The notes under the pieces are model-generated. The model ran no database searches. It had not been told where the DNA came from and saw nothing but the letters and a program-made list of their open reading frames with translations. The position numbers were made by a program, and so were the translations under genes. A stretch of DNA of 64,000 nucleotides from a virus. Taxonomy: Duplodnaviria; Caudoviricetes. This document shows positions 1 through 64,000 of the stretch, piece after piece (within the stretch, counting starts at the first letter, position 1; every line of letters begins with the position of its first letter). The DNA lies in IMG/VR virus record IMGVR_UViG_3300036783_000183, positions 1 to 64,000 of that record. One strand, given 5' to 3'.

Positions 1-3000
1 CACTGCTGCTGGCCCATCGTCTGGATGCTCGAATCATCCGGCACCGAGGGCTCGTCCATCGACCCCATGCCCGGATTCTGCGTGGTGAACTGGTCCGGGT
101 ACTGGGCCTGGCCGCTGATGCCCGCGCCGACCTGGGCGGCGTAGACCTGGCTGGGGTCGGCAGCAGTGACGCCTTCCGGGTCCAGCGCGGGCTCGGGCTC
201 GTCCTTCAGTTCGGCCAGGGCGCCGTCCGGCTGCGGCTCGCCGAGGACCTCCTCCATCCGGAGGCCCTGGGGATCACGCGGGCTCAGCGATGTCGACGGC
301 CCGCCGGCGGCGCCCCGGTCAGCGTACGGGAAGGACTCACCCCACTCATGAGTGACCGGCCCGGTATCGGTATCCATCGCCTGCGGGCTCAGACCAGCCC
401 CGCCGGCTTCGGTATCCAGGACCGGGCCGGTCCCTTGCCTTGCCGTGCCTCGCCTGCTGGTCCGGCCGGCAGTACTGTTGCCGGAGCTGCCGACCGGATT
501 ATCAATGATCTTAGCGCTTTTATCCTGGTACGCAAACGACTGGCCCTCATCGGCCCAGTCGTTGACGGCCGGGAGATCCAGGACGTTATCGTCCTCGCTG
601 GCGCGGGCCGCCTCGTTGGTCAGCGGCTGCTGGATGGCGCTGTTGTCCGCGATCTCGCCCCAGTTGTCCGGGTCCGGGCCGGCCAGGAAGCCGTAGCTGC
701 CGGGGTCCATGTCCTTCTTGGGCGGCTCGGTCGCGCCGTAGGGCTTCTGCGGCGGGACATTACTGAGGTCCTGAGATCCCCAGGGGGCATTGACCTGATC
801 GGCGGTCAGCTCCAGCCCGGCCAGCCGCAGCAGCGCGGTGACGGCCGCCGGGTCGTCCCCGGCATCGATGAGAACCCGGGCGGCCGTCACCGCAGGCACC
901 GGCATCAGCGCCTCGTCATCCAGCCTAGCAGCTATCAAGGAACTTAGAACGGGACGGGTGGTCTGCGGCGCCCGCCACTCCCGCGCCCAGGACTTGTCCG
1001 AGGGATGCCACGGCGGCTCGGACTTGACCACGACCGTCTCCGGCCAGCCGGACAGCTCGGGGAACATCGCCTTCTGCACGGTGCCGCGCTTGCGGGCCTC
1101 CAGGCCCAGCGCGTAGGCGTGGCTGCACATCCGGCCGGCGAACCGGCCCGGCTGATCGGGATTCTGCCAGAACGTGGCCCACGGGCAGCCGCAGCTGTAG
1201 GCCATCACGGAAAAGCCGCGCCCGGGGTAGTACTGGAGCCCGGTCTCGTACGTGGCGTGATCGCCCTTGACCTCGCCGACCGTCAGGCTACCGGCCAGCG
1301 CGGTGATCCGCACGCCGTTCTCGCGGACGATGCGCTCGGCCTTGGCCACGACATCGCGCCAGGCGGCAGTGAACTCGAACCGGAAGGGGGCACTGCCGGC
1401 CGCCTTCTCGAAGGAGTCCAGCGCCTGATCCGTGCCCGGGTCCTCGTCTTCGCCCTCATCGCCCTCCTCGCCGGGCGGCGGTTCCTGCTGCTGCTGCAGC
1501 TCGGGATGAGCCAGCTGGAAGGACGGCGACTGCTCGACCGGGGTGTAGTTCTGGGTCCTCGGGCCCGGCTTGGGGCCCTGGCTCATCGGCGGCAGGCCGC
1601 GCTGCACCAGGGGCTGCACGGGCTGCTGCTGCGGCGGGGCGGCAGCCGGCTCGCCGTCCTCCAGGCTGTCGTCCGGCGGCGGGAAGTACTGGTCCTGGTC
1701 CTGGGTGTCGTGCATGTGGTCCCAGGGGCCCTCATCGTCCTCCACGTGCCCCGTCCAGGACCACAGGCCCTTGCGGGGCTCCTCCGACTCGCCGGCCAGC
1801 TGCTCCTCGGCCAGCGCCCGGTGATGGCCGTCCGCGACCAGCTGGGCGGGGTTCGAGGGCCGCTGCACCAGGACGGCGGGCTTGGGGCGCTCGCCCTTCC
1901 CGTCGCGCTTCTCGATCTTCTTGCGGGACCTGGCGATGCCCTTCTCGTCCCCGCTGGCCTCCCAGCCGTCCCGGCCGGAGAAGTCCACCTGGTCGAGCGG
2001 GACGTAGTGCGGGCCCTCCCAGCGGGCATCGTGGATCCAGCTCAGCGCGCCCGGCGGGTAGTCCTTGGCCAGCTGCTGGTAGACCGTCTCGGCGGCCGGG
2101 TCGTGCGGCGGGTGCGCGGCCAGCCGCGCGGTCATCTCGGTGAAGGCGCGCGGGCCGACCGCCTCGGCGAACTCGGTCTCCGGGTCGGGCCCGGGGGCCG
2201 GCTCGGGGTAGCGGTTGGTGAACTGGCGGCTGTCCACGAAGTCACCCTCGGTCGCGGTGGGATGGTCCTGCCAGCTGTGCAGCAGCTCGCGCTGGTGCGG
2301 AGTCCACGGCACCCGGGCGTGTTTCACCTGAACCGAGGCCCAGGCCCGGCGCAGGTCGCTGACCGTCTCCCGGTCGAACCCGCGATTACCCTGCAGGTAG
2401 TCCAGGGCTCGCTTCTTGTGCCAGTTAGTCTGCTTTTTCGGCATATCCCGGACATCGGGACCGTCGTAGTGATAGCCCGGGAACGGCTGGCGGTAAGGCT
2501 CATCCCACTTGTGCTGGGGGATCGGGTTGCCGGTGTCGAACTCAGTGCCGTGGTGGCTCTCGATCCAGCCGTGCTCGCCGTATTCCTCGCGGGCATGCGC
2601 GTCGATCGGGATGACCCGGTGGACATGCAGCTTGCCGAAGTGCTCAGAGGGGACGAACATCTCCCCGCCCCAGCGGCTGCGGCTGTCCTCGTGCTCGTGC
2701 ACCGAGGGGTGCGCGTGGATCTCGGCCACGTACGGCCGGACGTAATCATGGCCGTTGACCCAGCTCTCCGGGGTCTTGGTCAGGTAGAGCCCCGTGCCCT
2801 CGCGCGGGCTGATGCTCAGGCTGTTGTCCTGCGGCGCGTGCTCCGGGTCCAGGTCGAACTTCGGGTTGTCGGTGATGTGGTACCAGGTCTCGTGCTCGCC
2901 GTCCATCGCGGCGGTATGCCGCATCGGCTTAGGGAAGTCGACGTGCTCGAAGGGCTCGTTCGGGTACTCCGGCTCGTGCTCCTTCCAGCTGATGCCCTCC

Positions 3001-5648
3001 AGCTGCAGCGGGCTGTCCCCCTTGAGAAATGTCTCGTCCTCGCCCCGGGAGTAGCCCCAGCCCACCTCGTGCTCTTCCAGCTGGCGCGGGTCGCGGATCT
3101 CGTTGCGGCGCCCCGGGCGTTTGACGTGAAACATCACGTCGGTCCTGGGGGCTGACTGGTCCTCCCAGCGCTGATACCCGTGACCGATGTCGGCCGCGTT
3201 CCAGATGGCCCGGTGCGCGATCTGCGTGTGCGGGGTCCAGTGGCGGCCCAGGCCGCCCTGATCGGCAAAGTGCTCGGACAGGGCGCGGGCCCTGTCCTCG
3301 CGCGGGATGCTCTCGTCGTGCACGTAGTCATGCAGGTGATCCGGCAGCTCGGTGACGATGCCCCGGTGCACCGTACTCGGCCGGTACTGCTGGTTGTACT
3401 CGTGCCAGCGGTCGCTCTTCTCCTCGCGCCGCCCCCGGCCGGCCTGCGCGTTCCACCGGTCGATGTCGCGCTCCTCGCCGGGCTGCCACGAGGCTTCCGG
3501 GCGGATGGCGCCGTACTCCGGGGCGGACTTCCACAGCTCACCGAGGTCATGCTGGCCGGCGGCCAGCTCGCGGCCCCGCTCGGTGCCCGCGTCATGCCCG
3601 GCCAGGTAGTCGATGTCTCCCGGGTACGGGCGGGCTACGTCGATCCGGGCCTGCGCCTCGTCGCGGTCGGCGGTCTCGCCGTTCGCCCCGTCCACGTGCC
3701 CGCGCCGGTAGTCATGGTTCGTGTCGAACGCATGCCAGTCGGTCGCGGTATGCCGGATGGCGGCCTCGGCCGCCGAGACGGCGGTCGCCGTAAACGGAGG
3801 TTCACCGCCCTCCTCCTCCGGTTCCTCGCCGGGCATCATCTCTACCGGCCCCGGCTCAGGCTGGCCCAGCTCGTCATCGACGAACTGCTGCTGCGCCGGG
3901 GCGCCCCAGAAGACCCCGCCGACTTCCGGGGCGCCGTTGTAGTCCTGCTCGCGCGGGTCCTCGCCGTCCGCATAGGTGGCGGCCAGGTGATGCCGCTGGG
4001 TGAACGGCAGCGGCTCGCCCTGGTAGGGCAGTTCGCGCTCGACCCGGAACGGGTGCCGGGACATCCGGTTCCCCTCCCGGTTCATCTCGTCGTCGTCCTC
4101 GAAGTCCTCGGGAAACGTCTCGTCTCCCCAGGTGACCGGACCGGTGGGGCTCACCTCGTAGACGTGATGGCTGCCGCCGTGCTCGTGAACGGCGTTGTCG
4201 GCGTGCTGCCAGGCGGTGGCCACGCTAGGCGTGGCGTGCACGAACCCCTGGTGCTCGTCGTCCTCGTACGCTTCGGGGTAGTGAGTCGGGTGTCCCGGTT
4301 CAACGTGATCGCCCGTGCTGAAAGCGTGGTTGGTCCCGTGGTAGAGCCGGGGCACCGGGCCCGGGTGGTAGGCCTGGTTGTGATCCGTCGAGTACGTCCC
4401 GCCCTCCGCCGCGTGCCGGTACCCGCCCTGCTCGTGGTCCCAGATCATCGCGGCATGCGCCCGGATCCCCTCGCCGCCGAACTCGTGGTGGGTCCAGGCC
4501 GGATCCTCGTCCAGGTGCTCCGGGACGCCTGAGTAGGCGCGAGGGCTCAGCCCGTGGTCTGGCTTCGCCCAGGAGATCCCCTTGATCCGCATCGGCGCCT
4601 GGTTCTGGATCGGCACCTCGCGGTTGCTCGTCTTGTGGTAGGAGTGCACGCCCCAGTACTCCAGGGTGTCCGGGTCGGTCTCGACGTGCTGCATGCCGGG
4701 AAAATGCGCGTGCAGCATCACCGGGGTCTGGTAGTGGCTGACCGGCTCCTTGCCCCGGTACCGGTCGATGGTGGTGTTCTCGGCGTAGCTCTTGGACACG
4801 TCCGGTTCATCGGACCAGAAGTTGCCCAGGCCGCCGTGCGGGCTGCCCGCCGCCTGGTCCCGCAGGATGTGACCGGCCAGGGCGCGGGCCCGCTGGTGCA
4901 CCGGGACTGACTCGTCGTGCATGTGCTCGTGCAGCTCGGGCGGCAGCCGCGTCGCGATGCCCCGGTGCAGCGTGTCGCCAGGGCCCTCGGCGTTCCAGTC
5001 GGTGTACCAGTCCTGCTCGCCCAGCCAGTTCGAGTGGTGCTCCTCGTGCTCCCAGCGGTCCTTCAGGTCCCCGCCGCAGTGCTCGCACTCCTCCGGCTCG
5101 TACGTCCCCCTGGCCTGCTGGACGTGCTTGACGTGGTGGAAGGTCACCTCGGGATCGCGCTCGCCGAAGTTCCAGCCGCACTCCGGACAGTCCGGATGAG
5201 GCTGATGCTGCATGTGGAAGAGCTTCTCCTGGCTGTACGGCAGCGGGACGGCGGTGTGCCGCGAGCCGATCATCGAGATCTGCCGACCCGGATCCGGCCG
5301 GTCCTCCAGGATGGTGCCCATCTCCGGGTACCAGTGCGAGGCCAGGGACTCCAGGTCGGCTTCAGCCTCCAGCGCGGCCGTCACCCCGGCGGGCAGGTAC
5401 GCGGGTGCCTGGTGGCCGCCGCCGTAGCCCTCGCCGACCGGCCGCAGCTGATTGCCCAGGAACGTGCCGCCGCCCATGCCGTTATCGAGAATGACCTGGT
5501 ACTCGGTATTGCCGGGACTGAAGCTCTCGGTGACCAGGATGACCCGGCCGATGGCGCCATCCAGGGTGCGGACCCGCTGGCCGACGCTGAACTCCTGGTC
5601 CAGCGCAGCGCTGAGCCGGGTCGCGTGCTTCTCGATCCGGCGTTCCAC
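1..5648 (-). CDS. Giant modular head-region/polyvalent protein (>1880 aa, 3' end runs off window); ART-like, ParB-like, SWIM-like domains
   Basis: GTG at 5646-5648 behind GGAGAGGAGG; open frame to position 1 (absent from the ORF track because there is no stop; the + ORFs 348, 1005, 3180, 4554 and 4917 are its antisense shadows). Motifs RLYHGTNHAF..FVHATPS..VYEV (Arr-like ART), LVADGHHRALA (ParB/Srx), YSCGC..MCSHAYAL (SWIM CxC..CxH). Confidence 0.85.
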   Translation of the reverse strand, partial: MERRIEKHATRLSAALDQEFSVGQRVRTLDGAIGRVILVTESFSPGNTEYQVILDNGMGGGTFLGNQLRPVGEGYGGGHQAPAYLPAGVTAALEAEADLESLASHWYPEMGTILEDRPDPGRQISMIGSRHTAVPLPYSQEKLFHMQHQPHPDCPECGWNFGERDPEVTFHHVKHVQQARGTYEPEECEHCGGDLKDRWEHEEHHSNWLGEQDWYTDWNAEGPGDTLHRGIATRLPPELHEHMHDESVPVHQRARALAGHILRDQAAGSPHGGLGNFWSDEPDVSKSYAENTTIDRYRGKEPVSHYQTPVMLHAHFPGMQHVETDPDTLEYWGVHSYHKTSNREVPIQNQAPMRIKGISWAKPDHGLSPRAYSGVPEHLDEDPAWTHHEFGGEGIRAHAAMIWDHEQGGYRHAAEGGTYSTDHNQAYHPGPVPRLYHGTNHAFSTGDHVEPGHPTHYPEAYEDDEHQGFVHATPSVATAWQHADNAVHEHGGSHHVYEVSPTGPVTWGDETFPEDFEDDDEMNREGNRMSRHPFRVERELPYQGEPLPFTQRHHLAATYADGEDPREQDYNGAPEVGGVFWGAPAQQQFVDDELGQPEPGPVEMMPGEEPEEEGGEPPFTATAVSAAEAAIRHTATDWHAFDTNHDYRRGHVDGANGETADRDEAQARIDVARPYPGDIDYLAGHDAGTERGRELAAGQHDLGELWKSAPEYGAIRPEASWQPGEERDIDRWNAQAGRGRREEKSDRWHEYNQQYRPSTVHRGIVTELPDHLHDYVHDESIPREDRARALSEHFADQGGLGRHWTPHTQIAHRAIWNAADIGHGYQRWEDQSAPRTDVMFHVKRPGRRNEIRDPRQLEEHEVGWGYSRGEDETFLKGDSPLQLEGISWKEHEPEYPNEPFEHVDFPKPMRHTAAMDGEHETWYHITDNPKFDLDPEHAPQDNSLSISPREGTGLYLTKTPESWVNGHDYVRPYVAEIHAHPSVHEHEDSRSRWGGEMFVPSEHFGKLHVHRVIPIDAHAREEYGEHGWIESHHGTEFDTGNPIPQHKWDEPYRQPFPGYHYDGPDVRDMPKKQTNWHKKRALDYLQGNRGFDRETVSDLRRAWASVQVKHARVPWTPHQRELLHSWQDHPTATEGDFVDSRQFTNRYPEPAPGPDPETEFAEAVGPRAFTEMTARLAAHPPHDPAAETVYQQLAKDYPPGALSWIHDARWEGPHYVPLDQVDFSGRDGWEASGDEKGIARSRKKIEKRDGKGERPKPAVLVQRPSNPAQLVADGHHRALAEEQLAGESEEPRKGLWSWTGHVEDDEGPWDHMHDTQDQDQYFPPPDDSLEDGEPAAAPPQQQPVQPLVQRGLPPMSQGPKPGPRTQNYTPVEQSPSFQLAHPELQQQQEPPPGEEGDEGEDEDPGTDQALDSFEKAAGSAPFRFEFTAAWRDVVAKAERIVRENGVRITALAGSLTVGEVKGDHATYETGLQYYPGRGFSVMAYSCGCPWATFWQNPDQPGRFAGRMCSHAYALGLEARKRGTVQKAMFPELSGWPETVVVKSEPPWHPSDKSWAREWRAPQTTRPVLSSLIAARLDDEALMPVPAVTAARVLIDAGDDPAAVTALLRLAGLELTADQVNAPWGSQDLSNVPPQKPYGATEPPKKDMDPGSYGFLAGPDPDNWGEIADNSAIQQPLTNEAARASEDDNVLDLPAVNDWADEGQSFAYQDKSAKIIDNPVGSSGNSTAGRTSRRGTARQGTGPVLDTEAGGAGLSPQAMDTDTGPVTHEWGESFPYADRGAAGGPSTSLSPRDPQGLRMEEVLGEPQPDGALAELKDEPEPALDPEGVTAADPSQVYAAQVGAGISGQAQYPDQFTTQNPGMGSMDEPSVPDDSSIQTMGQQQ

Positions 5649-5680
5649 GGGCCCTCCTCTCCTCTTCCGAGGGGCCCGCC

Positions 5681-8045
5681 TGCCGTGCCCGGATACGCCC
5701 CGCCCGGCGTTCCTTGCCCGTCCATGCCTCGCCTAGACGGCCCAGCCTAACCTCGACCAGACAGGCCTCGCCTAGACAGGACGGCCCAGCGCTGCCCAGC
5801 CTAGCCTCGACCAGACAGGCCGTCCCATGCCCTGACGGCTACGCCCGGCAGTGCCTTGCCCCGTCAGGCCGAGCCTTGCCATAACGGCCGCGCCATGCCC
5901 AGGCAGGCCCCGCCTCGCCTCGCATCACCGGCCGAGCCCGGCCTCGCCAGGCCTCGCCTCATCATGCAAAGCCACGCCACGCCAAGACGGCCTTGCGATG
6001 ACGTGCCCTGCCGTGCGATCGCAGCCCTGTACTGCCCAGCCTTGACGGCCTGGCCGAGCGACGCCATGACAACCTAACCGCGCCCTGCCGATCCGGCCGC
6101 GCCTAGCCTCGCCGAGCCGACCCACGACAAGCCACGCCAAGACCGCCTCGCCACGCCGAGCCTTGACTCGCCATGCCTGGCCTTAACCGCCGCGCCAGGC
6201 CCGGACGGGCCTTGCTTTGCCGGGCCTCACCGGCCACGCCACGCCTGGACCCGTCTAGCCCTGCCGGGCCGAGACAGCCGCGCCGTGCTGCGCCAAACCT
6301 TGCCCGGCCAGGCCAGGACTAGCCTCGCCTAGACGGCCGCGATGAGCCGTACCGTGCCCGGACCTGACATGCCATGAGTAGCGATGCCCGGCCTGCCCCG
6401 CCGAGAGCTGCCATGCCCGGCCCTGCGCTCCAAGACGCGCCTGACCAAACCTGCCTCGCCAAGCCGCGCCATGCCCAGCCTTGCACGGCCAGGATAGGCC
6501 GAGCCGAGCCAGGACAGCCACGCAACGCCGTGCCCGGACCAGCCAAGCAGCCAGCGCCATACCGCACCTGGACAGCCCGGACTGACCGCGCCGAGCCGTG
6601 CCCCGCCTACCGAGCCGCGCCCTGACCTGACGGCCGAGCCGATCCGTGCCTTGACTCGCCACGCCTTCGCAAGCACTGCCTGGACGGCCAGGCCGAGCCC
6701 TGCCTGGCACGGCCTCGCCGTGCCTGGTCAGGCACTGCCGCGACGGCCCCGCGAACCATGCCTTGCCTTGACGCGCCCCGTCTAACGCTGCCTCGACGGC
6801 CCGGCCACGCCTTGCCGTTGCTTGCCTTGCCGCGCCTAGACGGCCCCGCGAAACCCGGCCGGGACGGGCACCGCCTGGCCGCGCCTAGCCCTGACGGCCC
6901 CGCCAAGCCGAGCCTCACCATACCTCGCCATGCTGCCCGTCCAAGCCTCGCCTTGACGGCCTGACACCGCAATGCCCCGGCATGCCATGATCAGCCCCGC
7001 CATACGCTGACGGCCATGCCGGGCCAGGCCAGGACTCGCCTAGCCATGCAGGGCCTTGCCTTTCCGGCCGCGCCGGGCCACGCGGTGCGATGCAGCGTCA
7101 TGCCTTGCCTTGACGGCCTGGCCAGGACGTGCTGTCCCGAGCCCTGCCTTGCCTCTCCGGCCTTGCCGTGCTGAGACGAGCCTTGCCCAGCGGTCCACGC
7201 CAAGTAAAGCCAACCCGCCACGCCCTGCTGCACCCTGGCAAGACGCGCACTGCCCTGCGGTGACGGCCTGGCTATACCTTGCCTGGCCTCGCCTCGCCAT
7301 CCCTGGCCACGCCCCTCCGGCCCAGACGTGCCGCGCCAAGACTAGCTGCCGCGATCCGCGCCATGCGAAGACAGCCGCCCATACCTCACCCGGACTCGCC
7401 GTGCCAGGATCATGCCATAACGGCCTCGCCATGCCGGGCCCGGCCAGGCCGTGCCTAGCCTTGACGGCCGTGCCGAACGGTGCCCGGTACTGCCGGGACG
7501 GGCGATGCCTATCCGGCCACGCCAAACCGTGCCTTGACCGGATAGGCCGGGCTACGCCTGCCGCGCCTGGCCGAGCGACCGTCGCCGTGCCCAGCTGAGC
7601 CTCACCTCGGCAACCAGCCGGGACAGGCCCTGCCAGGCCTTGCCGTGACCATCCTGGCCTTGACGGCACTGCCGAGCCCTGCCGAGCATCGACGAGCCGC
7701 GCCATGCCTAAGGCACTGCGCCCTGCCGAGACGGCCCTGCCGCCTATGCCGAGCTATGCCGTGCTGCGCAAGCCACGCACTGCCTTGCCCCTCCAGCCGG
7801 TCCCCGCCGTGCCCAGCCATGCTGAGAAATGCCACGCACTGCGTCACCAGCCGGGCCCATCGATACGATCCATTCCTTGACTGGACGGCCGTAGCCAAGC
7901 CGAGCACAGCAACCCACCCGCGCCTTGCCTCGCCTGCCGAGCCGAGCGGCACGCAGCCGATCTGCCCGCGCTCAGCTAAGCCGCGCCATTCCGGCTCAGC
8001 CTCACCGCGCCCAGCCAGGACAGGCCACGCTCCGCATCGCCTCGC
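5681..8045 (-). repeat. GGY-NN pentamer array 1 (putative guide-RNA/vrRNA array, roughly 40 units)
   Basis: Continuous 5-nt periodic NNGCC on + (GGC/GGT-NN on -); delimiter [G/A]AC[G/T]GCC at 5736, 5780, 5834, 5883, 5986, 6044, 6683, 6742, 6795, 6839, 6893, 6955, 7009 etc.; the ORFs called here are low-complexity artefacts. Confidence 0.9.
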
Positions 8046-8060
8046 TATTCCTCCGCAAGT

Positions 8061-10247
8061 TTATAGCACATCCGCGTCGTCGGGCAGCTCGTCGCCGTCC
8101 TTCAGGGCCGCCTCGCGGCGGACGCCGACCACGCGCGGGGTCTTGTAGCTGGCCGGGGCGTCATGCGTCGCCCATTTGTTGATCACATCCACTTCCCCAT
8201 CGGCCAGCACGTGCGGGGTGCCGTGCTCCTCGTCCTCCAGGACCGGGTGCTCGCGGGCGCGGGCCTGCTGGCGGGTCCGGGCGGTGCGGCGGAACAAGCT
8301 GGCCTCGCTCGGCATGCCCTTGCGCTCCTCGTCGGACTCCGGCGGCCGGTCGGACTCCTCGCCGGGGCCCGGCTCCTCGTCTTCCGGGCCCTCGGGCGGC
8401 GCGTTGGGCGGCTCCTCCTCGGCCTGCTCCTGCTCCTGCTCGTCCTCGGGCCCGGGGGCCAGGGCCAGCAGCGGGCCGCCCGCCGGCGGCTCGGTGCCGA
8501 GGCGGGGCAGCGGCATGCCGCCCGTGCTCGGGCCCTGCGGCATCCCCTCGACCTGGGCGACGGGGGCGAAGTCGGCCTCCAGGTCCTCGGGCACCGGCAG
8601 GCCCTGGTCGCGCAGCGCGATGTAGACCTGCTTGCGGGTCTCCTGCTCGGCCACGGCCTGGGCGACGGCCTCGTCCTGGGACCGGGCGACCTCCTCGTCC
8701 AGGTCGATCTCCAGGTTGCGGGTCCGGGTCCGCTGGCTGATCGGGATGCCGGACGCGCGCAGCGCCTCGACGAACTGGCGGGTCGCGTCCTCGTCCTTCA
8801 GGTTCAGCACCTTGAACCGGCGGTCGGGGACCAGCAGCTTGGGCTGCTCGACGAGGTGCTTCTCGCCGGTCTCCTCGTCCTGCTCCAGCACCTCCTCCAT
8901 GATCACGTAGCGCTTGCCGCCGTGCTCGCGGTAGTCGTAGTGCTCCTGCGCCTCGGCCACGACCATGGCCCGCTGCCGGAAGTGCCGGGCCTGGAAGCGC
9001 TGGTACTTGGCCATCAGCATGGTGACCAGTTCCTTGTTCAGCGCGTCGGCCGCGTACGTCTGGCCGGACTGGGCGCCCATCAGGAACGTGCGGGACAGGC
9101 CGAACACCTGCAGGATCGAGTCCTCGATCCGCTCGAAGTCCGGGGTCAGGTCGGGCATGTTCTCGCGGCCGAGCACGGGCAGCATCTCGACGGCGAAGTT
9201 GTAGATCAGCGCGCGGAAGTCGCCGGCCAGGGCGGCGTCCAGGGCCAGCTCGAAGTTCTCCAGGTCGTCATCGGTCGGGATCCACGGCTGGGAGGTGCCC
9301 AGGTCGGTGGCGCTGGCGCCGAGCTTGCAGAGGATCAGCGGGGTGTACAGCCGGTCGGCGATCGAGTCGAGCGCGGTGTTGAGCATCTCCTTCTGCAGCA
9401 TCGAGCGCATCGCCCGGGTCAGCAGCGGGACGCCGCGCACGTTGAACGTGTCGCCCCGGAACTTCAGCTGCTTCAGCAGGATGTTGGACACCGGCATGAA
9501 GGTGTTCTCGGCGGTATAGGCGCTCAGCTCGGGGTACTCCGCGATCAGCCGGTTGTACTCCCAGGCGGGCTGGCGGGTCTGCAGGATCTGCCGGATGGTC
9601 CAGGGCAGCCGGATGAAGTAGCGGGGCTCCTTCAGGAACGGGCTGCGCTCGACCTTCACGTCATCGGGGTTGAGCAGCTCCTCGTCGTCCCAGATGCCGA
9701 GGTCCTCGTTGAAGGTGGCGAACGGCCAGGCCTCGCCGGAGGTCCAGTACTCCCGGCCGATGTCGACGGTGAACTCCTCGTAGTCGAGATGCTCCTCGTT
9801 GAAGAACAGGTCGCCGTAGAAGTCCTCCAGCCGGGGGTCCTTGCACTCCAGGTGGTCGCCCATGGTCGGGAACTTGCTGAAGATGTCGACGCAGGACCCG
9901 ATGATCGGGTCGGTCTGGTACAGCAGCCGGCAGAACGCGCGGACCTTGGCCAGCTCCTCGTTCTGGGAGAAGTCGTAGGGCAGGTTGTTCTGCCGCCAGT
10001 AGAACAGCGGGTCGCGCGGGCGCCCGGTGGCGAACTGGATGTCGCCGAAGCCGCCGGCCGCGCCGCCCCCGCCGCCGCCGCCGTAGGCGCCCGTGCGCCG
10101 CATGACCGAGCGGTTCTTGCGGGCCTCGGCGACCTCGGGTGTCATCGTCCCGGCCCGCTCGGCGCCCAGCGCCAGCATCCGGCTCATGCCCTCGCTGACC
10201 TTGCGGTCGCGGTCCAGAGCGGCGGCGGCGGAGAACTGGAGCTTCAC
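8061..10247 (-). CDS. Portal protein
   Basis: 728 aa; core CRLLYQTDPIIGSCVDIFSKFP, GVPLLTRAMRS, LYTPLILCKLG typical of large actinophage portals; acidic C-terminal tail; GTGA overlap with upstream gene. Confidence 0.8.
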   Translation of the reverse strand: MKLQFSAAAALDRDRKVSEGMSRMLALGAERAGTMTPEVAEARKNRSVMRRTGAYGGGGGGGAAGGFGDIQFATGRPRDPLFYWRQNNLPYDFSQNEELAKVRAFCRLLYQTDPIIGSCVDIFSKFPTMGDHLECKDPRLEDFYGDLFFNEEHLDYEEFTVDIGREYWTSGEAWPFATFNEDLGIWDDEELLNPDDVKVERSPFLKEPRYFIRLPWTIRQILQTRQPAWEYNRLIAEYPELSAYTAENTFMPVSNILLKQLKFRGDTFNVRGVPLLTRAMRSMLQKEMLNTALDSIADRLYTPLILCKLGASATDLGTSQPWIPTDDDLENFELALDAALAGDFRALIYNFAVEMLPVLGRENMPDLTPDFERIEDSILQVFGLSRTFLMGAQSGQTYAADALNKELVTMLMAKYQRFQARHFRQRAMVVAEAQEHYDYREHGGKRYVIMEEVLEQDEETGEKHLVEQPKLLVPDRRFKVLNLKDEDATRQFVEALRASGIPISQRTRTRNLEIDLDEEVARSQDEAVAQAVAEQETRKQVYIALRDQGLPVPEDLEADFAPVAQVEGMPQGPSTGGMPLPRLGTEPPAGGPLLALAPGPEDEQEQEQAEEEPPNAPPEGPEDEEPGPGEESDRPPESDEERKGMPSEASLFRRTARTRQQARAREHPVLEDEEHGTPHVLADGEVDVINKWATHDAPASYKTPRVVGVRREAALKDGDELPDDADVL

Positions 10248-11371
10248 GCGGGAGCCCTCCGGCTGCCCCGGATCTGGTGCTGGCTCAGCCAGGCCGTGTC
10301 GTGCCGGCGGACGTGCATCGGGTCGAAGCGCTCAGGCTGGTCGTACAGCGTGCAGCCGGGCCCGTCGTGATCGTGGGCCGGGCACTCGATCGCGTGGCCG
10401 TAGGGCCGGTCGGTGGCGTGGTCCAGGTAGCCCTGGTACCAGGAGTCCGGCTCGCCGCGCATGTCGGCGTCCTCCAGCGGGGACGAACCGGGGTTCCGGT
10501 AGCCGGAGAAGCCCTCCGAGGCGGAGTAGCCCGCGTCGTACTTCGCGCGGTGATGCGGATCGTCGCCGGTCGTCAGGTACGCCATCCGGCGCGCCGCCTC
10601 GATGCCGTGCTCCTTCAGCCAGCGGTCGTCCTCGGCCGAGCGGCCCGGGTCGATGTCAGCCTGCTCGATGCCCGGGACGACAGGATAGGTGTTGCGGGCA
10701 CCGGGCAGACGGGGCTTGTGATAGGGCCACTTGCATTGCGGGCATTCAGTAGCGTTGTCGGGCACCGCTGACCGGCACCGGGGGCAGTCCCGGCTCTGGG
10801 CGGCCTGGCGGACCAGCCGCAGGACCGAGGGCGACATGCCGGAATGCAAGATGGCCAGGTGCCGGATGTAAGCGTCCTCGCCGAGCAGGTCCCCGGCCAG
10901 GGTGCGGTAGCGGCGGGCGGCGGCGCGGGCGGAGGTCTTCTTTTTCGGCGGTGGCGGGCCTTCCGCTTCGTCTTCCGGACCGCCTTCTTCTTCCGCCTCT
11001 TCCCCAGGCTCACCGCCTTCTTCGTCCTCATCACCGAACGGCGGCCCTTCTTCCTCGCCCTCCGCGCCCGGGGGCATGCCCTCGCCGCCCTCCATGCCGG
11101 GCGGCATCCCCTCTTCTCCTTCCATGCCCGGCGGGGGCATGGCGCCCATGTCCGGGCCCACGTCGGTGGGCGCGCCCATGCCCGGGGCCTGGGGCATGCC
11201 CGGGAAGGCGGGCTGGACCCGGACGATGAAGGACTGGCCGCAGAAGGCGCAGTCGATGCCGCCGTCCGAGCGGCCGGTGATCTGCCCGCTGCCGCAGAAC
11301 GGGCAGTGGCTGCACAGCACGGGATCCCCCGGGTCGTGCGCGACCTTGACGAACCTGGGATCGAGCTGCAT
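10244..11371 (-). CDS. Zn-ribbon, acidic/Pro-Gly-rich head-region protein
   Basis: ATG 11371 after GGAGGAGG; CSHCPFCG..CAFCG and CPRC..CPQC motifs. Confidence 0.7.
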   Translation of the reverse strand: MQLDPRFVKVAHDPGDPVLCSHCPFCGSGQITGRSDGGIDCAFCGQSFIVRVQPAFPGMPQAPGMGAPTDVGPDMGAMPPPGMEGEEGMPPGMEGGEGMPPGAEGEEEGPPFGDEDEEGGEPGEEAEEEGGPEDEAEGPPPPKKKTSARAAARRYRTLAGDLLGEDAYIRHLAILHSGMSPSVLRLVRQAAQSRDCPRCRSAVPDNATECPQCKWPYHKPRLPGARNTYPVVPGIEQADIDPGRSAEDDRWLKEHGIEAARRMAYLTTGDDPHHRAKYDAGYSASEGFSGYRNPGSSPLEDADMRGEPDSWYQGYLDHATDRPYGHAIECPAHDHDGPGCTLYDQPERFDPMHVRRHDTAWLSQHQIRGSRRAPA

Positions 11372-11404
11372 GCGGCTGCGCCTCCTCCCTCCTTCCGGGG
11401 CCGG

Positions 11405-11434
11405 TTTTGCATTACCAAGGTTTATTGATATTGT
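11405..11434 (+). promoter_or_regulatory. Repeated promoter/operator, copy 1
   Basis: TTTTGCAT-TACCAAGGTTTATTGATA-TTGT; imperfect inverted repeat TAYCAA-N6-TTGATA; upstream of + cassette. Confidence 0.75.
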
Positions 11435-11466
11435 GGGGGTACACACCGACGAGACGGAGCACCGAG

Positions 11467-12027
11467 ATGACCACCACCACCAAGGACCAGCTGGACACGG
11501 GCCAGCTGAGCGTGCTGAGCGCGGTCAGCCAGCTGAACGGCGAGCGCCGCACCACCAACAACAGCCAGGTCGCGAACCGCGCCCGGGTGAGCCGCACCTA
11601 CGCGGGCAAGACTGTCCGGTTCCTGGCCGGGCGCCGGCTGATCACCGACACGGCCACGGGCAGCGCCCCGCACTGGCGGATGACCGCCGCAGGCAAGGCG
11701 CTCCTGGCCGGAGGCCAGGCCAGCGAGCCGACCGGGATCCCCGCCATGCTCATCGCGTACTTCGAGCGCAAGCACTTCGAGGGCCCGAGGCAGACCCCGA
11801 TGATCACCGAGATCTGGGGCAATGGCACCCCGTGGCAGGGCGTGAGCCCGACCGAGGCCACCTACACGAACATCCGGGCCCTGAAGCGGGCAGGCGCCAA
11901 GTCCCTCGGCATCGTCGCCTACGGCAGCCTGCCCGCCGACTTCACGGTGGCCGAGCTGCTGGACGAGGCGGACAAGCCGCTGCTCGGCGGCGCCATCATC
12001 GGATCACGCACCTGGAAGGCACGGTAA
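11467..12027 (+). CDS. Winged-helix DNA-binding protein
   Basis: QLSVLSAVSQL..NSQVANRARVSRTYAGKTVRFLAGRRLI wHTH pattern; GGAG RBS. Confidence 0.6.
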   Translation: MTTTTKDQLDTGQLSVLSAVSQLNGERRTTNNSQVANRARVSRTYAGKTVRFLAGRRLITDTATGSAPHWRMTAAGKALLAGGQASEPTGIPAMLIAYFERKHFEGPRQTPMITEIWGNGTPWQGVSPTEATYTNIRALKRAGAKSLGIVAYGSLPADFTVAELLDEADKPLLGGAIIGSRTWKAR

Positions 12028-12515
12028 TGAACGAAGAGACTGTCGACTGGGCCGGGCGCACGTTCGGCCAGCTGACCTCGGACGAGCGGCGCCGCGTCAC
12101 GCGGGCCGCCGCCGCCCGGATGCAGGACGAGCTGACCGCCGCCGCCTCCGCGATCGGCCGCATCATGGACCAGGCCGCCGGGCCGGAGCGCACCGCCCCG
12201 GACTTCAGGCTGGGCGACCGGGTGCGGTTCCCCCAGGGCGACGAGACTGGCACCATGCTGGACGGCAGCGTCGTCCGGGAGCCCTGGGGCCGCGAGGGCA
12301 CGGTCAAGTGCGTCAGCATCCGGACCATCCCGGACGAGCGCATGTTCGCCCGGCAGGTCACGGCCGTCGAGCTAGTCGAGACCGTCGAGAGCATCTACGA
12401 GCGGCTGCGGGCCGGCCAGGTGGCCGCTAAGGACATGACCTGGGACGAGGCCGAGGCGGCCGTGGACCTGGCGCAGGGCACCCAGACCCGGGTGAGATGG
12501 AGGAACTGGACATGA
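12027..12515 (+). CDS. Hypothetical protein
   Basis: TAATG coupling; MNEETVDWAG..; GC3-rich codons. Confidence 0.6.
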   Translation: MNEETVDWAGRTFGQLTSDERRRVTRAAAARMQDELTAAASAIGRIMDQAAGPERTAPDFRLGDRVRFPQGDETGTMLDGSVVREPWGREGTVKCVSIRTIPDERMFARQVTAVELVETVESIYERLRAGQVAAKDMTWDEAEAAVDLAQGTQTRVRWRNWT

Positions 12516-12802
12516 GCACCCCCGACCCCGACTTCGCCGCCATCGGCGAGGAAGCCCGGCGCATGTTCGGGCAGCTGTTCCCCTCCCCGGCCCAGGTCGA
12601 GGAGCAGCTGCACGCAACGCTGACCCACGCCCGCGCGATCGGCGGCGGCGCGGGCGCGCTGGCCGCCGGGCTCGTCGAGGTGATGGAGGTCGTGCACGGG
12701 TGGAACCTGCGAGCAGGCGAAGACCCGGCCGCGCAGATCAGCATCGCCGAGGCCCGGAGCGCGATCGTGGAAGCGATCGCACGCGGCATGGGGGAAGCCT
12801 GA
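12512..12802 (+). CDS. Hypothetical protein
   Basis: ATGA overlap, GGAGG RBS. Confidence 0.6.
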   Translation: MSTPDPDFAAIGEEARRMFGQLFPSPAQVEEQLHATLTHARAIGGGAGALAAGLVEVMEVVHGWNLRAGEDPAAQISIAEARSAIVEAIARGMGEA

Positions 12803-13284
12803 TGAGCACCCCGAAGCGGCGCCCGGCCGGGAACCAGGGCCAGCGGCCCTGGCAGCCGATGCAGCGGGCCGTCCAGGTCGTCCCGGACTCGCTGCAGGCG
12901 ATGGCCGCCCGGAAGCCGGACATCGCGGCCATGATCGAGAGCGGCAGCGAGGTCTGGCGCAACGACCGGTACGTCTGCCACGTCCGCCGGAACCCCGAGG
13001 GCGAGGTGACGGTGCTGTCCGTCCGGCGGGACGACCGCAAGGCCATCTGGGACTGGCGGCACCTGATGCTGATCAAGAACGAGATCGCCGGGGAGGAGAT
13101 CGAGGCGTTCCAGATGCTGCCGGCGAAGAGCCGCACGGTAGACAGCGCCAACCAGTACTGGATATGGTGCCTGCCGCCAGGGGTGAAGATGCCGATCGGA
13201 TTCGAGGAGCGGGTCGTGGCCGAGCAGGACCCGGAGTTCCCGCTGTCGAGGCAGCGGCCGTTCGCCGAGGGGGAAAACCTCTGA
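12802..13284 (+). CDS. Conserved phage protein (DUF7694-like)
   Basis: TGATG coupling; LSVRRDDRKAIWDWRHLMLIKNEIAGEE.EAFQMLP..VDSANQYWIW. Confidence 0.55.
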   Translation: MSTPKRRPAGNQGQRPWQPMQRAVQVVPDSLQAMAARKPDIAAMIESGSEVWRNDRYVCHVRRNPEGEVTVLSVRRDDRKAIWDWRHLMLIKNEIAGEEIEAFQMLPAKSRTVDSANQYWIWCLPPGVKMPIGFEERVVAEQDPEFPLSRQRPFAEGENL

Positions 13285-13310
13285 CCGGAGAGGACCTGGC
13301 GGGCTGGGCG

Positions 13311-13619
13311 GTGGTCATCACCGCCCTGGCGGTGTACGCCGCCGCCTGGCTGTTCTGCGCCGCCTTCGTGCTCGGCACCCTGGTCACCGGCTGGGGGCCG
13401 CACGACTACCTGAAGATCCGCGAGGCGCTCGTGCCGCTGTGGTGCGTGCTGGCCCGGGACCAGGCGACAAGCGGCCGACTGGCGGGGGTCCTGGAGCGCC
13501 GCGCTCAGGAGGCCGGAGCGTACGAGCCCCGGCACGCCGCGCCGCCGGAGAAGCGGCTAGCCGACGACCGCGACCTGACCTGGATGCTGTACATGCGGCG
13601 CTGGCCGCCGTATCTATAA
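13311..13619 (+). CDS. Small membrane protein (start uncertain)
   Basis: Hydrophobic VVITALAVYAAAWLFCAAFVLGTLVTGW. Confidence 0.45.
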   Translation: MVITALAVYAAAWLFCAAFVLGTLVTGWGPHDYLKIREALVPLWCVLARDQATSGRLAGVLERRAQEAGAYEPRHAAPPEKRLADDRDLTWMLYMRRWPPYL

Positions 13620-13622
13620 ACT

Positions 13623-13934
13623 GTGAGAAATTCCTTCAGCCTGAGCCGGTACCGGACGGTCGGCGTCATCATCGACCTGCACCAGGCCGAGCTGCGGCAC
13701 CGCAAGCGGCACAAGGGGGATCCGAAGTGTCCCTGCGGCGGGGAGCACCCGGTCGAGGTCGAGGTGGACATGGAGCGGGCGGACCTCGTGCCGGTCCCCG
13801 AGATCCCGGTGTTCCTGGGCATCGGCGAGGCCCTCCAGCGGCTGCACGAGCTGGCGCACCCCGAGGGCACGCTGTACGTCCAGAACTGCCGCGAGCCGGA
13901 GTGCCGGGAGATCCAGGACTCCTGGCTCCCGTAG
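13623..13934 (+). CDS. Hypothetical Cys-containing protein
   Basis: 103 aa, CPCG..CREPEC. Confidence 0.5.
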   Translation: MRNSFSLSRYRTVGVIIDLHQAELRHRKRHKGDPKCPCGGEHPVEVEVDMERADLVPVPEIPVFLGIGEALQRLHELAHPEGTLYVQNCREPECREIQDSWLP

Positions 13935-13941
13935 CCCCCGA

Positions 13942-13971
13942 TTTTGCATTATCAAGGTTTATTGATATCCT
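13942..13971 (+). promoter_or_regulatory. Repeated promoter/operator, copy 2
   Basis: TTTTGCAT-TATCAAGGTTTATTGATA-TCCT. Confidence 0.8.
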
Positions 13972-14004
13972 GGTGTCATCAGCACGACGCACCGAGGAGA
14001 GACT

Positions 14005-15036
14005 GTGAGCACCGAGACCGACACCCGCACCGATGAGCAGCTGGCCGCCGACCCGCACGCGTTCGATGAGAAGCTGGCCGGCCTGTACGACGCCTGGGCG
14101 AAGGCTACCGCCGCCCGCGACCGCGCCTGGGAGCAGATCCACACCGCCGCCGGCGATCACCGGGACTACCGGGGCCGCAGCTCCCGGGCCTGGGGACGCA
14201 CCCACACCGAGGTCGAGCAGACCGTCCGGCAGATGGCCGCTCACAGCGTGCCGCTCCCGGCGTCCATGGGCTTCCGGCAGACCCCGGGCGACCTGCTGGT
14301 AGCGCTGCGCGACGCCGACGCCTCACTGGCCCAGGCCGCGCTGGCCGTCCACGAGATGGAGGCCATCTACGCCCGGCCGGAAAACCGCTGGCAGCGGTTC
14401 TTCCCGTGCACCAACAGCGACGGGCACATCCACGACAGCTACCGTGGCTGCCCGAGCGTCCGCTGGGACACCCCGATGGCCTGGCGCCCGGACCTGTCCG
14501 GCCTGACCGTCGAGGAGGCCGTGCAGATGCCGCCGAAGGGCCTGGGCCCGGCGCTGTGCAGCATCTGCTTCCCGCTGGCCCCGGTCGAGCTGAAGTCGAT
14601 GACCACCGGCCAGGTCGAGAAGGAGCGCACCCGCGCCGAGCGCGAGGCCGCGAAGGCCGTCCGCGAGCTGGCGAAGGCCGCCAAGCAGCTGGCCGGGGAC
14701 GAGCAGTTCCGCACCGAGGGCCGCTTCGGCGAGACCGTCACCACCGTGGCCAGGTGCAAGGAGATCATCCGCCAGGCCATCGACGAGGAAGTCCAGCTGG
14801 AGTACTACAGCCGCCCCGGCGCCGAGCAGGAGTGGCAGGGCGACAGCGAGAGCTTCGCCCGGGTGCGCGGCAACGTCGCCGACCGGCTGGCCGAGCTGCA
14901 GCGGGACGCCGGGCGCGCCGCCGCCGTCCTGACCGGACGCGAGGCCGCCCACGAGGGGTGGGGCGCGACCCAGGCCGCCATCACCAAGATGCAGCAGAAC
15001 AAGTACAAGAGCGCACGCAAGGAATGGGGACTCTGA
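14005..15036 (+). CDS. Hypothetical protein (343 aa)
   Basis: GTG after GAGGAG; first gene after promoter copy 2. Confidence 0.7.
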   Translation: MSTETDTRTDEQLAADPHAFDEKLAGLYDAWAKATAARDRAWEQIHTAAGDHRDYRGRSSRAWGRTHTEVEQTVRQMAAHSVPLPASMGFRQTPGDLLVALRDADASLAQAALAVHEMEAIYARPENRWQRFFPCTNSDGHIHDSYRGCPSVRWDTPMAWRPDLSGLTVEEAVQMPPKGLGPALCSICFPLAPVELKSMTTGQVEKERTRAEREAAKAVRELAKAAKQLAGDEQFRTEGRFGETVTTVARCKEIIRQAIDEEVQLEYYSRPGAEQEWQGDSESFARVRGNVADRLAELQRDAGRAAAVLTGREAAHEGWGATQAAITKMQQNKYKSARKEWGL

Positions 15037-15311
15037 TGAGCGAGCTGCCCGAGAAGAGCGAACCCGAGATGTCCGACGACAAGGCGTACAGCATCGTGCA
15101 CCTGCGCCGGGCCGAGATCGAGGATCCGGCGGTGCGCGCCAGCTGGCAGGCTCGCGGGTACGCCACGCTGGGCCCGGTCGAGGGCCACGACCCGCATGTC
15201 CGGTGCCCGATCTGCTCGACCGACGAGCCGCCGGAGGACTGCGCGCTGTGCGGCCAGGGCCCCTGCGCGTTCACCGGGAAGGCCCGGCGCGCGGCGGACG
15301 AGCAGCCATGA
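15036..15311 (+). CDS. Hypothetical Zn-finger protein
   Basis: TGATG coupling; CPIC..CALC. Confidence 0.55.
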   Translation: MSELPEKSEPEMSDDKAYSIVHLRRAEIEDPAVRASWQARGYATLGPVEGHDPHVRCPICSTDEPPEDCALCGQGPCAFTGKARRAADEQP

Positions 15312-15649
15312 GCCGCACCGGCAAGCGCAGGCGGCGGCACCCGGGGCGGGCCAGCTACCGGGAGCAGGCACGGGCCCAGACGCTGGACGAGGCCCAGGCG
15401 GTCTACCTGGACCACCTGCACCGGGAAGACCCCGGCCAGGCGCGGGACTGGAACAGCGCCCCGCCGCCCGGCCGCAGGCGCCAGGGGCGGCCGGCGATCC
15501 CCCGGACCGCGCAGCGCGGCGGGGACCGCTACGAGCGGGCCAGCGTGTCCGACATCGAGCGCGTCTACACGGGCGCCCCGGACACGAAGCTCTTCTACGT
15601 CACCACCGCCGAGGGCAAGATCGTCATGCTCAAGATCACGAAGGACTGA
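15308..15649 (+). CDS. Hypothetical basic protein
   Basis: ATGA overlap; MSRTGKRRRRH. Confidence 0.55.
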   Translation: MSRTGKRRRRHPGRASYREQARAQTLDEAQAVYLDHLHREDPGQARDWNSAPPPGRRRQGRPAIPRTAQRGGDRYERASVSDIERVYTGAPDTKLFYVTTAEGKIVMLKITKD

Positions 15650-15650
15650 G

Positions 15651-15950
15651 ATGAAGCGCACCCAGCCCTTCACCGGGACGGGCCACCCGCCCTGGTGGCA
15701 GGTCTCGGAGAGCTACGAGCACCGGGGCACGCCGGTCACGCGGGGCCAGCGGCTGACGCTGACGGGCGGGCGCACGGTGTACACGTTCGTGAACCACACC
15801 GTGGCGCCGCCCCGGCCGGGCAGCGGCAAGCGCAAGACGGCGGAGTGGATCACCGTCCTGGGGCCCGCCGGGTACCGCTCGGTGCGGCCGGACCAGATCG
15901 GCCGGGTGCTGCCGCCCAGGAGGGCCCGGCGGAAGCGGGCCCCGGCATGA
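15651..15950 (+). CDS. Hypothetical protein (SH3-like beta-rich)
   Basis: 99 aa, operon continuity. Confidence 0.55.
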   Translation: MKRTQPFTGTGHPPWWQVSESYEHRGTPVTRGQRLTLTGGRTVYTFVNHTVAPPRPGSGKRKTAEWITVLGPAGYRSVRPDQIGRVLPPRRARRKRAPA

Positions 15951-16153
15951 TCATGACCCAGGTCACGGCGGATGACTGGCGGGGCTTCGCGCTGACCATG
16001 ATCGACGCCGGCTGGTGCCCGCAGACGCTGACGCCACTGCGGGACACCGGCTGGTGCACCGACTGCCAGATCTGGTGGACCGTCGAGGGCAGCGACCGGG
16101 AGGTAGTGCGCACCCGGTACCCGCTCCCCGGCGTCCGGGAGCCCGAGCCCTGA
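15947..16153 (+). CDS. Hypothetical protein
   Basis: ATGA overlap; CPQ..WCTDC. Confidence 0.5.
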   Translation: MIMTQVTADDWRGFALTMIDAGWCPQTLTPLRDTGWCTDCQIWWTVEGSDREVVRTRYPLPGVREPEP

Positions 16154-16183
16154 TTTTGCATTATCAAGGTTTATTGATATCTT
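16154..16183 (+). promoter_or_regulatory. Repeated promoter/operator, copy 3
   Basis: TTTTGCAT-TATCAAGGTTTATTGATA-TCTT. Confidence 0.8.
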
Positions 16184-16211
16184 GATGGCTGACACCAACT
16201 GAGGAGACACC

Positions 16212-16703
16212 GTGAACGACAACTACGACAACGCGAAGGACGACGCGGCTATGCTGGCCCGGCTACTCGACGAAGGGCCCGAGGTGAGAATCAACCTCGG
16301 CGAGAGCCCGCTGTGCCGGTGGTGCTGGCGGCCGGTCTACCGCACGAATCTCACATCCGTCCGGCGCTGGAGCCTGGTGCGCCGGGAGTACCCGAGCCGC
16401 ACCTTCAACTGCGACGCTCGCAGCGACGGCGAGGGGCTAAGCCGGCTGCCGCACGAGCCGGCCGGCGCCGTGTTCGCGTCCATCACCGTGCTGATCGCCA
16501 ACGCCGCCCGGATCGCCCTGGCGGCCACGGCGAGCCCGGAGTACAACCAGGAGCGCCTGCACGTGATGGCCCAGCTGATCTGCCTGACCGCCGGGGTATC
16601 CGAGGAGCACGTGCCCTGGGCGATCACCGCGATCATCCGCAAGGCCGCCGAGGCCGACCCCGCGTTCCGCACCGCCGCCGCTGACTGGCCGGTGACCCCG
16701 TGA
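16212..16703 (+). CDS. Hypothetical protein
   Basis: GTG after GAGGAG. Confidence 0.6.
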   Translation: MNDNYDNAKDDAAMLARLLDEGPEVRINLGESPLCRWCWRPVYRTNLTSVRRWSLVRREYPSRTFNCDARSDGEGLSRLPHEPAGAVFASITVLIANAARIALAATASPEYNQERLHVMAQLICLTAGVSEEHVPWAITAIIRKAAEADPAFRTAAADWPVTP

Positions 16704-17122
16704 ACGCCGCCGAGGCCGGCGCCGTCTGGCAGCTGATGCAGGAGGCACTGCACGGCCACGCCGAGCAGCTGCGCCGCGACGCGGCCGGCCGGAGTAACGC
16801 CGGCCCGCACCTGGCCAGCTACCGTGCCCGGCTGCGCGAGGAGCGCAAGCTGGCCCTGGCCGTCGAGGAGATGGTCAGCGGCATCGACCCGGCCACGCTG
16901 ACGGCGTTCCTGATCATCAGCCGGACCCGGCCGCAGGACTACCCGGGCGGCCCGGAGCTGTGGGCGGTCGGCGACAGCAAGGACGCCGACCGGCGGGCCC
17001 TGCTCTGGAGCCGGGCCGGGCACCCGCACCACCGGTTCTCCGGCGGCCAGCACGAGAAGATGTGCCGGGTCTGCACGGGCGACCGCGACGGCCCCCAGCA
17101 CCAGCCGTTCGGCCCGTCATGA
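16700..17122 (+). CDS. Hypothetical protein
   Basis: GTGA overlap. Confidence 0.55.
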   Translation: MNAAEAGAVWQLMQEALHGHAEQLRRDAAGRSNAGPHLASYRARLREERKLALAVEEMVSGIDPATLTAFLIISRTRPQDYPGGPELWAVGDSKDADRRALLWSRAGHPHHRFSGGQHEKMCRVCTGDRDGPQHQPFGPS

Positions 17123-17154
17123 AAGATCTTCGAGCGATACGGAAGGACAGCATC

Positions 17155-17619
17155 ATGAATGACAACTGGGCAGCCGACCTGGCTGCTGAGATCAAAGACG
17201 CCCTGGCGTCTGGCGAGACCCGGGTCATCACCGTACCGAGCGAGCCGCGCAGGCAGCTCGCCGAGCGCGCGATAGGCCAGATGGCGGACAGTGCCGAGGC
17301 CGCTGCCCGCGTCACGGTCGACGTGCAGTCACCGGCCACCGCGCCGAGGCGCTGCTACTGGATCCCGGCCGAGCCGTGGAAGGACACCGGCAAGTGGGTA
17401 CCCAGCATCATCGTCGAGGACGAGCCCGGCCACTCCCCGCTCGCCGGGGATCCCGCCAAGCTCCAGACGCCCTGGTACTGGGGCACGACCTACGCCGAGG
17501 CCAAGGCCACGGCCGACCGGATGAACCTGGAGGACTTCGGGATCACCGAGACGGACATGGCGGCGATCCTGCTCTCCTCGCTGCGGGCCCAGCGGCGTGA
17601 GGAGAACCGGGCATCATGA
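17155..17619 (+). CDS. Hypothetical protein
   Basis: ATG after GGAAGGA; alternative start 17119. Confidence 0.55.
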   Translation: MNDNWAADLAAEIKDALASGETRVITVPSEPRRQLAERAIGQMADSAEAAARVTVDVQSPATAPRRCYWIPAEPWKDTGKWVPSIIVEDEPGHSPLAGDPAKLQTPWYWGTTYAEAKATADRMNLEDFGITETDMAAILLSSLRAQRREENRAS

Positions 17620-18353
17620 CGACCAGCCCGCCCAGCGCCCTGCTCAACCGGGTGCGCAAGCTGCTCGCCAAGGCCGAGGCCGAGGGCGTCACCGTGCCGG
17701 AGGCCGAGGCGCTGACCGCCAAGGCGGCCGAGCTGATGGCCCGCTACGGCATCGACAAGGCCCGGCTCGGCGTGCTGCACCCCGAGACCGACCGGCCAGG
17801 CAGCCGGATCATCGACATCGACAATCCCTGGGCCCAGGTCCGCGCGCACCTGCTGGCCGGCATCGCCGGGGCCATGCGCTGCCAGTGCGTGCTGCTGAGC
17901 ACCTCGCGGCCCGGCGCCCGGATCCACGTCTTCGGCTATCAGTCCGACCTGGAGCGCGCCGACATCTTGTACACCTCCCTGCTGCTGCAGATGCACGGCG
18001 GGCTGGCGCGGACCCCGGTCCCGGCGGGCGTGCGCAGCGTCCGCGCCTGGCGGCGCAGCTGGCTGCTCGGCTTCGTCACCGCCGTGATCACCCGGATCCG
18101 GCTGGCCGAGGACCGGGCCAAGGACGCCGCCAGGACGGAAGACGAGGGCTCCGCCGGGCCGAGCACCGCGCTGGTGCTCCGCGACCGGGCCGTGACCATC
18201 CGGCACAACCTGGAGCAGGCCTACCCGGTCACCCGGAAGACCCGGATCACCTACAGCGGCCGTGGCTACCAGGACGGCTACCGTCAGGGTGACCGCGCCG
18301 ACATCGGCCAGGCCCGGCTGAAGAGCGCCCGCGCGCTGAACAGGGGTGCCTGA
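17616..18353 (+). CDS. DUF2786-family protein
   Basis: LLNRVRKLLAKAE..EAEALTAKAAELMARYGID N-terminal motif; RRSWLLGF..GYQDG C-terminus. Confidence 0.75.
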   Translation: MTTSPPSALLNRVRKLLAKAEAEGVTVPEAEALTAKAAELMARYGIDKARLGVLHPETDRPGSRIIDIDNPWAQVRAHLLAGIAGAMRCQCVLLSTSRPGARIHVFGYQSDLERADILYTSLLLQMHGGLARTPVPAGVRSVRAWRRSWLLGFVTAVITRIRLAEDRAKDAARTEDEGSAGPSTALVLRDRAVTIRHNLEQAYPVTRKTRITYSGRGYQDGYRQGDRADIGQARLKSARALNRGA

Positions 18354-19012
18354 TGGCCAGGGAGTTCTTCACGCGCGAGCAGGCCATCGAGGCCGCCCGG
18401 GACACCGACGCGCTGGCGGAGCTGATCGGCATGCCGTACGCGGAGTGGGCCAACCAGTGCCACGAGGTCTCGCTCCGGCTGCTGAAGACCGGGCGGTTCG
18501 GGCCCGGCCGGGTGGCGCGCGGGATGGCCCACGGCATCGGCAGCCAGCACAGCTGGATCGTGCTCAGCTGGGACGTGTACGACGACGAGGCACCGGTCGT
18601 CGACCCGACCTACGTCGCGACGCTGCGGTCCCTGGGCGCCGAGGGCGCGGAGACGATGCCGGACATCCTGGTCGACGATGCCTGGCGGCTGAGCAACCGG
18701 CCGCACGGGAAAGGCTCGATCTGGGCCTACGGGCGGCCGGCCGAGCCGGCGGGCCCGGTCATCGAGCTGACGCCCTCCTTCGGGCTGTCGAAGGAGACCC
18801 GGCGCTTCCTGAAGCTGCTCGGCCCGCTGGACTACCGGGGCTGGTGCCAGCTGTCCAGCGGGCCCCTGCAGGAGTGGCCGGCCGGGGAGATCCTGCGGGC
18901 CATGTGCGACACGCCGGAGCTGAAGGTGGCCGCGCCCATCGATCACGTCGGCATGGTGACCGACCTGAACCCGCTCGGGCGGTACCTGAACCCGGCCGAC
19001 CTGGAGGGCTGA
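18353..19012 (+). CDS. Hypothetical protein
   Basis: TGATG coupling; converges on 19015 gene. Confidence 0.65.
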   Translation: MAREFFTREQAIEAARDTDALAELIGMPYAEWANQCHEVSLRLLKTGRFGPGRVARGMAHGIGSQHSWIVLSWDVYDDEAPVVDPTYVATLRSLGAEGAETMPDILVDDAWRLSNRPHGKGSIWAYGRPAEPAGPVIELTPSFGLSKETRRFLKLLGPLDYRGWCQLSSGPLQEWPAGEILRAMCDTPELKVAAPIDHVGMVTDLNPLGRYLNPADLEG

Positions 19013-19014
19013 GC

Positions 19015-20118
19015 CTACAGCGCGGCCAGCTCGGCCGCCTCGGCCAGCCCGGCCATGCCCCCGGCGCCCTCGCCCGCACCGGGCATCATGCTCTTCAGCC
19101 CTCTCCATTCCAGGCCGTGCTGGACCATGCCCCCGGACCCGGAACCGGTCCCGCGTTCCGACCCGGGCCCGGGGGAGTCCACCGGCTCGTCGCTCAGCAC
19201 GGACCCGGCCAGGTCGGCCCGGTGCAGGTAGCCGCCCACCACCTTGCGGGCCACCCGGCGGCACTCGCTGGCGGGCAGCTGCGGGTTGGACGCGGCCACC
19301 GACGCGGCCACCGCCTCGACCTGGCGGCGCACCGGGTCACGGCGCGCGGCCGTGATGTCCTGAGCGGGCGTCAGGTCGAAGCCGGACCCGGCCTGGCCCG
19401 CGCGGCCCGCACCGGCCCCTGCGGCCTGCTGGGCGCCCGGCAGCTGGCCTCCGGCGGCCATGCCGTCCGGGGTGGACGTGGCGCCGCCGGCCCCGGCCGG
19501 CATCGTCGCCCCGCCGGCCCCGGTGTTCGGCATCCCGGTCACCGGGGTGCCGCCCGACGTGAGCGCGGTCCGGCAGCTGCACGCGTCCGGCCGCCGGCGG
19601 CAGCTCCGGCACTTGCCCTTCTTGGTCAGCCCGGCCGCGCAGACGCAGCGGCGGGCGGCCGTGGTCCCGGGAGCAGGCTGCTGCTGGACCTGCGGCTCGG
19701 CCACCTGGGTCACGCGCGGGTCCGGGCCGCCCGGCGGGCCCTGGGGGATCTCGGAGTAGCCGTGGCTGAAGTCCGGGCCCTCGTTGTGCTCGTCGGGCTT
19801 CTCCGCGCCGCCAGGGCCGCCCTGGCCGCCCTGCAGCATGGGGGCCACCGGGTCATCACCCTCCAGCAGCGCCTCGCGCAGCAGCGCGTACCGGCGCCGG
19901 GCGGCATCTTCCAGCTCGCCGGGCTCCAGCCCGCAGTCGGCGGCGATCCGCTCGATCCGGTCGCCGGCGTAGGCCAGCCGGTGCTCCAGCTCACGCGAGC
20001 TGGCCGCCTGGAACACGAAGTCGTACACCGCCATCATCTGGGCGTCGGCCTGGGCCAGTGACGCCTGGCGTGCTTCGAGATCGTGATCGGCGCCGGCCTC
20101 GTGCCATAGATCAGACAT
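19015..20118 (-). CDS. Head-region Gly/Ala-rich protein
   Basis: ATG 20118 after GGAGG; MSDLWHEAG..; Cys cluster CVC..CRSC..CSC. Confidence 0.7.
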   Translation of the reverse strand: MSDLWHEAGADHDLEARQASLAQADAQMMAVYDFVFQAASSRELEHRLAYAGDRIERIAADCGLEPGELEDAARRRYALLREALLEGDDPVAPMLQGGQGGPGGAEKPDEHNEGPDFSHGYSEIPQGPPGGPDPRVTQVAEPQVQQQPAPGTTAARRCVCAAGLTKKGKCRSCRRRPDACSCRTALTSGGTPVTGMPNTGAGGATMPAGAGGATSTPDGMAAGGQLPGAQQAAGAGAGRAGQAGSGFDLTPAQDITAARRDPVRRQVEAVAASVAASNPQLPASECRRVARKVVGGYLHRADLAGSVLSDEPVDSPGPGSERGTGSGSGGMVQHGLEWRGLKSMMPGAGEGAGGMAGLAEAAELAAL

Positions 20119-20161
20119 GCCCTGCCTCCCGGAGTTCTCTATCCTTCCGGGGGACAGGGCA

Positions 20162-20260
20162 ATGCCTGCCGGGCCTCGCCTCGCCGAGCCGCACCTCGAC
20201 GGCCGCACCACGCCGGGCCCTCCCTCACCGGGCCCTGCCTAGCCTTGACTGCCTTGCTGC
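20162..20260 (-). repeat. GGY-NN mini-array (about 2 units)
   Basis: Delimiters at 20198 and 20247 enclosing 8 pentamers + 2 nt (49 nt). Confidence 0.8.
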
Positions 20261-20263
20261 CTG

Positions 20264-21193
20264 CTAGCTGAGAGGATTCACGACCGGAGTGTCCGGCGGA
20301 GGCTCCTCAGTTTCCGCTGACGGCTTCCAGCACCATGCCGGCCCCATGTTGAACAGCCCGATGACCCAGCTGCCGGGCAGGCCCGATGACGGCGGCCTCG
20401 GCTCGTAGCTGGGCAGGTCGTTGCTGACGTAGTACGTCGGCACCGCGAAAGCCCGGACCAGCGCGTCGCCTTCCTGGAGCCACGTCCAGATGCCACGGTT
20501 CATGTCCGGCACGTCGGGATGGCCGGGGAGCTGGTCGGGGTCGATGCTCGGGTAGCCGACCGGCGGATCCGGCCAGATGACCGGCGGGTAATAGATCGGG
20601 TGCTCGGGATGCGCGCCCTCCGGCGGCGTCGGCGGCGGCAGCACGATCGGGTGCGCCGGGTGACCGGGTGACGGCCAGATACCCGGGGGCGGGCCGCCCG
20701 ACGCAGGCGGGTAGTAGATCGGCGGCGTCGGCGTCGGCTGCGGCCCCGGAAGACCGATGTCCACGTACGGGGGCAGGTAGATCGGATGCGTCGGCACCCC
20801 TGGAGCAATCGCATCGGGAGGGATCACGATCGGATGCGCCGGCTCGACCGGCGGAAGGACGATCGGGTGTGTCGGCACCCCTGGAGCGATGGCCCCGGGA
20901 GGGATCACGATCGGGTGCGTAGGCTCACCCGGAAGGTAGATCGGGTGCGCCGGGACGCCAGGCGCAATCGCGTCAGGAGGGATCACGATCGGGTGCGCCG
21001 GGACCGGCGGGTAGTAGATCGGCGGGGTGACGCTCGGCGGCGGGCCGCCCGGGGCGATCGGGTGGGCGGGCCAGCCGGGCACCCCGAAGCCGGGGTCTAC
21101 CGGCCCGGTGGGCGGGTAGTAGATGGGCGGAGTGGGTGTTCCGCCAGGTCGCTCTGGCACCCACGCTTCGACGATGACGTACTGCCGGCCCAT
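20264..21193 (-). CDS. Proline-rich repeat protein (P[AT]HPI repeats)
   Basis: 309 aa; about nine PxHPI motifs, PAHPIVIPPDAIAPGV twice; AAGGAG RBS. Confidence 0.75.
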   Translation of the reverse strand: MGRQYVIVEAWVPERPGGTPTPPIYYPPTGPVDPGFGVPGWPAHPIAPGGPPPSVTPPIYYPPVPAHPIVIPPDAIAPGVPAHPIYLPGEPTHPIVIPPGAIAPGVPTHPIVLPPVEPAHPIVIPPDAIAPGVPTHPIYLPPYVDIGLPGPQPTPTPPIYYPPASGGPPPGIWPSPGHPAHPIVLPPPTPPEGAHPEHPIYYPPVIWPDPPVGYPSIDPDQLPGHPDVPDMNRGIWTWLQEGDALVRAFAVPTYYVSNDLPSYEPRPPSSGLPGSWVIGLFNMGPAWCWKPSAETEEPPPDTPVVNPLS

Positions 21194-21254
21194 GGCTCTC
21201 CTTTTTCTCTATGATTACTGATTCACCGATGATGCTACAGGTACCTTGATTGCT

Positions 21255-22680
21255 TTACCACGCCGGGCCGAGCCTCACCAGGACCTGCCTAGACGCAACT
21301 GCCTTGCCGCGCGATGCCGAGACGAGCCCCGACGAGACGTACTCACCCTGCCCAGCGCCGACTGCCATGCCCGGCGTTGCCGGGCCAAGACCCGCCGTTC
21401 CCCGGCGAGCGGTACCACGACTGCCTTGCCCGGCCAGGCTGCGATGTGCCCCGCCTTCCCGTACCACGCCCGCCAGGCGATGACCCACCGCGCCACGCGG
21501 TGACCAGCCCTGCCTACCCGCACCCGGCCAAGACGGCCTCGCCGCCCTTGCCTCGCCAAGCGACCCACGCCAGGCCCAGATCGGCCGCGACTGCCGTGCC
21601 AGGCTAGGCCAGGACTGGACGTACCGAGACCCGCCGTGCCATGACTGCCTCGCCCTACGCTCCGTGCCGGACCGAGCGCCACCGGGCCCAGGCATGCCGA
21701 GCCCCGCGTTTGCCTGCCCAGCCTTGCCCTGCCAAGCCGCGCTCTGTCATGCCTAGCCGGAGCCCTGCCTAGCGCTGACTGCCCTGCCTCGCCAGGCCAA
21801 ACAGCCCTCGCCGGGGAGTGCCCCGCCTGGACGGCCGAGCCACGCCATGCGCTCCCGCCGTTCCGCGCCGTGCGCCGCCACGTGGTGCCAGGACACGCCG
21901 CGCCTGGCCTTACCTGCCGCGCCAAGCCTTGCACAGCCAGGGCGCGCCGTGCCTTGCGCCTCCGGCCGCGCCAAGCATCACCTCGCGACGCCACCCCGTG
22001 CCTAGCCCGGCCATCCTGCCGGGCCCCGCCATGCCTTGCCGCTCTGCGCCAGGACTCGCACGACCCGGCCAGGCCTAACCTGCCCTGCCGTGCCATGCCT
22101 CTCCTGGCCCGGACATGCCAAGCCTTGACTGCCGTGCCGCACCGTGCCAAGCGATGCCCTGCCCAGCCGACCAGGACGAGCCTGCCCCGCCAGGCCGGGC
22201 CTTGCCGAGCATCGCCCTCCCCGCACTGCCCAGACGGCCTCACCCGTCCGTGCCAGGACGCACCTGGCCAGGCTTTGCCTCGACGGCCGGGCCAGGCCTT
22301 GCCTTGCCTTGCCATGACACGCCAGGACACGCCACCGCCACGCCAAGCCGAGACGGCCATGCCTTACCGCGCCGTGCCGAGCTATCGGCGACGGGCCTTA
22401 CCACCCCGGCTGTCCCAGCCTCGCCTGGCCTTGACCGGCCGCGCCACGCCTTGACTGCCATGCCATGCCGTCCATGCGCCGCTACCCGGGCGTCCCGGTC
22501 CAAGCCACGGCTGCCTCGCCTGGCCTTGCCTGGCCCGTCCAGGCGGTGCCTGGCGATGCCTCTCCTGCCATGCGAAGCCCAGCCCAGCGTTGCCAGGCCC
22601 TGGGCCGCCATGCCATCCGGCCCTGCGCTGCCGCGCACCGCCCAGCCCAGCGGGGCCTCGCCACGTCCAGCCGTGCCATA
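21255..22680 (-). repeat. GGY-NN pentamer array 2, directly downstream of the RAMP-like operon (putative vrRNA array, roughly 25 units)
   Basis: 5-nt periodicity; delimiters at 21297, 21360, 21419, 21532, 21589, 21643, 21777, 21830, 22233, 22282, 22352 etc. Confidence 0.9.
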
Positions 22681-22686
22681 AACAAG

Positions 22687-22725
22687 CCGGGGCCAGGACG
22701 GGCATGGCTGTCGTCCTGGCCCCGG
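22687..22725. other. 14-bp hairpin between partner gene and array 2
   Basis: CCGGGGCCAGGACG-11 nt-CGTCCTGGCCCCGG. Confidence 0.7.
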
Positions 22726-22742
22726 GGCCCCGCGAGATCATC

Positions 22743-23231
22743 TCAGGCTTCGAGCACGAGCGGCTCGTCACCGCCGTTGTCGCCGTCGTCGCCGTCATCT
22801 GACGGCGGCGTGTCCCGGCGCACCATCCGGATGAAGTCCTCGAAGTGGTCGTACTTGCGCCGCAGCGCCCGCCACTCCATCTCCATCTGGCGCTTCAGCT
22901 GCGCGGTCATGACCTCGTTCGCCTTGATCTCGTCCAGGGGAACGTAGGCCCGGCCGCCCGGGGCCGAGGGCACCGGCATCGAGTGGAACACCCGGATCTG
23001 CTCCGGGTGCCCCCGCGCGCCCACGTAGACCTCGCGGATCACGCGGACGAGCTGCCGGGCCTGCTGCACCCGGTACTTCGGGCCCGCGACATCATCGCGC
23101 CACTCGAAGTGCGAGTGCAGCAGGTGCGCCGGATCCGAGGCGGCCTCGACGATCATCCTGGCGGTCAGGATGCCGCCGTTGGCCGCCCGGATCGCGAGCA
23201 GCTCGGCTTCGATCTCAGCCTTGGTCGCCAC
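22743..23231 (-). CDS. Conserved small partner protein of the RAMP-like gene
   Basis: 162 aa; LTARMIVEAASDPAHLLHSHFEWRDD..KYRVQQARQLVR; overlaps the stop of the RAMP-like gene. Confidence 0.75.
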   Translation of the reverse strand: MATKAEIEAELLAIRAANGGILTARMIVEAASDPAHLLHSHFEWRDDVAGPKYRVQQARQLVRVIREVYVGARGHPEQIRVFHSMPVPSAPGGRAYVPLDEIKANEVMTAQLKRQMEMEWRALRRKYDHFEDFIRMVRRDTPPSDDGDDGDNGGDEPLVLEA

Positions 23232-24159
23232 TGCCGGCGTCCTCGGCGAGGCCCTCGCCCTCGACGGAGCCCTCGATCGCGGCCTTGTCCTTGGCCTTGG
23301 CCTTGGGCAGCTCCTCGGGCGGGGTGTCGAGCAGCGCGAAGTCGTCCAGGGTCAGGATCTCCCCGTCATTCTCGTCGAAGGCGTAGGCGGACAGGTCCGG
23401 CGCGTACTCGGCCGGCAGCTCGTCCATGATGCCGATCGCGTCGTCGTGGTCGGCGATCCGGAACGTGCCGAACTCCCCGTTGCGCTCCGGCCGCCATTCC
23501 CCGACGCCCACGCCCATGCCGCCCGCCTCGATGAGCGAGACCAGCGAGTCGCGGTCGATCAGGTTCTTGGTGTAGGAGACGTACAGGGTCGCCGACCACC
23601 TGGGGAAGCAGCCCCGGTAGCGCAGGTCGGCCGGGTGGTTGACGCCGGCCAGCCGCACGTAGTCCTCCCGCATCATCGGCCGCCCGTCGAGCACGACCAT
23701 GCGGCTCGGCTCGGTCGGCACGGAGACGCCGTAGAAGAACATGAACTGGCGAAGCTCGGTCATCTTGACCTGCTTGCCGTAGTAGCGCCCGGCGCCGATG
23801 GTGGCCATCTTGAAGGCCATGGCCGGGATGCCGAACCGGACCTCGCCGGTCTCGCCGTTGACGCCGGCCCGGTACAGCGAGGCCAGGAACTCCCGGCGCG
23901 GATCGCGCTTCTCGGGCTGGCGCCGCACGCCCTGCTGGGCGGCGAGCATCTGCGTCTTGGCCTTCTCGGAGAACCGGCTGACGATCAGCGGCGAGGTGCC
24001 CACGATGTCGATCGCGAGCAGCTCGGTCTCGATCGGCTTGATGACCAGCTTGGCCGGGCCGCCGGCCGGGGCGGCCGAACGGCCGCGAGCGGCGCGGGTA
24101 GTGCTGACGGTCTGGCCGTCTGCTGCCGGAGCTTCCGGCGTAGCCTGAGGTGCAGGCAT
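23215..24159 (-). CDS. RAMP/Cas7-like protein (candidate Vipr effector)
   Basis: 314 aa; IDIVGTSPLIV (first RRM strand), FGIPAMAFKMA (cf. Cas7-group IPGSSxKG), FPRWSATL, C-terminal Gly-rich loop EAGGMGVGVGEWRPERNGEFGTF; adjacent GGY-NN array. Confidence 0.7.
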   Translation of the reverse strand: MPAPQATPEAPAADGQTVSTTRAARGRSAAPAGGPAKLVIKPIETELLAIDIVGTSPLIVSRFSEKAKTQMLAAQQGVRRQPEKRDPRREFLASLYRAGVNGETGEVRFGIPAMAFKMATIGAGRYYGKQVKMTELRQFMFFYGVSVPTEPSRMVVLDGRPMMREDYVRLAGVNHPADLRYRGCFPRWSATLYVSYTKNLIDRDSLVSLIEAGGMGVGVGEWRPERNGEFGTFRIADHDDAIGIMDELPAEYAPDLSAYAFDENDGEILTLDDFALLDTPPEELPKAKAKDKAAIEGSVEGEGLAEDAGSGDQG

Positions 24160-24231
24160 GGTTCATTCCCTCCTCGGGGGTTTGAATCGTGTCGCCGCCC
24201 CCGGCCGTATCCGGGGGTGGCTTATGCAGAG

Positions 24232-24261
24232 ACAATACTGATACGCGAAACGCATTGTCAA
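24232..24261 (-). promoter_or_regulatory. Sigma70/HrdB-type promoter of the RAMP-like operon
   Basis: On - strand TTGACA (24261-24256)-N18-TATTGT (24237-24232); GAGGAGGG RBS before ATG 24159. Confidence 0.65.
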
Positions 24262-24329
24262 AGAACCTTGGTACGGAAATATCAAGGTTTATTGATATTC
24301 CCCGGGAAAATTGTCAAAAAATCTTGGTA
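24256..24329. promoter_or_regulatory. Three tandem operator-like boxes in divergent promoter region
   Basis: TGTCAA-agaacc-TTGGTA (24256), TATCAA-ggttta-TTGATA (24280), TGTCAA-aaaatc-TTGGTA (24312). Confidence 0.7.
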
Positions 24330-24512
24330 CGTGGTACGGTTCTGACAGGTCCCGCCCGGACACCCGCCCCCGAGGCCAGGGGGCGGTTCGCCAGCCTGGT
24401 GCACCGAACGGCAAGCGTGGTCCGCAGCCGGACCCGGGGGCGTATAGGCAGTCTGGCCGGCTTCAATCCGGCGCGTCCGGGCGGGATCCCGGCCCGCGCC
24501 CGGGGAGGAACG

Positions 24513-24869
24513 ATGACCGACGACGGCAAGCAGCCATGGGCGCCGCCCCGGCCGGTGATCATCGTCACCAGCACCTGCTACAGGGGGTACCTGATGGCCT
24601 CCGGGCACTGTGACCAGTGCGGCGGCAAGGGCCGCCATCACCTGGCGGGCTGCCCCCGCAGAGGCAAGCAGGGCACGCCGAAGGGCCAGCGAATACATCC
24701 CCGGGGTAATCCCCGCGACATCCCGAAGCACACCTGCAAGAAGGAGGCAGTCGGCACCGTCACCAAGCGAGTCGGCATCCGCAAGGACGAGGTGACCACG
24801 CACTACTCGTGCTCGATCTGCGGGAAGGACATGGGCTCGACAACCGAGAAAAAGGACCGGCTCTGGTAG
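24513..24869 (+). CDS. Small Cys/His-rich Zn-binding protein
   Basis: ATG after GGGGAGGA; CDQCG..HHLAGC, CSICG. Confidence 0.55.
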   Translation: MTDDGKQPWAPPRPVIIVTSTCYRGYLMASGHCDQCGGKGRHHLAGCPRRGKQGTPKGQRIHPRGNPRDIPKHTCKKEAVGTVTKRVGIRKDEVTTHYSCSICGKDMGSTTEKKDRLW

Positions 24870-25220
24870 CCCGCCACCACCACCGGGCCCCGGAGGGCCC
24901 GGCAGTGATGTGGGGGTGGGCGGGAATGGCTTCCCGCAATCGCCGGCCCAGAGTTGCCTACATAGCGCGGCGAACCAGCACAGCGGCGCTACCCGTGACC
25001 AGCTCCCGAGCGGCCCCGAGCTGTTGTCTGTGCTTGCGCCACCCCGGCAGGGCCACCGTTGGCCACCCGTACCGGCAAGACGCTACACAGCCGCTGATCC
25101 TGCACTGACCTTAGGGCCCAGCCTGAGCGATAGCCCTTGTTCAGTCACCACCACGGCCGTCCGTCGACAGCCGCTTGAGAACCGACCCTACTCAATCCTG
25201 AATAGGATTGCTAGATATTT

Positions 25221-28200
25221 TCAGCTCCTTGCAGCCAGCGCGGCCTGGACCGTGCGCCGGAAGGCCATCGTGCGGTGCACCCGCATCGGGTCGCCCTGGT
25301 AGGCATCGGTGTTCTCGTAGCCGGTCGCGTCGGCCGTGTTCGGCGCCGCCGGGGCCAGGTCCGCGTTGCCGGGCTGGCGGCCGGAGAACGTCTGGGTGAA
25401 CGGGCCGCTCTTCTGCGGCGCCTCCTGCGGGGTGCCGAGCATGTCATCCGGCGCCACCGGGGCCGAGGCGGGCGGCGGGGCGCCCTGGTACGGGGGCACG
25501 CCGCCGGAGCGGGCCGGGTCCTCGCCGCCGCCCATCGGCGGGGGCTGGCCCGGCCCGTTCAGCGGAGTTGAGCCCATCGGGTCGGGTGAGGTGCCCGGTC
25601 CGTCCGTGATCAGGTCGACCGTCGTGCCTGCCGTGACCTGCCGAGCCTTGCCTTGATGCGCCGGTCCTCGCCGGGCTACCGCAGGCACAAGATACCCGTT
25701 CCCCGAGATGTGGTACCGGTCGGCGTGGGCCCTCGCGAACTTGACGGTGAACGAGCTGTGCGCGTCCAGGCGGCGGCCGAGCACCGGGTGAGCGCGGGAC
25801 AGCCGGTAGTGCTCGCCTGCCCAGGCCTCCTGGGCGTCCGGCCGGTCGGCGATGGCCGCGTACAGGCCCGCCTCGAAGGCCGGACTGCCCTGGCTGACCA
25901 GGTTCATGCCGGGCGTCCACCGGGCGGCGAACTTGTAGCCCCGGCGGAACTCCGGGTCGGCGGCCACCTCGCGGGTCAGGAACGCGGCCGAGACGCGGCG
26001 CAGGCTGGCCGCCCGCCGGTCGTGCGCGTGCTCGCCGCCGTAGCCGTATTCCTTGTCGAGCCGGTCCAGGTAGGAGTCGACCGTGCTCTCCGGAATGCCC
26101 TTGACCTGGTGCGCCCGGGTGTGCGCGTTCTTCAGGTCCTGCTTGCTGTTGACCGGCAGCTTGTCATCCGGGCCCAGGGAGTGCGCGGCGTTTTCCCGCT
26201 CGGACTCGGTGAAGTCATGCGCCTGGCGCCGCACTGAGGACCGCTGCGAGGGGCGCCCGCCCCTCGGCATGCTGTAGCCGGGAGCGCCCGGGTCCGGGAC
26301 GTGACCGATCGTCCGGGCGTGCATGCCCGGCCCGGCGCCCTCCTCGCCCGGGTTGTGCAGGTGCTGGCAGCCCTCGGCGTTGCACGGCTCAGTCCGGTGC
26401 GCCGGGTGCGGGCAGCCGTAGCACTGGGCGGCCGTCCGCTGCAGGCTGGCCCGGCTGACCTGGAAGGCACGCTGGGCCTCCCCGGCGTTCATCGCCTGGC
26501 CGGAGTCGCCGCCCATGGAGCGGGGCACGTCCTGGGCCCCGGTGTCCGGCGGGCGGCCGGAGTAGCCGACCGCGTAGCCCTTGACGTACGGGGAGACCAG
26601 CGAGCTGTTGTCGGCGAACGTGGGGTGCTCGCCGGAGGCCGCGTCCTCCTGGCCGTCCCGGATGCCCTGGGAGTAGTCGGCGCCGGGCGGCTCCGGGGTG
26701 GTCTGGGCGGTGTTGAACGGCGGGCTGCCGTCGTCGGTGCTCTGGTGCGGCTTGGTCATGGTGTCGGCCTGGCGCCGCAGCCCTTCCTTCTGCCGCAGGT
26801 CTTCCTGCCCGGACAGCACGCCGGAGACGCGCTCGCCTGGCGCGGCGTGGTAATCGGGGCGGTCGCCCTGGCGGCCCTTCATCTCGCTGTACACGCCGAG
26901 GTAGTGCTGGTGCAGGTCGGGCCGGCCGGACCACTCGGCATAGTCATCCCTGCCGATCGGATCCCTGCCCAGGGTGGCGTCCATGACGCCCCGGGTCTCG
27001 TTCCAGCCGCGCATGTACTGGCCGTGCGCCTTGGTGCTGAACGCGTAGTTGTCCTTGTGGCGCGGCCTCTTGCCCTCCATGGCGTCCATCCGGCCGAACA
27101 TCTTCACCGCAGCGGACGAGGGCGTCATCGAGGACCGGGCCGCCTCCTTGGACTGATCGTCCTGGTCCCCCTCCTGGCCGGCGAGCGGGAACATGACGGC
27201 GGTGTTGAGCTGGTCCGCGCCCGGGTTCGGGTTGTCGTGGGAGTCGACAGTCTCCTGGATCTGGGTCAGCGAGCTGGCGCCCTGGTGCCGGAAGTACGCC
27301 CGGTAGACCTCCGGGTCGTAGTGCTGCTGGACGTGCCGCCGGAACGCCTCCCGGTCGGCGTCGGTGGGGTCGCGGTGCGACCAGCTGTCCGGGTCGTCAC
27401 GCCACAGCTCCTGGAAGGACCCGCGCAGGTGATGAGGGACATCCACGTCGGATCCCTCGTAGCCCTCGCTGTAGTGGCCCTCGTTGCCGCTGTAGCCGCC
27501 GGCGTTGCCGCCGTGATTGCCGTAATAGCCACCGGGCTCATTGGACCAGGCACGGTCCTCCGGGTGGACGGCGCCCTCGACCTGATGCTTGATCTTGCCG
27601 CAGTAGGCCTCGGGGTCGTTCTTGTCCTGGTTGGCGGCCACGCACGCGGCGAAGTCCTTGTAGCCGGCGAACGGGGCGCCCTTGCGCATGCCTTCTGCGG
27701 TCAGCCCCGAGGGGGCCTCACGAAAATCCAGGCGGCTCCCGGCCTTGGCCTTGCCCTTCTTCTTCTTGCTCTTGACGCCGTTCGCCACGCAGTTCTTGCA
27801 CAGGCCGCCGTTCTTGCCGGGCTTGCCGCCGCAGCCGGGGCAGGTGCCGGACAGCGCCGGGTTGTCGTCGCTGGGCACCGCGCCCCGGGCCAGCACCGGG
27901 CCGACCCGGGCCAGGTAGCCGTGCAGCCAGGCGATCTCGTCCTCGGTGCGGGCCTGCACCCGGAAGCCGGCCATCAGCGCGTCGCGGTGGGCGGCCACCT
28001 TGGCCAGGTTCCCCAGCCGCAGGATGGCGTGACCCTCCTGCACGCCGAGGGACTCGAACCGGGCCCGGCGGGCGAAGTCCTCGGCGTTCATCACGTAGCC
28101 GACCGCGAGCGAGGCGGTGTGCTCGGTGCCGCGCCCGCAGTCCTGCTCGGGCCAGTGCCACGAGCTGCAGCGGGAATGGAAGGGCCCGTCGAAGGTCATG

Positions 28201-29105
28201 TCGCCGGCGTCCGCGCCGAACTGCCAGCGGAAGCCCTCGGAGTCGGGGCCGGTCAGCGCGGAGGCGATGACGTTCGGCCGCCGCTCGGAGCCCTCGTCCA
28301 TGTTCTGGCCGAGGGCCGGGTTGGGCGTCGAGGGGGCGGACGGCGCCGCGCCGGGCGGCGGCACGGTGGGGATCTCGCCGGGCATGCCCAGCGGGATCTC
28401 GGCGTAGGAGTTCGCGACATCCATCGCCGTGCTGTGCTCGTTCGGGTTCGCCGCACCCGAGCCGAAGCCGGAGCCCGAGCCGTCCTGCTGCTCCAGCTGC
28501 TGCATCATCGGCGCCCGCTCGGAGCTGACCTGGGACTGCCCGGACGGGGACTCGACCTGGGTGTTGTACTCGTTCTGCTCCGGCGCGAAGTTGTCGAAGG
28601 TCTCGGCGGGGTACGGAGTCGGCGCCTGGTTGTCGTGCGAGTCCACCTCCTGGTCGACCTGCGGCAGGCCGGACGCTCCCCGCCGGGTCAGGTAGCCGAC
28701 GTAGGTCATGAACTCGCGCCGGGCGTCCAGGGCCTGGCTGCCGTAGGCGCTGGCGGCGGTATAGGCCTGGCCGAGGGCCTGCTCGCGGAACTCCTCGGGG
28801 TCCGCCTCCACGCCGGGCGGCAGGCTGCGGTACCACCGGGAGGCCTCGGTGATCATCGCGGTGCGGTAGTCCACGGGCGCCTCGTACTCGCCCAGCCAGT
28901 CGGTCGCGGCCGTGTGCCGCTCGTACAGCGGCACCGGCTCCAGGGTTGCCCGGACGGCGGTCGCGGACAGGTCCGTCTCGCGCGAGCGCGCGATCGCGGC
29001 CGTCCGCGCCTGGTCGTGCTCGTCGAGCGCGGCCACGGCGGTAATCATCTCGTCACCCGTCTGGGCCGCCCGCACCGCCCGCAGCAGCTCGTCACGCTCG
29101 GCCAT
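25221..29105 (-). CDS. Giant head-associated protein (1294 aa)
   Basis: GGAGG RBS; internal repeat AS.L.Q....VDSHDN x2; FAACVAANQDKNDPEAYCGKIK and KLPVNSKQDLKNA modules seen in phage head proteins. Confidence 0.75.
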   Translation of the reverse strand: MAERDELLRAVRAAQTGDEMITAVAALDEHDQARTAAIARSRETDLSATAVRATLEPVPLYERHTAATDWLGEYEAPVDYRTAMITEASRWYRSLPPGVEADPEEFREQALGQAYTAASAYGSQALDARREFMTYVGYLTRRGASGLPQVDQEVDSHDNQAPTPYPAETFDNFAPEQNEYNTQVESPSGQSQVSSERAPMMQQLEQQDGSGSGFGSGAANPNEHSTAMDVANSYAEIPLGMPGEIPTVPPPGAAPSAPSTPNPALGQNMDEGSERRPNVIASALTGPDSEGFRWQFGADAGDMTFDGPFHSRCSSWHWPEQDCGRGTEHTASLAVGYVMNAEDFARRARFESLGVQEGHAILRLGNLAKVAAHRDALMAGFRVQARTEDEIAWLHGYLARVGPVLARGAVPSDDNPALSGTCPGCGGKPGKNGGLCKNCVANGVKSKKKKGKAKAGSRLDFREAPSGLTAEGMRKGAPFAGYKDFAACVAANQDKNDPEAYCGKIKHQVEGAVHPEDRAWSNEPGGYYGNHGGNAGGYSGNEGHYSEGYEGSDVDVPHHLRGSFQELWRDDPDSWSHRDPTDADREAFRRHVQQHYDPEVYRAYFRHQGASSLTQIQETVDSHDNPNPGADQLNTAVMFPLAGQEGDQDDQSKEAARSSMTPSSAAVKMFGRMDAMEGKRPRHKDNYAFSTKAHGQYMRGWNETRGVMDATLGRDPIGRDDYAEWSGRPDLHQHYLGVYSEMKGRQGDRPDYHAAPGERVSGVLSGQEDLRQKEGLRRQADTMTKPHQSTDDGSPPFNTAQTTPEPPGADYSQGIRDGQEDAASGEHPTFADNSSLVSPYVKGYAVGYSGRPPDTGAQDVPRSMGGDSGQAMNAGEAQRAFQVSRASLQRTAAQCYGCPHPAHRTEPCNAEGCQHLHNPGEEGAGPGMHARTIGHVPDPGAPGYSMPRGGRPSQRSSVRRQAHDFTESERENAAHSLGPDDKLPVNSKQDLKNAHTRAHQVKGIPESTVDSYLDRLDKEYGYGGEHAHDRRAASLRRVSAAFLTREVAADPEFRRGYKFAARWTPGMNLVSQGSPAFEAGLYAAIADRPDAQEAWAGEHYRLSRAHPVLGRRLDAHSSFTVKFARAHADRYHISGNGYLVPAVARRGPAHQGKARQVTAGTTVDLITDGPGTSPDPMGSTPLNGPGQPPPMGGGEDPARSGGVPPYQGAPPPASAPVAPDDMLGTPQEAPQKSGPFTQTFSGRQPGNADLAPAAPNTADATGYENTDAYQGDPMRVHRTMAFRRTVQAALAARS

Positions 29106-29151
29106 GTCGGATCCTCCCGGAAGCAGCGTCTCTGCTACTTCCCGGGCCGGC

Positions 29152-29589
29152 CTAGACGGGCAACAGGCCGTGATCGATGATCTCGTACAGCCGGGCGCCG
29201 GGCCCGTGCTCGGGATAGAACGGCTTCACGCCCCCGATGTCGAACGCCTCGCACATCTCGTGAGTCTCCACGGACTGGATGCAGCGCAGCAGCCACCAGT
29301 GCCAGGGCAGGGCGGAGTCATCGGACGGCACGTCGAACCGGTGCCCGAATGAAGCCATCTGGCCCGGCCGGGTGCTGTCCTCGGCGGTGACGCAGACGAC
29401 GAGCCTGACCGGCTCGCCCCAGGTGATGGCGACCATCGCGGGCGCCAGCGCCTGGGTCACCGCGTCCAGGGTGACCGGCGGGCAGCCGCCCATCGTTCCG
29501 GTATGCCCAGCCTCCAGCCAGAACTGCCAGCCGGTCTTGTAACGGAACTGGCTGATCATGTTCGCCAGGGCGGGGATCCCGTTTGCCAT
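29152..29589 (-). CDS. Conserved phage hypothetical protein
   Basis: MANGIPAL..FRYKTGWQF..WLLRCIQSVETHEMCEAF..FYPEHGPG. Confidence 0.6.
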   Translation of the reverse strand: MANGIPALANMISQFRYKTGWQFWLEAGHTGTMGGCPPVTLDAVTQALAPAMVAITWGEPVRLVVCVTAEDSTRPGQMASFGHRFDVPSDDSALPWHWWLLRCIQSVETHEMCEAFDIGGVKPFYPEHGPGARLYEIIDHGLLPV

Positions 29590-29645
29590 GCCTGCCGCAC
29601 CTTGCCTCGCCGATGCACGCACCGCCACGCCAAGCCATGACGGCC
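29590..29645 (-). repeat. Solo GGY-NN unit
   Basis: ctgcc gcacc ttgcc tcgcc..acgcc aagcc at GACGGCC (29639). Confidence 0.65.
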
Positions 29646-29657
29646 TACGCAGGTTCC

Positions 29658-30107
29658 TTAGTCAACCTTAGCAGTCGACGCCGCATCGATCAGCGCCTGC
29701 AGCTGATCGTGGCTGACCGGCGGCGTCCGGCCGTGGTCCAGGCAGTCCAGGAACAGGCCGGCGATCTCGGGCACGGTCAGGCCCTCCTGGACCCGCTGCG
29801 CCGACCAGCCGCTGATCCGGGCGTACCAGCGGACGCCGTGCAGGCCCCGGTCGGGGCGGCGGACGGGCTCGGCGCCGGCCTTGCTGCAGGCCTGCAGGGC
29901 CAGGGCCCGCAGGGCGGGCTTGGCGATGGCCACCCGGCCGCCGGCGTCCAGCGCGGCCTGGGCGGCCTGCACCGGGTCCTCCGGCCCGCCGTTGGCCCTG
30001 CTGCGGGCGCACGCCAGGTGCCGCCCGTACAGGACCTGGGTGCCGACCGGGATCTCCTGCCCGCAGCTCGGGCAGGTGATGCCGGGTTCCCAGTTCTGGC
30101 TGAGCAC
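29658..30107 (-). CDS. Hypothetical protein with N-terminal Zn finger
   Basis: GTG after GAGGAGG; CPSCG..HLAC. Confidence 0.55.
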   Translation of the reverse strand: MLSQNWEPGITCPSCGQEIPVGTQVLYGRHLACARSRANGGPEDPVQAAQAALDAGGRVAIAKPALRALALQACSKAGAEPVRRPDRGLHGVRWYARISGWSAQRVQEGLTVPEIAGLFLDCLDHGRTPPVSHDQLQALIDAASTAKVD

Positions 30108-30156
30108 GCGTTCCTCCTCACAGCTTCCGGGGGGCAGCCGTTAATTGATTCGCGAA

Positions 30157-30178
30157 TACCAAGGTTTATTGATATTCT
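30157..30178 (+). promoter_or_regulatory. Repeated promoter/operator, copy 5
   Basis: TACCAAGGTTTATTGATA-TTCT, only 6 nt before ATG 30185 (near-leaderless). Confidence 0.75.
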
Positions 30179-30184
30179 GGGACC

Positions 30185-30631
30185 ATGAACAAGGCAGACA
30201 GGATCCGCAGCGCCGCTCCCGGCCTCAGCGAGGCCGAGATCACCCGGCTGGCCCGGGGCACGGTGGCCGAGGTCAACAGCCTTGTCCGCGCGCTGCGGCA
30301 GGCCCGGCGCGACGCGATCGATGCCGAGGCCGCGAAGCGGCGGCAGCGCAGGATCGACAACCGCACGCACGGGAACTACGACGAGGCCCAGCTGACCGAG
30401 CGCAACATCCGGGTGATCGGCAAGCAGGGCGAGCGGGCCGGCGACGGCAACCTGGACGCGCTGGCCGCGCTCGGCAGCATGCTCCGGCACGTCGATGACT
30501 GCATCGGGCTGGCCGTCGAGGGATGCCGCGCCAAGGGGTACTCCGACCCCGAGATCGCCAGCGCCCTGGGCATCTCCCGGCAGGCGATCGGCCAGCGCTA
30601 CGGCCGGAAGAAGAACGCCCGCCCGGCGTAA
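30185..30631 (+). CDS. HTH DNA-binding protein (candidate regulator)
   Basis: C-terminal GYSDPEIASALGISRQAIGQRY HTH. Confidence 0.7.
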   Translation: MNKADRIRSAAPGLSEAEITRLARGTVAEVNSLVRALRQARRDAIDAEAAKRRQRRIDNRTHGNYDEAQLTERNIRVIGKQGERAGDGNLDALAALGSMLRHVDDCIGLAVEGCRAKGYSDPEIASALGISRQAIGQRYGRKKNARPA

Positions 30632-30656
30632 AGGCCCGTTTACAGCCCCGGGCCGG

Positions 30657-31052
30657 TCAGGCCCGGGGCTGGCCGCGCTTGCGGTCGGTGAACGGCTGCT
30701 CGGACGGGATGATGTCCGGGCGGTGCTTGCGCACCTCCTCGGCGATGTGCGCCAGGCCCGCGCTCATCCGCTGCTGCGGGGTCTGCAGGGTGCCGGGCTC
30801 GGGCAGCTCGACGCCGTGCCGGGCCAGCATGATCATGGCCAGCTCGCGCCGCCTGTGCAGCAGCACGGTGCTCAGGAAGTCGGTGAACACCTGGCAGGCC
30901 AGGTCGTCGGCGGCGCCGGTCATCAGCTCGGCGACGTGCAGGATCTTCTCGATGTCGGTGATGATCGCGCGGGCGTCGGCCGGCCAGGTGGCGACCGGAA
31001 CCCACTCGACCTCGGGCTCGTCGTCCGGCTCGGGCAGCACGTCCTCGGTCAT
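30657..31052 (-). CDS. Hypothetical protein
   Basis: ATGA overlap with UDG gene. Confidence 0.55.
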   Translation of the reverse strand: MTEDVLPEPDDEPEVEWVPVATWPADARAIITDIEKILHVAELMTGAADDLACQVFTDFLSTVLLHRRRELAMIMLARHGVELPEPGTLQTPQQRMSAGLAHIAEEVRKHRPDIIPSEQPFTDRKRGQPRA

Positions 31053-31654
31053 GATCCCATCACCATCCGCATGCCCTGGGTGATCCGGCGCAGCACCGCC
31101 AGGTCCTCGGCCATCAGCTCGGCCGTATCGGTGCTGCGCAGCGCGGCGGCCGGGTGGAACGTCGGCAGCCAGGGCACCTGCAGGCTGTCCGGCCAGTCGG
31201 CGATGGCGACCGTGCCGATCCGCCCGTGGATGTCGCTGATCCGGCCGGCCAGCGGGCTGACGGCGCTCTTGGCGGTCGCGCCGCAGGTGATGACCAGGCC
31301 GGGGCGCACCGCCAGGATCTCGGCAGCCAGCCGGGCCCGGGACGCGGCTACCTCGAAGGAGTGCGGGGTCCGGTTGGACGGCGGCCGGTACAAGACCACG
31401 TTGGTGACGTAGCACATCCGCCGCTGCACGCCGACCTCGGCCAGCATCTCGAACAGCTGCCGCCCGGAACGGCCCACGAACGGCTTGCCCTGCCTGACTT
31501 CCTCCTCGCCGGGGGCCTCGCCGACCACCAGGAACGGAGCGTTAGTCGGCCCGCTGCCCGGCACCAGCAGCGACTGGGCGGCCAGCGGTTCCAGCACGAC
31601 CAGGCTCCGGTACTCCTCCTGCGCGCGGGCGATCCGCTCCTCGGCGGGCGTCAT
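31049..31654 (-). CDS. udg: Uracil-DNA glycosylase, family 4-like
   Basis: VVGEAPGEEE..GKPFVGRSG, TNVVLYRPP.NRTP, TFHPAAALR. Confidence 0.85.
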   Translation of the reverse strand: MTPAEERIARAQEEYRSLVVLEPLAAQSLLVPGSGPTNAPFLVVGEAPGEEEVRQGKPFVGRSGRQLFEMLAEVGVQRRMCYVTNVVLYRPPSNRTPHSFEVAASRARLAAEILAVRPGLVITCGATAKSAVSPLAGRISDIHGRIGTVAIADWPDSLQVPWLPTFHPAAALRSTDTAELMAEDLAVLRRITQGMRMVMGS

Positions 31655-31875
31655 CAGTGCCGCGCGTGCCGGGCCGCGCTGACGGTGGGCTGGGCCTGCT
31701 TCCAGCCCTTCTGGATGACCTGGTGCGCGGCCACGCCGAAGGCATCCCGCTCCTGCGGCTCCAGGTCAGCCCAGCGGGGCAGCGCGGCGCCCTGGAACTT
31801 CCAGCGGAGCGCGTCGCCGAGCGCCTCGTAGCAGATCCGGCCGGTCTCCGGCGACTCCTCGTACGGGACGGTCAT
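31654..31875 (-). CDS. Hypothetical protein
   Basis: 73 aa, TGATG coupling. Confidence 0.55.
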   Translation of the reverse strand: MTVPYEESPETGRICYEALGDALRWKFQGAALPRWADLEPQERDAFGVAAHQVIQKGWKQAQPTVSAARHARH

Positions 31876-32498
31876 GGCCGGTTCAGCGCATCCTCGCGGA
31901 CGAGCTGATCAGGGTTGACGCCGTAGCTCTTCAGCAGGGCCAGGGTGTCCCCGGCCACCTGGCGGATGAGGCCGGGTGCTATGTCCCAGCTGCCCGTCCG
32001 CTCCGTCAGCTCGCTGGCGATCATGAAGGCCAGCGCGTGCTGGGAGACGTACCGGTAACGCGGCTCGCCGGACGGCTCCTCGCGGACATCCCGGGGCCCG
32101 ATCAGGCGGAACGTCTCGACGCGCACCGGGTAGCCGAACTCATCCGGCGGCAGCGGGACATCCGCCATCGGGTACGTGTCGTACCGGGTGAAGTCGACCG
32201 AGAGAATCCGCTTGGTCATCCGCACGGGATAACGGCGGGTGAACCAGCCCGGCGCCTTGTCCCGCTTGAAGTGCTGCCACCAGCTGGCCGGGTACTCGAA
32301 GCTGAAGTCCTGCCGGTCGGAGAGGATCCGGGCGCCGAGCACCGAGCTGCGCAGCTGCAGCATCATCCCCTCGACGGTGTGCTCAATTGCCTTCAGCTCG
32401 GTCATGCCCTCGGCGTAGCTGCCCAGCCGGACAGGCGCCACCTTGTTCAGCTTGACCGGCAGCTGGTCCAGCACGATTTCCAGCCGGTCGGGCGTCAT
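31872..32498 (-). CDS. Hypothetical protein
   Basis: 208 aa; SWWQHFK motif; coupled. Confidence 0.6.
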   Translation of the reverse strand: MTPDRLEIVLDQLPVKLNKVAPVRLGSYAEGMTELKAIEHTVEGMMLQLRSSVLGARILSDRQDFSFEYPASWWQHFKRDKAPGWFTRRYPVRMTKRILSVDFTRYDTYPMADVPLPPDEFGYPVRVETFRLIGPRDVREEPSGEPRYRYVSQHALAFMIASELTERTGSWDIAPGLIRQVAGDTLALLKSYGVNPDQLVREDALNRP

Positions 32499-32710
32499 CC
32501 CGCCACGTCCCGGAGCGGGTCGCCGAAGGCGGATGTCTTCTCCCAGTCCGGGTGATCAGCCTCCCAGGCGTCCCGGGCGGTGACGCTGCGGGCGACCCAG
32601 AATGTCGCGCACGGGCCGAGGTGGTGCTCGAAGATCTCGCACGGGTAATCCATGTGATCCCCGGGCACCGGGGTCCGGCAGCTGCGCTGCGGGTACGCGG
32701 CCTTCTTCAC
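32495..32710 (-). CDS. Hypothetical protein
   Basis: 71 aa; HHLGPCAT motif. Confidence 0.5.
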   Translation of the reverse strand: MKKAAYPQRSCRTPVPGDHMDYPCEIFEHHLGPCATFWVARSVTARDAWEADHPDWEKTSAFGDPLRDVAG

Positions 32711-32742
32711 GCTCCTAGCATTCCATAGGCGGACCGGGCCGC

Positions 32743-33033
32743 CTAGGTCGCGCCGTCCTTAGCTTCGGCCTTCGCGATCTCATCGTCATGCCACTCGCAC
32801 AGGCACCCGTCACCAGCGCTCTCGCCCTGGCACTTGACGTGCTCCAGGCGGCGCTGATCGTAGCTCATCGTCGTCGACTGGACGTGCATCAGGCACCGGC
32901 CCGTCAGATGCGCCTGAGCTGCCTCACGGCGGGCCCGCTCCAGGGCCTCATCCAGGATCCGGGCGCGCAGCGCCTGCCGGTCAGCCAGCGGCATGCCGGC
33001 TCGCATCGTGATCGTCTCCTGCTGGTCCGTCAT
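32743..33033 (-). CDS. Hypothetical protein
   Basis: 96 aa, GGAGG RBS. Confidence 0.5.
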   Translation of the reverse strand: MTDQQETITMRAGMPLADRQALRARILDEALERARREAAQAHLTGRCLMHVQSTTMSYDQRRLEHVKCQGESAGDGCLCEWHDDEIAKAEAKDGAT

Positions 33034-33051
33034 GCCGCTGGCCTCCCTGGT

Positions 33052-33357
33052 TCAGAACTGGTCTGGTGAGGATACCGGCTCGGCGAAGACGATCTCCGGC
33101 TCGGCGGAGGCATTGCCGCCCACCTCGGTGATGAAGTCCTGCAGTTCCTGGCGGCTGAAGAACGCCCGGAAGTTCTCCGTGCTCAGCCACTCGTCCTGGA
33201 CCACGATGTAGCCGTCGCCGACGCCGAACCGGTGGTGGATCGCGCCGGCTTCCCTGGCGTCGGCGCCGATCCGGCGGTAGTCCTCGGCGCGCTCTTCCAG
33301 CGAGGTGCGGAACTTCCCGACATCGCCCTCGATCATGAGGGTCACGAGTACGGACAT
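33052..33357 (-). CDS. Dimeric alpha-beta barrel (ABM-like) protein
   Basis: GAIHHRFGVGDGYIVVQDEWLSTENFRAFF pattern. Confidence 0.6.
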   Translation of the reverse strand: MSVLVTLMIEGDVGKFRTSLEERAEDYRRIGADAREAGAIHHRFGVGDGYIVVQDEWLSTENFRAFFSRQELQDFITEVGGNASAEPEIVFAEPVSSPDQF

Positions 33358-33385
33358 GCTGATTCCCTTCCACGGGGTTGTTGTA

Positions 33386-36300
33386 TCAAGGAACCATAGC
33401 AGTGTGCCGCGCGGCGCGCTCGGTAACGGTGCCCTGCCGCTCGGCGTGGCCGTAGTAGCGGATCTCCGCCGGGACGTGAGTCAGGCCCAGCTCCAGCGCC
33501 GCGTCCCGGCGGTGGTTGCCCTCATTCAGCTCCGGGTCCTGCCCGTGGTCGACGGTGATGAACACCGGGTTGCGGATCCCGTTCTCGGCGATGTCGCGCT
33601 TGAAGTCCTCCCACTTCTCGCCCTGCCGGTTGCGGTGCTCGCCGGGTCGCTCGCCGCGTGCGCCGCGCATATTCGAGATTTCCGAAACAGGAATCATCCC
33701 GCGCTCGCTGCGGGTGATGTGGCTCGGGTCGCCCACCGTCCCCTCGTACTCGTGCACCTCCAGCTGCGGATCGGCCGCGCCGACCTTGCGGACCCGGTGC
33801 AGCGGGATCCTGGCGTGGGTCGCGGCGTAGCCCTCGGCCGAGGCGTGCCAGGCGTCGTCCGGGTGGTAGTCGATCTGGTAGGTGTCCGCGCGGTCGCCCC
33901 CGGGGGTGTGGTGCCGCCAGCGCTCGTCCGGGGCCGCCGAGGCGCGCGTGTAGCCGCTGTGCGCCTGGAAGTAGCCGCGCTGCCGCGCCAGCTCCATCTC
34001 ACTGGGATGGGCGACCCGGTACAGGTGCTCCGGGGGCTGGCCGGCCAGCAGCAGCCCGTGCGGGCCCTGCGCGATATGGCCGCCGTACAGCTCGCCGGAG
34101 GACGGCAGGACGGGCTTGTGCTCAGACGGGGGCGCGGGCTGACTCAGCACCTCGCTGAGCCGCTGCAGCAGCCTCTCCATCTCGTCATCCGGGTCGGCGG
34201 CAGCGGTCTTCACGGGCGACGGCTGGTAGCTGAACTCGTCGGTCCAGTCGCTTTGCGCCAGGCGGGCATGCGCAGCGGGCACGGTCTTGCTGTAGACCTT
34301 CTCACCGGGGCGGAAGTCCTGCGGGTAGTGCGGGGTCAGGCTCACCCAGTCGCCCGGCTGGATCTCCCCGCCGGCGCGGTACAGCGTGACGGGGTGATCG
34401 GGCTTCCCGCGAGCCCTGTCGATGATGCCCCGGAGCTGATCGGCCGGGCCGTAGAAGCCGGACCCGTACCCGTACTCGCGGTCGTAGTCCGGGTGGTCAG
34501 CCAGTTCGTGCAGGGCGGGCCCGGTCCCCGGGCGCTCAGCCGTCTGGTGCGGGAGCGCTGCCGTCGCCTGCCCGGGATGCCAGCTGGTGCCATCGGAATA
34601 ACTCACGCCGTGCTCCGAGCCCGGGTCGTGCGGGCTTATCCGCTCCGGGCCGATGTCCTGGGTGGCCATCCAGGCGGGCTTCTCGCCGCTCTTCGGGTTG
34701 GTGTAGGTCCGGTCCTCGGTCAGCGGCAGGCCGGACACGTCGATCTTGTACATGTGGTGATCGGCCATCTCCCGGCGCCAGGCGTCGGTGCCGGGGTGCC
34801 CGTGCTCGGGCGGCACGTGATAGACGCGATCGGTGGCTGTCAGGTAGACGGCCCTCGGCGGGTCATCGGGCAGCATGCCCGCGCTGGGCCGGGCCGGGAT
34901 GCCGTGCGCCAGTGTCTGCTCGTGGTACTCCGGCATCTGCACCCGGTACATGTGCTCGCCGGGCTGCCCGGTCCTGGTCTCCGGCGGCTGCTTCCAGTGC
35001 GCCCGGCCCCGGCCATAGGTAATGGCATGCCGCCGGATCACCGTCACCGGGTCGTGGGAAGCGTAGCCGCCCACTCCCCGGCCCTCCTGGACCTCACCCT
35101 GGGGCTCGACCTCGTAGACCCGCACCGGGCCCTCGTGGTAGTCATCGGTGCCCCACAGCCGCGCCTGGTCCGGGTCGGTGGTGAAGTGCACCCGGCGGTT
35201 CTCCAGGTTGCTGCGCAGCGTGGCACCGTCCGGGATCTCGGCGCGGGTGCCATGGTAGTAAGCGGCGGTCTTGCCCTGAGTGCGGAAGTCCTTGACCAGC
35301 ACCGGCACCGGCTTGTCGTAGCCCGCCTCGTTCAGCGCGAATGTCCGGTGGTGGCCGTTCCACAGCCAGGAGTTCTCGTCATCGTGGACCAGGGTGATCG
35401 GGTGGCTGGGCGGGTAGCTGTGCGTGTCGCCGCTCATCCCGCCGTGGCGCCGGGGCTGGTAGCCATGCTGGCGGATGTCCTCGGCCAGCTCGCTGATGTG
35501 GCGAGACCCGCTAGGATCCTGCATGCGCCAGGCCTCACGGCTGGCATACGGCAGAAGGTCGCGCGGGTGGATCCGCTGGACGTACTGCCGGTACAGGGCC
35601 GCCGTCTTCGTGCCGCGCGGCCGGGGCGGCTCGTAGCCCTCGTCGTGCTCGTCGCGGGCCAGCCGGTGCCGCTCCGCGCCGGGGAAGAACAGGTGCTTGT
35701 GATCGATCCAGTCGCCGACCCGGCGGACGTGCTGCAGCAGCGGCTCGCCGTCGTAGCCGACCCCGGCGATCTCGCCCCGGACCAGGTGGGCGGTCTCGTC
35801 AGGCTTGTCCTCGCCGTAGTACCGGTTGCGCTCGGCCTTGACCAGCCGGCCCTGCATCTCCTCGCGCGGGTCGTTGTCGGGGCCCTCGGTGTCCAGGTCG
35901 CAGTCCGGCTCGCACCACTCGTCATGGACGTGACCACGGTCCAGGCCGTGGTCGATATCCGGGTTGCCGTGCTTGTTCAGGTCGTAGACACTGACGCCGG
36001 TCTCGTGGTAGCCACCTGCCGGGCTGAAGGAGCGCTCGCTCTTCGGCCAGTGGCCGAACCGGAGGTAGAGACCCGTCTTCTCCGAGCCGCTGTAGTCCCA
36101 GACGGCCGTGACTGCCAAGCCCTGCCCAGACCCGCCGGGCCTTACCCGTCCAAGCGACGCCTGGCCGAGCGACAACTGCCGTGAGCTTGCCTGCTTGTCC
36201 ACCCGGCTGCGCCTGACTTTATCCCACGAAGCTGCAAAGCCGGGATGCAGTGCGCCCTCGTCCTTCAGGTCCTGGATCTCATCTTGCTTAAACCAGGCAT

Positions 36301-38803
36301 GGCCCTCGGCCTCGAAGCCGGTCGAGCCGCCGCCCTTGGGCTGGAACTTGTCCCTGGCATCAGCGACGTGGGTATCGGCGAACCAGCCGCCGTGGTCGTC
36401 GTGCACGGTGTGGTGGTGCTTGACCCGGGGCAGCGGGCCCATCTCCTCGGCCGCCTCGCGCCGGGCCCCGGCGTAGGAGTCCTCGCCACGGTGCAGCGCG
36501 CCGCCGGGCAGCGCCCAGGTTCCGGGGTGGTCGGTGGCGCCGGTCGAGGTGCGCTTCTGCAGCAGGTAGCGCTTCGTGCCCTCGTCGTCGGTGTGCCGCA
36601 GCAGCAGGAACGCGGCGCCGTGCGGGCCCCAGTGCTCGTGGCCCTGGTCGCAGGTCACGTAGCCATCGCTGTAATCCCAGTCGTCGCCACCGGATGAGGC
36701 CTGGCGGGCAGCCTCGCGGGGCTCGCGGGGCTCGCGCGGGTACTCGCCGCCGTGGAAGCGGTGGTAGGCCAGCACCCGGTCGCGCATCGCGTCGGGCTCG
36801 TCGCCGTCACTGGCATCCTCCCAGGTGCGCTCGTGCGGCTGCGGCTGCTCGCGCCACGGGGCGATGTGCTCGACGTGCGTCGTCTGGATGTCCTCCGGCT
36901 GGGCGATCGCCGAGATGTGCTTCGGGCTGTTCATGGGCCATTCCGTGGTCTTCTGCATGGCCCGCATCGCGGCCTCGCCGCCACGCCCGAGGTCGGTGTC
37001 GTACGGCCCCTCGACATCGTTGCCGTAGGTGATGCCCCGGTGCCCCTGCTCGCGCAGGTGCTGGTTGAAGCCGCCCAGGATCTCGGGCAGGTGCGGGTGC
37101 CACTGCAGGACCTGCTGGGCATGCCCGGCCACCCGCTTGAAGTACCGGGGGTGCGACGGGTCCTCGTTGGTCCACTGGCGCTCGGCCAGCTCGTCATCGC
37201 TCAGCCCGTGCGGGTTGGGCTCGCCGCCCGGCAGGTGCTCCTCGTGCCAGGCCCGGCGGGTGCCGGCCCGGTCGGAGTAGCTCCACTGCAGGCTCTGGTT
37301 CAGCTTGTCGTCGTGCCAGTGCGGGTAGTGCTTGTCGGCCCACTGGGCGACGGCCAGGTTCAGGTGGTCCTCGGTGGGATAGTGCGCCGGGTCGCGGAAG
37401 TTCAGCCGGGCGTGGACCAGCGCCCCGTGCTGGGAGGAGACGCTGCCGACGAACTTGTGCGCCACCTCGTGCAGCGGGGAGAGGTGCACGCCCAGGAGCT
37501 TGTTGGGCTGCGGCCAGCCCGAGGTCATCTCGCGCTCCCCGGGCTGCTGCTTCATGCGGTCGGCGTCGCCCCGGCGCTCGCCGAACTCCGGCGTGCCCTT
37601 GGTGCCGTGGAACCAGGTGTGATTCCATTCCGGCCGGCCGCCGAACCGGGCGGTGCCGTGATAGGGATTCGGGAACGCCTCGCTCTCAGCCACGGCCGTG
37701 CGCCAGGTGCTGAAGTGCGCCAGCAGGGATGCGTAATGGCCGGGCGCCTGGTAGGAATCGACCACGCGGAAGGCCTTCGCGCGGTAATTGCCGTGCGCGA
37801 ATCTCTCGTCCTCACCCGGCATGCCGTACGGCTCAATATCCCCGACCGGCTCGACCTTATGGACATGGACCGGGGTATCAGTCAGCGGGCTGAAATCGCG
37901 CATCGAGCCGAAGTACCGGGCATTCTCCGGGCTTGTCGTCGCGTGGACATAATCCCCGCCGTGAATGGAGTACCCGGGATTGCGCCCCTCCGGGGTGAGT
38001 ACCGTGCCCGGCTCGAATCTGTCCAGGCTGCCGTGATACAGCGGAACGGCCGGATCCCAGGCGGCGAAGTGCGACAGCAGGTCAGCAGCCAGGTGATGGC
38101 TGGGCTGCCCGAAGTCATGCCGGGTCCACTCGTGCTCGCCGCCGCGCTTCCAGGAGATCCCGGTCAGCCGCACCGGGGCGCCGTACTTCAGCGGGATCTC
38201 GTGCTCCGAGCGCGGGTGGTCGAAGCCGTACATGTGCCGGGCTTCGAGGTTGTCCGGGTCGTGCTCGATCTCGTGACGCTCCGGGCTCTGCGCGTGCAGC
38301 ACGATGTGAGTGACCGAGGGCTTGGGCCCGTGCACGCCGACCGGGCCCTCATCCCAGTCCTCGGAGCCCCAGCTCTTCCCCGCCTCCTCGCTGGGCGTCC
38401 AGTGCACGCCCAGGTGGCCCTCGGTGTCCGAGCCCCAGGGGATGTCCTCCTGGGTGCCGCCGTGGAATCCCTCCCGGTGCAGGTAGCTCCGCAGAGCATG
38501 AGCCCGCTCGGCCACCGGGCGGGATTGATCGTGGACAACCTGGTGGACATCACCGGGCAGCTCCCTGGGGAAGCCACGGTGCATGCCGTGCTGGAACGGC
38601 AGGTGCACGCTCCAGTCGGTGTAGGTGTCCCGGTGCTGCTCGGCCTCGATCGGGTCATCGTGGTACCCGTGCACCGGGCACTCGCGCATCTGCTCGCATT
38701 CCTCGTGCGAGCTGGCCTCGTTCTCGATGTCCTCGTCGTCGAGCGGCTCGCCGCAGTGGATGCAGTCAGGCCGGGCGCCGAAGTGCGCCATCAGGTCAGG
38801 CAT
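33386..38803 (-). CDS. Giant polyvalent protein (1805 aa): multiple ART-like, NUDIX, 2 ParB-like domains
   Basis: Perfect NUDIX box GGALHRGEDSYAGARREAAEEMG (~36438-36506); LYHGS/YYHGT/WFHGT ART-like starts; WNGHHR and NEGNHRR ParB motifs. Confidence 0.85.
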   Translation of the reverse strand: MPDLMAHFGARPDCIHCGEPLDDEDIENEASSHEECEQMRECPVHGYHDDPIEAEQHRDTYTDWSVHLPFQHGMHRGFPRELPGDVHQVVHDQSRPVAERAHALRSYLHREGFHGGTQEDIPWGSDTEGHLGVHWTPSEEAGKSWGSEDWDEGPVGVHGPKPSVTHIVLHAQSPERHEIEHDPDNLEARHMYGFDHPRSEHEIPLKYGAPVRLTGISWKRGGEHEWTRHDFGQPSHHLAADLLSHFAAWDPAVPLYHGSLDRFEPGTVLTPEGRNPGYSIHGGDYVHATTSPENARYFGSMRDFSPLTDTPVHVHKVEPVGDIEPYGMPGEDERFAHGNYRAKAFRVVDSYQAPGHYASLLAHFSTWRTAVAESEAFPNPYHGTARFGGRPEWNHTWFHGTKGTPEFGERRGDADRMKQQPGEREMTSGWPQPNKLLGVHLSPLHEVAHKFVGSVSSQHGALVHARLNFRDPAHYPTEDHLNLAVAQWADKHYPHWHDDKLNQSLQWSYSDRAGTRRAWHEEHLPGGEPNPHGLSDDELAERQWTNEDPSHPRYFKRVAGHAQQVLQWHPHLPEILGGFNQHLREQGHRGITYGNDVEGPYDTDLGRGGEAAMRAMQKTTEWPMNSPKHISAIAQPEDIQTTHVEHIAPWREQPQPHERTWEDASDGDEPDAMRDRVLAYHRFHGGEYPREPREPREAARQASSGGDDWDYSDGYVTCDQGHEHWGPHGAAFLLLRHTDDEGTKRYLLQKRTSTGATDHPGTWALPGGALHRGEDSYAGARREAAEEMGPLPRVKHHHTVHDDHGGWFADTHVADARDKFQPKGGGSTGFEAEGHAWFKQDEIQDLKDEGALHPGFAASWDKVRRSRVDKQASSRQLSLGQASLGRVRPGGSGQGLAVTAVWDYSGSEKTGLYLRFGHWPKSERSFSPAGGYHETGVSVYDLNKHGNPDIDHGLDRGHVHDEWCEPDCDLDTEGPDNDPREEMQGRLVKAERNRYYGEDKPDETAHLVRGEIAGVGYDGEPLLQHVRRVGDWIDHKHLFFPGAERHRLARDEHDEGYEPPRPRGTKTAALYRQYVQRIHPRDLLPYASREAWRMQDPSGSRHISELAEDIRQHGYQPRRHGGMSGDTHSYPPSHPITLVHDDENSWLWNGHHRTFALNEAGYDKPVPVLVKDFRTQGKTAAYYHGTRAEIPDGATLRSNLENRRVHFTTDPDQARLWGTDDYHEGPVRVYEVEPQGEVQEGRGVGGYASHDPVTVIRRHAITYGRGRAHWKQPPETRTGQPGEHMYRVQMPEYHEQTLAHGIPARPSAGMLPDDPPRAVYLTATDRVYHVPPEHGHPGTDAWRREMADHHMYKIDVSGLPLTEDRTYTNPKSGEKPAWMATQDIGPERISPHDPGSEHGVSYSDGTSWHPGQATAALPHQTAERPGTGPALHELADHPDYDREYGYGSGFYGPADQLRGIIDRARGKPDHPVTLYRAGGEIQPGDWVSLTPHYPQDFRPGEKVYSKTVPAAHARLAQSDWTDEFSYQPSPVKTAAADPDDEMERLLQRLSEVLSQPAPPSEHKPVLPSSGELYGGHIAQGPHGLLLAGQPPEHLYRVAHPSEMELARQRGYFQAHSGYTRASAAPDERWRHHTPGGDRADTYQIDYHPDDAWHASAEGYAATHARIPLHRVRKVGAADPQLEVHEYEGTVGDPSHITRSERGMIPVSEISNMRGARGERPGEHRNRQGEKWEDFKRDIAENGIRNPVFITVDHGQDPELNEGNHRRDAALELGLTHVPAEIRYYGHAERQGTVTERAARHTAMVP
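36101..36180 (-). repeat. Solo GGY-NN unit embedded in-frame in the 1805-aa CDS
   Basis: GACTGCC (36110) + 11 pentamers + 2 nt + AACTGCC (36174) = 64 nt. Confidence 0.75.
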
Positions 38804-41800
38804 GAGAAGCCCCCGCGTCAGCCGTGGTCATGCCCTGGGCAAGTGCCTGCGGGTGGCCGTCGCCCGGCCCGTAGATCACCTGCTTGAGCTTGCCGACCAG
38901 GGCGCCGCTGGCCTGGTCGAGGGCCTTCTCCAGGACGTTGCCGGTGCCCTGCCAGCCCATCCCGCCGGGGCCGAACGACTCGGCCCGGCCCTCGTGGATG
39001 TAGCGCCAGATCCGGCTGGCCTCCTGCCGGCGGAACGGCTCGGGCAGCCGCAGGATGGCGCGCACCTCGGCGATCAGCGCGCGGGCCTGCTGCATCAGCG
39101 CCGGGCCCTGCGGGAACTGCTCAGCCGACCACTGCGGCAGGTCCGGCGGCTCGACCGTCCAGGTGTCGTCGGACAGGTTGTAGGCGGCGTACGGCTTGAT
39201 GGCGCGGATGTCAGCGGTGTGGATGACGTAGCCGGTCAGGTCGTAAGTGCCGTCCGGGTCGAACGGCGGGTGCCAGCCGGGGGCGTTGAACCGCTCGCGC
39301 AGGACGGTGTTGAGCCGGTGCTCCAGCTCCTCATCCGTCATCTTGTCCAGGCCGGGGTGCGCCAGCCGGGCGTGACTGTGCGAGATGCCGACCAGGACAT
39401 CCAGGTCGCCGTTGCCGGTCAGGTCCGGGCTGGTCCACCGCGAGGCCTGCGAGCCGGCCAGCCAGGCCGTGGTGACCAGGTGCCAGTCCGGGCCCAGCGC
39501 GTTGCCCAGGACGGTGCCCAGGCGGCTCATCAGCTCGTCCCGGACGGCCGGGCGGAGCTTCTCGTACTCGTCGAACAGCCGGTGGTCCAGGCCGTAGGTC
39601 GGGCCGAAGATGCGCTCGGTGGGCGTGAAGACGGCCGTGCGGGAGCCCTCCTCCCTGCGCTGGCGGCAGGCGTCCGCGTCGGCGCACTCCATCGCCAGGC
39701 CCATCACGGGGGCGTACGGGCTGGCGCGCGTGAACTCCGATTTACCCGCCCGCACGCCGCACTTCCAGCACTCCTCCTGATCCGGCTGGAGCGGCTTGCG
39801 CCGGGCCCTGGCGCCCGTGCGAGGCGGCTGCTCGGGCTCGTGGTCCTCGCCGGCCAGGTGGTGCTGGGTGATCTGGATCTGGCCCGGGTCGAACGCGATG
39901 GCCGACCGGTTGCCGAGCTTGCCGTACCGGGACTTCTCGTACTCGTTGCCGTAGGTGACGCCATCGTGGCCCTGGGCCTGCAGCCGCTTCTTGAACCGGT
40001 CGGCGATGTCCCACTTGTCCGGGTGGGTGTTCAGCCAGACGGTGCGCATCGGGTGGCCCGCGAACGGGGTATGGAAATGCCCGTAGGTACTGGCCGGGAT
40101 CTTGTCGTGGCCGTAGTCCTGCGCGATCCGGTGCGCATGCGGCCACATCTCCTCGACCTCGTACCGCTCGTCGTCCTCGTCGCCCTCGTCATCGTCGCTA
40201 TAGTGCTTGCCGAGGCCGGAGATGTGACTGTCAGGGTGGTTCCCGGCCGCGTGCTCGTGCTCGTAGGCCTCGTGGTCCATGTCGTGCTCGGAGTCGTAGT
40301 GCTTGGGGTTCTTCAGCCCCAGCCGGGCGTGCACGACGCCCTCGGGCGGCTCTTCGTCGTCCCAGCCGTGGCGCTCGCTGGCGCCGGAGGAGTGCTCGCC
40401 CCGGGCGAACTCCTCGGCGATGTCGTGGTCGGCGGTGAAGTGCGTGCCGAGCAGCGCGTTCCAGTGGCCGCCCTCCTCGGACTCGGGCATCTCGTAGGCA
40501 CCCGGGTGCACGTCGGCCGGATGGTAGAAGCCCTTGCCCAGCTCCTCGTGAGACGCCTGCGTGCCGTGAAACCACTCGCTCCCGCCCGTGTGCGGGTTCT
40601 GCAGGCCCGGCATCGGCAGGACGGCCTCGTGCTGATTCCACTCGTCCCTGTTGGTCCAATGACCGGGGTCATCGGGACCTCTGCCGAGGTGGTCAGGGTC
40701 GTCCGGGTCCATCCAGCCCTCGTGCTGGCGGGTGGGGACCTCGCTGAGACCCGCCCGCTCGGCCGCCAGCAGCCGCGTGTGGCCGTTCATGACGCGCGGC
40801 GGGCTGGACTCGTAGTCGACCGGGATGGGCCGCTTCACGCCGTTCTGACGTACATCATCGACGAACGCGCGGACCGTGGGGTGCTCCCAGACGATGTTGT
40901 GACGGACCTCATCCCAGGTACCGAAGTCGGTCGGGGCGTAGTGATCGAGCATGTGCCGGACGGAATCGGTGCGCTCGGCCGCCGGAATGGCAGTGGCCGT
41001 GCGTTCGCGCTCCGCGCGCTCGGCGCGCCGCTTCTCGCGCCGCTCGCGGTTCTGCGCCTCGTACGCCGAGTACATCTCCTCCGGCTCATGCTCATGGCAC
41101 ATCGCGTCGGTCCGGCCGCCGCGCGGGCCCTTGCCCCGGTGGTTCTTCCCGCCGCTGAAATGGACCAGGCCGCGATTCACCCGGGGGCCCGTGTACGACC
41201 ACTCGTCCAGGGAGTTGCCCTCGTTGCGCAGGTGCTCGGCGCGGGCCTGGAACTTGACCACCGGGTAATCGTCGTCGGAGTTGGTGCTCGTGCGCCCCTC
41301 GGAGCGGGCATACCGGGCCGAGGTCGATACCCAGTCGCCCGTGTTGATCTCGCGGTGCGGCGAGGGCAGCGCCCGGTAGGCCCAGACCTTCCGGGAGGGC
41401 CAGTCCCGGGACCGGTGCACCTTGTCCATGGACTCCTCGGTGGCGCCCAGCTGGTACTCCCACGGGCGCTCGCGGAAATCGGTCGGCCAGATCTTGCCCG
41501 AGCCGATCTCGTGCAGCCCCTCGCCCTCGCCGGGGTCCGGTCCCTCGTGCTGCATCCGGTACTCGTCCGGGTTGGTGGCCATCCGGAACCAGGGCACGGA
41601 GCCAACGTGGGCCGACCCGATGCGCCGGAACACGGCGGTATGAACCTGGCCGCCGTGCAGCTGCTCGTAGTGGTGCACCTCCAGGGCGTCCCCGGTGCCG
41701 GTGCGCCACTCCCGCATGCCGCCCAGGGGATAGCCCTGGGCCCCGGGCCGGGGCCGGACGTGCAGCAGCGCGAACCTCGACGGGTCCTTGGCCGCGAAGG

Positions 41801-44800
41801 CCCTGGTGTCGGTGGCGAAGAACATCGGGTCCTCGGCGCCGCCGGCGTGCTCCCGGTGCGCCGCGAAGTGCTTGTAGAAGTCGGCCGCGTTCTCCCGGCG
41901 CTGGTCCGGGTCCATCTCCTTCTCCCACCAGGCGTGCATCTTCTGCGGCGGCTTGTGCCCGCTCATCCAGCCCTCGTCGTCACGGGCCGGGCGCCAGCCG
42001 GGGCCCCGGGCCTTGTCGATCATCTCCTGGCTGGAGCCCATCGTGTTGTCGCGCTGGACGGCGTGGATCGTGTTGTGCAGCCCCCGGGGCAGCTCGTCGC
42101 CGTCCTTCCACTTGCTGTCCCAGTAATGCGCGATGTCCTCGTGGAACGGGCGGCTGGCGCCCTTGCCCGCCTTCGCGTCCTCCCACATCTGCCTCGGGGT
42201 GTACTTGCCGTTGACCACGCCGTGGAACTCGTGCAGGGAGCGCAGGATGCCCCGGCCCAGCTGGTGGTCCGTGGTGACGGAGATGGTGTCGTCCTCACCG
42301 CCGCCCAGGCCGTGCCCGCCGCGTATCTGGCTCAGCTCCTCGCGGGTCTTCAACCCGTGCTCGCGCACCGAGGGCAGGTCAGTGGTGGCGTGGTACATCT
42401 CGCGCGGCAGCGGCTGCCAGGTGGAGTGGCCGTAGTTGTCGGTAGCGTGGCCGCTGGCGTAGTAGCCGTGCGCCTTGGCCTGCTCCCCGGTCAGGTGGCC
42501 GAGGGACAGGCCGCGCTGGATGTGCGCCTTCCACCGCCGGCGCGTCTCGAACATGCGCTCGTTGTGCGCGTCCCGCTTCTCGTCCGGCCAGTCCCGGGGC
42601 GCGAATTTGTACTCGGGCTCAGGGCCGTACTCGGGGTGCTCTGCCAGCACGGCCTGGTGCTGCTGCCCCCATTCATGGCCGCAGTTCTCGCAGCCTGTCT
42701 CGCCCTTTGAGACAAGGTGCCCGCATTCCGGGCACTCCCTGGTCTCGCTGCACGGCTTGTAGGCGCCGTGGGTGCTGGTGATGCGGGCCTGGTCCGGGTG
42801 GAAGATGATGGCGCACCTGTGGCCGATCGGCTGCTCGTACTCGTTCCCGTAGGTGATCCCGTCGTGGCCCTGCGACTGCAGGTGGCGCCGGAAGCCCTCG
42901 GCGATCTGCTGGCTCTGCGGGTGCTGCTGCAGGGCGTCGGACTCGCCGTTCTCGTGGTAGCTGATCAGGCCCCTGTAGCCGTGGCCGCGCGCCCACTGGA
43001 AGCCTTCGCGCGCCAGGTCGTGCTCGGAGGCATAGTCCTTCGGGTGCTGCATGCGGACATCGACGTGGTAGACGTGACCGTCGCCATGGGCGCGGGCCGC
43101 CTCGGCCGCCATCGGGTGCTCGCTGGTGAAGTGGGAGCCCAGCCGCGAGTTCCACCAGCGGGTCTCGGGCGATTCCTCGCCGATGCTGCGGGCGTACTCC
43201 TCCTCGTCCTGGTGCTTCAGGCTCCGCTTGCTGAAGTCGAAGCGCTCGAACGGCTCGGGGTTGTCGCTGCCGTGGTACATGTCCGCAGCGGTGTGCGCGC
43301 CGCCAGGCCCCCAGGCGTACATGCGCAGGGTGACAGCCGCCTGCTTCCTGCTGGATTCTTCCGTCAGGCGCCGGGGAGTCCACGTCCCGGAGCGCACCGC
43401 CATCGCGTCCCAGCCCAGCTCGTGGGCGACCAGAACCCGGCGGTGCCCGTCATCCAGACGGCCCCGGTTGACCACCAGGTCCCCGGGCTGTATGCCCAGG
43501 CCCATCCGGCGGCGCAGCTCATCGCCGCCGTCCTCGTCGTTGTCCAGCTTCTCGCGGATGTCGTCCAGGTGGTCCCCGACCCGGCCGCCGTAATCACCCG
43601 AGCGCAAGTTCAGGATGTCCTCCAGCGGCATGCGGCGGTAGCCGGCAGCCTGCTTCTGGTGGCCGCAGCAGGCCACAGGAGGGCCCCAGTAGCCCTGCTC
43701 GCGGTAGCCGCCCGACCCGGCGTCCCGGACGTGCCTCGCTGGCACCAGGGCGTGGTGCACCACGTACCGGGCCTGGGGGTCGTCACTGCCGGACTCGGCG
43801 TAGGCGTGCTTGAGCGCGTAGGCCCGGGAGAGAGTCACCCAGTCGCCCGTATTGATCTCGTGCGGGGCCGAATGATGGGTGGCCCGGTAGATGCGCACCG
43901 GGGTATCCGGCTTGCCCCGCACCTTGCGCATCTGGGCGATTGCCTCGGCATCATCGCGGACGCCTTCGGTCGGCGAGTCGGTGTAGTACTGCCGGTGCGT
44001 CAGGTAGTCCCCGGGCAGGTACGAAGTCTGGTCGAAGTCGGCGTCCGGGGCGTCACCGGCCAGGTCGTGGATCGGGGCACCATGCTGCATCGGCCGGTGG
44101 CCGATGCCGTAGTCCTCGACCCCGGCCTCGTGCTCCATCGGCGGCGGCTTCCACATGTAGCTCTCCGGCAGGAACTCCGAGGGCCGCAACGCCGCCGGGA
44201 TGTGCCTGCTGTGCCGCTCGTAGATCTCCGGGCCCTTCGACGGGCCGGGCAGCTTGTACTTGCGCCGGGCCGGGATCCAGCTGTGCCGGTGGCCGGTGAC
44301 CGGCACCGCCTCGTGCCCGGCCTGCGCCGCCCAGGCCAGGCGGCTGTTGCCCTCGGTGACGTAGGCGTAATTGGACTTCGGATCCCAGGTCAGGTGGATC
44401 GGCTCGCGGATGCCGTGCGCCGCGACATCGCCGGCCATGTCGTCCCACTCCTGCGGGGTATGCCGGGGAGCCATTTCCTGGCCTTCGGGGCTGCGCGACC
44501 AGCCGGGGCCGTGATGCCACTCGCGGTGCTTCATCAGCGCGTCGGTGCGCACCCACTCCACCGGGCGCTCCGGGTCGTGCAGGTGGCTGAGGTCGCCGCC
44601 GGGCAGCACGGCCTGGCGCCAGTGGCGGCGCTTCGGCGGGTTCGGCTGATCGTTCTCGCGCCCGGGGCACCACGGCATAGCCGCGTCGTCGCCCCGGTGC
44701 ATCGCGCCGGAGCCGTCGCAGCGGTCGCACTCGCTGCGGTCCTCGTGCTCGCCCGTGGCGCGGCAGCAGCTGCAGGGCTCCTCGCCCCGGCCCGGCCGGG

Positions 44801-44831
44801 CAGCGGCGAAGTGCTCCAGGATGTCAGCCAC
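38796..44831 (-). CDS. Giant polyvalent protein (2011 aa): 3 ParB-like, about 5 ART-like, C-terminal Pol-beta-type nucleotidyltransferase
   Basis: EGNSR, DDGHRR, NGHTR ParB motifs; INTGDWV x2; MYHGS/WFHGT..GHDG.TYGNEYE x2; LAGSQAS..GDLDVLV. Confidence 0.85.
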   Translation of the reverse strand: MADILEHFAAARPGRGEEPCSCCRATGEHEDRSECDRCDGSGAMHRGDDAAMPWCPGRENDQPNPPKRRHWRQAVLPGGDLSHLHDPERPVEWVRTDALMKHREWHHGPGWSRSPEGQEMAPRHTPQEWDDMAGDVAAHGIREPIHLTWDPKSNYAYVTEGNSRLAWAAQAGHEAVPVTGHRHSWIPARRKYKLPGPSKGPEIYERHSRHIPAALRPSEFLPESYMWKPPPMEHEAGVEDYGIGHRPMQHGAPIHDLAGDAPDADFDQTSYLPGDYLTHRQYYTDSPTEGVRDDAEAIAQMRKVRGKPDTPVRIYRATHHSAPHEINTGDWVTLSRAYALKHAYAESGSDDPQARYVVHHALVPARHVRDAGSGGYREQGYWGPPVACCGHQKQAAGYRRMPLEDILNLRSGDYGGRVGDHLDDIREKLDNDEDGGDELRRRMGLGIQPGDLVVNRGRLDDGHRRVLVAHELGWDAMAVRSGTWTPRRLTEESSRKQAAVTLRMYAWGPGGAHTAADMYHGSDNPEPFERFDFSKRSLKHQDEEEYARSIGEESPETRWWNSRLGSHFTSEHPMAAEAARAHGDGHVYHVDVRMQHPKDYASEHDLAREGFQWARGHGYRGLISYHENGESDALQQHPQSQQIAEGFRRHLQSQGHDGITYGNEYEQPIGHRCAIIFHPDQARITSTHGAYKPCSETRECPECGHLVSKGETGCENCGHEWGQQHQAVLAEHPEYGPEPEYKFAPRDWPDEKRDAHNERMFETRRRWKAHIQRGLSLGHLTGEQAKAHGYYASGHATDNYGHSTWQPLPREMYHATTDLPSVREHGLKTREELSQIRGGHGLGGGEDDTISVTTDHQLGRGILRSLHEFHGVVNGKYTPRQMWEDAKAGKGASRPFHEDIAHYWDSKWKDGDELPRGLHNTIHAVQRDNTMGSSQEMIDKARGPGWRPARDDEGWMSGHKPPQKMHAWWEKEMDPDQRRENAADFYKHFAAHREHAGGAEDPMFFATDTRAFAAKDPSRFALLHVRPRPGAQGYPLGGMREWRTGTGDALEVHHYEQLHGGQVHTAVFRRIGSAHVGSVPWFRMATNPDEYRMQHEGPDPGEGEGLHEIGSGKIWPTDFRERPWEYQLGATEESMDKVHRSRDWPSRKVWAYRALPSPHREINTGDWVSTSARYARSEGRTSTNSDDDYPVVKFQARAEHLRNEGNSLDEWSYTGPRVNRGLVHFSGGKNHRGKGPRGGRTDAMCHEHEPEEMYSAYEAQNRERREKRRAERAERERTATAIPAAERTDSVRHMLDHYAPTDFGTWDEVRHNIVWEHPTVRAFVDDVRQNGVKRPIPVDYESSPPRVMNGHTRLLAAERAGLSEVPTRQHEGWMDPDDPDHLGRGPDDPGHWTNRDEWNQHEAVLPMPGLQNPHTGGSEWFHGTQASHEELGKGFYHPADVHPGAYEMPESEEGGHWNALLGTHFTADHDIAEEFARGEHSSGASERHGWDDEEPPEGVVHARLGLKNPKHYDSEHDMDHEAYEHEHAAGNHPDSHISGLGKHYSDDDEGDEDDERYEVEEMWPHAHRIAQDYGHDKIPASTYGHFHTPFAGHPMRTVWLNTHPDKWDIADRFKKRLQAQGHDGVTYGNEYEKSRYGKLGNRSAIAFDPGQIQITQHHLAGEDHEPEQPPRTGARARRKPLQPDQEECWKCGVRAGKSEFTRASPYAPVMGLAMECADADACRQRREEGSRTAVFTPTERIFGPTYGLDHRLFDEYEKLRPAVRDELMSRLGTVLGNALGPDWHLVTTAWLAGSQASRWTSPDLTGNGDLDVLVGISHSHARLAHPGLDKMTDEELEHRLNTVLRERFNAPGWHPPFDPDGTYDLTGYVIHTADIRAIKPYAAYNLSDDTWTVEPPDLPQWSAEQFPQGPALMQQARALIAEVRAILRLPEPFRRQEASRIWRYIHEGRAESFGPGGMGWQGTGNVLEKALDQASGALVGKLKQVIYGPGDGHPQALAQGMTTADAGASHA

Positions 44832-44876
44832 GGCAGCCTCCTCAAGGCTTCCGGGCGGAGCGCTCAGAGCCTGGTG

Positions 44877-45083
44877 CTACTGGCCGACAGCGGCAGGCAG
44901 CACGTCGGGATCAGCGGACTGGAACCGGGTCATCGGGACCTGGGAGGCAGTGTCGGCCACGAAGCCGGGGCACGGTGTCTCGTTCGGTCCCGCGTGGCAT
45001 CCGCGAGCCTTGCAGGAGCTGGTCCCGTTCTTGTGCAGCGGACGCGGATGCCTGCAGTTCACGCAGATGACTCGGCCTGGCAT
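44877..45083 (-). CDS. Small Cys-rich protein
   Basis: CVNCRH..H..C..C..CPGF. Confidence 0.5.
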   Translation of the reverse strand: MPGRVICVNCRHPRPLHKNGTSSCKARGCHAGPNETPCPGFVADTASQVPMTRFQSADPDVLPAAVGQ

Positions 45084-45197
45084 GGTCACCCTCCTCTCAC
45101 GGGATAGATCTGTACCGGTCGATTGAATACAATTCATGGATTCCCTATTAATCTTAGCATCAACCCAGCTCGGGCTATTCCTTACCGGACCGTGATG

Positions 45198-47321
45198 CTA
45201 CGAGCGCCCCCGGCGCATCGAGCGCCCCCGGGGCATCATCTGTGACTGCTGGCGGCTGCCGGGGAACCGGATCCGGGCCGCGCCGGGGTGCAGCCCGCGC
45301 GACATCGCCTGGCCGCCTAGGGAACCTGCGTAGGGGTTCGGCATCACGTTCATCGGGTCGAACCGGGACATCGGGTCGGTCTGCGCCGGGTGCATCGAGC
45401 CGGCCGGGCGCTGGCTGCCCAGGGCCTGGCCGATGAACACGGCCATCTGCTCGCCGAGCAGCTCGGCGGTGACGATCGCGATGCAGTCGGCGATGTCCTT
45501 GGTGGTCACCGGGCCCGAGTCCGGCGGCAGCACCTTGGCCTGGCCCTCGGGCTTGCGCACGAACTTCAGCTCGTCGCTGGCCTCGGGGTGCACCGGGGCG
45601 TGCACGAAGCCCATGTTCAGCGCGGCCTTGAACGTCTCGTACGTGGCCCAGTTCAGCGGCCCGGTGGCGGGCCGCTCGTAGACCTGCACCCGCTTGGGCA
45701 GCCGGCCGAGGCGGACCATCTTCTGCAGCCGCTTGACCGTGGCGGGCACGTTGAACTGGTCGAAGGTCAGCTCCTCGGGGCAGAACGGGTGCACCACCCG
45801 GGCGTAGATCCAGTCGATCACCTCGTCGTAGTCGATGAAGTGGTCCTCGTAATCAGCCGGATCCCAGTAGTGGATCAGGTCGAAGACCGCGTGCAGCATC
45901 CCGTCCGGGCCGGGCTCGGTGTGCGCCATGGCGAAGCCGAACCGGGCGTTGACATCGGACGGGTCGCCGTGCGCCCGGTAGGCGATCGTCAGCGGGCCGC
46001 GCGCCTGCATGGTCAGCTCCGGGCGGCCGAGCGCCTCGGGCCGCTCCAGCCACGGCCGGAACATGTCGTCGACCTTGCCCGGGTGCAGGTAGGCGTCCAT
46101 CGCGGTCGCCCAGTAGGACCGGCGCTCGACGGCGAACGTGTCCGGGTTGGCGCGCTCCTCCCGGGCCATCTCGTCGTCGTAGACCTGGATGGCGCCCTTC
46201 AGCGGCTGCAGCCGGGGCGCCGGGACGGCGATGTACTCGCCCAGGTCGCCGGCGAAGCCCTCGGGGAACAGCGGCAGCTCGGACGCGGCCTCCCAGTCCT
46301 TGTACGGATCCCAGCTGGCCAGCTGGATCATCAGCTTGTTCGGGTAGATGCCGAACATCTCGCCGGAGTCGTCGGCCTCGCGCTCCAGCGCGTTCTCCCA
46401 CAGCTCGTAGAACTTGCCGGTCATCTCCCAGGTCGAGGACGGGATGCAGATGAAGGCGTCGCGGCCGAACTGGTCCAGGGCGGGGCCCGCCGCGCCGTAC
46501 ACGTCGCCGAACTGGCGGGTCGTGCCCGCGTTCTTGACGTGCGCGGCCTCGTCGAAGCCGAGGATGCAGGCGGCCGGGCCCCGGCCGGACAGCAGCGTGG
46601 ACTCGCGCGGGTAGATGCCGAAGCTGGCCATGTCCCGGGTCGAGCGGATGCCGCGCTCGGCCAGCTTGGCCATCCGCTGCTCGTCGTAGGGCGCGAACAC
46701 GGTCAGGTGCTCGGCGCCGGTCTCGGAGATGTACGGGGCGTAGCAGGGCGCGCCGACGATGGCGTTGTGCAGGTCGCCCCACAGGTTGGCCTTGGCCTGG
46801 TCCTTCTTGCCCGCGAAGATCATCACCGCGAGCTGCTTGTCGCGGTCGACGCCGTAGTAGTCCTGCGGGTTGCCCCGGCACAGGTAGGACCACAGCACGT
46901 AGCTCATGGCGAGGCTGCAGACGTAGCCCTTGGAGCCCCGGCGGCCGACCGCCATCAGGACTTCCTTGAACCACCGGTAGCCGCGCTCCTTGCACCAGGC
47001 GATCCGCTCGTAGATATCGGGCTGGATGCCGTTGGTGTGCGCCTCGAACTTGTTCTCCGGCCCGGCGTTCGGGTTGGTCGCGTGGAACTCGGCGATCCAC
47101 TCCGCGATCACGTCGTGGTCGTAGGCGGTGAACAGGTCGTCGCGCAGGAAGATGATCTTCAGCAGGGTGGCCTGGCGCGGGTACAGGTTGGGCCGGTCCA
47201 GCCACTGCTCGCCGATGACGAAGGTGATGGGGTCCGGCAGGACGGGCCCGTCGACCTCCTCGGCGTAGCCCAGGATCGCGTCGAAGACGGGGACGAGATC
47301 AGTGCTGATGGCCGTGGCCGT
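45198..47321 (-). CDS. terL: Terminase large subunit (true start upstream of the called GTG 47111, probably ACG)
   Basis: LYPRQ adenine-binding motif, Walker A VGRRGSKG, Walker B LGFDEAAH, RNase H-like HGDPS..KDIADC. Confidence 0.85.
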   Translation of the reverse strand, partial: TATAISTDLVPVFDAILGYAEEVDGPVLPDPITFVIGEQWLDRPNLYPRQATLLKIIFLRDDLFTAYDHDVIAEWIAEFHATNPNAGPENKFEAHTNGIQPDIYERIAWCKERGYRWFKEVLMAVGRRGSKGYVCSLAMSYVLWSYLCRGNPQDYYGVDRDKQLAVMIFAGKKDQAKANLWGDLHNAIVGAPCYAPYISETGAEHLTVFAPYDEQRMAKLAERGIRSTRDMASFGIYPRESTLLSGRGPAACILGFDEAAHVKNAGTTRQFGDVYGAAGPALDQFGRDAFICIPSSTWEMTGKFYELWENALEREADDSGEMFGIYPNKLMIQLASWDPYKDWEAASELPLFPEGFAGDLGEYIAVPAPRLQPLKGAIQVYDDEMAREERANPDTFAVERRSYWATAMDAYLHPGKVDDMFRPWLERPEALGRPELTMQARGPLTIAYRAHGDPSDVNARFGFAMAHTEPGPDGMLHAVFDLIHYWDPADYEDHFIDYDEVIDWIYARVVHPFCPEELTFDQFNVPATVKRLQKMVRLGRLPKRVQVYERPATGPLNWATYETFKAALNMGFVHAPVHPEASDELKFVRKPEGQAKVLPPDSGPVTTKDIADCIAIVTAELLGEQMAVFIGQALGSQRPAGSMHPAQTDPMSRFDPMNVMPNPYAGSLGGQAMSRGLHPGAARIRFPGSRQQSQMMPRGRSMRRGRS

Positions 47322-47700
47322 TCCCGCCCTCCCGGAACTGCCGGAAGACGCCGCCGTCGTCGGTCCTGATGACGCCCTCCTGGCCGGGGATGCCCAGGAT
47401 ATTGGCGGTGACCTCGTGCACCTGCCGGTCGTGGTCGAACTCGTGCTTGGGATCGCAGCGGCCCACGACGGTCACCTCGGGCATCGCGGCGCCCTCGATC
47501 ATCACGCCGTCGACCTCGTACCGGTACCAGTTCACGTGCACCACGAAGCCGGCGTCGGCGAACCGGCCGGTGATCTCGCGCTCCACGTCGTCGTAGTTGC
47601 GGGTGGCCTTCTGGTGCCGGTCCCGCAGCGCATCCCAGACCCGCTGGATCGCGTCAACCTCGTGATCGTACAGCTCGATCGGCGGCCTCGGGATCGTCAC
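47299..47700 (-). CDS. Conserved hypothetical protein upstream of TerL
   Basis: GTG after GGAGGAGG; FDHDRQVHEV..ILG motif. Confidence 0.6.
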   Translation of the reverse strand: MTIPRPPIELYDHEVDAIQRVWDALRDRHQKATRNYDDVEREITGRFADAGFVVHVNWYRYEVDGVMIEGAAMPEVTVVGRCDPKHEFDHDRQVHEVTANILGIPGQEGVIRTDDGGVFRQFREGGNGHGHQH

Positions 47701-48301
47701 CGTCTGCGTCCTCCTCCCGGGCTGGCGAAATGGATCGCAATGCTTCCGAGGTCCGCAGGTCGGCCAGGAACGCCGCCCAGTTCGGGCCGAGGTGCTTGCG
47801 GGCGATCCAGAGCAGCTCGCGGACGGCCGCCTGCCACTGCTCGACGCTCCCGGCCGCCGCCTGGGCCTGCTCGTCCTTCGCGAGGTCCCGCTGCAGCCGC
47901 AGCAGCGCGACCGCATCGCGGACCAGGCTGTTGTCGCCGTCCTGCATCGCCTCCCAGGCCCGCTGCATGGTCAGCCGGGCCATGTCCGGCAGCGTCACCT
48001 GGGTCTCGCCCGTCTCGCCCCGGGCGGCCCGGTCGGCCTCCAGGGAGCGCCGGGCGTCGGCGTGCGGCGGCGCCAGGTGATCCACGTGGGCGTCCATCGC
48101 CTGCCCGGTGAGCGCGGCCAGGCCGGGCAGGTGCATGGCCCGCAGGTGGCCCAGGATCCGCTCGTGGCTCCAGGCGTAGGACAGCAGCAGGTCCAGCTGG
48201 AGCATCATCGGGCTGGTGCAGGCCGGGCAGTCCGGGTCGTACGGCTTGTCGTACTCGCGGTTGCCGACGCGGACCCGGACCCGGCGCTGCGGCTCAGTCA
48301 T
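47654..48301 (-). CDS. Candidate terminase small subunit / DNA-binding protein
   Basis: CPACTS..helical; two genes upstream of TerL. Confidence 0.45.
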   Translation of the reverse strand: MTEPQRRVRVRVGNREYDKPYDPDCPACTSPMMLQLDLLLSYAWSHERILGHLRAMHLPGLAALTGQAMDAHVDHLAPPHADARRSLEADRAARGETGETQVTLPDMARLTMQRAWEAMQDGDNSLVRDAVALLRLQRDLAKDEQAQAAAGSVEQWQAAVRELLWIARKHLGPNWAAFLADLRTSEALRSISPAREEDADGDDPEAADRAVRSRG

Positions 48302-48656
48302 CGCCGTAGTCGCCGTCCGCCGAGGCGAAGTCGGGGGAGTCCGGGATCCGCCGCGCGGGGAAGGCGCCGTCGCGGGAGTTCAGGTGGCTGTGCCGGGAGT
48401 TCCAGGCCCGCCGGAACATGCCCTTGCGGACGGCCGGGTCGGCGAAGCCGGTCGAGGTGAGGATCTCGCGCTTGGCGCGGTCCTCCTCCTTCCACGGGGT
48501 CAGGATGTCAGACTTGGCAGAGCGCGAGGTCACGCCCTGCAGCGACAGCCGGATCAGCTCGTCCGCATAGTCCTCCAGCGGCCGGCAGACCCCGTTCCGC
48601 AGCCGCGTCCGCACCTGCGGCAGGGCCATACCCGATGCCAGGCTGTCCTCGGTCAT
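48294..48656 (-). CDS. Hypothetical protein
   Basis: 120 aa; GMFRRAWN motif. Confidence 0.55.
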   Translation of the reverse strand: MTEDSLASGMALPQVRTRLRNGVCRPLEDYADELIRLSLQGVTSRSAKSDILTPWKEEDRAKREILTSTGFADPAVRKGMFRRAWNSRHSHLNSRDGAFPARRIPDSPDFASADGDYGDD

Positions 48657-48978
48657 AACGCGCCCCTCCCGCCGGGCTCTCAAAGATGATGCAGAGCCGC
48701 TGCAGCCCGTCCAGGGCGTACTCGGAGACCTGCCGCGACCCGTCCGTGCGCATCAGGCGCGCGGCGTCGGCGTCCGGCATGTCCGCGTAGAGGCAGGCGA
48801 TCGCGACGGCCTGCAGCGGGTCCAGGTGCCGGCTCAGCTCGTACAGGCGCATCAGGTCGGCCAGGCAGTAGAGGTCGCCGTCCGGCCCGATCAGGGTGTC
48901 GATGCCCTCAGCCTCGTGCAGGGACTGAAATGCCTGCAGGTGCCGTATCAGCTCACCCAGGACCTGCGGTTCGAGCAA
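48508..48978 (-). CDS. Sigma-region-4-like HTH protein
   Basis: TTG after GGAGGG; LDPLQAVAIACLYADMPDADAARLM..VSEYALDGLQRL; 3' overlap with next gene uncertain. Confidence 0.45.
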   Translation of the reverse strand: MLEPQVLGELIRHLQAFQSLHEAEGIDTLIGPDGDLYCLADLMRLYELSRHLDPLQAVAIACLYADMPDADAARLMRTDGSRQVSEYALDGLQRLCIIFESPAGGARYDRGQPGIGYGPAAGADAAAERGLPAAGGLCGRADPAVAAGRDLALCQV

Positions 48979-49076
48979 CGCACTGTTCCCTCCGGCTCTA
49001 CCAGCATTTATAGGCGTCAGTAAAGCACGCCTCAGAAGGATGGGTACAGCTCCGGCGGGTGCGCCCGGAAGCGCTC

Positions 49077-49337
49077 CTAAGGTTCCGTAATCTTTTTGGG
49101 CCACCGTCTCGTGCAGCCCCGGCACAGGTGCCACGCCTCGCCGTGGCCGGGGGCCAGGGAGCAGGTGTGCTCGCCGTCCGTGACCGGGCACACACGGCCC
49201 ATCGCCCGGCGCCGGGCCAGCTCGAACTCGATGTCGCGCAGCGCATGCTCGGACAGGCCGCCGATCCGGTACAGCGCCGGGTGCTCCCGCAGCTCCAGCA
49301 GGCGGCTGTCGCCGTCCTCGGTGACGGTGACATCCAT
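49077..49337 (-). CDS. Hypothetical protein
   Basis: C..EHTCSL..H..WH.C motif; TGATG coupling. Confidence 0.5.
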   Translation of the reverse strand: MDVTVTEDGDSRLLELREHPALYRIGGLSEHALRDIEFELARRRAMGRVCPVTDGEHTCSLAPGHGEAWHLCRGCTRRWPKKITEP

Positions 49338-50026
49338 CAGCGGTCGTCCTTCATCAGCATCGTCTCCAGCCGCCGCATGCTGTACAGCAGCGCGTCGCCC
49401 CGGCGGGACAAGATGGACTGGAAGATGGCGAAATACCGCTCCTCGATGCTGGCCAGGTGGCCCTGCTGGGTCCGGTCGTCGATGGTGAGCTTGCCGCGCG
49501 GGGTGGTGTAGCCGTAGGCGAAGGCCTCCTCCCAGATCCCCTTGGCGAACATCGCCGAGCCCCACATGGTGGCGGCCTGCTGCCCCCACTCGACCATGTG
49601 GATGACCAGCTCGTGCAGGAAGTCGCTGCGCTCGGCATCACCCAGCCGGGACCAGTCCTCGATGTAGAAGCCCTCGGCGTTGCGCTTCCACTGGATGTGC
49701 CCGGCCAGGTCCTTGATGATCACGCCGTCCGTGGTGGTCCTCGGCTCGCGGACGACCCGGTACAGCCGCTCCAGCAGCCACCAGGCGTCGGCGAACCGGG
49801 CGGCCAGCACCTGATCGGCCAGCCGCGTGATCTCCTGGATCTTGATCTTGTCTTCCTTGGGCCAGTCCGTCCGCATCCGCTGGAAGTTGACGTGGCTGAA
49901 CTGCCGGGTCCGGTCGGGCGGGAGGTCAGGAGCGAGCGGGTCCTCGTCGGGCCCGCCGGGCAGCTGGTCGGCTTCCTTCCGGATCCGGGTAAGCTGCCTG
50001 CCCGCCTTGTCCTGCTGCTCCGTCAT
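49337..50026 (-). CDS. Conserved actinophage hypothetical protein
   Basis: 229 aa, GC3-rich, GGAGG RBS. Confidence 0.65.
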   Translation of the reverse strand: MTEQQDKAGRQLTRIRKEADQLPGGPDEDPLAPDLPPDRTRQFSHVNFQRMRTDWPKEDKIKIQEITRLADQVLAARFADAWWLLERLYRVVREPRTTTDGVIIKDLAGHIQWKRNAEGFYIEDWSRLGDAERSDFLHELVIHMVEWGQQAATMWGSAMFAKGIWEEAFAYGYTTPRGKLTIDDRTQQGHLASIEERYFAIFQSILSRRGDALLYSMRRLETMLMKDDR

Positions 50027-50387
50027 GACCGTCCTCCTGCGGCGGGGGTACCTCCATGAAGCCGGTCAGGCGGCCGAGCACGCGGGCCCCGCCGGCCAGC
50101 GGGCCGTAGATGTCGTGGAACCAGCGGCACAGCGCATTGCCGTGCTCCGGGTGATCACCGTAGCTCAGCGTTTGGTGGCAGACCAGGCCGATGCAGTGCG
50201 GCCCGGTGTTCTGGGCGATCAGGTCCTTCAGGCGGCCCTCGCGCAGGTGCATCAGGTTGCCGGGACGGCCCACGCACGTCGAGCACTGCTCCGACAGCAG
50301 CCGGACCTTGCCGGTCCCGGGGTCGAGGAGATCGGCGGCGTACGTGCCGCCGTCATCCGGCTCCTCCCCGGTCCAGCCGTCCCTCAC
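49926..50387 (-). CDS. Cys-rich hypothetical protein
   Basis: QCSTC..CHQTL..ALCRWF. Confidence 0.5.
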   Translation of the reverse strand: MRDGWTGEEPDDGGTYAADLLDPGTGKVRLLSEQCSTCVGRPGNLMHLREGRLKDLIAQNTGPHCIGLVCHQTLSYGDHPEHGNALCRWFHDIYGPLAGGARVLGRLTGFMEVPPPQEDGHDGAAGQGGQAAYPDPEGSRPAARRARRGPARS

Positions 50388-50722
50388 GGCGCCGGCTCCG
50401 GGCCGTCCGGGTCGGCCGTGAGCCCGGAGCACTCAGTGCCGCCCAGCGCGGCCCAGTCCATGTCGGCCTCCTCGGCCAGCCGGCGGATGTACGCGGCGTA
50501 CTCCGGATCGGTCTCCATCCGCTCGACGCCCGCGTGGAACCGCGCCAGGGCGGCAGCCTCGTCGTAGCCGGGCTCGCCCTGGTACATGGCGCGCAGCGAC
50601 CGGATGATCCAGTTCTCGGCCGGCTCCCCGTAGCATTCCGGGCACGGGTCACGGCCATCGACGCCGTGACGGCATACCCAGGCACCCCGCGTAGGGCTGC
50701 CCATCAGATCGCCATCTCCCAC
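50384..50722 (-). CDS. Hypothetical protein
   Basis: CRHG..CPEC. Confidence 0.5.
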   Translation of the reverse strand: MGDGDLMGSPTRGAWVCRHGVDGRDPCPECYGEPAENWIIRSLRAMYQGEPGYDEAAALARFHAGVERMETDPEYAAYIRRLAEEADMDWAALGGTECSGLTADPDGPEPAP

Positions 50723-51006
50723 AGCCCGGGGTTCATCACCTGGTCCGGCTCCGGGGTCGTGTCCGGCAGCCTGGCAACGGCACGCTTGAACAGGCCCCAG
50801 GCCTGCGCGCGGCTCATGCCCAGCGCGGCGGCCACCTCGGGCCAGCTGGCGCCCTGCATGTCGGCGCGCTTGATGATCACCTGCCGCTGCAGCGGGGTCG
50901 TCTGCGCGAGCAGCTGCGGCATGACCAGGATCAGCAGGGCCAGCTCACGGTCAGCGGCCGAGGCCTTCCGGGCCCGCCTGTCGTTGAGGGCCTGCGAGAG
51001 CGCCAT
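50704..51006 (-). CDS. HTH DNA-binding protein
   Basis: GASWPEVAAALGMSRAQAWGLF; GGAGGAG RBS. Confidence 0.7.
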   Translation of the reverse strand: MALSQALNDRRARKASAADRELALLILVMPQLLAQTTPLQRQVIIKRADMQGASWPEVAAALGMSRAQAWGLFKRAVARLPDTTPEPDQVMNPGLWEMAI

Positions 51007-51123
51007 GGTAATCTCCTCCCATCCAGGTGAGATAGTTCTGCGGAGCCCGGCCGGCCAGGCGTGAGCGATCACGCGGGCCGGCCGGAGTCTTGATCCGGAG
51101 TGACTCACCTTCCTTCCTCCGGA

Positions 51124-51146
51124 CATGATATCAAGGTTCCTAGATA
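51124..51146 (-). promoter_or_regulatory. Variant of the repeated promoter/operator
   Basis: On - strand TATCTA-GGAACC-TTGATA-TCAT, upstream of the HTH gene. Confidence 0.5.
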
Positions 51147-51775
51147 GATTCATCCTCTTCGCCATCGATCCAGCGCTCCGGCGCGTCCAGCGAGACCGTC
51201 AGCGCGATGGCCAGCGCGTCCCGCTCGTGCTCGTTCCAGGTCCGGCCCGCCGTCTCCGGCAGGTACCGGGCCACCGCCGCCGCGATCTCGCGCTTATCGT
51301 GGGCCGGGCTGCCGGTCAGGCGCCAGGACGCGTGGTTGGCGCTGATCGCCGACCCGGCTCCGCCGCACGCCTCGTACACGCAGAGCCCGGCGATCAGCGA
51401 GGACTCCAGCCGGTGGCCGCGCACCGCCGGGGCCTCCCAGGCGATGGCCGCCGGGAACCGGAGATCCTGCTCCCGCCAGATCACCTCCTGGATCAGCGCC
51501 CTCATCCGGGACGCCTTGTCGTACGTGCCCAGGTACCCGGTCAGCTCGGTCCGGACCCGCAGCGTGCCCTTGGCGGCCACCACGAGCCGGTCGCGCGGGG
51601 TCCAGCCGCGCACCCGCAGGAACACCCATCCGGTCGAGGTCAGCGACGGGTCGAAGGCGATTACCCGCAGCGCCCGGAAGTCGGCCAGCTGCGGCGCCGT
51701 CCAGGGTGCCGGGCGGGATGCTAGCTGGCTGGCCGCCAGCTGGCCGCGCAGCTCATCCCACAGCGTCGTCTTCAA
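51140..51775 (-). CDS. ruvC: RuvC-like Holliday junction resolvase
   Basis: VIAFDPSLTSTGW, IAWEAP, ERDALAIA acidic triad. Confidence 0.8.
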   Translation of the reverse strand: MKTTLWDELRGQLAASQLASRPAPWTAPQLADFRALRVIAFDPSLTSTGWVFLRVRGWTPRDRLVVAAKGTLRVRTELTGYLGTYDKASRMRALIQEVIWREQDLRFPAAIAWEAPAVRGHRLESSLIAGLCVYEACGGAGSAISANHASWRLTGSPAHDKREIAAAVARYLPETAGRTWNEHERDALAIALTVSLDAPERWIDGEEDESI

Positions 51776-51911
51776 GCCGCAGCTCCTCGGCGTACAGGAA
51801 CTCCACGAGAGGCGACCCGAACGAGATGGAGTGCATGACCTCCAGGGCGACCTGCCTCGGGTCCATGCCGGGCGGCATCGTGAGGCGCACGAGCAGGACA
51901 GCCTGTTTCAC
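51753..51911 (-). CDS. Small hypothetical protein
   Basis: GTGA overlap; 52 aa. Confidence 0.35.
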   Translation of the reverse strand: MKQAVLLVRLTMPPGMDPRQVALEVMHSISFGSPLVEFLYAEELRLEDDAVG

Positions 51912-52663
51912 GGGACCATCCCCGCCCGGCGCAGCGCGGCGGTGTACTTCGTCTCGATCTCGTACGCCGCCGCCGGGTCGGCCATCACGTGGTACTCGCG
52001 CAGCTCCCACGGGTTGCCCAGGCCGATGAACAGCACGATGAACTTGGCCAGCCCGGTCAGCCGCATGTACTCCTGCACCTGCCACCAGTAGGCCGGCCAG
52101 CGGGTCCGGAAGAACTCCTCGTCCATGTCCGGGGCCTTGTTCAGCAGCACGTTCTTGATCGTCTTGCCCTCGTAGCCCCAGATCTGGCTGCTCTGCAGGG
52201 TGGAAGCGGCCGAGGCCGCGAAGTCGAAGCACACGATGCCGTCCAGGTGGCCGCGCGAGCGGGTCGGCACGTGGACGGCGCCGTGCTCGCGGCAGTGCCG
52301 GGGCTGCGGGTAGCCGCATGCCGGGCAGGTGCCCTCGCGCACCGGCACCATGATCTGCAGCTGGACCAGCGCCTGCCGGATCACCTCGCCGTAGATCGTG
52401 CCGAACATGGTGCTCATCCGGCCGATGTAGCCCATGTCCTCGGCCTTCTCCGGCGGCGCCATGGTCAGGTAGGTGACCAGCTGGTTGGTGGTCATCCCCG
52501 GGTGGGCGCTGGCGTGGAACCAGTCATCCGGGGGCCGGTCCTGGGGCTTGGCCGTCCGGATCGTGAGCTTGAAGATCTCACCGGAGGTGATGAACTGGAC
52601 CAGCAGCGGCTTGACCAGGCACCCGGCCGCCGCGTACTTCGTGATGTGGTCGAACGTCGGCAT
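51908..52663 (-). CDS. Cas4/RecB-like PD-(D/E)xK exonuclease
   Basis: GHLDGIV..YEGKT..YWWQVQEYM. Confidence 0.75.
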   Translation of the reverse strand: MPTFDHITKYAAAGCLVKPLLVQFITSGEIFKLTIRTAKPQDRPPDDWFHASAHPGMTTNQLVTYLTMAPPEKAEDMGYIGRMSTMFGTIYGEVIRQALVQLQIMVPVREGTCPACGYPQPRHCREHGAVHVPTRSRGHLDGIVCFDFAASAASTLQSSQIWGYEGKTIKNVLLNKAPDMDEEFFRTRWPAYWWQVQEYMRLTGLAKFIVLFIGLGNPWELREYHVMADPAAAYEIETKYTAALRRAGMVP

Positions 52664-53355
52664 CAGCGAGGGGCGCCGACCGTCGTCCGCACCACGCCGT
52701 CGATAATCAGCATGCCCCGGCGGACCACCAGGTCGTTGACCATCAGCCGGTCCTGGGCCGCGATGTCCTTCTCGATCCGGACCGTGGTAACCGGGAACGT
52801 GCCGACCCGGCCGTCACCGTCAATCGAGTAGCCGGTCGTAACCATCCTGACCGGCTCCTCCGTCGAATGCGCCCCGTTGATCACGAAACACGGCCACATC
52901 TCGGGCGGCGGGACCGGCAGGCCCTCCGGGTACCCGCCGTGCAGCAGCGGCGCGGGCGGCGGCCCGGGGACCGGGGTCGCGACGGTCGGCGCCTCGGCCG
53001 CTGCCTGTGCGCGGGCGGCGAGCAGCAGCTCGTCGAAGTCGGCCGCCGGAATGGCGATCCAGTCCTCGGCGACCTGCTCCAGGTCCTCGGTGGCGTACCA
53101 GCGCAGGCCCAGCAGGGGGCGCTCGCCGCCAGCCTGCTCGCGGAGCTTGGCCAGCATGCCCAGGGTCGGAGTGATCGAGCCGGTGGTCGTCGACTTGCCC
53201 TCGACGGCAAACGCGAACTCGGTAACCAGCCGGTTGTTCCGCCCGTCAGCGGGATCCTGCCAGGTCGATCCCGAGCCCCGCGATCTCCGGCCGCCGGTCA
53301 GCTCCGCCAGGAACTGCTCATGCAGGTCAGCCATCTTGTTCCGGTCTGGTGCCAT
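52663..53355 (-). CDS. PD-(D/E)xK endonuclease (archaeal-type Holliday resolvase-like)
   Basis: HEQFLAEL.GG..S.GSG..DG..VEGKST. Confidence 0.65.
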   Translation of the reverse strand: MAPDRNKMADLHEQFLAELTGGRRSRGSGSTWQDPADGRNNRLVTEFAFAVEGKSTTTGSITPTLGMLAKLREQAGGERPLLGLRWYATEDLEQVAEDWIAIPAADFDELLLAARAQAAAEAPTVATPVPGPPPAPLLHGGYPEGLPVPPPEMWPCFVINGAHSTEEPVRMVTTGYSIDGDGRVGTFPVTTVRIEKDIAAQDRLMVNDLVVRRGMLIIDGVVRTTVGAPR

Positions 53356-53409
53356 CGTTCCTCCCGACAGGATGTATCACCAGTATGAAGGCAGCCTCTG
53401 ACAAAGTAC

Positions 53410-53577
53410 CTAGCGCAGGCGCACATTGAGCTGGGCGACCCGCCGGGCCAGCGCGGTCCTGGCCATCCGGCGGTGCCTGCTGCGCCAGCAGCCCCGGAAG
53501 CTCGCGTTCGTGGCCTTGTCCCGGTAGACCTTGACCAGCACGGCGCTGCCGCAGGTGTCACAGGACTGCAGGATCAC
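53410..53577 (-). CDS. Small hypothetical protein
   Basis: GTGA overlap; CDTCG. Confidence 0.35.
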   Translation of the reverse strand: MILQSCDTCGSAVLVKVYRDKATNASFRGCWRSRHRRMARTALARRVAQLNVRLR

Positions 53578-54278
53578 GGCAGCTCGTCGGTGCTGTCGGT
53601 CACCGCCGGGATGATCGTGGTCATATCGTCCTCCAGGCGCACCAGCCGGAGCACCGAGGTCTCGCTCACCCGGGAGTCCTCGTCTTCGTCGTCGCCGGGG
53701 GCCGGGTCCTGGTCGCCGGCGTCCTCCTGGTCGTCCGGGCCGCCCGCCAGGTGCAGCTCCAGCCGCTCGCCCGGGGTCAGGCTGCGGATCACCGCGCCGT
53801 CCTCGCCGACCGACTCGCAGGTCACGTGGTGCAGCTTGCCGCCCCACCGGATGGCGATCACGTCGCCCTTCTTCAGGGTGAAGCTGACCGGATGCGGGCC
53901 CAGCCGCCGGTAGCTGTTGATCGAGAACGTGGTGTCGGCCACCTTGATCACGTGCGGCAGCTGCCACAGCTTGTCCAGGTCCTGCAGGTACAGCCACTCC
54001 AGGAAGCCCTCGAACGACGCCGAGGCGTGGATCCGGTGCTCCTCCAGCTCGGCGCGGGCGTCGCCCTGCATGGTGAACCAGGCGCCCTCGCCGGTCAGCA
54101 GGTCCATCACCCAGGCGCTGCCCGGCTCGTGCCCGAGCTGCTCGAACAGCGTGAGGATGGACGGGGCGACGTGCGAGTGCCAGGACAGCTCCTGGCCATC
54201 GGGGACGGCGACCATGTACGCGCCCCAGTTGTGCGGCAGCATCGGGTCGGCGACGGACTCGAACAGCGTAGTTCTCAT
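53574..54278 (-). CDS. Hypothetical protein
   Basis: 234 aa; ATGA overlap with recA. Confidence 0.6.
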   Translation of the reverse strand: MRTTLFESVADPMLPHNWGAYMVAVPDGQELSWHSHVAPSILTLFEQLGHEPGSAWVMDLLTGEGAWFTMQGDARAELEEHRIHASASFEGFLEWLYLQDLDKLWQLPHVIKVADTTFSINSYRRLGPHPVSFTLKKGDVIAIRWGGKLHHVTCESVGEDGAVIRSLTPGERLELHLAGGPDDQEDAGDQDPAPGDDEDEDSRVSETSVLRLVRLEDDMTTIIPAVTDSTDELP

Positions 54279-55306
54279 GCCGGGTGTTCCTCCAGGTTGA
54301 AGATGTTCTCGCGGACGGCTGCGCGCAGCTCTGCGTGACCGCGCAGCAGCTCGATGACCTTGCCCCGGCCCTTGGCCTTCATCCCGCCGGGCAGCTCGTA
54401 CATGCCGCCGCCGCCCTGGATGATCACGCCGAGGCGGACACCGACCGAGATGTACTCATCGATCATGTTGATGCCCGGCGGCCCGTACTCGGGGGTGAGC
54501 CTGTTGTTCACCCAGAACTCGCCGATCCGGCCGGGCGCGATGGCCTTGGACCGGGTGACCCTGGCGCGGAACTGGCGGCTGACGATCTCGGGATCCTCGC
54601 CGGGGTAGAACTGCATCTTCACCGGCTCCTGGCGCCCGCCGGTCATCTGCACCCGGGTCGTGGTGGCGTGCTGCATCTCCTTCGGCCCGGCGCTGACATC
54701 AGCGCCCATCGAGCCGATCTGGGCCCGCAGCTGGTTGACCAGGATCACGGTCGTCCCGGTCTGCCGGGTCAGCGAGGCCAGGTGCTTGCACATCCGGGTG
54801 ACCACCTGGGCGTTGCGGCCCGGCAGCGTGTCCACGGCGTCCTTCTCCAGCGCCTTGACCGATTCCATCGCGCCGATCGAGTCGACCACGACCATCGAGT
54901 ACAGGCCCGACCGGCACAGCTTGCGGGCCTGGTCGGAGGCCTGCTCGCTGAAGTCGGCGTACAGGTGCTCGACGTAGGACAGGTCCAGGCCGTTCGCGGC
55001 GGCCCAGGCGTCGTCGAACGTGCCCTCCATGTCGATGTAGCCGATGCCCTTGCGGGGGTACTTCGCGATGGCCCGCGCCATGCCGTTGATCACCAGCGTG
55101 GTCTTGGCCGAGTCCGGCGGGCCGACCGCCTCGTGCACCCGGCCCTCGATCCAGCCGCCCAGGCGCAGCGCCCAGTCCAGGGTCAGGCTGCCGGTGGGGA
55201 GCACCCGGTACGGGGCCGGCTCCTCGCGCTTGGGCGCCAGCCGGTCGCCGTAGGTCTTGCCCAGGCCCTCCCGGAACTTGTCCAGCTCACTCGGCCGGGG
55301 CGGCAT
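54275..55306 (-). CDS. recA: RecA-like recombinase
   Basis: PTGSLTLDWALRLGG..GRVHEAVGPPDSAKTT, VVVDSIGAM, LVNQLR. Confidence 0.9.
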   Translation of the reverse strand: MPPRPSELDKFREGLGKTYGDRLAPKREEPAPYRVLPTGSLTLDWALRLGGWIEGRVHEAVGPPDSAKTTLVINGMARAIAKYPRKGIGYIDMEGTFDDAWAAANGLDLSYVEHLYADFSEQASDQARKLCRSGLYSMVVVDSIGAMESVKALEKDAVDTLPGRNAQVVTRMCKHLASLTRQTGTTVILVNQLRAQIGSMGADVSAGPKEMQHATTTRVQMTGGRQEPVKMQFYPGEDPEIVSRQFRARVTRSKAIAPGRIGEFWVNNRLTPEYGPPGINMIDEYISVGVRLGVIIQGGGGMYELPGGMKAKGRGKVIELLRGHAELRAAVRENIFNLEEHPA

Positions 55307-55625
55307 CGCTCTCCTCGACCGGGCGATCGACCTTCCACCCATGCTCGGCCAGCAGCTCGGCCATCTTGTCGAGGCGGCGCTGCCGGATGATCGCGGCCTC
55401 GGCCTCAGTGATGAACGTCTCGGTGAAGTTGACATCAGCGAGGTCGATGCCGTCGCGCCAGTCATCGACCACGACGTGGCGCTCGATCACCGGCTCGCGG
55501 AACGCGCCGGGGGCCACTTCGAGGATCAGCTTGACCGGGATCTCGCCCCGGCTGAGCTGCGGCAGGTTCTTGGTCATCCGCTCGACCCTCTGGCGGCTGA
55601 CGACCAGGTAGATGATCTCCCTCAT
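55287..55625 (-). CDS. Hypothetical protein
   Basis: 112 aa, ATGA coupling. Confidence 0.55.
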   Translation of the reverse strand: MREIIYLVVSRQRVERMTKNLPQLSRGEIPVKLILEVAPGAFREPVIERHVVVDDWRDGIDLADVNFTETFITEAEAAIIRQRRLDKMAELLAEHGWKVDRPVEESDAAPAE

Positions 55626-55810
55626 GGCTCGCCGCCCACAAGCGTCCCGGTCGCCACCTGATGCCGGATCAGCGCGTTGGCGGCGCCGTCGAGGGTCACA
55701 TGCGGCCGGGTCCGGTGCCCGCAGGCGCACTCGGCCCGGACCAGGACCAGCCAGGCGCGGCTGATCTTCTCGAACCAGCAGCCCCCGGCAAGCTCGTAGA
55801 CCGCCATCAC
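55622..55810 (-). CDS. Small Zn-ribbon protein
   Basis: CACG..H..H. Confidence 0.45.
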   Translation of the reverse strand: MMAVYELAGGCWFEKISRAWLVLVRAECACGHRTRPHVTLDGAANALIRHQVATGTLVGGEP

Positions 55811-56007
55811 CCGGCCTCCTTCCGCTCGGGCAGGTCGCTCACGCCCTTCAGCGGGCCGCGTGCGATGCGCCGCAGCCGACCCAGGTCGTAGTCGGGCAGC
55901 CGGGACAGCGCGCCGGCGATCTGGTCGTCGGAGCAGGCCAGCACGAACCGCAGGTGCGTCCCGCAGAAGTCGCCGTGGACCGGCGCCTTCTTGTCGTGCG
56001 CGCTCAT
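55807..56007 (-). CDS. Hypothetical protein
   Basis: 66 aa, coupled. Confidence 0.45.
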   Translation of the reverse strand: MSAHDKKAPVHGDFCGTHLRFVLACSDDQIAGALSRLPDYDLGRLRRIARGPLKGVSDLPERKEAG

Positions 56008-59000
56008 CCGAGTCTCCTGATCGCCTGCAGCCGGCTCGACATCTTCCAGATCCCGTCCTGCTTGTAGCGGGACCGGTCGGCGGTCGCCACGACCAGCGTC
56101 CCGTCGTGCAGGAACCGCATGGCCGTCAGCAGGTCGGGCTCGTCCTCCCCTCGCGGCGAGAACACAGCGATATCAATATAGCTTGATTCCGTCGCGAGCG
56201 TTAGCCAGATCATCGGGCGGCCCGTCCGGGTGTGCGCGAGCTTGCGCCGGGCGACCACCCCGGGCAGCAGGTAGGAACCCGGCGGCAGGCTGGCCCAGTT
56301 GCCGGCGATCTCCCGGGCCAGCGCCCGGCCGTCCGGAGTCACCTTGTCCAGGATCTGGAACAGGTCCGGCGACAGCCAGGTGCCGAAGATCTCGTGCTCC
56401 TGGTGCCACAGCTCGCCGGGGGAGTAGACCCGCATGCCGTCCATAGGCGACGGGCCCGGCGGGGTGTAGTTCCGGCAGCCCCGGGTGCACCGGGCCGGGG
56501 GCGGCTTGCGCTCGGACTTCAGCTCCTGGCCCCGCTTGCCGATCCGGACGGGCACCGGCTCGGAGTCCCAGTCGAAATGGCAGGGCAGGTGCCGGGGTCC
56601 GTCAAACGCCTCGTCCTTGTGCACGCACCGGGTCAGGTCGCCGCTGCGCTCGGAGTCCAGGTACTCCACCAGGGCCCGGCGGGAGGGCACCAGGCTGTCC
56701 AGGGCGCCCGCGCGGGCCAGCGCGTAGACGATGCCCTGGTTGACTCCCGAGCGCGCCGTGAAGTCCTTCCACGACTCGTACGGGTGGCTCATGATCAGGT
56801 GGGACATGGCGGCCGGGCCGAGGCCCTTGATGGCGTCCAGGCCGTACCGGATGGAGATCCCCTCGGTGGCGAACCCCCGTGAATGCCGGTTTACATCGGG
56901 ACCGAGCACGGACACGCCGAGCCGCCGTGCCTCGATCACGAAGTCGGCGATCCTGTCCTTGTCATCCAGCGTCGAGCAGATCGAGGCCAGCGCCTCGACC
57001 GGATAATGGACCTTGAGCCAGCCCGTCCAGTAGGCCAGCAGCGAGTAGGAGTAGGCATGGGCCAAGTTGAACGCGTACTTCCCGAACTCGGCCATCGTGG
57101 CCCACAGGGCCGCTGCATCGGCACGACTGAGCCCGTTCGCCTCACACCGGTCCTGGAACTTGGCCCCGGCCGCCTGTATCTTGTCGGTGAGCTTCTTGCC
57201 GAGGACCTTCCGGACGGCATCGGCCTCGGCGTCGTCGTACCCGGCCAGCAGCGTGCAGGCGAGCAGGATGTCCTCCTGGTAGAGCATGACCCCGAACCGC
57301 CTGGCTAGCTGCTCCCGCAGCCGCTCGTGCGGGTAGCTGACCGGCTCCTTGCCCCTGCGCCGCCGCAGGTAGGACTCGGCCATGCCGGAGTTGCGCGGGC
57401 CAGGGCGGACCAGGGTGGTCAGGTCGGCCAGCTCGGCCATCCCCTTCGGCTTCATCCGGCGGCAGGTCTGCTGCCCGAGGCTGGTCTCGACCTGGAACAT
57501 GCCCAGCGTGTGGCCGGTGCCGATCTCCTCCCAGACCTGCGGGTCCTGGTACTCCTCGCGCCAGGTCGTCGGGTCCGGGCGGACCCCGGTGCGCTCCTCG
57601 ATCCGGTCCAGCGCGCCCTGGATGGAATCCAGCGTGCGCAGCGTCAGGAAGTCCAGCTTCAGCTGGCCCTGGGCCTCCATGTCGCGGAAGTCGTACTGGC
57701 TGACCAGCGACGGGTCATCGGATGAGGCCGTGCGCATCGGGATCGCGCCCGCCAGCGGGGCCCCGGTCGAGACGACCAGGCCGGCCGGGTGCTTGCCGTA
57801 GGCGTGCACCCGGTTGACCAGGCGGCCCGCCGTGTCGAAGACCGCGCGGTACCGGGCGATGTAGGGCTCCAGCTCGGTGCTGGTCTCCAGCAGCTCATCC
57901 CACGGCACGCCGAGCCCGGCGGTGTGCGACTCGGCCTCGTCGATGATCGAGGAGACCTCGGCCGCGTCGGCGAAGCACTCCGGCGGCAGCTCGCTGGCCT
58001 TCAGCGTGAAGAGCTTGTTCAGGATGGACCGGCTGCGGTAGCGCATGTTGGTGCCGACCCGGACCACGTTCGGGGCCCCGTACCGGTGCGTCACGTAGCC
58101 GGTGATCTTGTCCCGCTGGGAGCTGGGGAAGTCCAGGTCGAAGTCCGGCAGCATGGTCCGGCCCGGGGTCAGGAACCGGCTGAACAGCAGCCCGGTCTCC
58201 AGCGGGTCGGCGATGGTGATGCCCAGCAGGTGGCTCATCAGCGACCCGGCGGCACTGCCGCGCCCGGGGCCGACCAGGATGGACTGGGAGCGGCACCACT
58301 GCACCACGTCGTTGACCACCAGGTAGCAGCCCGCCAGGTTCTTATCTGCCACCAGGCGGTGCTCCCCGTCGAGCCGGTCCTGGTAGTCCTGCGCGGAGCC
58401 GCCCCGGAACGGGAGGCCGGTCAGGGCCGAGCGGCAGAGGTTCAGCAGCACCCGGGAGTCCTCGTCCGAGCTGGCGCCGAAGACCGGCGGCTCGGTCTGG
58501 CCCTCGATCCGGGCTTCGCACTGCTCCGCGATCAGCACCGAGTTGCGCACGGCCTCGTCCACGTCCTGCGGATCGAGGTAGGCCAGCTTGGCCCGCACCT
58601 CGGCCTCGGCCTGCATGTGGATGATCTGCCAGTAGTCCTCGTTGGAGGAGGAGGTACGCAGCGCCATCCAGGTCTTGTGCAGCCCCTTCTCGGCCCGGGA
58701 GGGGTAGTGCGAGTCGGACGCGGCCAGCAGCGGCACCCCCGCCTGCTTCGCCACCATCACCAGCAGCTTATTCAGCTGCACCTGCTCGGGGATGTCGTTG
58801 CCCTGGATCTCCAGGTACAGCCGCCCGGGGAAGATCCCGTGCAGGCGGCGCAGCAGGGCAGCGGCGGCGCCGTAGTCGCCGTCCAGGAGCGGCCGGGAGA
58901 CGATGCCGCCCAGGCAGGCCGTGGTGACGATCAGGCCCTCGCCGTACCGCTCCAGCAGCTCCCAGTCGCAGCGCGGCCGGTGGTAGTGCCCGGTGACGTA

Positions 59001-59342
59001 CGCCTCGGTGGACAGCGCCCACAGGTTCCTCAGGCCGCGCTGGTCCTGCGCCAGCAGGACGAGGTGCCGGCCGCCGCGCAGCCGCGCCTGCGCCTCCTTG
59101 TCGCCCTTCTCCGGCCGGATGAGGCGGTCGGGCTGCCAGTATGTCTCCATCCCGAACAGCGCCTTGATGCCCGCCGCGTCGCAGGCCCGCTGGTGGTCCG
59201 GGTGCCCGGCGCAGGTGCCGTGGTCGGTGATGGCGGCGGCCGGGTTACCGTCCGCCGCCGCGCGGGCAGCGATCTCCTCGCAAGTCGATAGGCCGTCCAG
59301 GGCTGAATACTCGCTGTGAGTGTGAATATGACAATAAGTCAC
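56004..59342 (-). CDS. dnaE: DNA polymerase III alpha subunit (PHP + catalytic + OB fold)
   Basis: HIHTHSEYSALDG, AAITDHG, GPGRGSAAGS, PDFDLDF, GKHPAG, KLDFLTL; alternative start 59420. Confidence 0.95.
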   Translation of the reverse strand: MTYCHIHTHSEYSALDGLSTCEEIAARAAADGNPAAAITDHGTCAGHPDHQRACDAAGIKALFGMETYWQPDRLIRPEKGDKEAQARLRGGRHLVLLAQDQRGLRNLWALSTEAYVTGHYHRPRCDWELLERYGEGLIVTTACLGGIVSRPLLDGDYGAAAALLRRLHGIFPGRLYLEIQGNDIPEQVQLNKLLVMVAKQAGVPLLAASDSHYPSRAEKGLHKTWMALRTSSSNEDYWQIIHMQAEAEVRAKLAYLDPQDVDEAVRNSVLIAEQCEARIEGQTEPPVFGASSDEDSRVLLNLCRSALTGLPFRGGSAQDYQDRLDGEHRLVADKNLAGCYLVVNDVVQWCRSQSILVGPGRGSAAGSLMSHLLGITIADPLETGLLFSRFLTPGRTMLPDFDLDFPSSQRDKITGYVTHRYGAPNVVRVGTNMRYRSRSILNKLFTLKASELPPECFADAAEVSSIIDEAESHTAGLGVPWDELLETSTELEPYIARYRAVFDTAGRLVNRVHAYGKHPAGLVVSTGAPLAGAIPMRTASSDDPSLVSQYDFRDMEAQGQLKLDFLTLRTLDSIQGALDRIEERTGVRPDPTTWREEYQDPQVWEEIGTGHTLGMFQVETSLGQQTCRRMKPKGMAELADLTTLVRPGPRNSGMAESYLRRRRGKEPVSYPHERLREQLARRFGVMLYQEDILLACTLLAGYDDAEADAVRKVLGKKLTDKIQAAGAKFQDRCEANGLSRADAAALWATMAEFGKYAFNLAHAYSYSLLAYWTGWLKVHYPVEALASICSTLDDKDRIADFVIEARRLGVSVLGPDVNRHSRGFATEGISIRYGLDAIKGLGPAAMSHLIMSHPYESWKDFTARSGVNQGIVYALARAGALDSLVPSRRALVEYLDSERSGDLTRCVHKDEAFDGPRHLPCHFDWDSEPVPVRIGKRGQELKSERKPPPARCTRGCRNYTPPGPSPMDGMRVYSPGELWHQEHEIFGTWLSPDLFQILDKVTPDGRALAREIAGNWASLPPGSYLLPGVVARRKLAHTRTGRPMIWLTLATESSYIDIAVFSPRGEDEPDLLTAMRFLHDGTLVVATADRSRYKQDGIWKMSSRLQAIRRLG

Positions 59343-59612
59343 ACGGCCGCTCCCGCATAACGATGAATCGTAGACGGCTCGCTCGCGCCGCTCAGGAATC
59401 AGTGTGCTTGCGGCGGGCAACCACGCGCATCACCCGGACATGGTTACTCCGGCGGCGGCGGCTCGGCGACGGGCCGGGCCAGGCTGATGGCGGTCAGCAC
59501 TGTCCCGCCCGGCGCGACAAGGAACTTGCGGTACGCCGCTGCCCAGGTTTTTGCCTTTTCCATGGCGCCCTGCCCTTCTATCCTTCCCGGGGCAGGGCGC
59601 CATGGGGCCAGG

Positions 59613-60515
59613 TCAGGTGGGCTGCGTCGAGAAGGCCTCGGCCATCCGGGCCTTCATCGCCTCGGCCTCCTTGTCGTCGAGCTGGACCTCGCCGGCCTCG
59701 GCGGCAGCGGCGGCGCCCTCGGCGTCCTCGCCCTCGGCCTCGTCGTCCTTCCACGCCGGGTCGAAGAACCGGCCGTAGTACTCGGCGCTGGACTGGTCCA
59801 GGATCATCGCCTCGACCGACAGCTCCTTCAGCGCCAGCGCGTCGAGGTACTTCTGCCACGCCGGGGTGCCGGGCCGCAGGTCCGGGGTCTCCCGGCCGGC
59901 CGAGATGATGTAGTCGTTGTCCGTCCGCATGATGGAGAAGTCCCGGTCGCAGATCGTGCCGGTCATGTACCCGGCGGCCTTCAGCGGGGCCCAGAAGTTG
60001 GAGTAGGACTGGCTGGCGATGACGATCTTGGGGATCCGGTGGGTGGTGCCCTCCTTGTCCTTGAACTCCTCGATCACATCGCGGAAGGCGGCGAGCTTGC
60101 CGCCGTCCATGACCGGCTCGCGCATCACGAACAGGCCCCAGACCTGCGGGTTTGGCACCGCGACGGACTTCTTGAACTTGCCCATCACGTCCTTCATGTG
60201 CTCGTGGATGTAGCAGTGCCCGTAGCCCTCTTCGTACTGCTCGGTCGGCTTCCCGTCTTCCCAGAGCCGGAACGCGTCGGCGTTCTGGCAGACCGCGCTC
60301 ATCATCGAGGGCCACTTGTCGGCCTTGACGTTCTTCGGGGCCGGCTTGGTCGGCACGCCCATGTGCACGTCGATCGCGATGATGTCGTCCAGGTCGGACA
60401 GCGGCCGGACGTACTTGGTGTCCCCGGACTTGATGGACAGCCAGTCGGCGCGCCCGCCGGACGCGGCCTTGGCGGCGGCCTCAGCGCTCTCGGCGCCCTT
60501 GCTCCACTGTGGCAT
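59613..60515 (-). CDS. Single-stranded DNA-binding protein (gp32/gp2.5-like, probable)
   Basis: Position in replication block, aromatic-rich core, acidic C-terminal tail. Confidence 0.55.
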   Translation of the reverse strand: MPQWSKGAESAEAAAKAASGGRADWLSIKSGDTKYVRPLSDLDDIIAIDVHMGVPTKPAPKNVKADKWPSMMSAVCQNADAFRLWEDGKPTEQYEEGYGHCYIHEHMKDVMGKFKKSVAVPNPQVWGLFVMREPVMDGGKLAAFRDVIEEFKDKEGTTHRIPKIVIASQSYSNFWAPLKAAGYMTGTICDRDFSIMRTDNDYIISAGRETPDLRPGTPAWQKYLDALALKELSVEAMILDQSSAEYYGRFFDPAWKDDEAEGEDAEGAAAAAEAGEVQLDDKEAEAMKARMAEAFSTQPT

Positions 60516-61506
60516 GGGGGTCTCCTCGTCTGCGTAGCTCTGTAACGAGCCCCCACATATCTACGGCCGCTGCGGCCAGCTCAGGCGAGGGCTCGCCCTC
60601 TCCGAGCAACACTACTAGCGTTCCTTGATCGGGAGCAGGGGTTACCCGGAACGTCTGCGAATCACACAGCCCGACCGCGAACCGGGCCGTCACGCCCTTG
60701 TCACTGAACGCCCGGACCAGCAGCAGCTGCCAGGTCTCCAGCTGCTCCGAGCGGATCCCGAACGCGTCGAGCACGGCCGGCTCGCGGTACCACGTCCAGC
60801 GGTCCAGCCATCCGGCGGTCAGCTCCAGGATCCGGCCCGTTAGGGGAGGGAACAGGGACGGCGGCGTCATCTGCCCTGTTCGCTCCCCTCCGGGGCCGCC
60901 GGGATGGCTGACGGTGAACCCCCAGTCCCCCAGGACGCTCTCCGGGGTGACGTGGGCGAACCCCCGCGACGCCATCGCGGACGCTGCCATGTGCGCGGCC
61001 TTCTTGATCTGGTCCTGGACATCCTTGTCTTCGAGGAAGACGCCGCCCAGGGGCATCCGGTCGTACCGGGCCCGCACGCCGTCGTCGAGCAGCTGCTTAG
61101 CCGCGTAGACCAGGTGGGACTTCCCGGCGCCGATGGTGGCCTTCCGCTTCATCAGCGCGTCGCGGATCTGCCGCTTGGTGGCCGTCCAGCGCAGGCCGAG
61201 GCGCCGGTAGTAGCCGCAGACATCCCAGACGATCTCGGGGAAGCGGGCCAGCTCCTGGCAGCTGCTGGCGACGGCAGGGCCCCGGCCGACCGGGAGCAGC
61301 AGGCCATCCCGGGTGGGCAGCTCCTGGACCGCCGCGATCGCGGCGTACCGGTAGGAGGCGTTCTGGGTGCCGCTGGTCACGGTGGTAGCCGTCCACCGCC
61401 AGGACTCCTTAGCGTCCGGGTGGACGAAGATGGTGAAGGCGCCCTGGCCCAGGAACCGGCTGTAGTGCTTGATCTCCTCCGGGGTCAGGAAATCACTCGG
61501 CTCCAT
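60481..61506 (-). CDS. J-domain-like protein
   Basis: YYRRLGLRWTATKRQIRDAL..AAKQLLDDGVRARYD; no HPD motif. Confidence 0.5.
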   Translation of the reverse strand: MEPSDFLTPEEIKHYSRFLGQGAFTIFVHPDAKESWRWTATTVTSGTQNASYRYAAIAAVQELPTRDGLLLPVGRGPAVASSCQELARFPEIVWDVCGYYRRLGLRWTATKRQIRDALMKRKATIGAGKSHLVYAAKQLLDDGVRARYDRMPLGGVFLEDKDVQDQIKKAAHMAASAMASRGFAHVTPESVLGDWGFTVSHPGGPGGERTGQMTPPSLFPPLTGRILELTAGWLDRWTWYREPAVLDAFGIRSEQLETWQLLLVRAFSDKGVTARFAVGLCDSQTFRVTPAPDQGTLVVLLGEGEPSPELAAAAVDMWGLVTELRRRGDPHATVEQGRRER

Positions 61507-61636
61507 CAGCCTCGGTGGTCTCGTCCAGCAGGTCCTTCTCGTCCTCGGGCTCCCAGCCGGTGGCGGCGGTCTTGGTGATGCCCTGGTCTCCCTCGGTGCC
61601 GAGGACCTGGCCGGAGGCAGTCTTGCGGATGCTCAT
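61493..61636 (-). CDS. Small acidic protein
   Basis: 47 aa; GGAG RBS. Confidence 0.45.
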   Translation of the reverse strand: MSIRKTASGQVLGTEGDQGITKTAATGWEPEDEKDLLDETTEADGAE

Positions 61637-61893
61637 GGCGGTTCTCCAGGTGTCTGCTCCCCAGCAGCGTACGCGTCGGCTGTCTCCTCGCACCAGCCGT
61701 AGCCGCAGTGCAGGCAGCGCCGGCACAGATGCTCCCGGAGGATCCGGCTGTTGGGATCATCGGTCCAGCAGGGGGAGCCGACCACAGCGATCATGTGATG
61801 CAGCGCATCGATCTGCTCGGCCAAGCATTTCGGACAATTTCGATCGGGAGCATAGTTCAACAGGATCCCGGGCATGCCGAACGGCTGCGTCAT
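61633..61893 (-). CDS. Small Zn-binding protein
   Basis: CPKC..HLCRRCLHCGYGW. Confidence 0.55.
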   Translation of the reverse strand: MTQPFGMPGILLNYAPDRNCPKCLAEQIDALHHMIAVVGSPCWTDDPNSRILREHLCRRCLHCGYGWCEETADAYAAGEQTPGEPP

Positions 61894-61897
61894 CCCT

Positions 61898-62150
61898 CAC
61901 CTGCCAAACCTGACCATGCCGCGCCGAGCACAAACGTGCCGATCTGCGCCGTGCCTTACCCAGACTGCCAGGCCAAACCTCGCCACGTCCCGCCGCACTC
62001 CGCCTCGACTGCCTAGCCCCGCCTGAACGGACCCCGCCCGGACATGCCTCGCTAAGCAAAGCCTCGCCGCGCCAGGCCTCGACTGCCATGCCTCACCGCG
62101 CCCCACAGTGCCAGACCCCGCACTCCGCACCTCGCCGCGCTGCGCCGCGC
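61898..62150 (-). repeat. GGY-NN mini-array (about 4 units)
   Basis: Delimiters GACTGCC at 61963, 62007, 62081; spacings 44 (7 pentamers) and 74 (13 pentamers). Confidence 0.85.
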
Positions 62151-62177
62151 CTTCACGCTATAATCATAGCGTGAAGG
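62150..62177. other. 11-bp hairpin at the 5' end of the mini-array
   Basis: CCTTCACGCTA-TAATCA-TAGCGTGAAGG. Confidence 0.7.
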
Positions 62178-62180
62178 TCC

Positions 62181-62456
62181 CCACGGCATCGCCCACGCCA
62201 GCCACGGCATTCCCCACGGCATAATTACGGGCTGACCTGCGGACCCACGGCACCACGCCATAATCGGCGATATTTTCCTGTGGCGCCGTCACTCTTCCCC
62301 CCTCAAAGTTGATTTATCAATAAATAATAAAAATTGAAGTCTGCTGTGGCAGCTCACAGAAAAAGGTTGCAGAAAATGCCGTGGTGCTGTGGGTGCCCAG
62401 CTCAGGGGCACTTTATGCCGTGGGGAATGGCGTGATTGCCGTGGGAAATGCCGTGG
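62181..62456. promoter_or_regulatory. Probable replication origin: inverted iteron clusters around an AT-rich core
   Basis: CCACGGCA at 62181, 62202, 62214, 62245; TGCCGTGG at 62377, 62416, 62437, 62449; AT-rich core ~62305-62340. Confidence 0.6.
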
Positions 62457-62462
62457 GGACGC

Positions 62463-64000
62463 TCATCCCTCCTCTTCTTCTGAGGCTACGTCGCGGATGA
62501 ACGAGGCGGTCACCAGGCGGGCCCTGATCTCGCGGCTGCCGGACGATGCCCAGCCCTTCTCGTACAAGATGCCGGATACCCCCATCGGCAGGTGCAGCTC
62601 GGTCATCTTCCGGCCCAGCCACGAGCTGCTCTTCGGCCACCACGACTCGGCCGTGGCCAGCCCGGCGAACTCGCTCAGCTGGTTGTAGAACGCCTCGGGC
62701 GTCCCGGTGAACTCGCCGCCAGGCTGCGCCTCCAGCCAGCGCCGCAGGAGCACGATCAGCGGGTCATCGGCCGCCGCGTGCAGCTGGATCTCCGCGCTGT
62801 GCTGGAGATACGCCGGATAGAGACCGAGCCCGTAAGCCAGGTCGCAGGCAAACAGGACTCTGCCGAAATCGGCCATCTCCGGCAGGTCATCCAGCTGCAC
62901 GCGCTCAGCGGCCTCCAGCTCGCGCAGCACGCCGGCCAGGAGCAGGAACACAGCACCCAGGACCCTGCTCTTGATGAGGTCGTACCGCTGCCACAGCATG
63001 GAGGCATCAGGATGCTGATCAGTAGCCGGCAGATCCAGGTGCAGGACCCGGCGCAGCGCATCGGGCTTCAGCCCGGCCGGGAGCACCAGGCTGGTCGCCA
63101 GCCCCATCCGTTTGTATTCAAACGACAGCAACGTGGCGTCTGAATGTAGCTTCCGGACGTTCTCGACTGTACCCGTGTGCAGTCGGCACCACCAGTCGCT
63201 CAGGTCCTGGCTCAGCGTCGTGATGTTGTCCTGGGAGACAACGTACTCGTGCACCGCCCTGGTCCGAGCGTCACGCTCGTCCCGCTTGAGGTTCAGCCGC
63301 GAACCCAGCTGGGCGGCCGGGTCGACCAGGCCGAGCAGCATCCGTCCTCTTGTCGTCTTTCCCGACCCGGATGGTCCGGAAATCCACCAGCCCGGCCGGT
63401 CCAGATTCGGGAAGTAAGCGCCGACCAAACCGCACAAGAGGACCAGCCACTGCTCCTCGGAGAGGTCCAGGAGGAACTTCATCTCCCCCAGGGCACCCCG
63501 GACATCTCCGGGATCCTCGGGCCGGACCTGAGGCAGCGCGCCGCCGCCGCGCCGGAACCACGGCTGGCCGTCCAGGGTGCGCGGATCCCGTACCGAGAAG
63601 CCGTCCCTGGTGATCAGGACGACCATGCCGGTGTCATCGGCCAGGTCGACGATGATCCGGGTCCTGCTGTCGCTGCAGCACCGGATGTGCTGGGTGACCG
63701 GCTTATTCCCGCTCGCGGAGGCGCGCAGGTGCGACAGGGTGTTCGAGAACGTGCCGTCAGGCGGGAAGATCGCGACGAAGGCGTCCTCGTCGTCGTCCTT
63801 CTTCGGCGGGGCATCCGGGTCAATCTTGCCGATGCTCTTCGAGACGTTCTCGTTCCAGGCCTCGGCCACGGTTCGCCACCACCTGCGCAGCGTGAGGCCC
63901 AGCTCGTCGCCGATGTCACCGACCAGAGGAGGCTCGGCCAGGTCCGTAGGGCGGCTGATGAACTCCCCGGTCGTCGACCGCCGCAGGTCGAACAACTGCT
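62463..64000 (-). CDS. P-loop ATPase (primase/helicase-associated), 5' end outside window
   Basis: WWISGPSGSGKTT Walker A, VVSQDNI Walker B; open to the window edge. Confidence 0.7.
   Translation of the reverse strand, partial: QLFDLRRSTTGEFISRPTDLAEPPLVGDIGDELGLTLRRWWRTVAEAWNENVSKSIGKIDPDAPPKKDDDEDAFVAIFPPDGTFSNTLSHLRASASGNKPVTQHIRCCSDSRTRIIVDLADDTGMVVLITRDGFSVRDPRTLDGQPWFRRGGGALPQVRPEDPGDVRGALGEMKFLLDLSEEQWLVLLCGLVGAYFPNLDRPGWWISGPSGSGKTTRGRMLLGLVDPAAQLGSRLNLKRDERDARTRAVHEYVVSQDNITTLSQDLSDWWCRLHTGTVENVRKLHSDATLLSFEYKRMGLATSLVLPAGLKPDALRRVLHLDLPATDQHPDASMLWQRYDLIKSRVLGAVFLLLAGVLRELEAAERVQLDDLPEMADFGRVLFACDLAYGLGLYPAYLQHSAEIQLHAAADDPLIVLLRRWLEAQPGGEFTGTPEAFYNQLSEFAGLATAESWWPKSSSWLGRKMTELHLPMGVSGILYEKGWASSGSREIRARLVTASFIRDVASEEEEG

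Follow-up and report, generated by a model that had tools for sequence, protein, structure and literature searches.

The five-base repeat tracts of this soil phage are very probably arrays of guide RNAs (vrRNAs) of a VIPR system, and of the type called 'staggered'. VIPR, first described in 2026, is a CRISPR-related, RNA-guided silencer of DNA (bioRxiv 10.64898/2026.04.26.720920). A 'staggered' grammar with 1-nt overlaps is already known from that preprint, whose Results and fig. S18 legend speak of overlapping vrRNAs with '1 nt overlapping positions'; the architectures that small-RNA sequencing confirms in the preprint's text are other ones, the staggered not being among them. We analysed a stretch of 64,000 nt (the window) of a 73-kb contig which, among the sequencing runs searched, is carried by soil DNA metagenomes only and by no RNA run.

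Array units and their delimiter

The arrays, 6.35 kb in all, contain 69 copies of the strict motif GGC[AC]GT[CT] on their own strand (10.9 per kb), compared with 0.58 per kb per strand outside the arrays and just 2 copies on their antisense strand. An earlier, sequence-only reading had seen this motif, as [G/A]AC[T/G]GCC on the plus strand, break the register of the pentamers, and it is indeed present at 22 of the 22 positions where that reading placed it, at 5834 as the variant GACGGCT (AGCCGTC on the minus strand). The 5n+9 spacing that it proposed also emerged from our count: 29 of the 43 strict-motif spacings of up to 80 nt are 4 mod 5 (44, 49, 54, 59, 64, 74; binomial p = 2e-11 against an expectation of 20%). 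This spacing class is real, although it is better stated as 5m-1, and the 7-nt delimiter GGC[A/C]GTY, correctly located, proved too strict. A 4-nt unit, GGC[C/A], with G[T/G]C directly after it, forms the core of the signal and moves the pentamer register by -1; in the logo, the invariant core is GGCN (C 49%, A 34%) and then G[T 56% / G 44%]C. Boundaries of the form GGCC-GGA and GGCA-GGT (the hyphen marks the break) are also frequent, and GGCT-GTC and GGGC-ATC are seen too. In the scaffold around the delimiters the G positions are 76-94% G and the Y position 76-90% C, and between units the logo contains no conserved sequence past the 4-nt unit.

A phase tracker, which is an unbiased check on register shifts because all jumps are penalised equally, gave net jumps of -1 in 131 of 149 cases (88%) in this phage. 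The spacings of 53, 58, 63, 57 and 62 nt, previously set aside as exceptions, do not break the rule: exactly one extra 4-nt unit is present in each of the 16 intervals of class 3 mod 5, and two are present in 3 of the 4 intervals of class 2 mod 5, a check that is partly circular because the parse favours -1 shifts. In the parse, the units are contiguous and 5m-1 nt long, mostly 44-64 nt (44, 49, 54, 59 and 64 dominate), the end of one being the start of the next, and this grammar matches that of the published staggered arrays as the preprint's text presents them (10.64898/2026.04.26.720920). The unit that had been written out as an example (20253-20198) is parsed in the same way here, as 20249-20201 in mini-array A2. 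Each unit carries 8-14 dinucleotides, whose composition is near uniform (about 47% GC at the NN positions in a 70% GC genome). The arrays are partly degenerate, since in addition to 76 units of 39-89 nt the parse contains some 70 tracts of only 4-34 nt; as these tracts are below the published guide range, parts of the arrays may be decayed or follow a rule that the grammar does not capture.

The vipr locus and the dispersed arrays

Table 1. Features of the vipr locus and the arrays (positions in the window unless the contig is named)
Feature	Position	Strand	Description
vipr	23215..24159	minus	314 aa; RAMP core at residues ~40-235; G-loop motif GMGVGVGEWRPE
vap-like accessory gene	22743..23231	minus	162 aa; overlaps vipr stop
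Promoter-like site TTGACA-18-TATTGT	24232..24261	minus	upstream of vipr; consensus match only
Hairpin	22679..22723	minus	14-bp, GC-rich, between vap stop and array A3; then CUUGUUUAU
Array A1	5700..8060	minus	~2.36 kb of GGYNN pentamers between portal stop and start of giant gene 3-5648; ~56 tracts, with 4-nt units (mostly GGCC-GTC) at their boundaries (period-5 scans, parses)
Mini-array A2	20160..20265	minus	2 units (49 nt, 34 nt) in gap between two minus-strand genes (parse)
Array A3	21250..22700	minus	~1.45 kb directly downstream of vipr-vap; ~33 tracts; delimiters GGCA-GTC, GGCC-GTC, GGCA-GG[AT]
Mini-array A4	36095..36185	minus	one 64-nt unit and two 9-nt stubs; in frame inside ORF 33386-38803 (parse)
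Array A5	61890..62155	minus	units of 39, 74 and 44 nt with GGCA-GTC delimiters, plus flanking partial tracts (parse)
Array A6	contig 69650-71615	plus	sixth array, beyond the window

Sequence and model comparisons identify the product of 23215-24159 as a Vipr-family RAMP with a predicted Cas7/Csm3-like fold. It belongs to phrog_4652 (E = 4e-31, PHROG scan), and its best PDB sequence match is the Vipr of SUSP1 (36pp_D; E = 0.0018 with a single sequence, 1.8e-7 with a profile), the G-loop GVGEWRP aligning with GVGDWRP and the thumb arginine R182 with R138, residues which contact G1, G2 and Y3 in the SUSP1 structure paper (10.64898/2026.04.26.720927). The top Foldseek matches of its AF2 model (pLDDT 80) are Csm3/Cas7 chains (E = 7e-6). 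The promoter-like site upstream of the gene is the sole sigma-70-like match in 20000-24500, where 0.2 are expected.

The vap-like product belongs to phrog_15946 (E = 5e-23, PHROG scan). In its AF2 model (pLDDT 92), a winged-helix-like N-terminal part of ~100 residues is followed by a long C-terminal helix; Foldseek returned no significant match for this model, and its best VIA-align matches are the winged helices of forkhead, MarR, MecI and Fur proteins, only at Z 5-6. On this model, the protein looks like a winged-helix DNA binder and not like a nuclease.

Tandem GGY/NN (YNNGG) pentamers lie beside vipr, on its own strand, in array A3, which starts 43 nt past the vap stop. The intervening hairpin lies in a 91-nt stretch (22660-22750) that folds at -46.4 kcal/mol (z = -2.5) and was not called by a strict terminator scan; its role could be that of an attenuator, of a weak terminator or of a signal for processing. 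Transcription might thus stop before array A3, which could count against the arrays being guides.

One vipr gene accompanies six dispersed arrays of about 6.2 kb in total (8.5% of the contig), and each array runs in the same direction as its upstream gene. Five of the six are not adjacent to vipr and lie within structural or late operons. A1, without an adjoining vipr gene, and A5 both have minus-strand coding on either flank, while A4 (residues ~188-218 of its ORF) lies where modules of a polyvalent protein meet; the homology of this protein to relatives stops at query residue 181-189, where A4 starts, and is followed by different modules in each relative.

Relatives and candidate targets

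The -1 break is conserved: it makes up 34 of 37 phase jumps in one relative (L001), 50 of 52 in another (L004) and 827 of 909 across ~70 related IMG/VR loci, and the same grammar is found in the cultured Gordonia phage UmaThurman and Mycobacterium phage Saal. The delimiter logo of the relatives is GGCA-GGC (GGC followed by A in 82%, and then GGC), with unit lengths that peak at 44-64 nt, and the single base varies by lineage between A, C and T. Of 80 related loci, 77 have GGYNN arrays on the strand of vipr, the array in some loci lying between vipr and vap, and a vap homologue adjoins vipr in 73 of 82. L001 and L004 have an array at the position of A3; an array at the A1 site is found, among relatives, only in those with at least 84% portal identity. 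The content of the arrays cannot be aligned between relatives even though the adjoining portal gene is 86-92% identical in nucleotide sequence, a complete turnover of guides.

The earlier reading had taken the arrays for libraries of individual guides, each with some 16-28 informative bases, and the adjoining Vipr-family RAMP and the number of dinucleotides per unit bear it out. Under the 1-nt-skip rule published for guide-target pairing (10.64898/2026.04.26.720920), a guide of the relative L017, which has delimiters at its two ends and belongs to the same Vipr clade, matches the vipr gene of L042, a rival phage, at 19 of 20 informative bases; the match covers the whole unit, beginning with its first full pentamer and ending with its last, and the skipped bases are third codon positions. 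Similarly, a guide of L040 matches the vipr of L031 at 18 of 20 informative bases, in frame 0. Near-matches with E < 0.1 were obtained for 17 guides with the 1-nt skip and for 3-9 in skip-0, skip-2, reversed and shuffled controls, a modest signal at the level of the clade, the base composition leading the shuffled controls, too, to favour the wobble phase. For the phage's own guides, none of the ~84 longer ones had a significant target. In two near-identical arrays (L127 and L155) the difference is one exact 44-nt unit. The L017-L042 match, this exact difference and the turnover beside the portal gene all support the equation of one unit with one guide.

Kinship with known systems and alternative explanations

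As far as the preprint's text describes them (10.64898/2026.04.26.720920), staggered VIPR arrays share with those studied here a Vipr RAMP with vap, same-strand GGY/NN guides, a 1-nt overlap equivalent to 5m-1, a phage carrier and the lack of a structured tail. There are also differences: (i) here GTC mostly takes the place of GGC as the first triplet past the break, and the single base is C as often as A; (ii) a single vipr stands for six scattered arrays, some in structural operons and one in frame in an ORF. That text offers no delimiter consensus or unit-length statistics with which to compare ours. With type II VIPR (Escherichia phage SUSP1 and a P. fulva prophage; PDB 36pp), the phage has in common the protein family, the G-loop GVG[D/E]WRP, the thumb arginine, the GGY/NN code, an accessory protein predicted (here tentatively) to bind DNA and the size of the guides, published vrRNAs having 9-16 repeats according to the same preprint text. 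However, SUSP1 vrRNAs are separate RNAs of ~100 nt, four per locus, with an invariant 3' pseudoknot tail, whereas neither tail nor structure separates the many units and shorter tracts seen here, and the similarity of Vipr to that of SUSP1 is limited to the C-terminal ~60 residues.

Three assignments were rejected. SUSP1-type vrRNAs require an invariant structured 3' tail, and the junction folds gave z from -2.0 to 0.0, units and junctions being no more stable than shuffled sequence. Arrays interspersed with ribozymes (types I and V in the preprint's text) do not fit either, as the units abut directly and an Rfam scan of the whole window returned no family at gathering score, including no hammerhead ribozymes between guide segments. 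As for CRISPR-Cas, repeat finders detected no period other than 5 nt and multiples of it, with no repeat-spacer array, and Pfam and PHROG scans of the neighbouring genes returned no Cas families. Class 1 CRISPR, with its Cas7 backbones, nonetheless offers parallels: RAMP protomers that would polymerise on the guide RNA at a fixed step, many guides per array and a fast turnover of guide content between close relatives. It differs in having cas1/cas2 and a Cas6-type hairpin, in its step (6 nt with 5 informative bases, against 5 nt with 2 here) and in its punctuation, a repeat of 25-40 nt instead of a 1-nt register shift.

We propose that the phage would use its single Vipr, a small Cas7-like RAMP, together with the winged-helix-like accessory protein, on arrays that would each be transcribed on the strand of the upstream gene. 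Each Vipr protomer would bind one GGY, at a step of 5 nt, and expose the two variable bases, which would read double-stranded DNA with every third base skipped, as in the published system. The repeat that closes a guide unit would lack one base, with GGC followed by just one more (C or A here, A in most relatives), and the next unit would begin directly with G[T/G]C. A filament that advances 5 nt per protomer would be unable to span the -1 break, and therefore one filament would end there and the next would start. One transcript would in this way be split into many independent guides without a structured handle or ribozyme, and the RNA may be cut or trimmed between units.

Such a break accounts for the grammar, without a dedicated cleavage signal, equally well as the cleavage or capping site for which GGC[A/C]GTY had been taken, where a cut by a nuclease (a Cas6-like Vipr, vap or a host RNase), not the register shift, would define the guides. 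We regard this alternative as a serious if somewhat doubtful one. The bases at the break are more conserved, both here and in the relatives, than a bare frameshift needs, and some RAMPs of the CRISPR family, such as Cas6, are endoribonucleases. A figure legend of the VIPR preprint also mentions 'processed vrRNAs' with coinciding ends (10.64898/2026.04.26.720920). Yet the triplets of the delimiter are those of the GGY scaffold, so that the added information is one lineage-variable base; other boundaries given above (GGCC-GGA, GGCT-GTC, GGGC-ATC) exist as well, the junctions form no hairpin or other structure, and vap, to judge by its model, does not appear to be a nuclease.

It is unlikely that the arrays are long unprocessed RNAs, the orphans (A1, A5 and A6) perhaps acting as sponges for a rival Vipr or as cis-regulators of operons and not as guides. 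The location of most arrays away from vipr, the many tracts below guide length and the lack of targets for the phage's guides speak for it, as does the targeting of one VIPR system by another, mentioned in the preprint's text (10.64898/2026.04.26.720920) and seen in the two vipr matches above. Nevertheless, the orphans have the unit lengths and delimiters of the vipr-adjacent array, and their NN content is equally diverse and turns over equally fast, which a sponge would not need; vrRNAs encoded far from vipr, and by satellites, are part of the published system too, according to the same text. Non-functional pentanucleotide satellite DNA, or protein-coding sequence, spurious or real, would be a most improbable explanation. 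ORFs of 130-360 aa do run across the arrays, gp40 of UmaThurman is annotated over the array of that phage, and two neighbouring units resemble tandem duplicates, but coding periodicity does not allow a period of 5 nt, and the same-strand linkage with vipr recurs in nearly all of the related loci. Moreover, slippage would be expected to shift the register in both directions (+1 and -1) and at random sites, whereas 88-91% of the shifts are -1, at one motif with a regular spacing of 44-64 nt.

As staggered vrRNA arrays, read by analogy with the published system, these tracts would likely serve the phage in silencing competing phages or other mobile elements.

A guide-rich VIPR locus in a soil phage

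The locus is an unusually guide-rich member of VIPR with a lineage-specific delimiter variant. A VIPR system has three parts: Vipr, which is a small RAMP protein; an accessory gene, vap; and vrRNAs made up of 9-16 GGY/NN pentamers, whose NN bases read double-stranded DNA with each third base skipped. In nature it is directed against other VIPR loci as well as rival phages and satellites (10.64898/2026.04.26.720920). The elements found here are as follows: (i) Among all PDB sequences, the best match of the phage's Vipr is 'SUSP1 Vipr protein' (36pp_D), with E = 0.0018 for the sequence alone and E = 1.8e-7 with a 30-sequence profile. The alignment sets GVGEWRP opposite GVGDWRP and R182 opposite R138, and the G-loop and thumb residues aligned there hold G1, G2 and Y3 in the SUSP1 structure (10.64898/2026.04.26.720927). 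The first matches of its AlphaFold model (pLDDT 80) are Csm3/Cas7 backbone subunits. (ii) A putative vap gene stands beside vipr, as it does in 73 of 82 loci. The model of its product is confident (pLDDT 92), with modest best matches to winged-helix DNA binders (Z 5-6) and no significant match in a Foldseek search; the predicted fold agrees with the DNA-binding vaps of the preprint, a fit rather than a proof. (iii) Autocorrelation detects six 5-nt periodic tracts, which read on the array strand as runs of GGYNN. Their combined length is ~6.2 kb, 8.5% of the contig, making this phage an extreme case of guide multiplexing. (iv) No nuclease, cas1/cas2 or hammerhead signal was found by Rfam in the window, where nothing reached the gathering threshold, or by Pfam and PHROG scans of the neighbouring genes. 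Megablast with the vipr locus as query found no match in the phage collection.

As far as the accessible text of the preprint goes, this VIPR system and its array architecture are already described: array architectures besides the characterised type are covered there, among them staggered arrays whose vrRNAs overlap by 1 nt, and small-RNA sequencing confirmed the ribozyme and single-guide architectures only, the staggered one being the sole architecture that the preprint did not back by experiment (10.64898/2026.04.26.720920). Guides in a 5-nt register that overlap by 1 nt have precisely the 5m-1 spacing found in our arrays.

The window covers the initial 64 kb of a single 73,074-bp contig of 70% GC from a soil metagenome. 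Its portal protein is ~35% identical to those of large Gordonia, Rhodococcus and Mycobacterium myophages and 50-98% identical to portals on many uncultured soil phage contigs with sizes up to ~165 kb, so that the contig is probably part of a ~160 kb genome. Close relatives whose portals are 97-98% identical in protein sequence carry an insertion of ~800 nt in the portal gene, possibly an intein or a homing-endonuclease insertion, which is missing from this phage. At the window's left edge, an open frame has an Arr-ms domain and its homologue in the related locus L004 has ParB_N and NUDIX matches as well; its product looks like a polyvalent protein.

Coordinates of arrays, genes and side features (window or contig positions unless a related locus is named)
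Feature	Position	Strand	Remarks
Array A1	5700-8060	-	
Array A2	20160-20265	-	
Array A3	21250-22700	-	
Array A4	36095-36185	-	91 nt; one 64-nt unit plus stubs
Array A5	61890-62155	-	
Array A6	69650-71615	+	~2 kb; past the window end
vipr	23215-24159	-	314 aa; phrog_4652
vap	22743-23231	-	162 aa; phrog_15946; overlaps vipr
Portal gene	8061-10247	-	phrog_2833 match
Open frame with Arr-ms (rifampin ADP-ribosyltransferase-like) domain	3-5648	-	>1,880 aa; extends past the window edge
Polyvalent-protein ORF	33386-38803		contains A4 in frame
ORF between A2 and A3	20264-21193		309 aa
Tandem repeat within that ORF	20775-21022		78-81 nt, 2.8-3.1 copies, 73-80% matches
Neighbouring units with common 3' halves	5739-5836		CT TG GA TA TG
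Neighbouring units with common 3' halves	70297-70414		AC TC CG T[G/T] CC
Site of the portal insertion in relatives	~9066-9068		insertion at L127 11180-11989, L126 1590-2399, L155 789-1598
UmaThurman gp40	L005 4619-4942; NC_031249.1 33362-33685		'hypothetical protein'

Every array has the orientation of its upstream gene. A6, on the strand opposite to the other five, lies downstream of plus-strand genes at a convergent junction. There is a promoter-like site upstream of vipr and a strong hairpin between vap and A3, which could be an attenuator or a processing signal. A4 sits exactly where homology to the NUDIX-like module of the relatives stops, at query residue 181-189, and another module takes over; it may be a guide carried within coding sequence, or else a scar left when modules were shuffled.

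Delimiter grammar in this phage and its relatives

The sequence-only reading had held that a 7-nt motif, GGC[A/C]GTY on the minus strand, breaks the pentamer register and delimits units of 5n+9 nt, so that the arrays are multiplexed libraries of individual guides. Its counting was accurate and the library right in kind: the motif is present at every position it listed except 5834, which has the variant AGCCGTC; the strict motif is ~19 times as dense on the array strand as in the rest; and its spacings are enriched as proposed, 29 of 43 short ones being 4 mod 5 (p = 2e-11). As a 7-mer, the delimiter turned out to be defined too strictly: its looser core consists of GGC and a single further base (C in 49%, A in 34%), after which come a G, a T (56%) or G (44%), and a C. 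When a Viterbi phase tracker penalised all types of register jump alike, 131 of 149 jumps were a net loss of one base. The unit can be written [G(T/G)CNN][GGYNN]k[GGCN], with a total of 5m-1 nt, the same series as 5n+9, and its commonest lengths are 44, 49, 54, 59 and 64 nt. The apparent exceptions (53, 58, 63 and others) have at least one extra 4-nt unit inside, partly by construction of the parse.

Since ~70 tracts are just 4-34 nt long, the arrays are partly degenerate. At two places neighbouring units have common 3' halves, which suggests tandem duplication of a unit and then divergence of its 5' end. Similarity between guides is slightly in excess of chance (8 related pairs against 0-3 in shuffles), mostly through two adjacent duplicate pairs, an excess too slight to carry a conclusion. 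The correlation of ~0.1 between NN composition and positions 1-2 of the codons in this phage's genes is uninformative.

The same grammar is found in relatives. In L001 and L004, where Vipr is 66-75% identical and gene order is kept, arrays of 1.4-2.1 kb are broken at GGC[A/C]|GTC into units of 39-74 nt. Of 80 IMG/VR loci that contain a Vipr relative, 77 have GGYNN arrays on the vipr strand, in some cases between vipr and vap, and across ~70 related loci 827 of 909 register jumps are of the -1 type, with unit-length peaks at 49, 54, 44, 59 and 64 nt. The delimiter logo there is GGCA|GGC (A 82%), as against G[T/G]C after the break in this phage, which indicates that the GTC start is a trait of this lineage and the 4-nt break a clade-wide rule. 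Cultured carriers of such arrays are Gordonia phage UmaThurman and Mycobacterium phage Saal. In the former, which grows on G. terrae 3612, the array lies at record positions ~33,330-33,690; the annotated gp40, downstream of the Vipr homologue gp39, coincides with this GGYNN array of vrRNA type, and its CDS call is probably spurious. In Saal, which grows on M. smegmatis mc2 155, the array lies upstream of gp51.

Units as guides and their targets

We parsed 728 tracts of at least 8 dinucleotides from all loci and searched them under the NNx rule (two bases read, the third skipped) against the masked loci, with skip-0, skip-2, reversed and shuffled guides as controls. With the real guides, 17 best hits reached E < 0.1, compared with 3-9 in the controls, and the two best matches are vipr genes of other phages. 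Between an L017 guide and the vipr gene of L042, 19 of 20 bases agree (GAx AAx AAx GGx GAx .. GGx ACx TTx AT); the matched part of the gene encodes the conserved segment ...EKKGDMGTF..., and all skipped bases are at codon position 3; an L040 guide matches vipr of L031 at 18 of 20, also in frame. At the level of these sequence matches, the published skip rule is reproduced in staggered arrays. Between its two GGCA breaks, the L017 guide is matched from its first full pentamer through its last, one case in which a delimiter-bounded unit would behave as a whole guide. The wobble phase of the clade matches was 39:20 for real guides, about 1:1 for shuffled and 8:28 for reversed ones; base composition accounts for part of this bias, so the test lends weak support only.

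Comparisons between close relatives also point to modular units. The near-identical arrays of L127 and L155 have 10 mismatches over 1,236 nt, and one of the two has an additional unit of exactly 44 nt with the GGCCGGAG boundary repeated on its flanks. Between L002 and L003 there is a 62-nt indel, which begins at a GGCAGTT break. An alignment of the L087 and L088 arrays was discarded as meaningless because the two are unrelated in content. Beside a portal gene 86-92% identical in nucleotides, homology ends at the portal stop codon, and portal-adjacent arrays can be aligned only at the ~65-75% level set by the common scaffold; guide content turns over fast. The portal-adjacent array is limited to relatives with portal identity of at least 84%.

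Searches for targets of this phage's own guides found none. All ~84 guides with at least 7 dinucleotides were scanned under the NNx rule against the 73-kb contig itself and the early loci, where the best matches (12/14 and 13/16) equalled the controls; against a 2.5-Mb set of related viral loci, the best E was 0.03, and three matches with E < 0.1, compared with none in the controls, are not significant. The collection-scale scans were exact-pattern matches only, so that an empty result is no evidence of absence: in the viral contig collection, two 10-dinucleotide guides had no match and an 8-dinucleotide seed had 59, none extending beyond chance; two scans of the genome contig collection gave none; and in the metagenome contig collection a first scan gave none and a later one a single match on a 52% GC contig. 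This last extends to 22/24, with the skipped bases at codon position 1, and was therefore judged to be chance. Decoded as degenerate peptides, the guides showed nothing recognisable by eye. A search for sequencing runs containing the locus found none of RNA, and four soil DNA runs aligned to 5000-24500 yielded fragmentary contigs only, with no usable array variants.

How the delimiter may work

In the solved filament there is one protomer per 5-nt repeat, and each GGY is held jointly by two neighbouring protomers (10.64898/2026.04.26.720927). Such a lattice could not bridge a 4-nt repeat, so one filament would end at the break and the next could start there; cutting or trimming of the intervening RNA may follow. 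A dedicated cleavage motif, akin to the processing or capping site proposed in the sequence-only reading, would instead place the signal in the delimiter sequence itself. The junctions, however, have no structure of their own, and the sole information added to the scaffold is a single base whose identity varies between lineages. For these reasons we rank the cleavage motif lower and consider it most likely that the break in register is itself what ends one filament and starts another.

A bolder version of the register-break reading, which we advance tentatively and regard as rather doubtful, is that one missing base serves as the whole signal: a single long read-through transcript would be split into more than 70 Vipr filaments without needing a handle, a ribozyme or a dedicated nuclease. 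The lineage would thereby have been able to spread guide cassettes over late and structural operons, even in frame in a polyvalent-protein gene. Guide supply would be coupled to the expression of late genes, and recombination between delimiters would add and remove cassettes.

The discovery of VIPR is months old, and the known picture of what VIPR is stays unchanged. The staggered architecture now has a quantitative grammar: the break is a 4-nt GGCN, unit lengths follow 5m-1 nt and mostly fall at 44-64, and the first triplet after the break is lineage-specific. So minimal a delimiter would be useful for engineering multiplexed VIPR guides. This grammar is valid across ~70 actinophage-like loci and in the cultured, tractable phages UmaThurman and Saal, where RNA ends and the restoration of the missing base are directly testable.

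What the first reader, a model, noticed from the sequence alone, without database searches (positions are those of the whole stretch)
5681..8045. 2.4-kb orphan guide-like array inside the head operon, about 15 kb from the effector gene
Seen: the largest GGY-NN array fills the whole gap between the portal stop (8061) and the start of the giant head-region gene (5648). It is on the same strand and has the same grammar as array 2, but no RAMP gene is adjacent. Inference: it is transcribed with late genes and used in trans, giving a late-infection guide set (roughly 40 units), possibly even packaged or pre-loaded. Spending 2.4 kb of non-coding DNA in a structural operon implies selection.
Basis: partly seen in the sequence, partly recalled or inferred. 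Interest (0 to 1): 0.8.

Follow-up and report, generated by a model that had tools for sequence, protein, structure and literature searches.

The report
Remote VIPR guide-RNA array after portal
The 2.4-kb gap after the phage's portal gene is a real run of about 480 five-base GGY-NN steps, best read as several dozen guide RNAs for the phage's own Cas7-like Vipr protein encoded 15 kb away. It is a large, remote example of the VIPR system published in 2026, not a new kind of element.

Summary
Window 5681-8045, minus strand, is non-coding and holds about 480 GGYNN pentamers. It fills the gap between the portal stop and the start of a giant ADP-ribosyltransferase-bearing gene.

The register slips by one base at GGCC|GTC-type junctions. 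This gives 33 full units of 39-64 nt and about 20 shorter pieces.

The grammar matches VIPR vrRNAs (bioRxiv 10.64898/2026.04.26.720920), of the tail-less "staggered" kind. The contig has one Vipr gene (23215-24159). Its only PDB sequence match is SUSP1 Vipr, its model has a Cas7 fold, and the GGY-reading residues are kept.

Eight relatives carry an array at the same spot after the portal. The two long enough to test also carry vipr and its partner gene. Three array-less relatives carry neither.

Flanking genes align between relatives, but array content does not. The closest pair differs by unit-sized indels.

Targets were not established. There was no self-match and no enrichment in relatives. 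One exact but not wobble-aligned hit turned up in another phage's minor-head gene.

Late transcription is plausible, because there is no promoter or terminator. Packaging has no evidence.

The scan had already found similar remote arrays in this genome and in another one.

The parts
5681..8045 (-). Remote staggered vrRNA array. About 480 GGYNN pentamers form 33 full units (7-12 pentamers, 39-64 nt) and about 20 shorter runs. Units are joined by one-base register slips, mostly GGCC|GTC.
8046..8060 (-). Short linker between the portal stop codon and the first pentamers. The sequence TATAAACTTGCGGA across the stop is conserved in the closest relatives. There is no room for a separate promoter.
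5649..5680 (-). End of the array plus an RBS-like GAGGAGAGGAGG just before the GTG start of the next gene. The local hairpin is no more stable than shuffled sequence.
8061..10247 (-). Portal protein gene directly upstream of the array on the same strand.
   Evidence: phrog_2833, E 3.6e-132
3..5648 (-). Giant gene directly downstream (more than 1882 aa, running off the contig end). It has an Arr-like ADP-ribosyltransferase domain and looks like a polyvalent protein.
23215..24159 (-). vipr, the only Cas7-like Vipr gene on the contig and the presumed protein partner of the array.
22743..23231 (-). Partner (vap-like) gene immediately downstream of vipr. It is conserved next to vipr in relatives G001 and G002.
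21250..22745 (-). vipr-adjacent vrRNA array with the same pentamer and junction grammar.
61850..62215 (-). Small further GGYNN array with the same grammar.
20161..20263 (-). Mini-array of two units with the same grammar.

Best explanation
The region is a remote, tail-less ('staggered') array of VIPR guide RNAs (vrRNAs). It belongs to the phage's own VIPR system, whose vipr and partner genes lie 15 kb away.

Inferred mechanism:
1. The array is transcribed on the minus strand, most simply as a 3' extension of the portal message.
2. The transcript is cut, or simply bound, unit by unit at the one-base-overlap junctions (GGCC|GTC).
3. One Vipr protomer binds each GGY and exposes the NN dinucleotides.
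4. Each filament of 8-12 protomers then pairs its NN string with double-stranded DNA that reads NNxNNx (the 1-nt skip rule). This silences a competing mobile element.

Shown here:
- the pentamer grammar;
- the unit structure;
- that the region is non-coding;
- a Vipr homologue with conserved GGY-reading residues;
- co-inheritance of array, vipr and partner gene in relatives;
- non-redundant NN content;
- turnover by unit-sized indels.

Inferred, not shown:
- transcription and its timing;
- processing;
- loading by Vipr;
- the targets.
For: Grammar: GGY carries 1.1-1.2 bits per position and NN carries 0.0 bits. This matches the published vrRNA definition.

Junctions: the one-base register slip fits the 'staggered, 1-nt overlapping' arrays of the paper's fig. 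S18 legend. The same junction grammar occurs in the vipr-adjacent array and in relatives' arrays.

Vipr protein:
- A single-sequence search of the PDB gives SUSP1 Vipr (36pp_D) as the top hit, E 0.0018.
- A 32-sequence profile gives it as the only hit, E 2.5e-7.
- SUSP1 R138, W178 and R179 align to invariant R182, W222 and R223. D177 aligns to invariant E221.
- The AlphaFold model (pLDDT 79) matches Csm3/Cas7 chains best.

Co-occurrence:
- All eight relatives with a portal at least 84% identical have an array right after the portal, on the portal strand.
- The two long contigs among them also have vipr (70-72% identity) and the partner gene.
- Three array-less relatives have neither. One of them is a 100%-complete 165-kb genome.

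Content:
- NN words are non-redundant across about 1,200 pentamers in five arrays.
- There is no self-target.
- NN strings of single units are more coherent in sense/antisense codon-position-1-2 bias than permuted ones: p 0.03 for this array and 0.0002 for all 87 units. The statistic peaks at the true unit boundaries.

No Rfam family, hammerhead ribozyme, promoter or terminator interrupts the region.
Against: - No RNA data exist for this phage.
- Targets were not established. Matches under skip rules 0-3 equal those of shuffled guides in the phage's own contig, in 85 related loci and in four related genomes.
- Seven guides scanned in IMG/VR and two in JGI metagenomes gave one exact hit. In that hit the skipped bases fall on codon position 1, not the wobble position, and no other guide converges on that contig.
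- Only 59% of pentamers are strict GGY. The portal-proximal 400 nt are degenerate (49%), and about 20 runs are too short to be full guides. Part of the array may therefore be decayed.
- Units lack the structured 3' tail of characterised type II vrRNAs.
- NN is about 52% A+T in a 70% G+C genome and correlates poorly with the phage's own codon usage.
- The contig is only 46% complete, so a second effector cannot be excluded.
Confidence: 0.82

Rival explanations
1. Decoy or sponge. The long GGY-NN transcript is not a guide set. Instead it soaks up Vipr protomers of rival phages, or buffers the phage's own, in the way satellite-encoded solo vrRNAs redirect a helper's VIPR.
For: Solo vrRNAs that redirect another element's Vipr are documented. 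The array would need about 480 protomers per transcript. No targets were found. Many units are irregular.
Against: - The phage has its own vipr and partner gene, and they are co-inherited with this array.
- A sponge would not need maximal-entropy, non-redundant NN content.
- It would not need unit lengths in the working range of vrRNAs.
- It would not need unit-coherent codon-like bias.
Confidence: 0.07
2. Largely decayed or selfish repeat DNA. A former vrRNA array expanded by slippage and unequal crossing-over and is now mostly non-functional ballast.
For: - Only 59% of pentamers are strict GGY.
- The portal-proximal end is degenerate.
- About 20 runs are truncated.
- Close relatives differ by unit-sized indels and partial duplications, as expected from repeat instability.
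- In the homologous L069/L041 pair, substitutions are no rarer at GGY (7/745) than at NN (3/414).
Against: - A 1.3-2.4 kb array is kept at the same junction in eight relatives in a size-limited phage genome.
- GGY is still far above background while NN stays at zero information.
- 33 units keep canonical length and junctions.
- The published description notes frequent internal degeneracy of working vrRNAs.
Confidence: 0.08
3. A DNA-level or RNA-structure element unrelated to Vipr. Examples are a G-rich two-tetrad quadruplex tract, a binding array for another ring or filament protein in the manner of TRAP, or a packaging or curvature signal.
For: (GGCNN)n could in principle form two-layer G-quadruplexes, and a 5-bp period is half a helical turn; both points are my own reasoning. 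The position beside the portal gene might suggest a link to packaging.
Against: - The array is present only in relatives that carry vipr and absent from a complete vipr-less relative.
- The same grammar sits directly after vipr-vap.
- Strand asymmetry follows the direction of transcription in every relative.
- Units do not fold better than shuffles, apart from one of the two tested.
- There is no Rfam match.
Confidence: 0.03

Closest known systems
VIPR systems with staggered vrRNA arrays (bioRxiv 10.64898/2026.04.26.720920, text and legend of fig. S18; structures in 10.64898/2026.04.26.720927)
   Same: - Alternating conserved GGY and hypervariable NN pentamers.
- 8-12 repeats per unit.
- Units that abut with a one-base overlap and have no ribozyme or structured tail.
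- A Cas7-like Vipr with conserved GGY-reading residues, plus a small partner gene.
- Phage-borne, with no self-targets.
   Different: - This array lies 15 kb from vipr, between the portal gene and a polyvalent-protein gene. That is outside the 20-kb windows the paper analysed.
- It is 2.4 kb, and five arrays take 8.8% of the contig. The characterised SUSP1 has four vrRNAs.
- The VIPR type and vap class were not assigned here.
- Targets are unknown.
Solo / orphan vrRNAs of SUSP1-family phages and F5 satellites (bioRxiv 10.64898/2026.10.15.759431)
   Same: vrRNAs that are not next to a vipr gene and act in trans on a Vipr made elsewhere.
   Different: - Those are one or two tailed vrRNAs in VIPR-null elements that exploit another element's Vipr.
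- This is a multi-kilobase tail-less array in a genome that has its own vipr.
- No match to vipr-family genes was found in codon space.
CRISPR arrays, including orphan and phage-borne mini-arrays
   Same: - A library of non-redundant guide segments between conserved elements.
- A RAMP-fold protein reads it.
- Content turns over by whole units between close relatives.
   Different: - The period is 5 nt with guide information interleaved, not 60-79 nt repeat-spacer units.
- There are no repeats with hairpins.
- No cas1/cas2 or other cas genes were seen.
- Recognition is non-contiguous.
TRAP-type RNA binding to (G/U)AG triplets spaced by 2-3 nt (my own knowledge, not tested)
   Same: A protein oligomer reads a triplet every 5 nt along an RNA.
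   Different: TRAP is an 11-mer ring that regulates one operon through 11 triplets. It has no variable information in the spacers and no RAMP fold.

Membership tests
VIPR system | A Vipr protein with a RAMP/Cas7-like fold (RRM core, G-loop, thumb) encoded in the same genome | tested here: met
   Window 23215-24159(-). Its top PDB sequence match is SUSP1 Vipr 36pp_D at E 0.0018; a 32-sequence profile gives it as the only hit at E 2.5e-7. The AF2 model has pLDDT 79, and the top Foldseek hits are Csm3/Cas7 chains at E 1e-5. There is one copy on the contig.
VIPR system | Residues that read the GGY motif (SUSP1 R138, D177, W178, R179) | tested here: met
   The profile alignment puts R138, W178 and R179 on invariant R182, W222 and R223, and D177 on invariant E221, a conservative change. 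H17 could not be aligned reliably.
VIPR system | RNA-coding tract of tandem pentamers with conserved GGY and hypervariable NN | tested here: met
   Information is 1.06, 1.07 and 1.21 bits at positions 1-3 and 0.03 and 0.00 bits at positions 4-5. All 16 NN dinucleotides are used. Periodicity z = 18.4.
VIPR system | Guide units of about 9-16 repeats | tested here: met
   There are 33 runs of 7-12 full pentamers, each plus the overlapping junction pentamer. There are also about 20 shorter, probably degenerate runs.
VIPR system | Staggered architecture: adjacent vrRNAs overlap by 1 nt, with no ribozyme and no tail | tested here: met
   The register slips by -1 at GGCC|GTC-type junctions, with 65 slips in all. 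No hammerhead or other Rfam hit was found, and there is no stable unit fold. Only the legend of fig. S18 could be read, not the figure.
VIPR system | vrRNAs located in the intergenic regions flanking vipr | tested here: not met
   This array is 15.2 kb from vipr. A second array (21250-22745) does sit directly after vipr-vap. So the system meets the feature, but this array does not.
VIPR system | Accessory vap gene next to vipr | tested here: met
   A 162-aa gene (22743-23231) overlaps the vipr stop and belongs to phrog_15946, of unknown function. It is conserved next to vipr in G001 and G002. The vap class was not assigned.
VIPR system | Expression of unit-sized RNAs that co-purify with Vipr | not testable with these tools
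   No transcriptome or pull-down data exist for this metagenomic phage.
VIPR system | NN strings match DNA of competing elements under the 1-nt skip rule, without self-targets | tested here: inconclusive
   No self-match rose above shuffles. There was no enrichment in 85 related loci or four related genomes. One exact 20/20 match was found in IMG/VR (L109:7532-7560). It extends to 22/22 if the overlapping junction pentamer is counted, but it is not wobble-aligned and about 0.1-0.3 such hits are expected by chance.
CRISPR-Cas | Direct repeats of 25-40 nt alternating with spacers, and cas genes | tested here: not met
   The only period is 5 nt. No long direct repeats were found. The only RAMP is the minimal Vipr.

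The most novel reading that the evidence does not exclude
In this phage clade, VIPR arrays may behave as a growing guide library rather than a fixed handful of guides.

- There are more than 85 non-redundant units in five arrays, taking 8.8% of the contig.
- One array is hard-wired into the portal transcript, so a distinct guide set would be made with the late structural genes.
- Content turns over by whole units between phages whose arrays are otherwise about 99% identical. One example is a unique 121-nt block with no source elsewhere in either array.

That would point to an as yet undescribed way of acquiring new vrRNA units, a primitive adaptation step in a CRISPR relative.
Probability: 0.1. 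Interest if true: 0.85.

Novelty: new member of a known kind. Interest (0 to 1): 0.38.

Why it matters
The finding shows that a VIPR-positive phage can keep most of its guides far from the vipr gene.

- Here at least 4.9 of 6.4 kb of array lies outside the vipr locus, including inside the structural gene block.
- Surveys limited to about 10 kb either side of vipr therefore undercount guide repertoires.
- The portal-adjacent position is conserved across a clade while the content is replaced. Close relatives differ by unit-sized indels.
- This gives a natural system for asking how vrRNA arrays gain and lose guides, and whether different arrays are expressed at different times of infection.

It does not change the known mechanism.

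Tried and rejected
1. Coding or collagen-like reading: rejected. A 5-nt period cannot be coding, and every frame has 13-22 stops.

2. Known RNA families and ribozyme-interspersed arrays: one sub-threshold miRNA hit only.

3. Promoter or terminator between portal, array and next gene: none on the minus strand.

4. Structured tail or leader: the boundary regions and two units were folded. Only one unit beat shuffles (z -2.5), so there is no consistent structure.

5. Target search under skip rules 0-3 in the phage's own contig and in 85 loci around relatives' portals: equal to shuffles.

6. Target search under the 1-nt skip rule in four related genomes, two with and two without VIPR: equal to shuffles.

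7. Exact-pattern scans. Seven guides were scanned in IMG/VR and two in JGI metagenomes, giving one hit. I do not count that hit as established.

8. Guides against 120 Vipr-family proteins in codon-position-1-2 space, to test for anti-vipr targeting: equal to shuffles.

9. NN usage against the phage's own codon positions 1-2: correlation of only about 0.1.

10. Differential substitution at GGY versus NN in the only truly homologous pair: no difference, and too few substitutions to judge.

11. Host assignment from prophage relatives of the portal: only metagenome bins of mixed phyla, so it is uninformative. Named members of this Vipr family are actinobacterial, which is only a hint.

13. Tandem Repeats Finder sees only fragments with periods of 20-25, because NN varies.

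Full report
**What is there**

Window 5681-8045 is a very regular five-base rhythm. Read on the minus strand, it is a chain of about 480 pentamers of the form GGYNN.
- Identity at lag 5 is 0.50. It is 0.27-0.30 at lags 4 and 6, and 0.26 in the neighbouring portal gene.
- That is 18 standard deviations above a first-order Markov model of the same region.
- In register, positions 1-3 are G (83%), G (79%, otherwise mostly T) and C (86%, otherwise T). Positions 4 and 5 carry 0.03 and 0.00 bits, and all sixteen dinucleotides are used.
- Every reading frame holds 13-22 stops.
- The tract starts about 15 nt after the stop of a portal gene (8061-10247, phrog_2833, E 3.6e-132).
- It ends about 30 nt before the GTG of a gene of more than 1882 aa. 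That gene carries an Arr-like ADP-ribosyltransferase domain. All three features are on the minus strand.

**Unit structure**

The pentamer register slips back by one base at intervals. The slip is most often at GGCC|GTC (17 times), and also at GGCC|GGA and GGCT|GTC.
- Between slips lie 33 runs of 7-12 full pentamers (39-64 nt; 44, 49, 54 and 59 nt are the common sizes).
- There are also about 20 shorter runs.
- The portal-proximal 400 nt are the most degenerate at 49% strict GGY. The stretch 6460-6060 reaches 68%.

**How I came to the identification**

I read that paper and three related ones.

VIPR consists of a minimal Cas7-like protein (Vipr), a small accessory gene, and vrRNAs made of 9-16 GGY/NN repeats. 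One protomer binds each repeat, flips out GGY and presents NN. The target is double-stranded DNA read as NNxNNx.

Besides tailed vrRNAs, the paper describes 'staggered arrays' in which adjacent vrRNAs overlap by one nucleotide. That is what the -1 register slips look like here.

**Independent tests of membership**

- The 314-aa product of 23215-24159 has SUSP1 Vipr as its best PDB sequence match (E 0.0018).
- A profile of 32 homologues gives SUSP1 Vipr as the only hit (E 2.5e-7).
- In that alignment, SUSP1 residues R138, W178 and R179 fall on residues that are invariant in this family. Per the structural paper these hold the GGY bases. D177 falls on an invariant glutamate.
- The AlphaFold model (pLDDT 79) finds Csm3/Cas7 chains first.
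- It is the only such gene on the contig, which is about 46% complete.
- A 162-aa partner gene follows it, and then a 1.5-kb array with the same grammar.

**Comparative evidence specific to this array**

- Of 80 viral contigs with a related portal, exactly the eight with at least 84% portal identity have a five-base array directly after the portal stop, on the portal strand. These are L001-L005, L040, L041 and L069.
- The two long contigs among them also carry vipr (70-72% identity) and the partner gene. Both again have a vipr-adjacent array.
- Three array-less relatives have neither gene. One is a complete 165-kb genome with terminal repeats. They have ordinary small ORFs after the portal.
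- Portal and downstream gene align at 75-93% DNA identity between these phages, but the arrays do not align.
- Within the closest pair (L069 and L041), the shared parts are about 99% identical. The differences are insertions or deletions of 44, 54 and 121 nt. Two of these partly duplicate a neighbouring unit, and one has no similar sequence elsewhere in either array.
- Substitutions in that pair are too few to show a GGY-versus-NN difference: 7/745 against 3/414.
- In the window itself, two adjacent units (5836-5783 and 5782-5739) share five consecutive pentamers. This is the only repeated 5-NN word among about 1,200 pentamers in five arrays.
- The array therefore looks like a non-redundant library that changes by whole units.

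**Are the units guides?**

Direct proof would be targets, and I could not establish them.
- Under skip rules 0-3, best matches equal those of shuffled guides in the phage's own contig and in 85 loci near relatives' portals. The own-contig result is consistent with no self-targeting.
- Guides do not match 120 Vipr-family proteins in codon space.
- Exact-pattern scans of seven long guides in IMG/VR and two in JGI metagenomes gave one hit.
- That hit is unit 7318-7265, which matches 20 of 20 specified bases in a MuF-like minor-head gene of an unrelated 58% G+C contig (L109:7532-7560).
- It matches 22 of 22 if the overlapping junction pentamer is counted.
- However, the skipped bases fall on codon position 1, no other unit converges on that contig, and roughly 0.1-0.3 chance hits were expected. 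I record it only as a candidate.

Indirect support comes from the NN strings themselves.
- Single units are more one-sided in sense versus antisense codon-position-1-2 bias than permuted strings. The p-value is 0.03 for this array and 0.0002 for all 87 units.
- The statistic is highest at the true unit boundaries.
- This fits guides copied from, or selected against, coding DNA on either strand.

**Expression**

No sigma-70-like promoter or intrinsic terminator lies between portal, array and next gene.
- The array abuts the stop codon, as the vipr-adjacent array abuts the partner gene's stop.
- Read-through from the portal message is thus the simplest model.
- That would make this a late-expressed guide set, but it is inference only.
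- Nothing bears on packaging.

**Verdict**

This is a genuine, large, remote member of a kind published in 2026.
- Remote placement in the structural block is outside the 20-kb windows analysed in the discovery paper.
- The scale is unusual: 2.4 kb here, and 8.8% of the contig in all.
- The unit-wise turnover among near-identical phages is also notable.

The scan has already reported such remote arrays elsewhere in this genome and after terL in another genome.

Noticed in passing
L041:11180-11989 (also L040 and L069); equivalent to window ~9067: The portal gene of the closest relatives carries an in-frame insertion of about 270 aa. It starts CLTGD..., ends ...VVHN|S and contains an HNH motif, so it looks like an intein with a homing endonuclease. 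The window's portal lacks it.
   Followed up: partly
L109:7532-7560 (IMGVR_UViG_3300033463_001875): This is the only exact 1-nt-skip match found for any scanned guide (unit 7318-7265). It lies inside a 1184-aa MuF-like minor head protein gene of a 58% G+C viral contig. It is not wobble-aligned and no other guide matches that contig.
   Followed up: yes
window 5739-5836: Two adjacent units share five consecutive pentamers (NN string CT TG GA TA TG). This is the only repeated 5-NN word in all five arrays and is probably an old tandem unit duplication.
   Followed up: yes
window 5681-8045 compared with 21250-22745 and contig 69600-71660: Junction 'dialect' differs between arrays. GGCC|GTC dominates here (17 times), and GGCA|GTC is not among this array's eight commonest junctions. 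GGCA|GTC is the commonest junction in the vipr-adjacent array (7) and in the 69.6-kb array (15).
   Followed up: no
window 5681-8045: The NN positions are about 52% A+T in a genome of 30% A+T. GG and CC are the rarest NN dinucleotides. This could reflect avoidance of register confusion or A+T-richer targets.
   Followed up: partly
window 3-5648: The gene after the array is a third giant polyvalent-type protein. It has an Arr-like ADP-ribosyltransferase domain (residues 435-511) and weak Zn-ribbon and HNH signals near residue 150. It runs off the start of the contig.
   Followed up: partly
whole contig (G000) and relatives G004, L013, L024, L028, L037, L042: The window's contig is rated 46% complete. 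Related contigs cluster at 160-166 kb, and one of them has direct terminal repeats. The full phage is probably about 165 kb and may hold further arrays.
   Followed up: no
L002:13860-14290 and L005:4145-4648: In two relatives, about 450 nt lie between the end of the clear five-base rhythm and the start of the giant gene. The window has no such stretch, and I did not characterise it.
   Followed up: no
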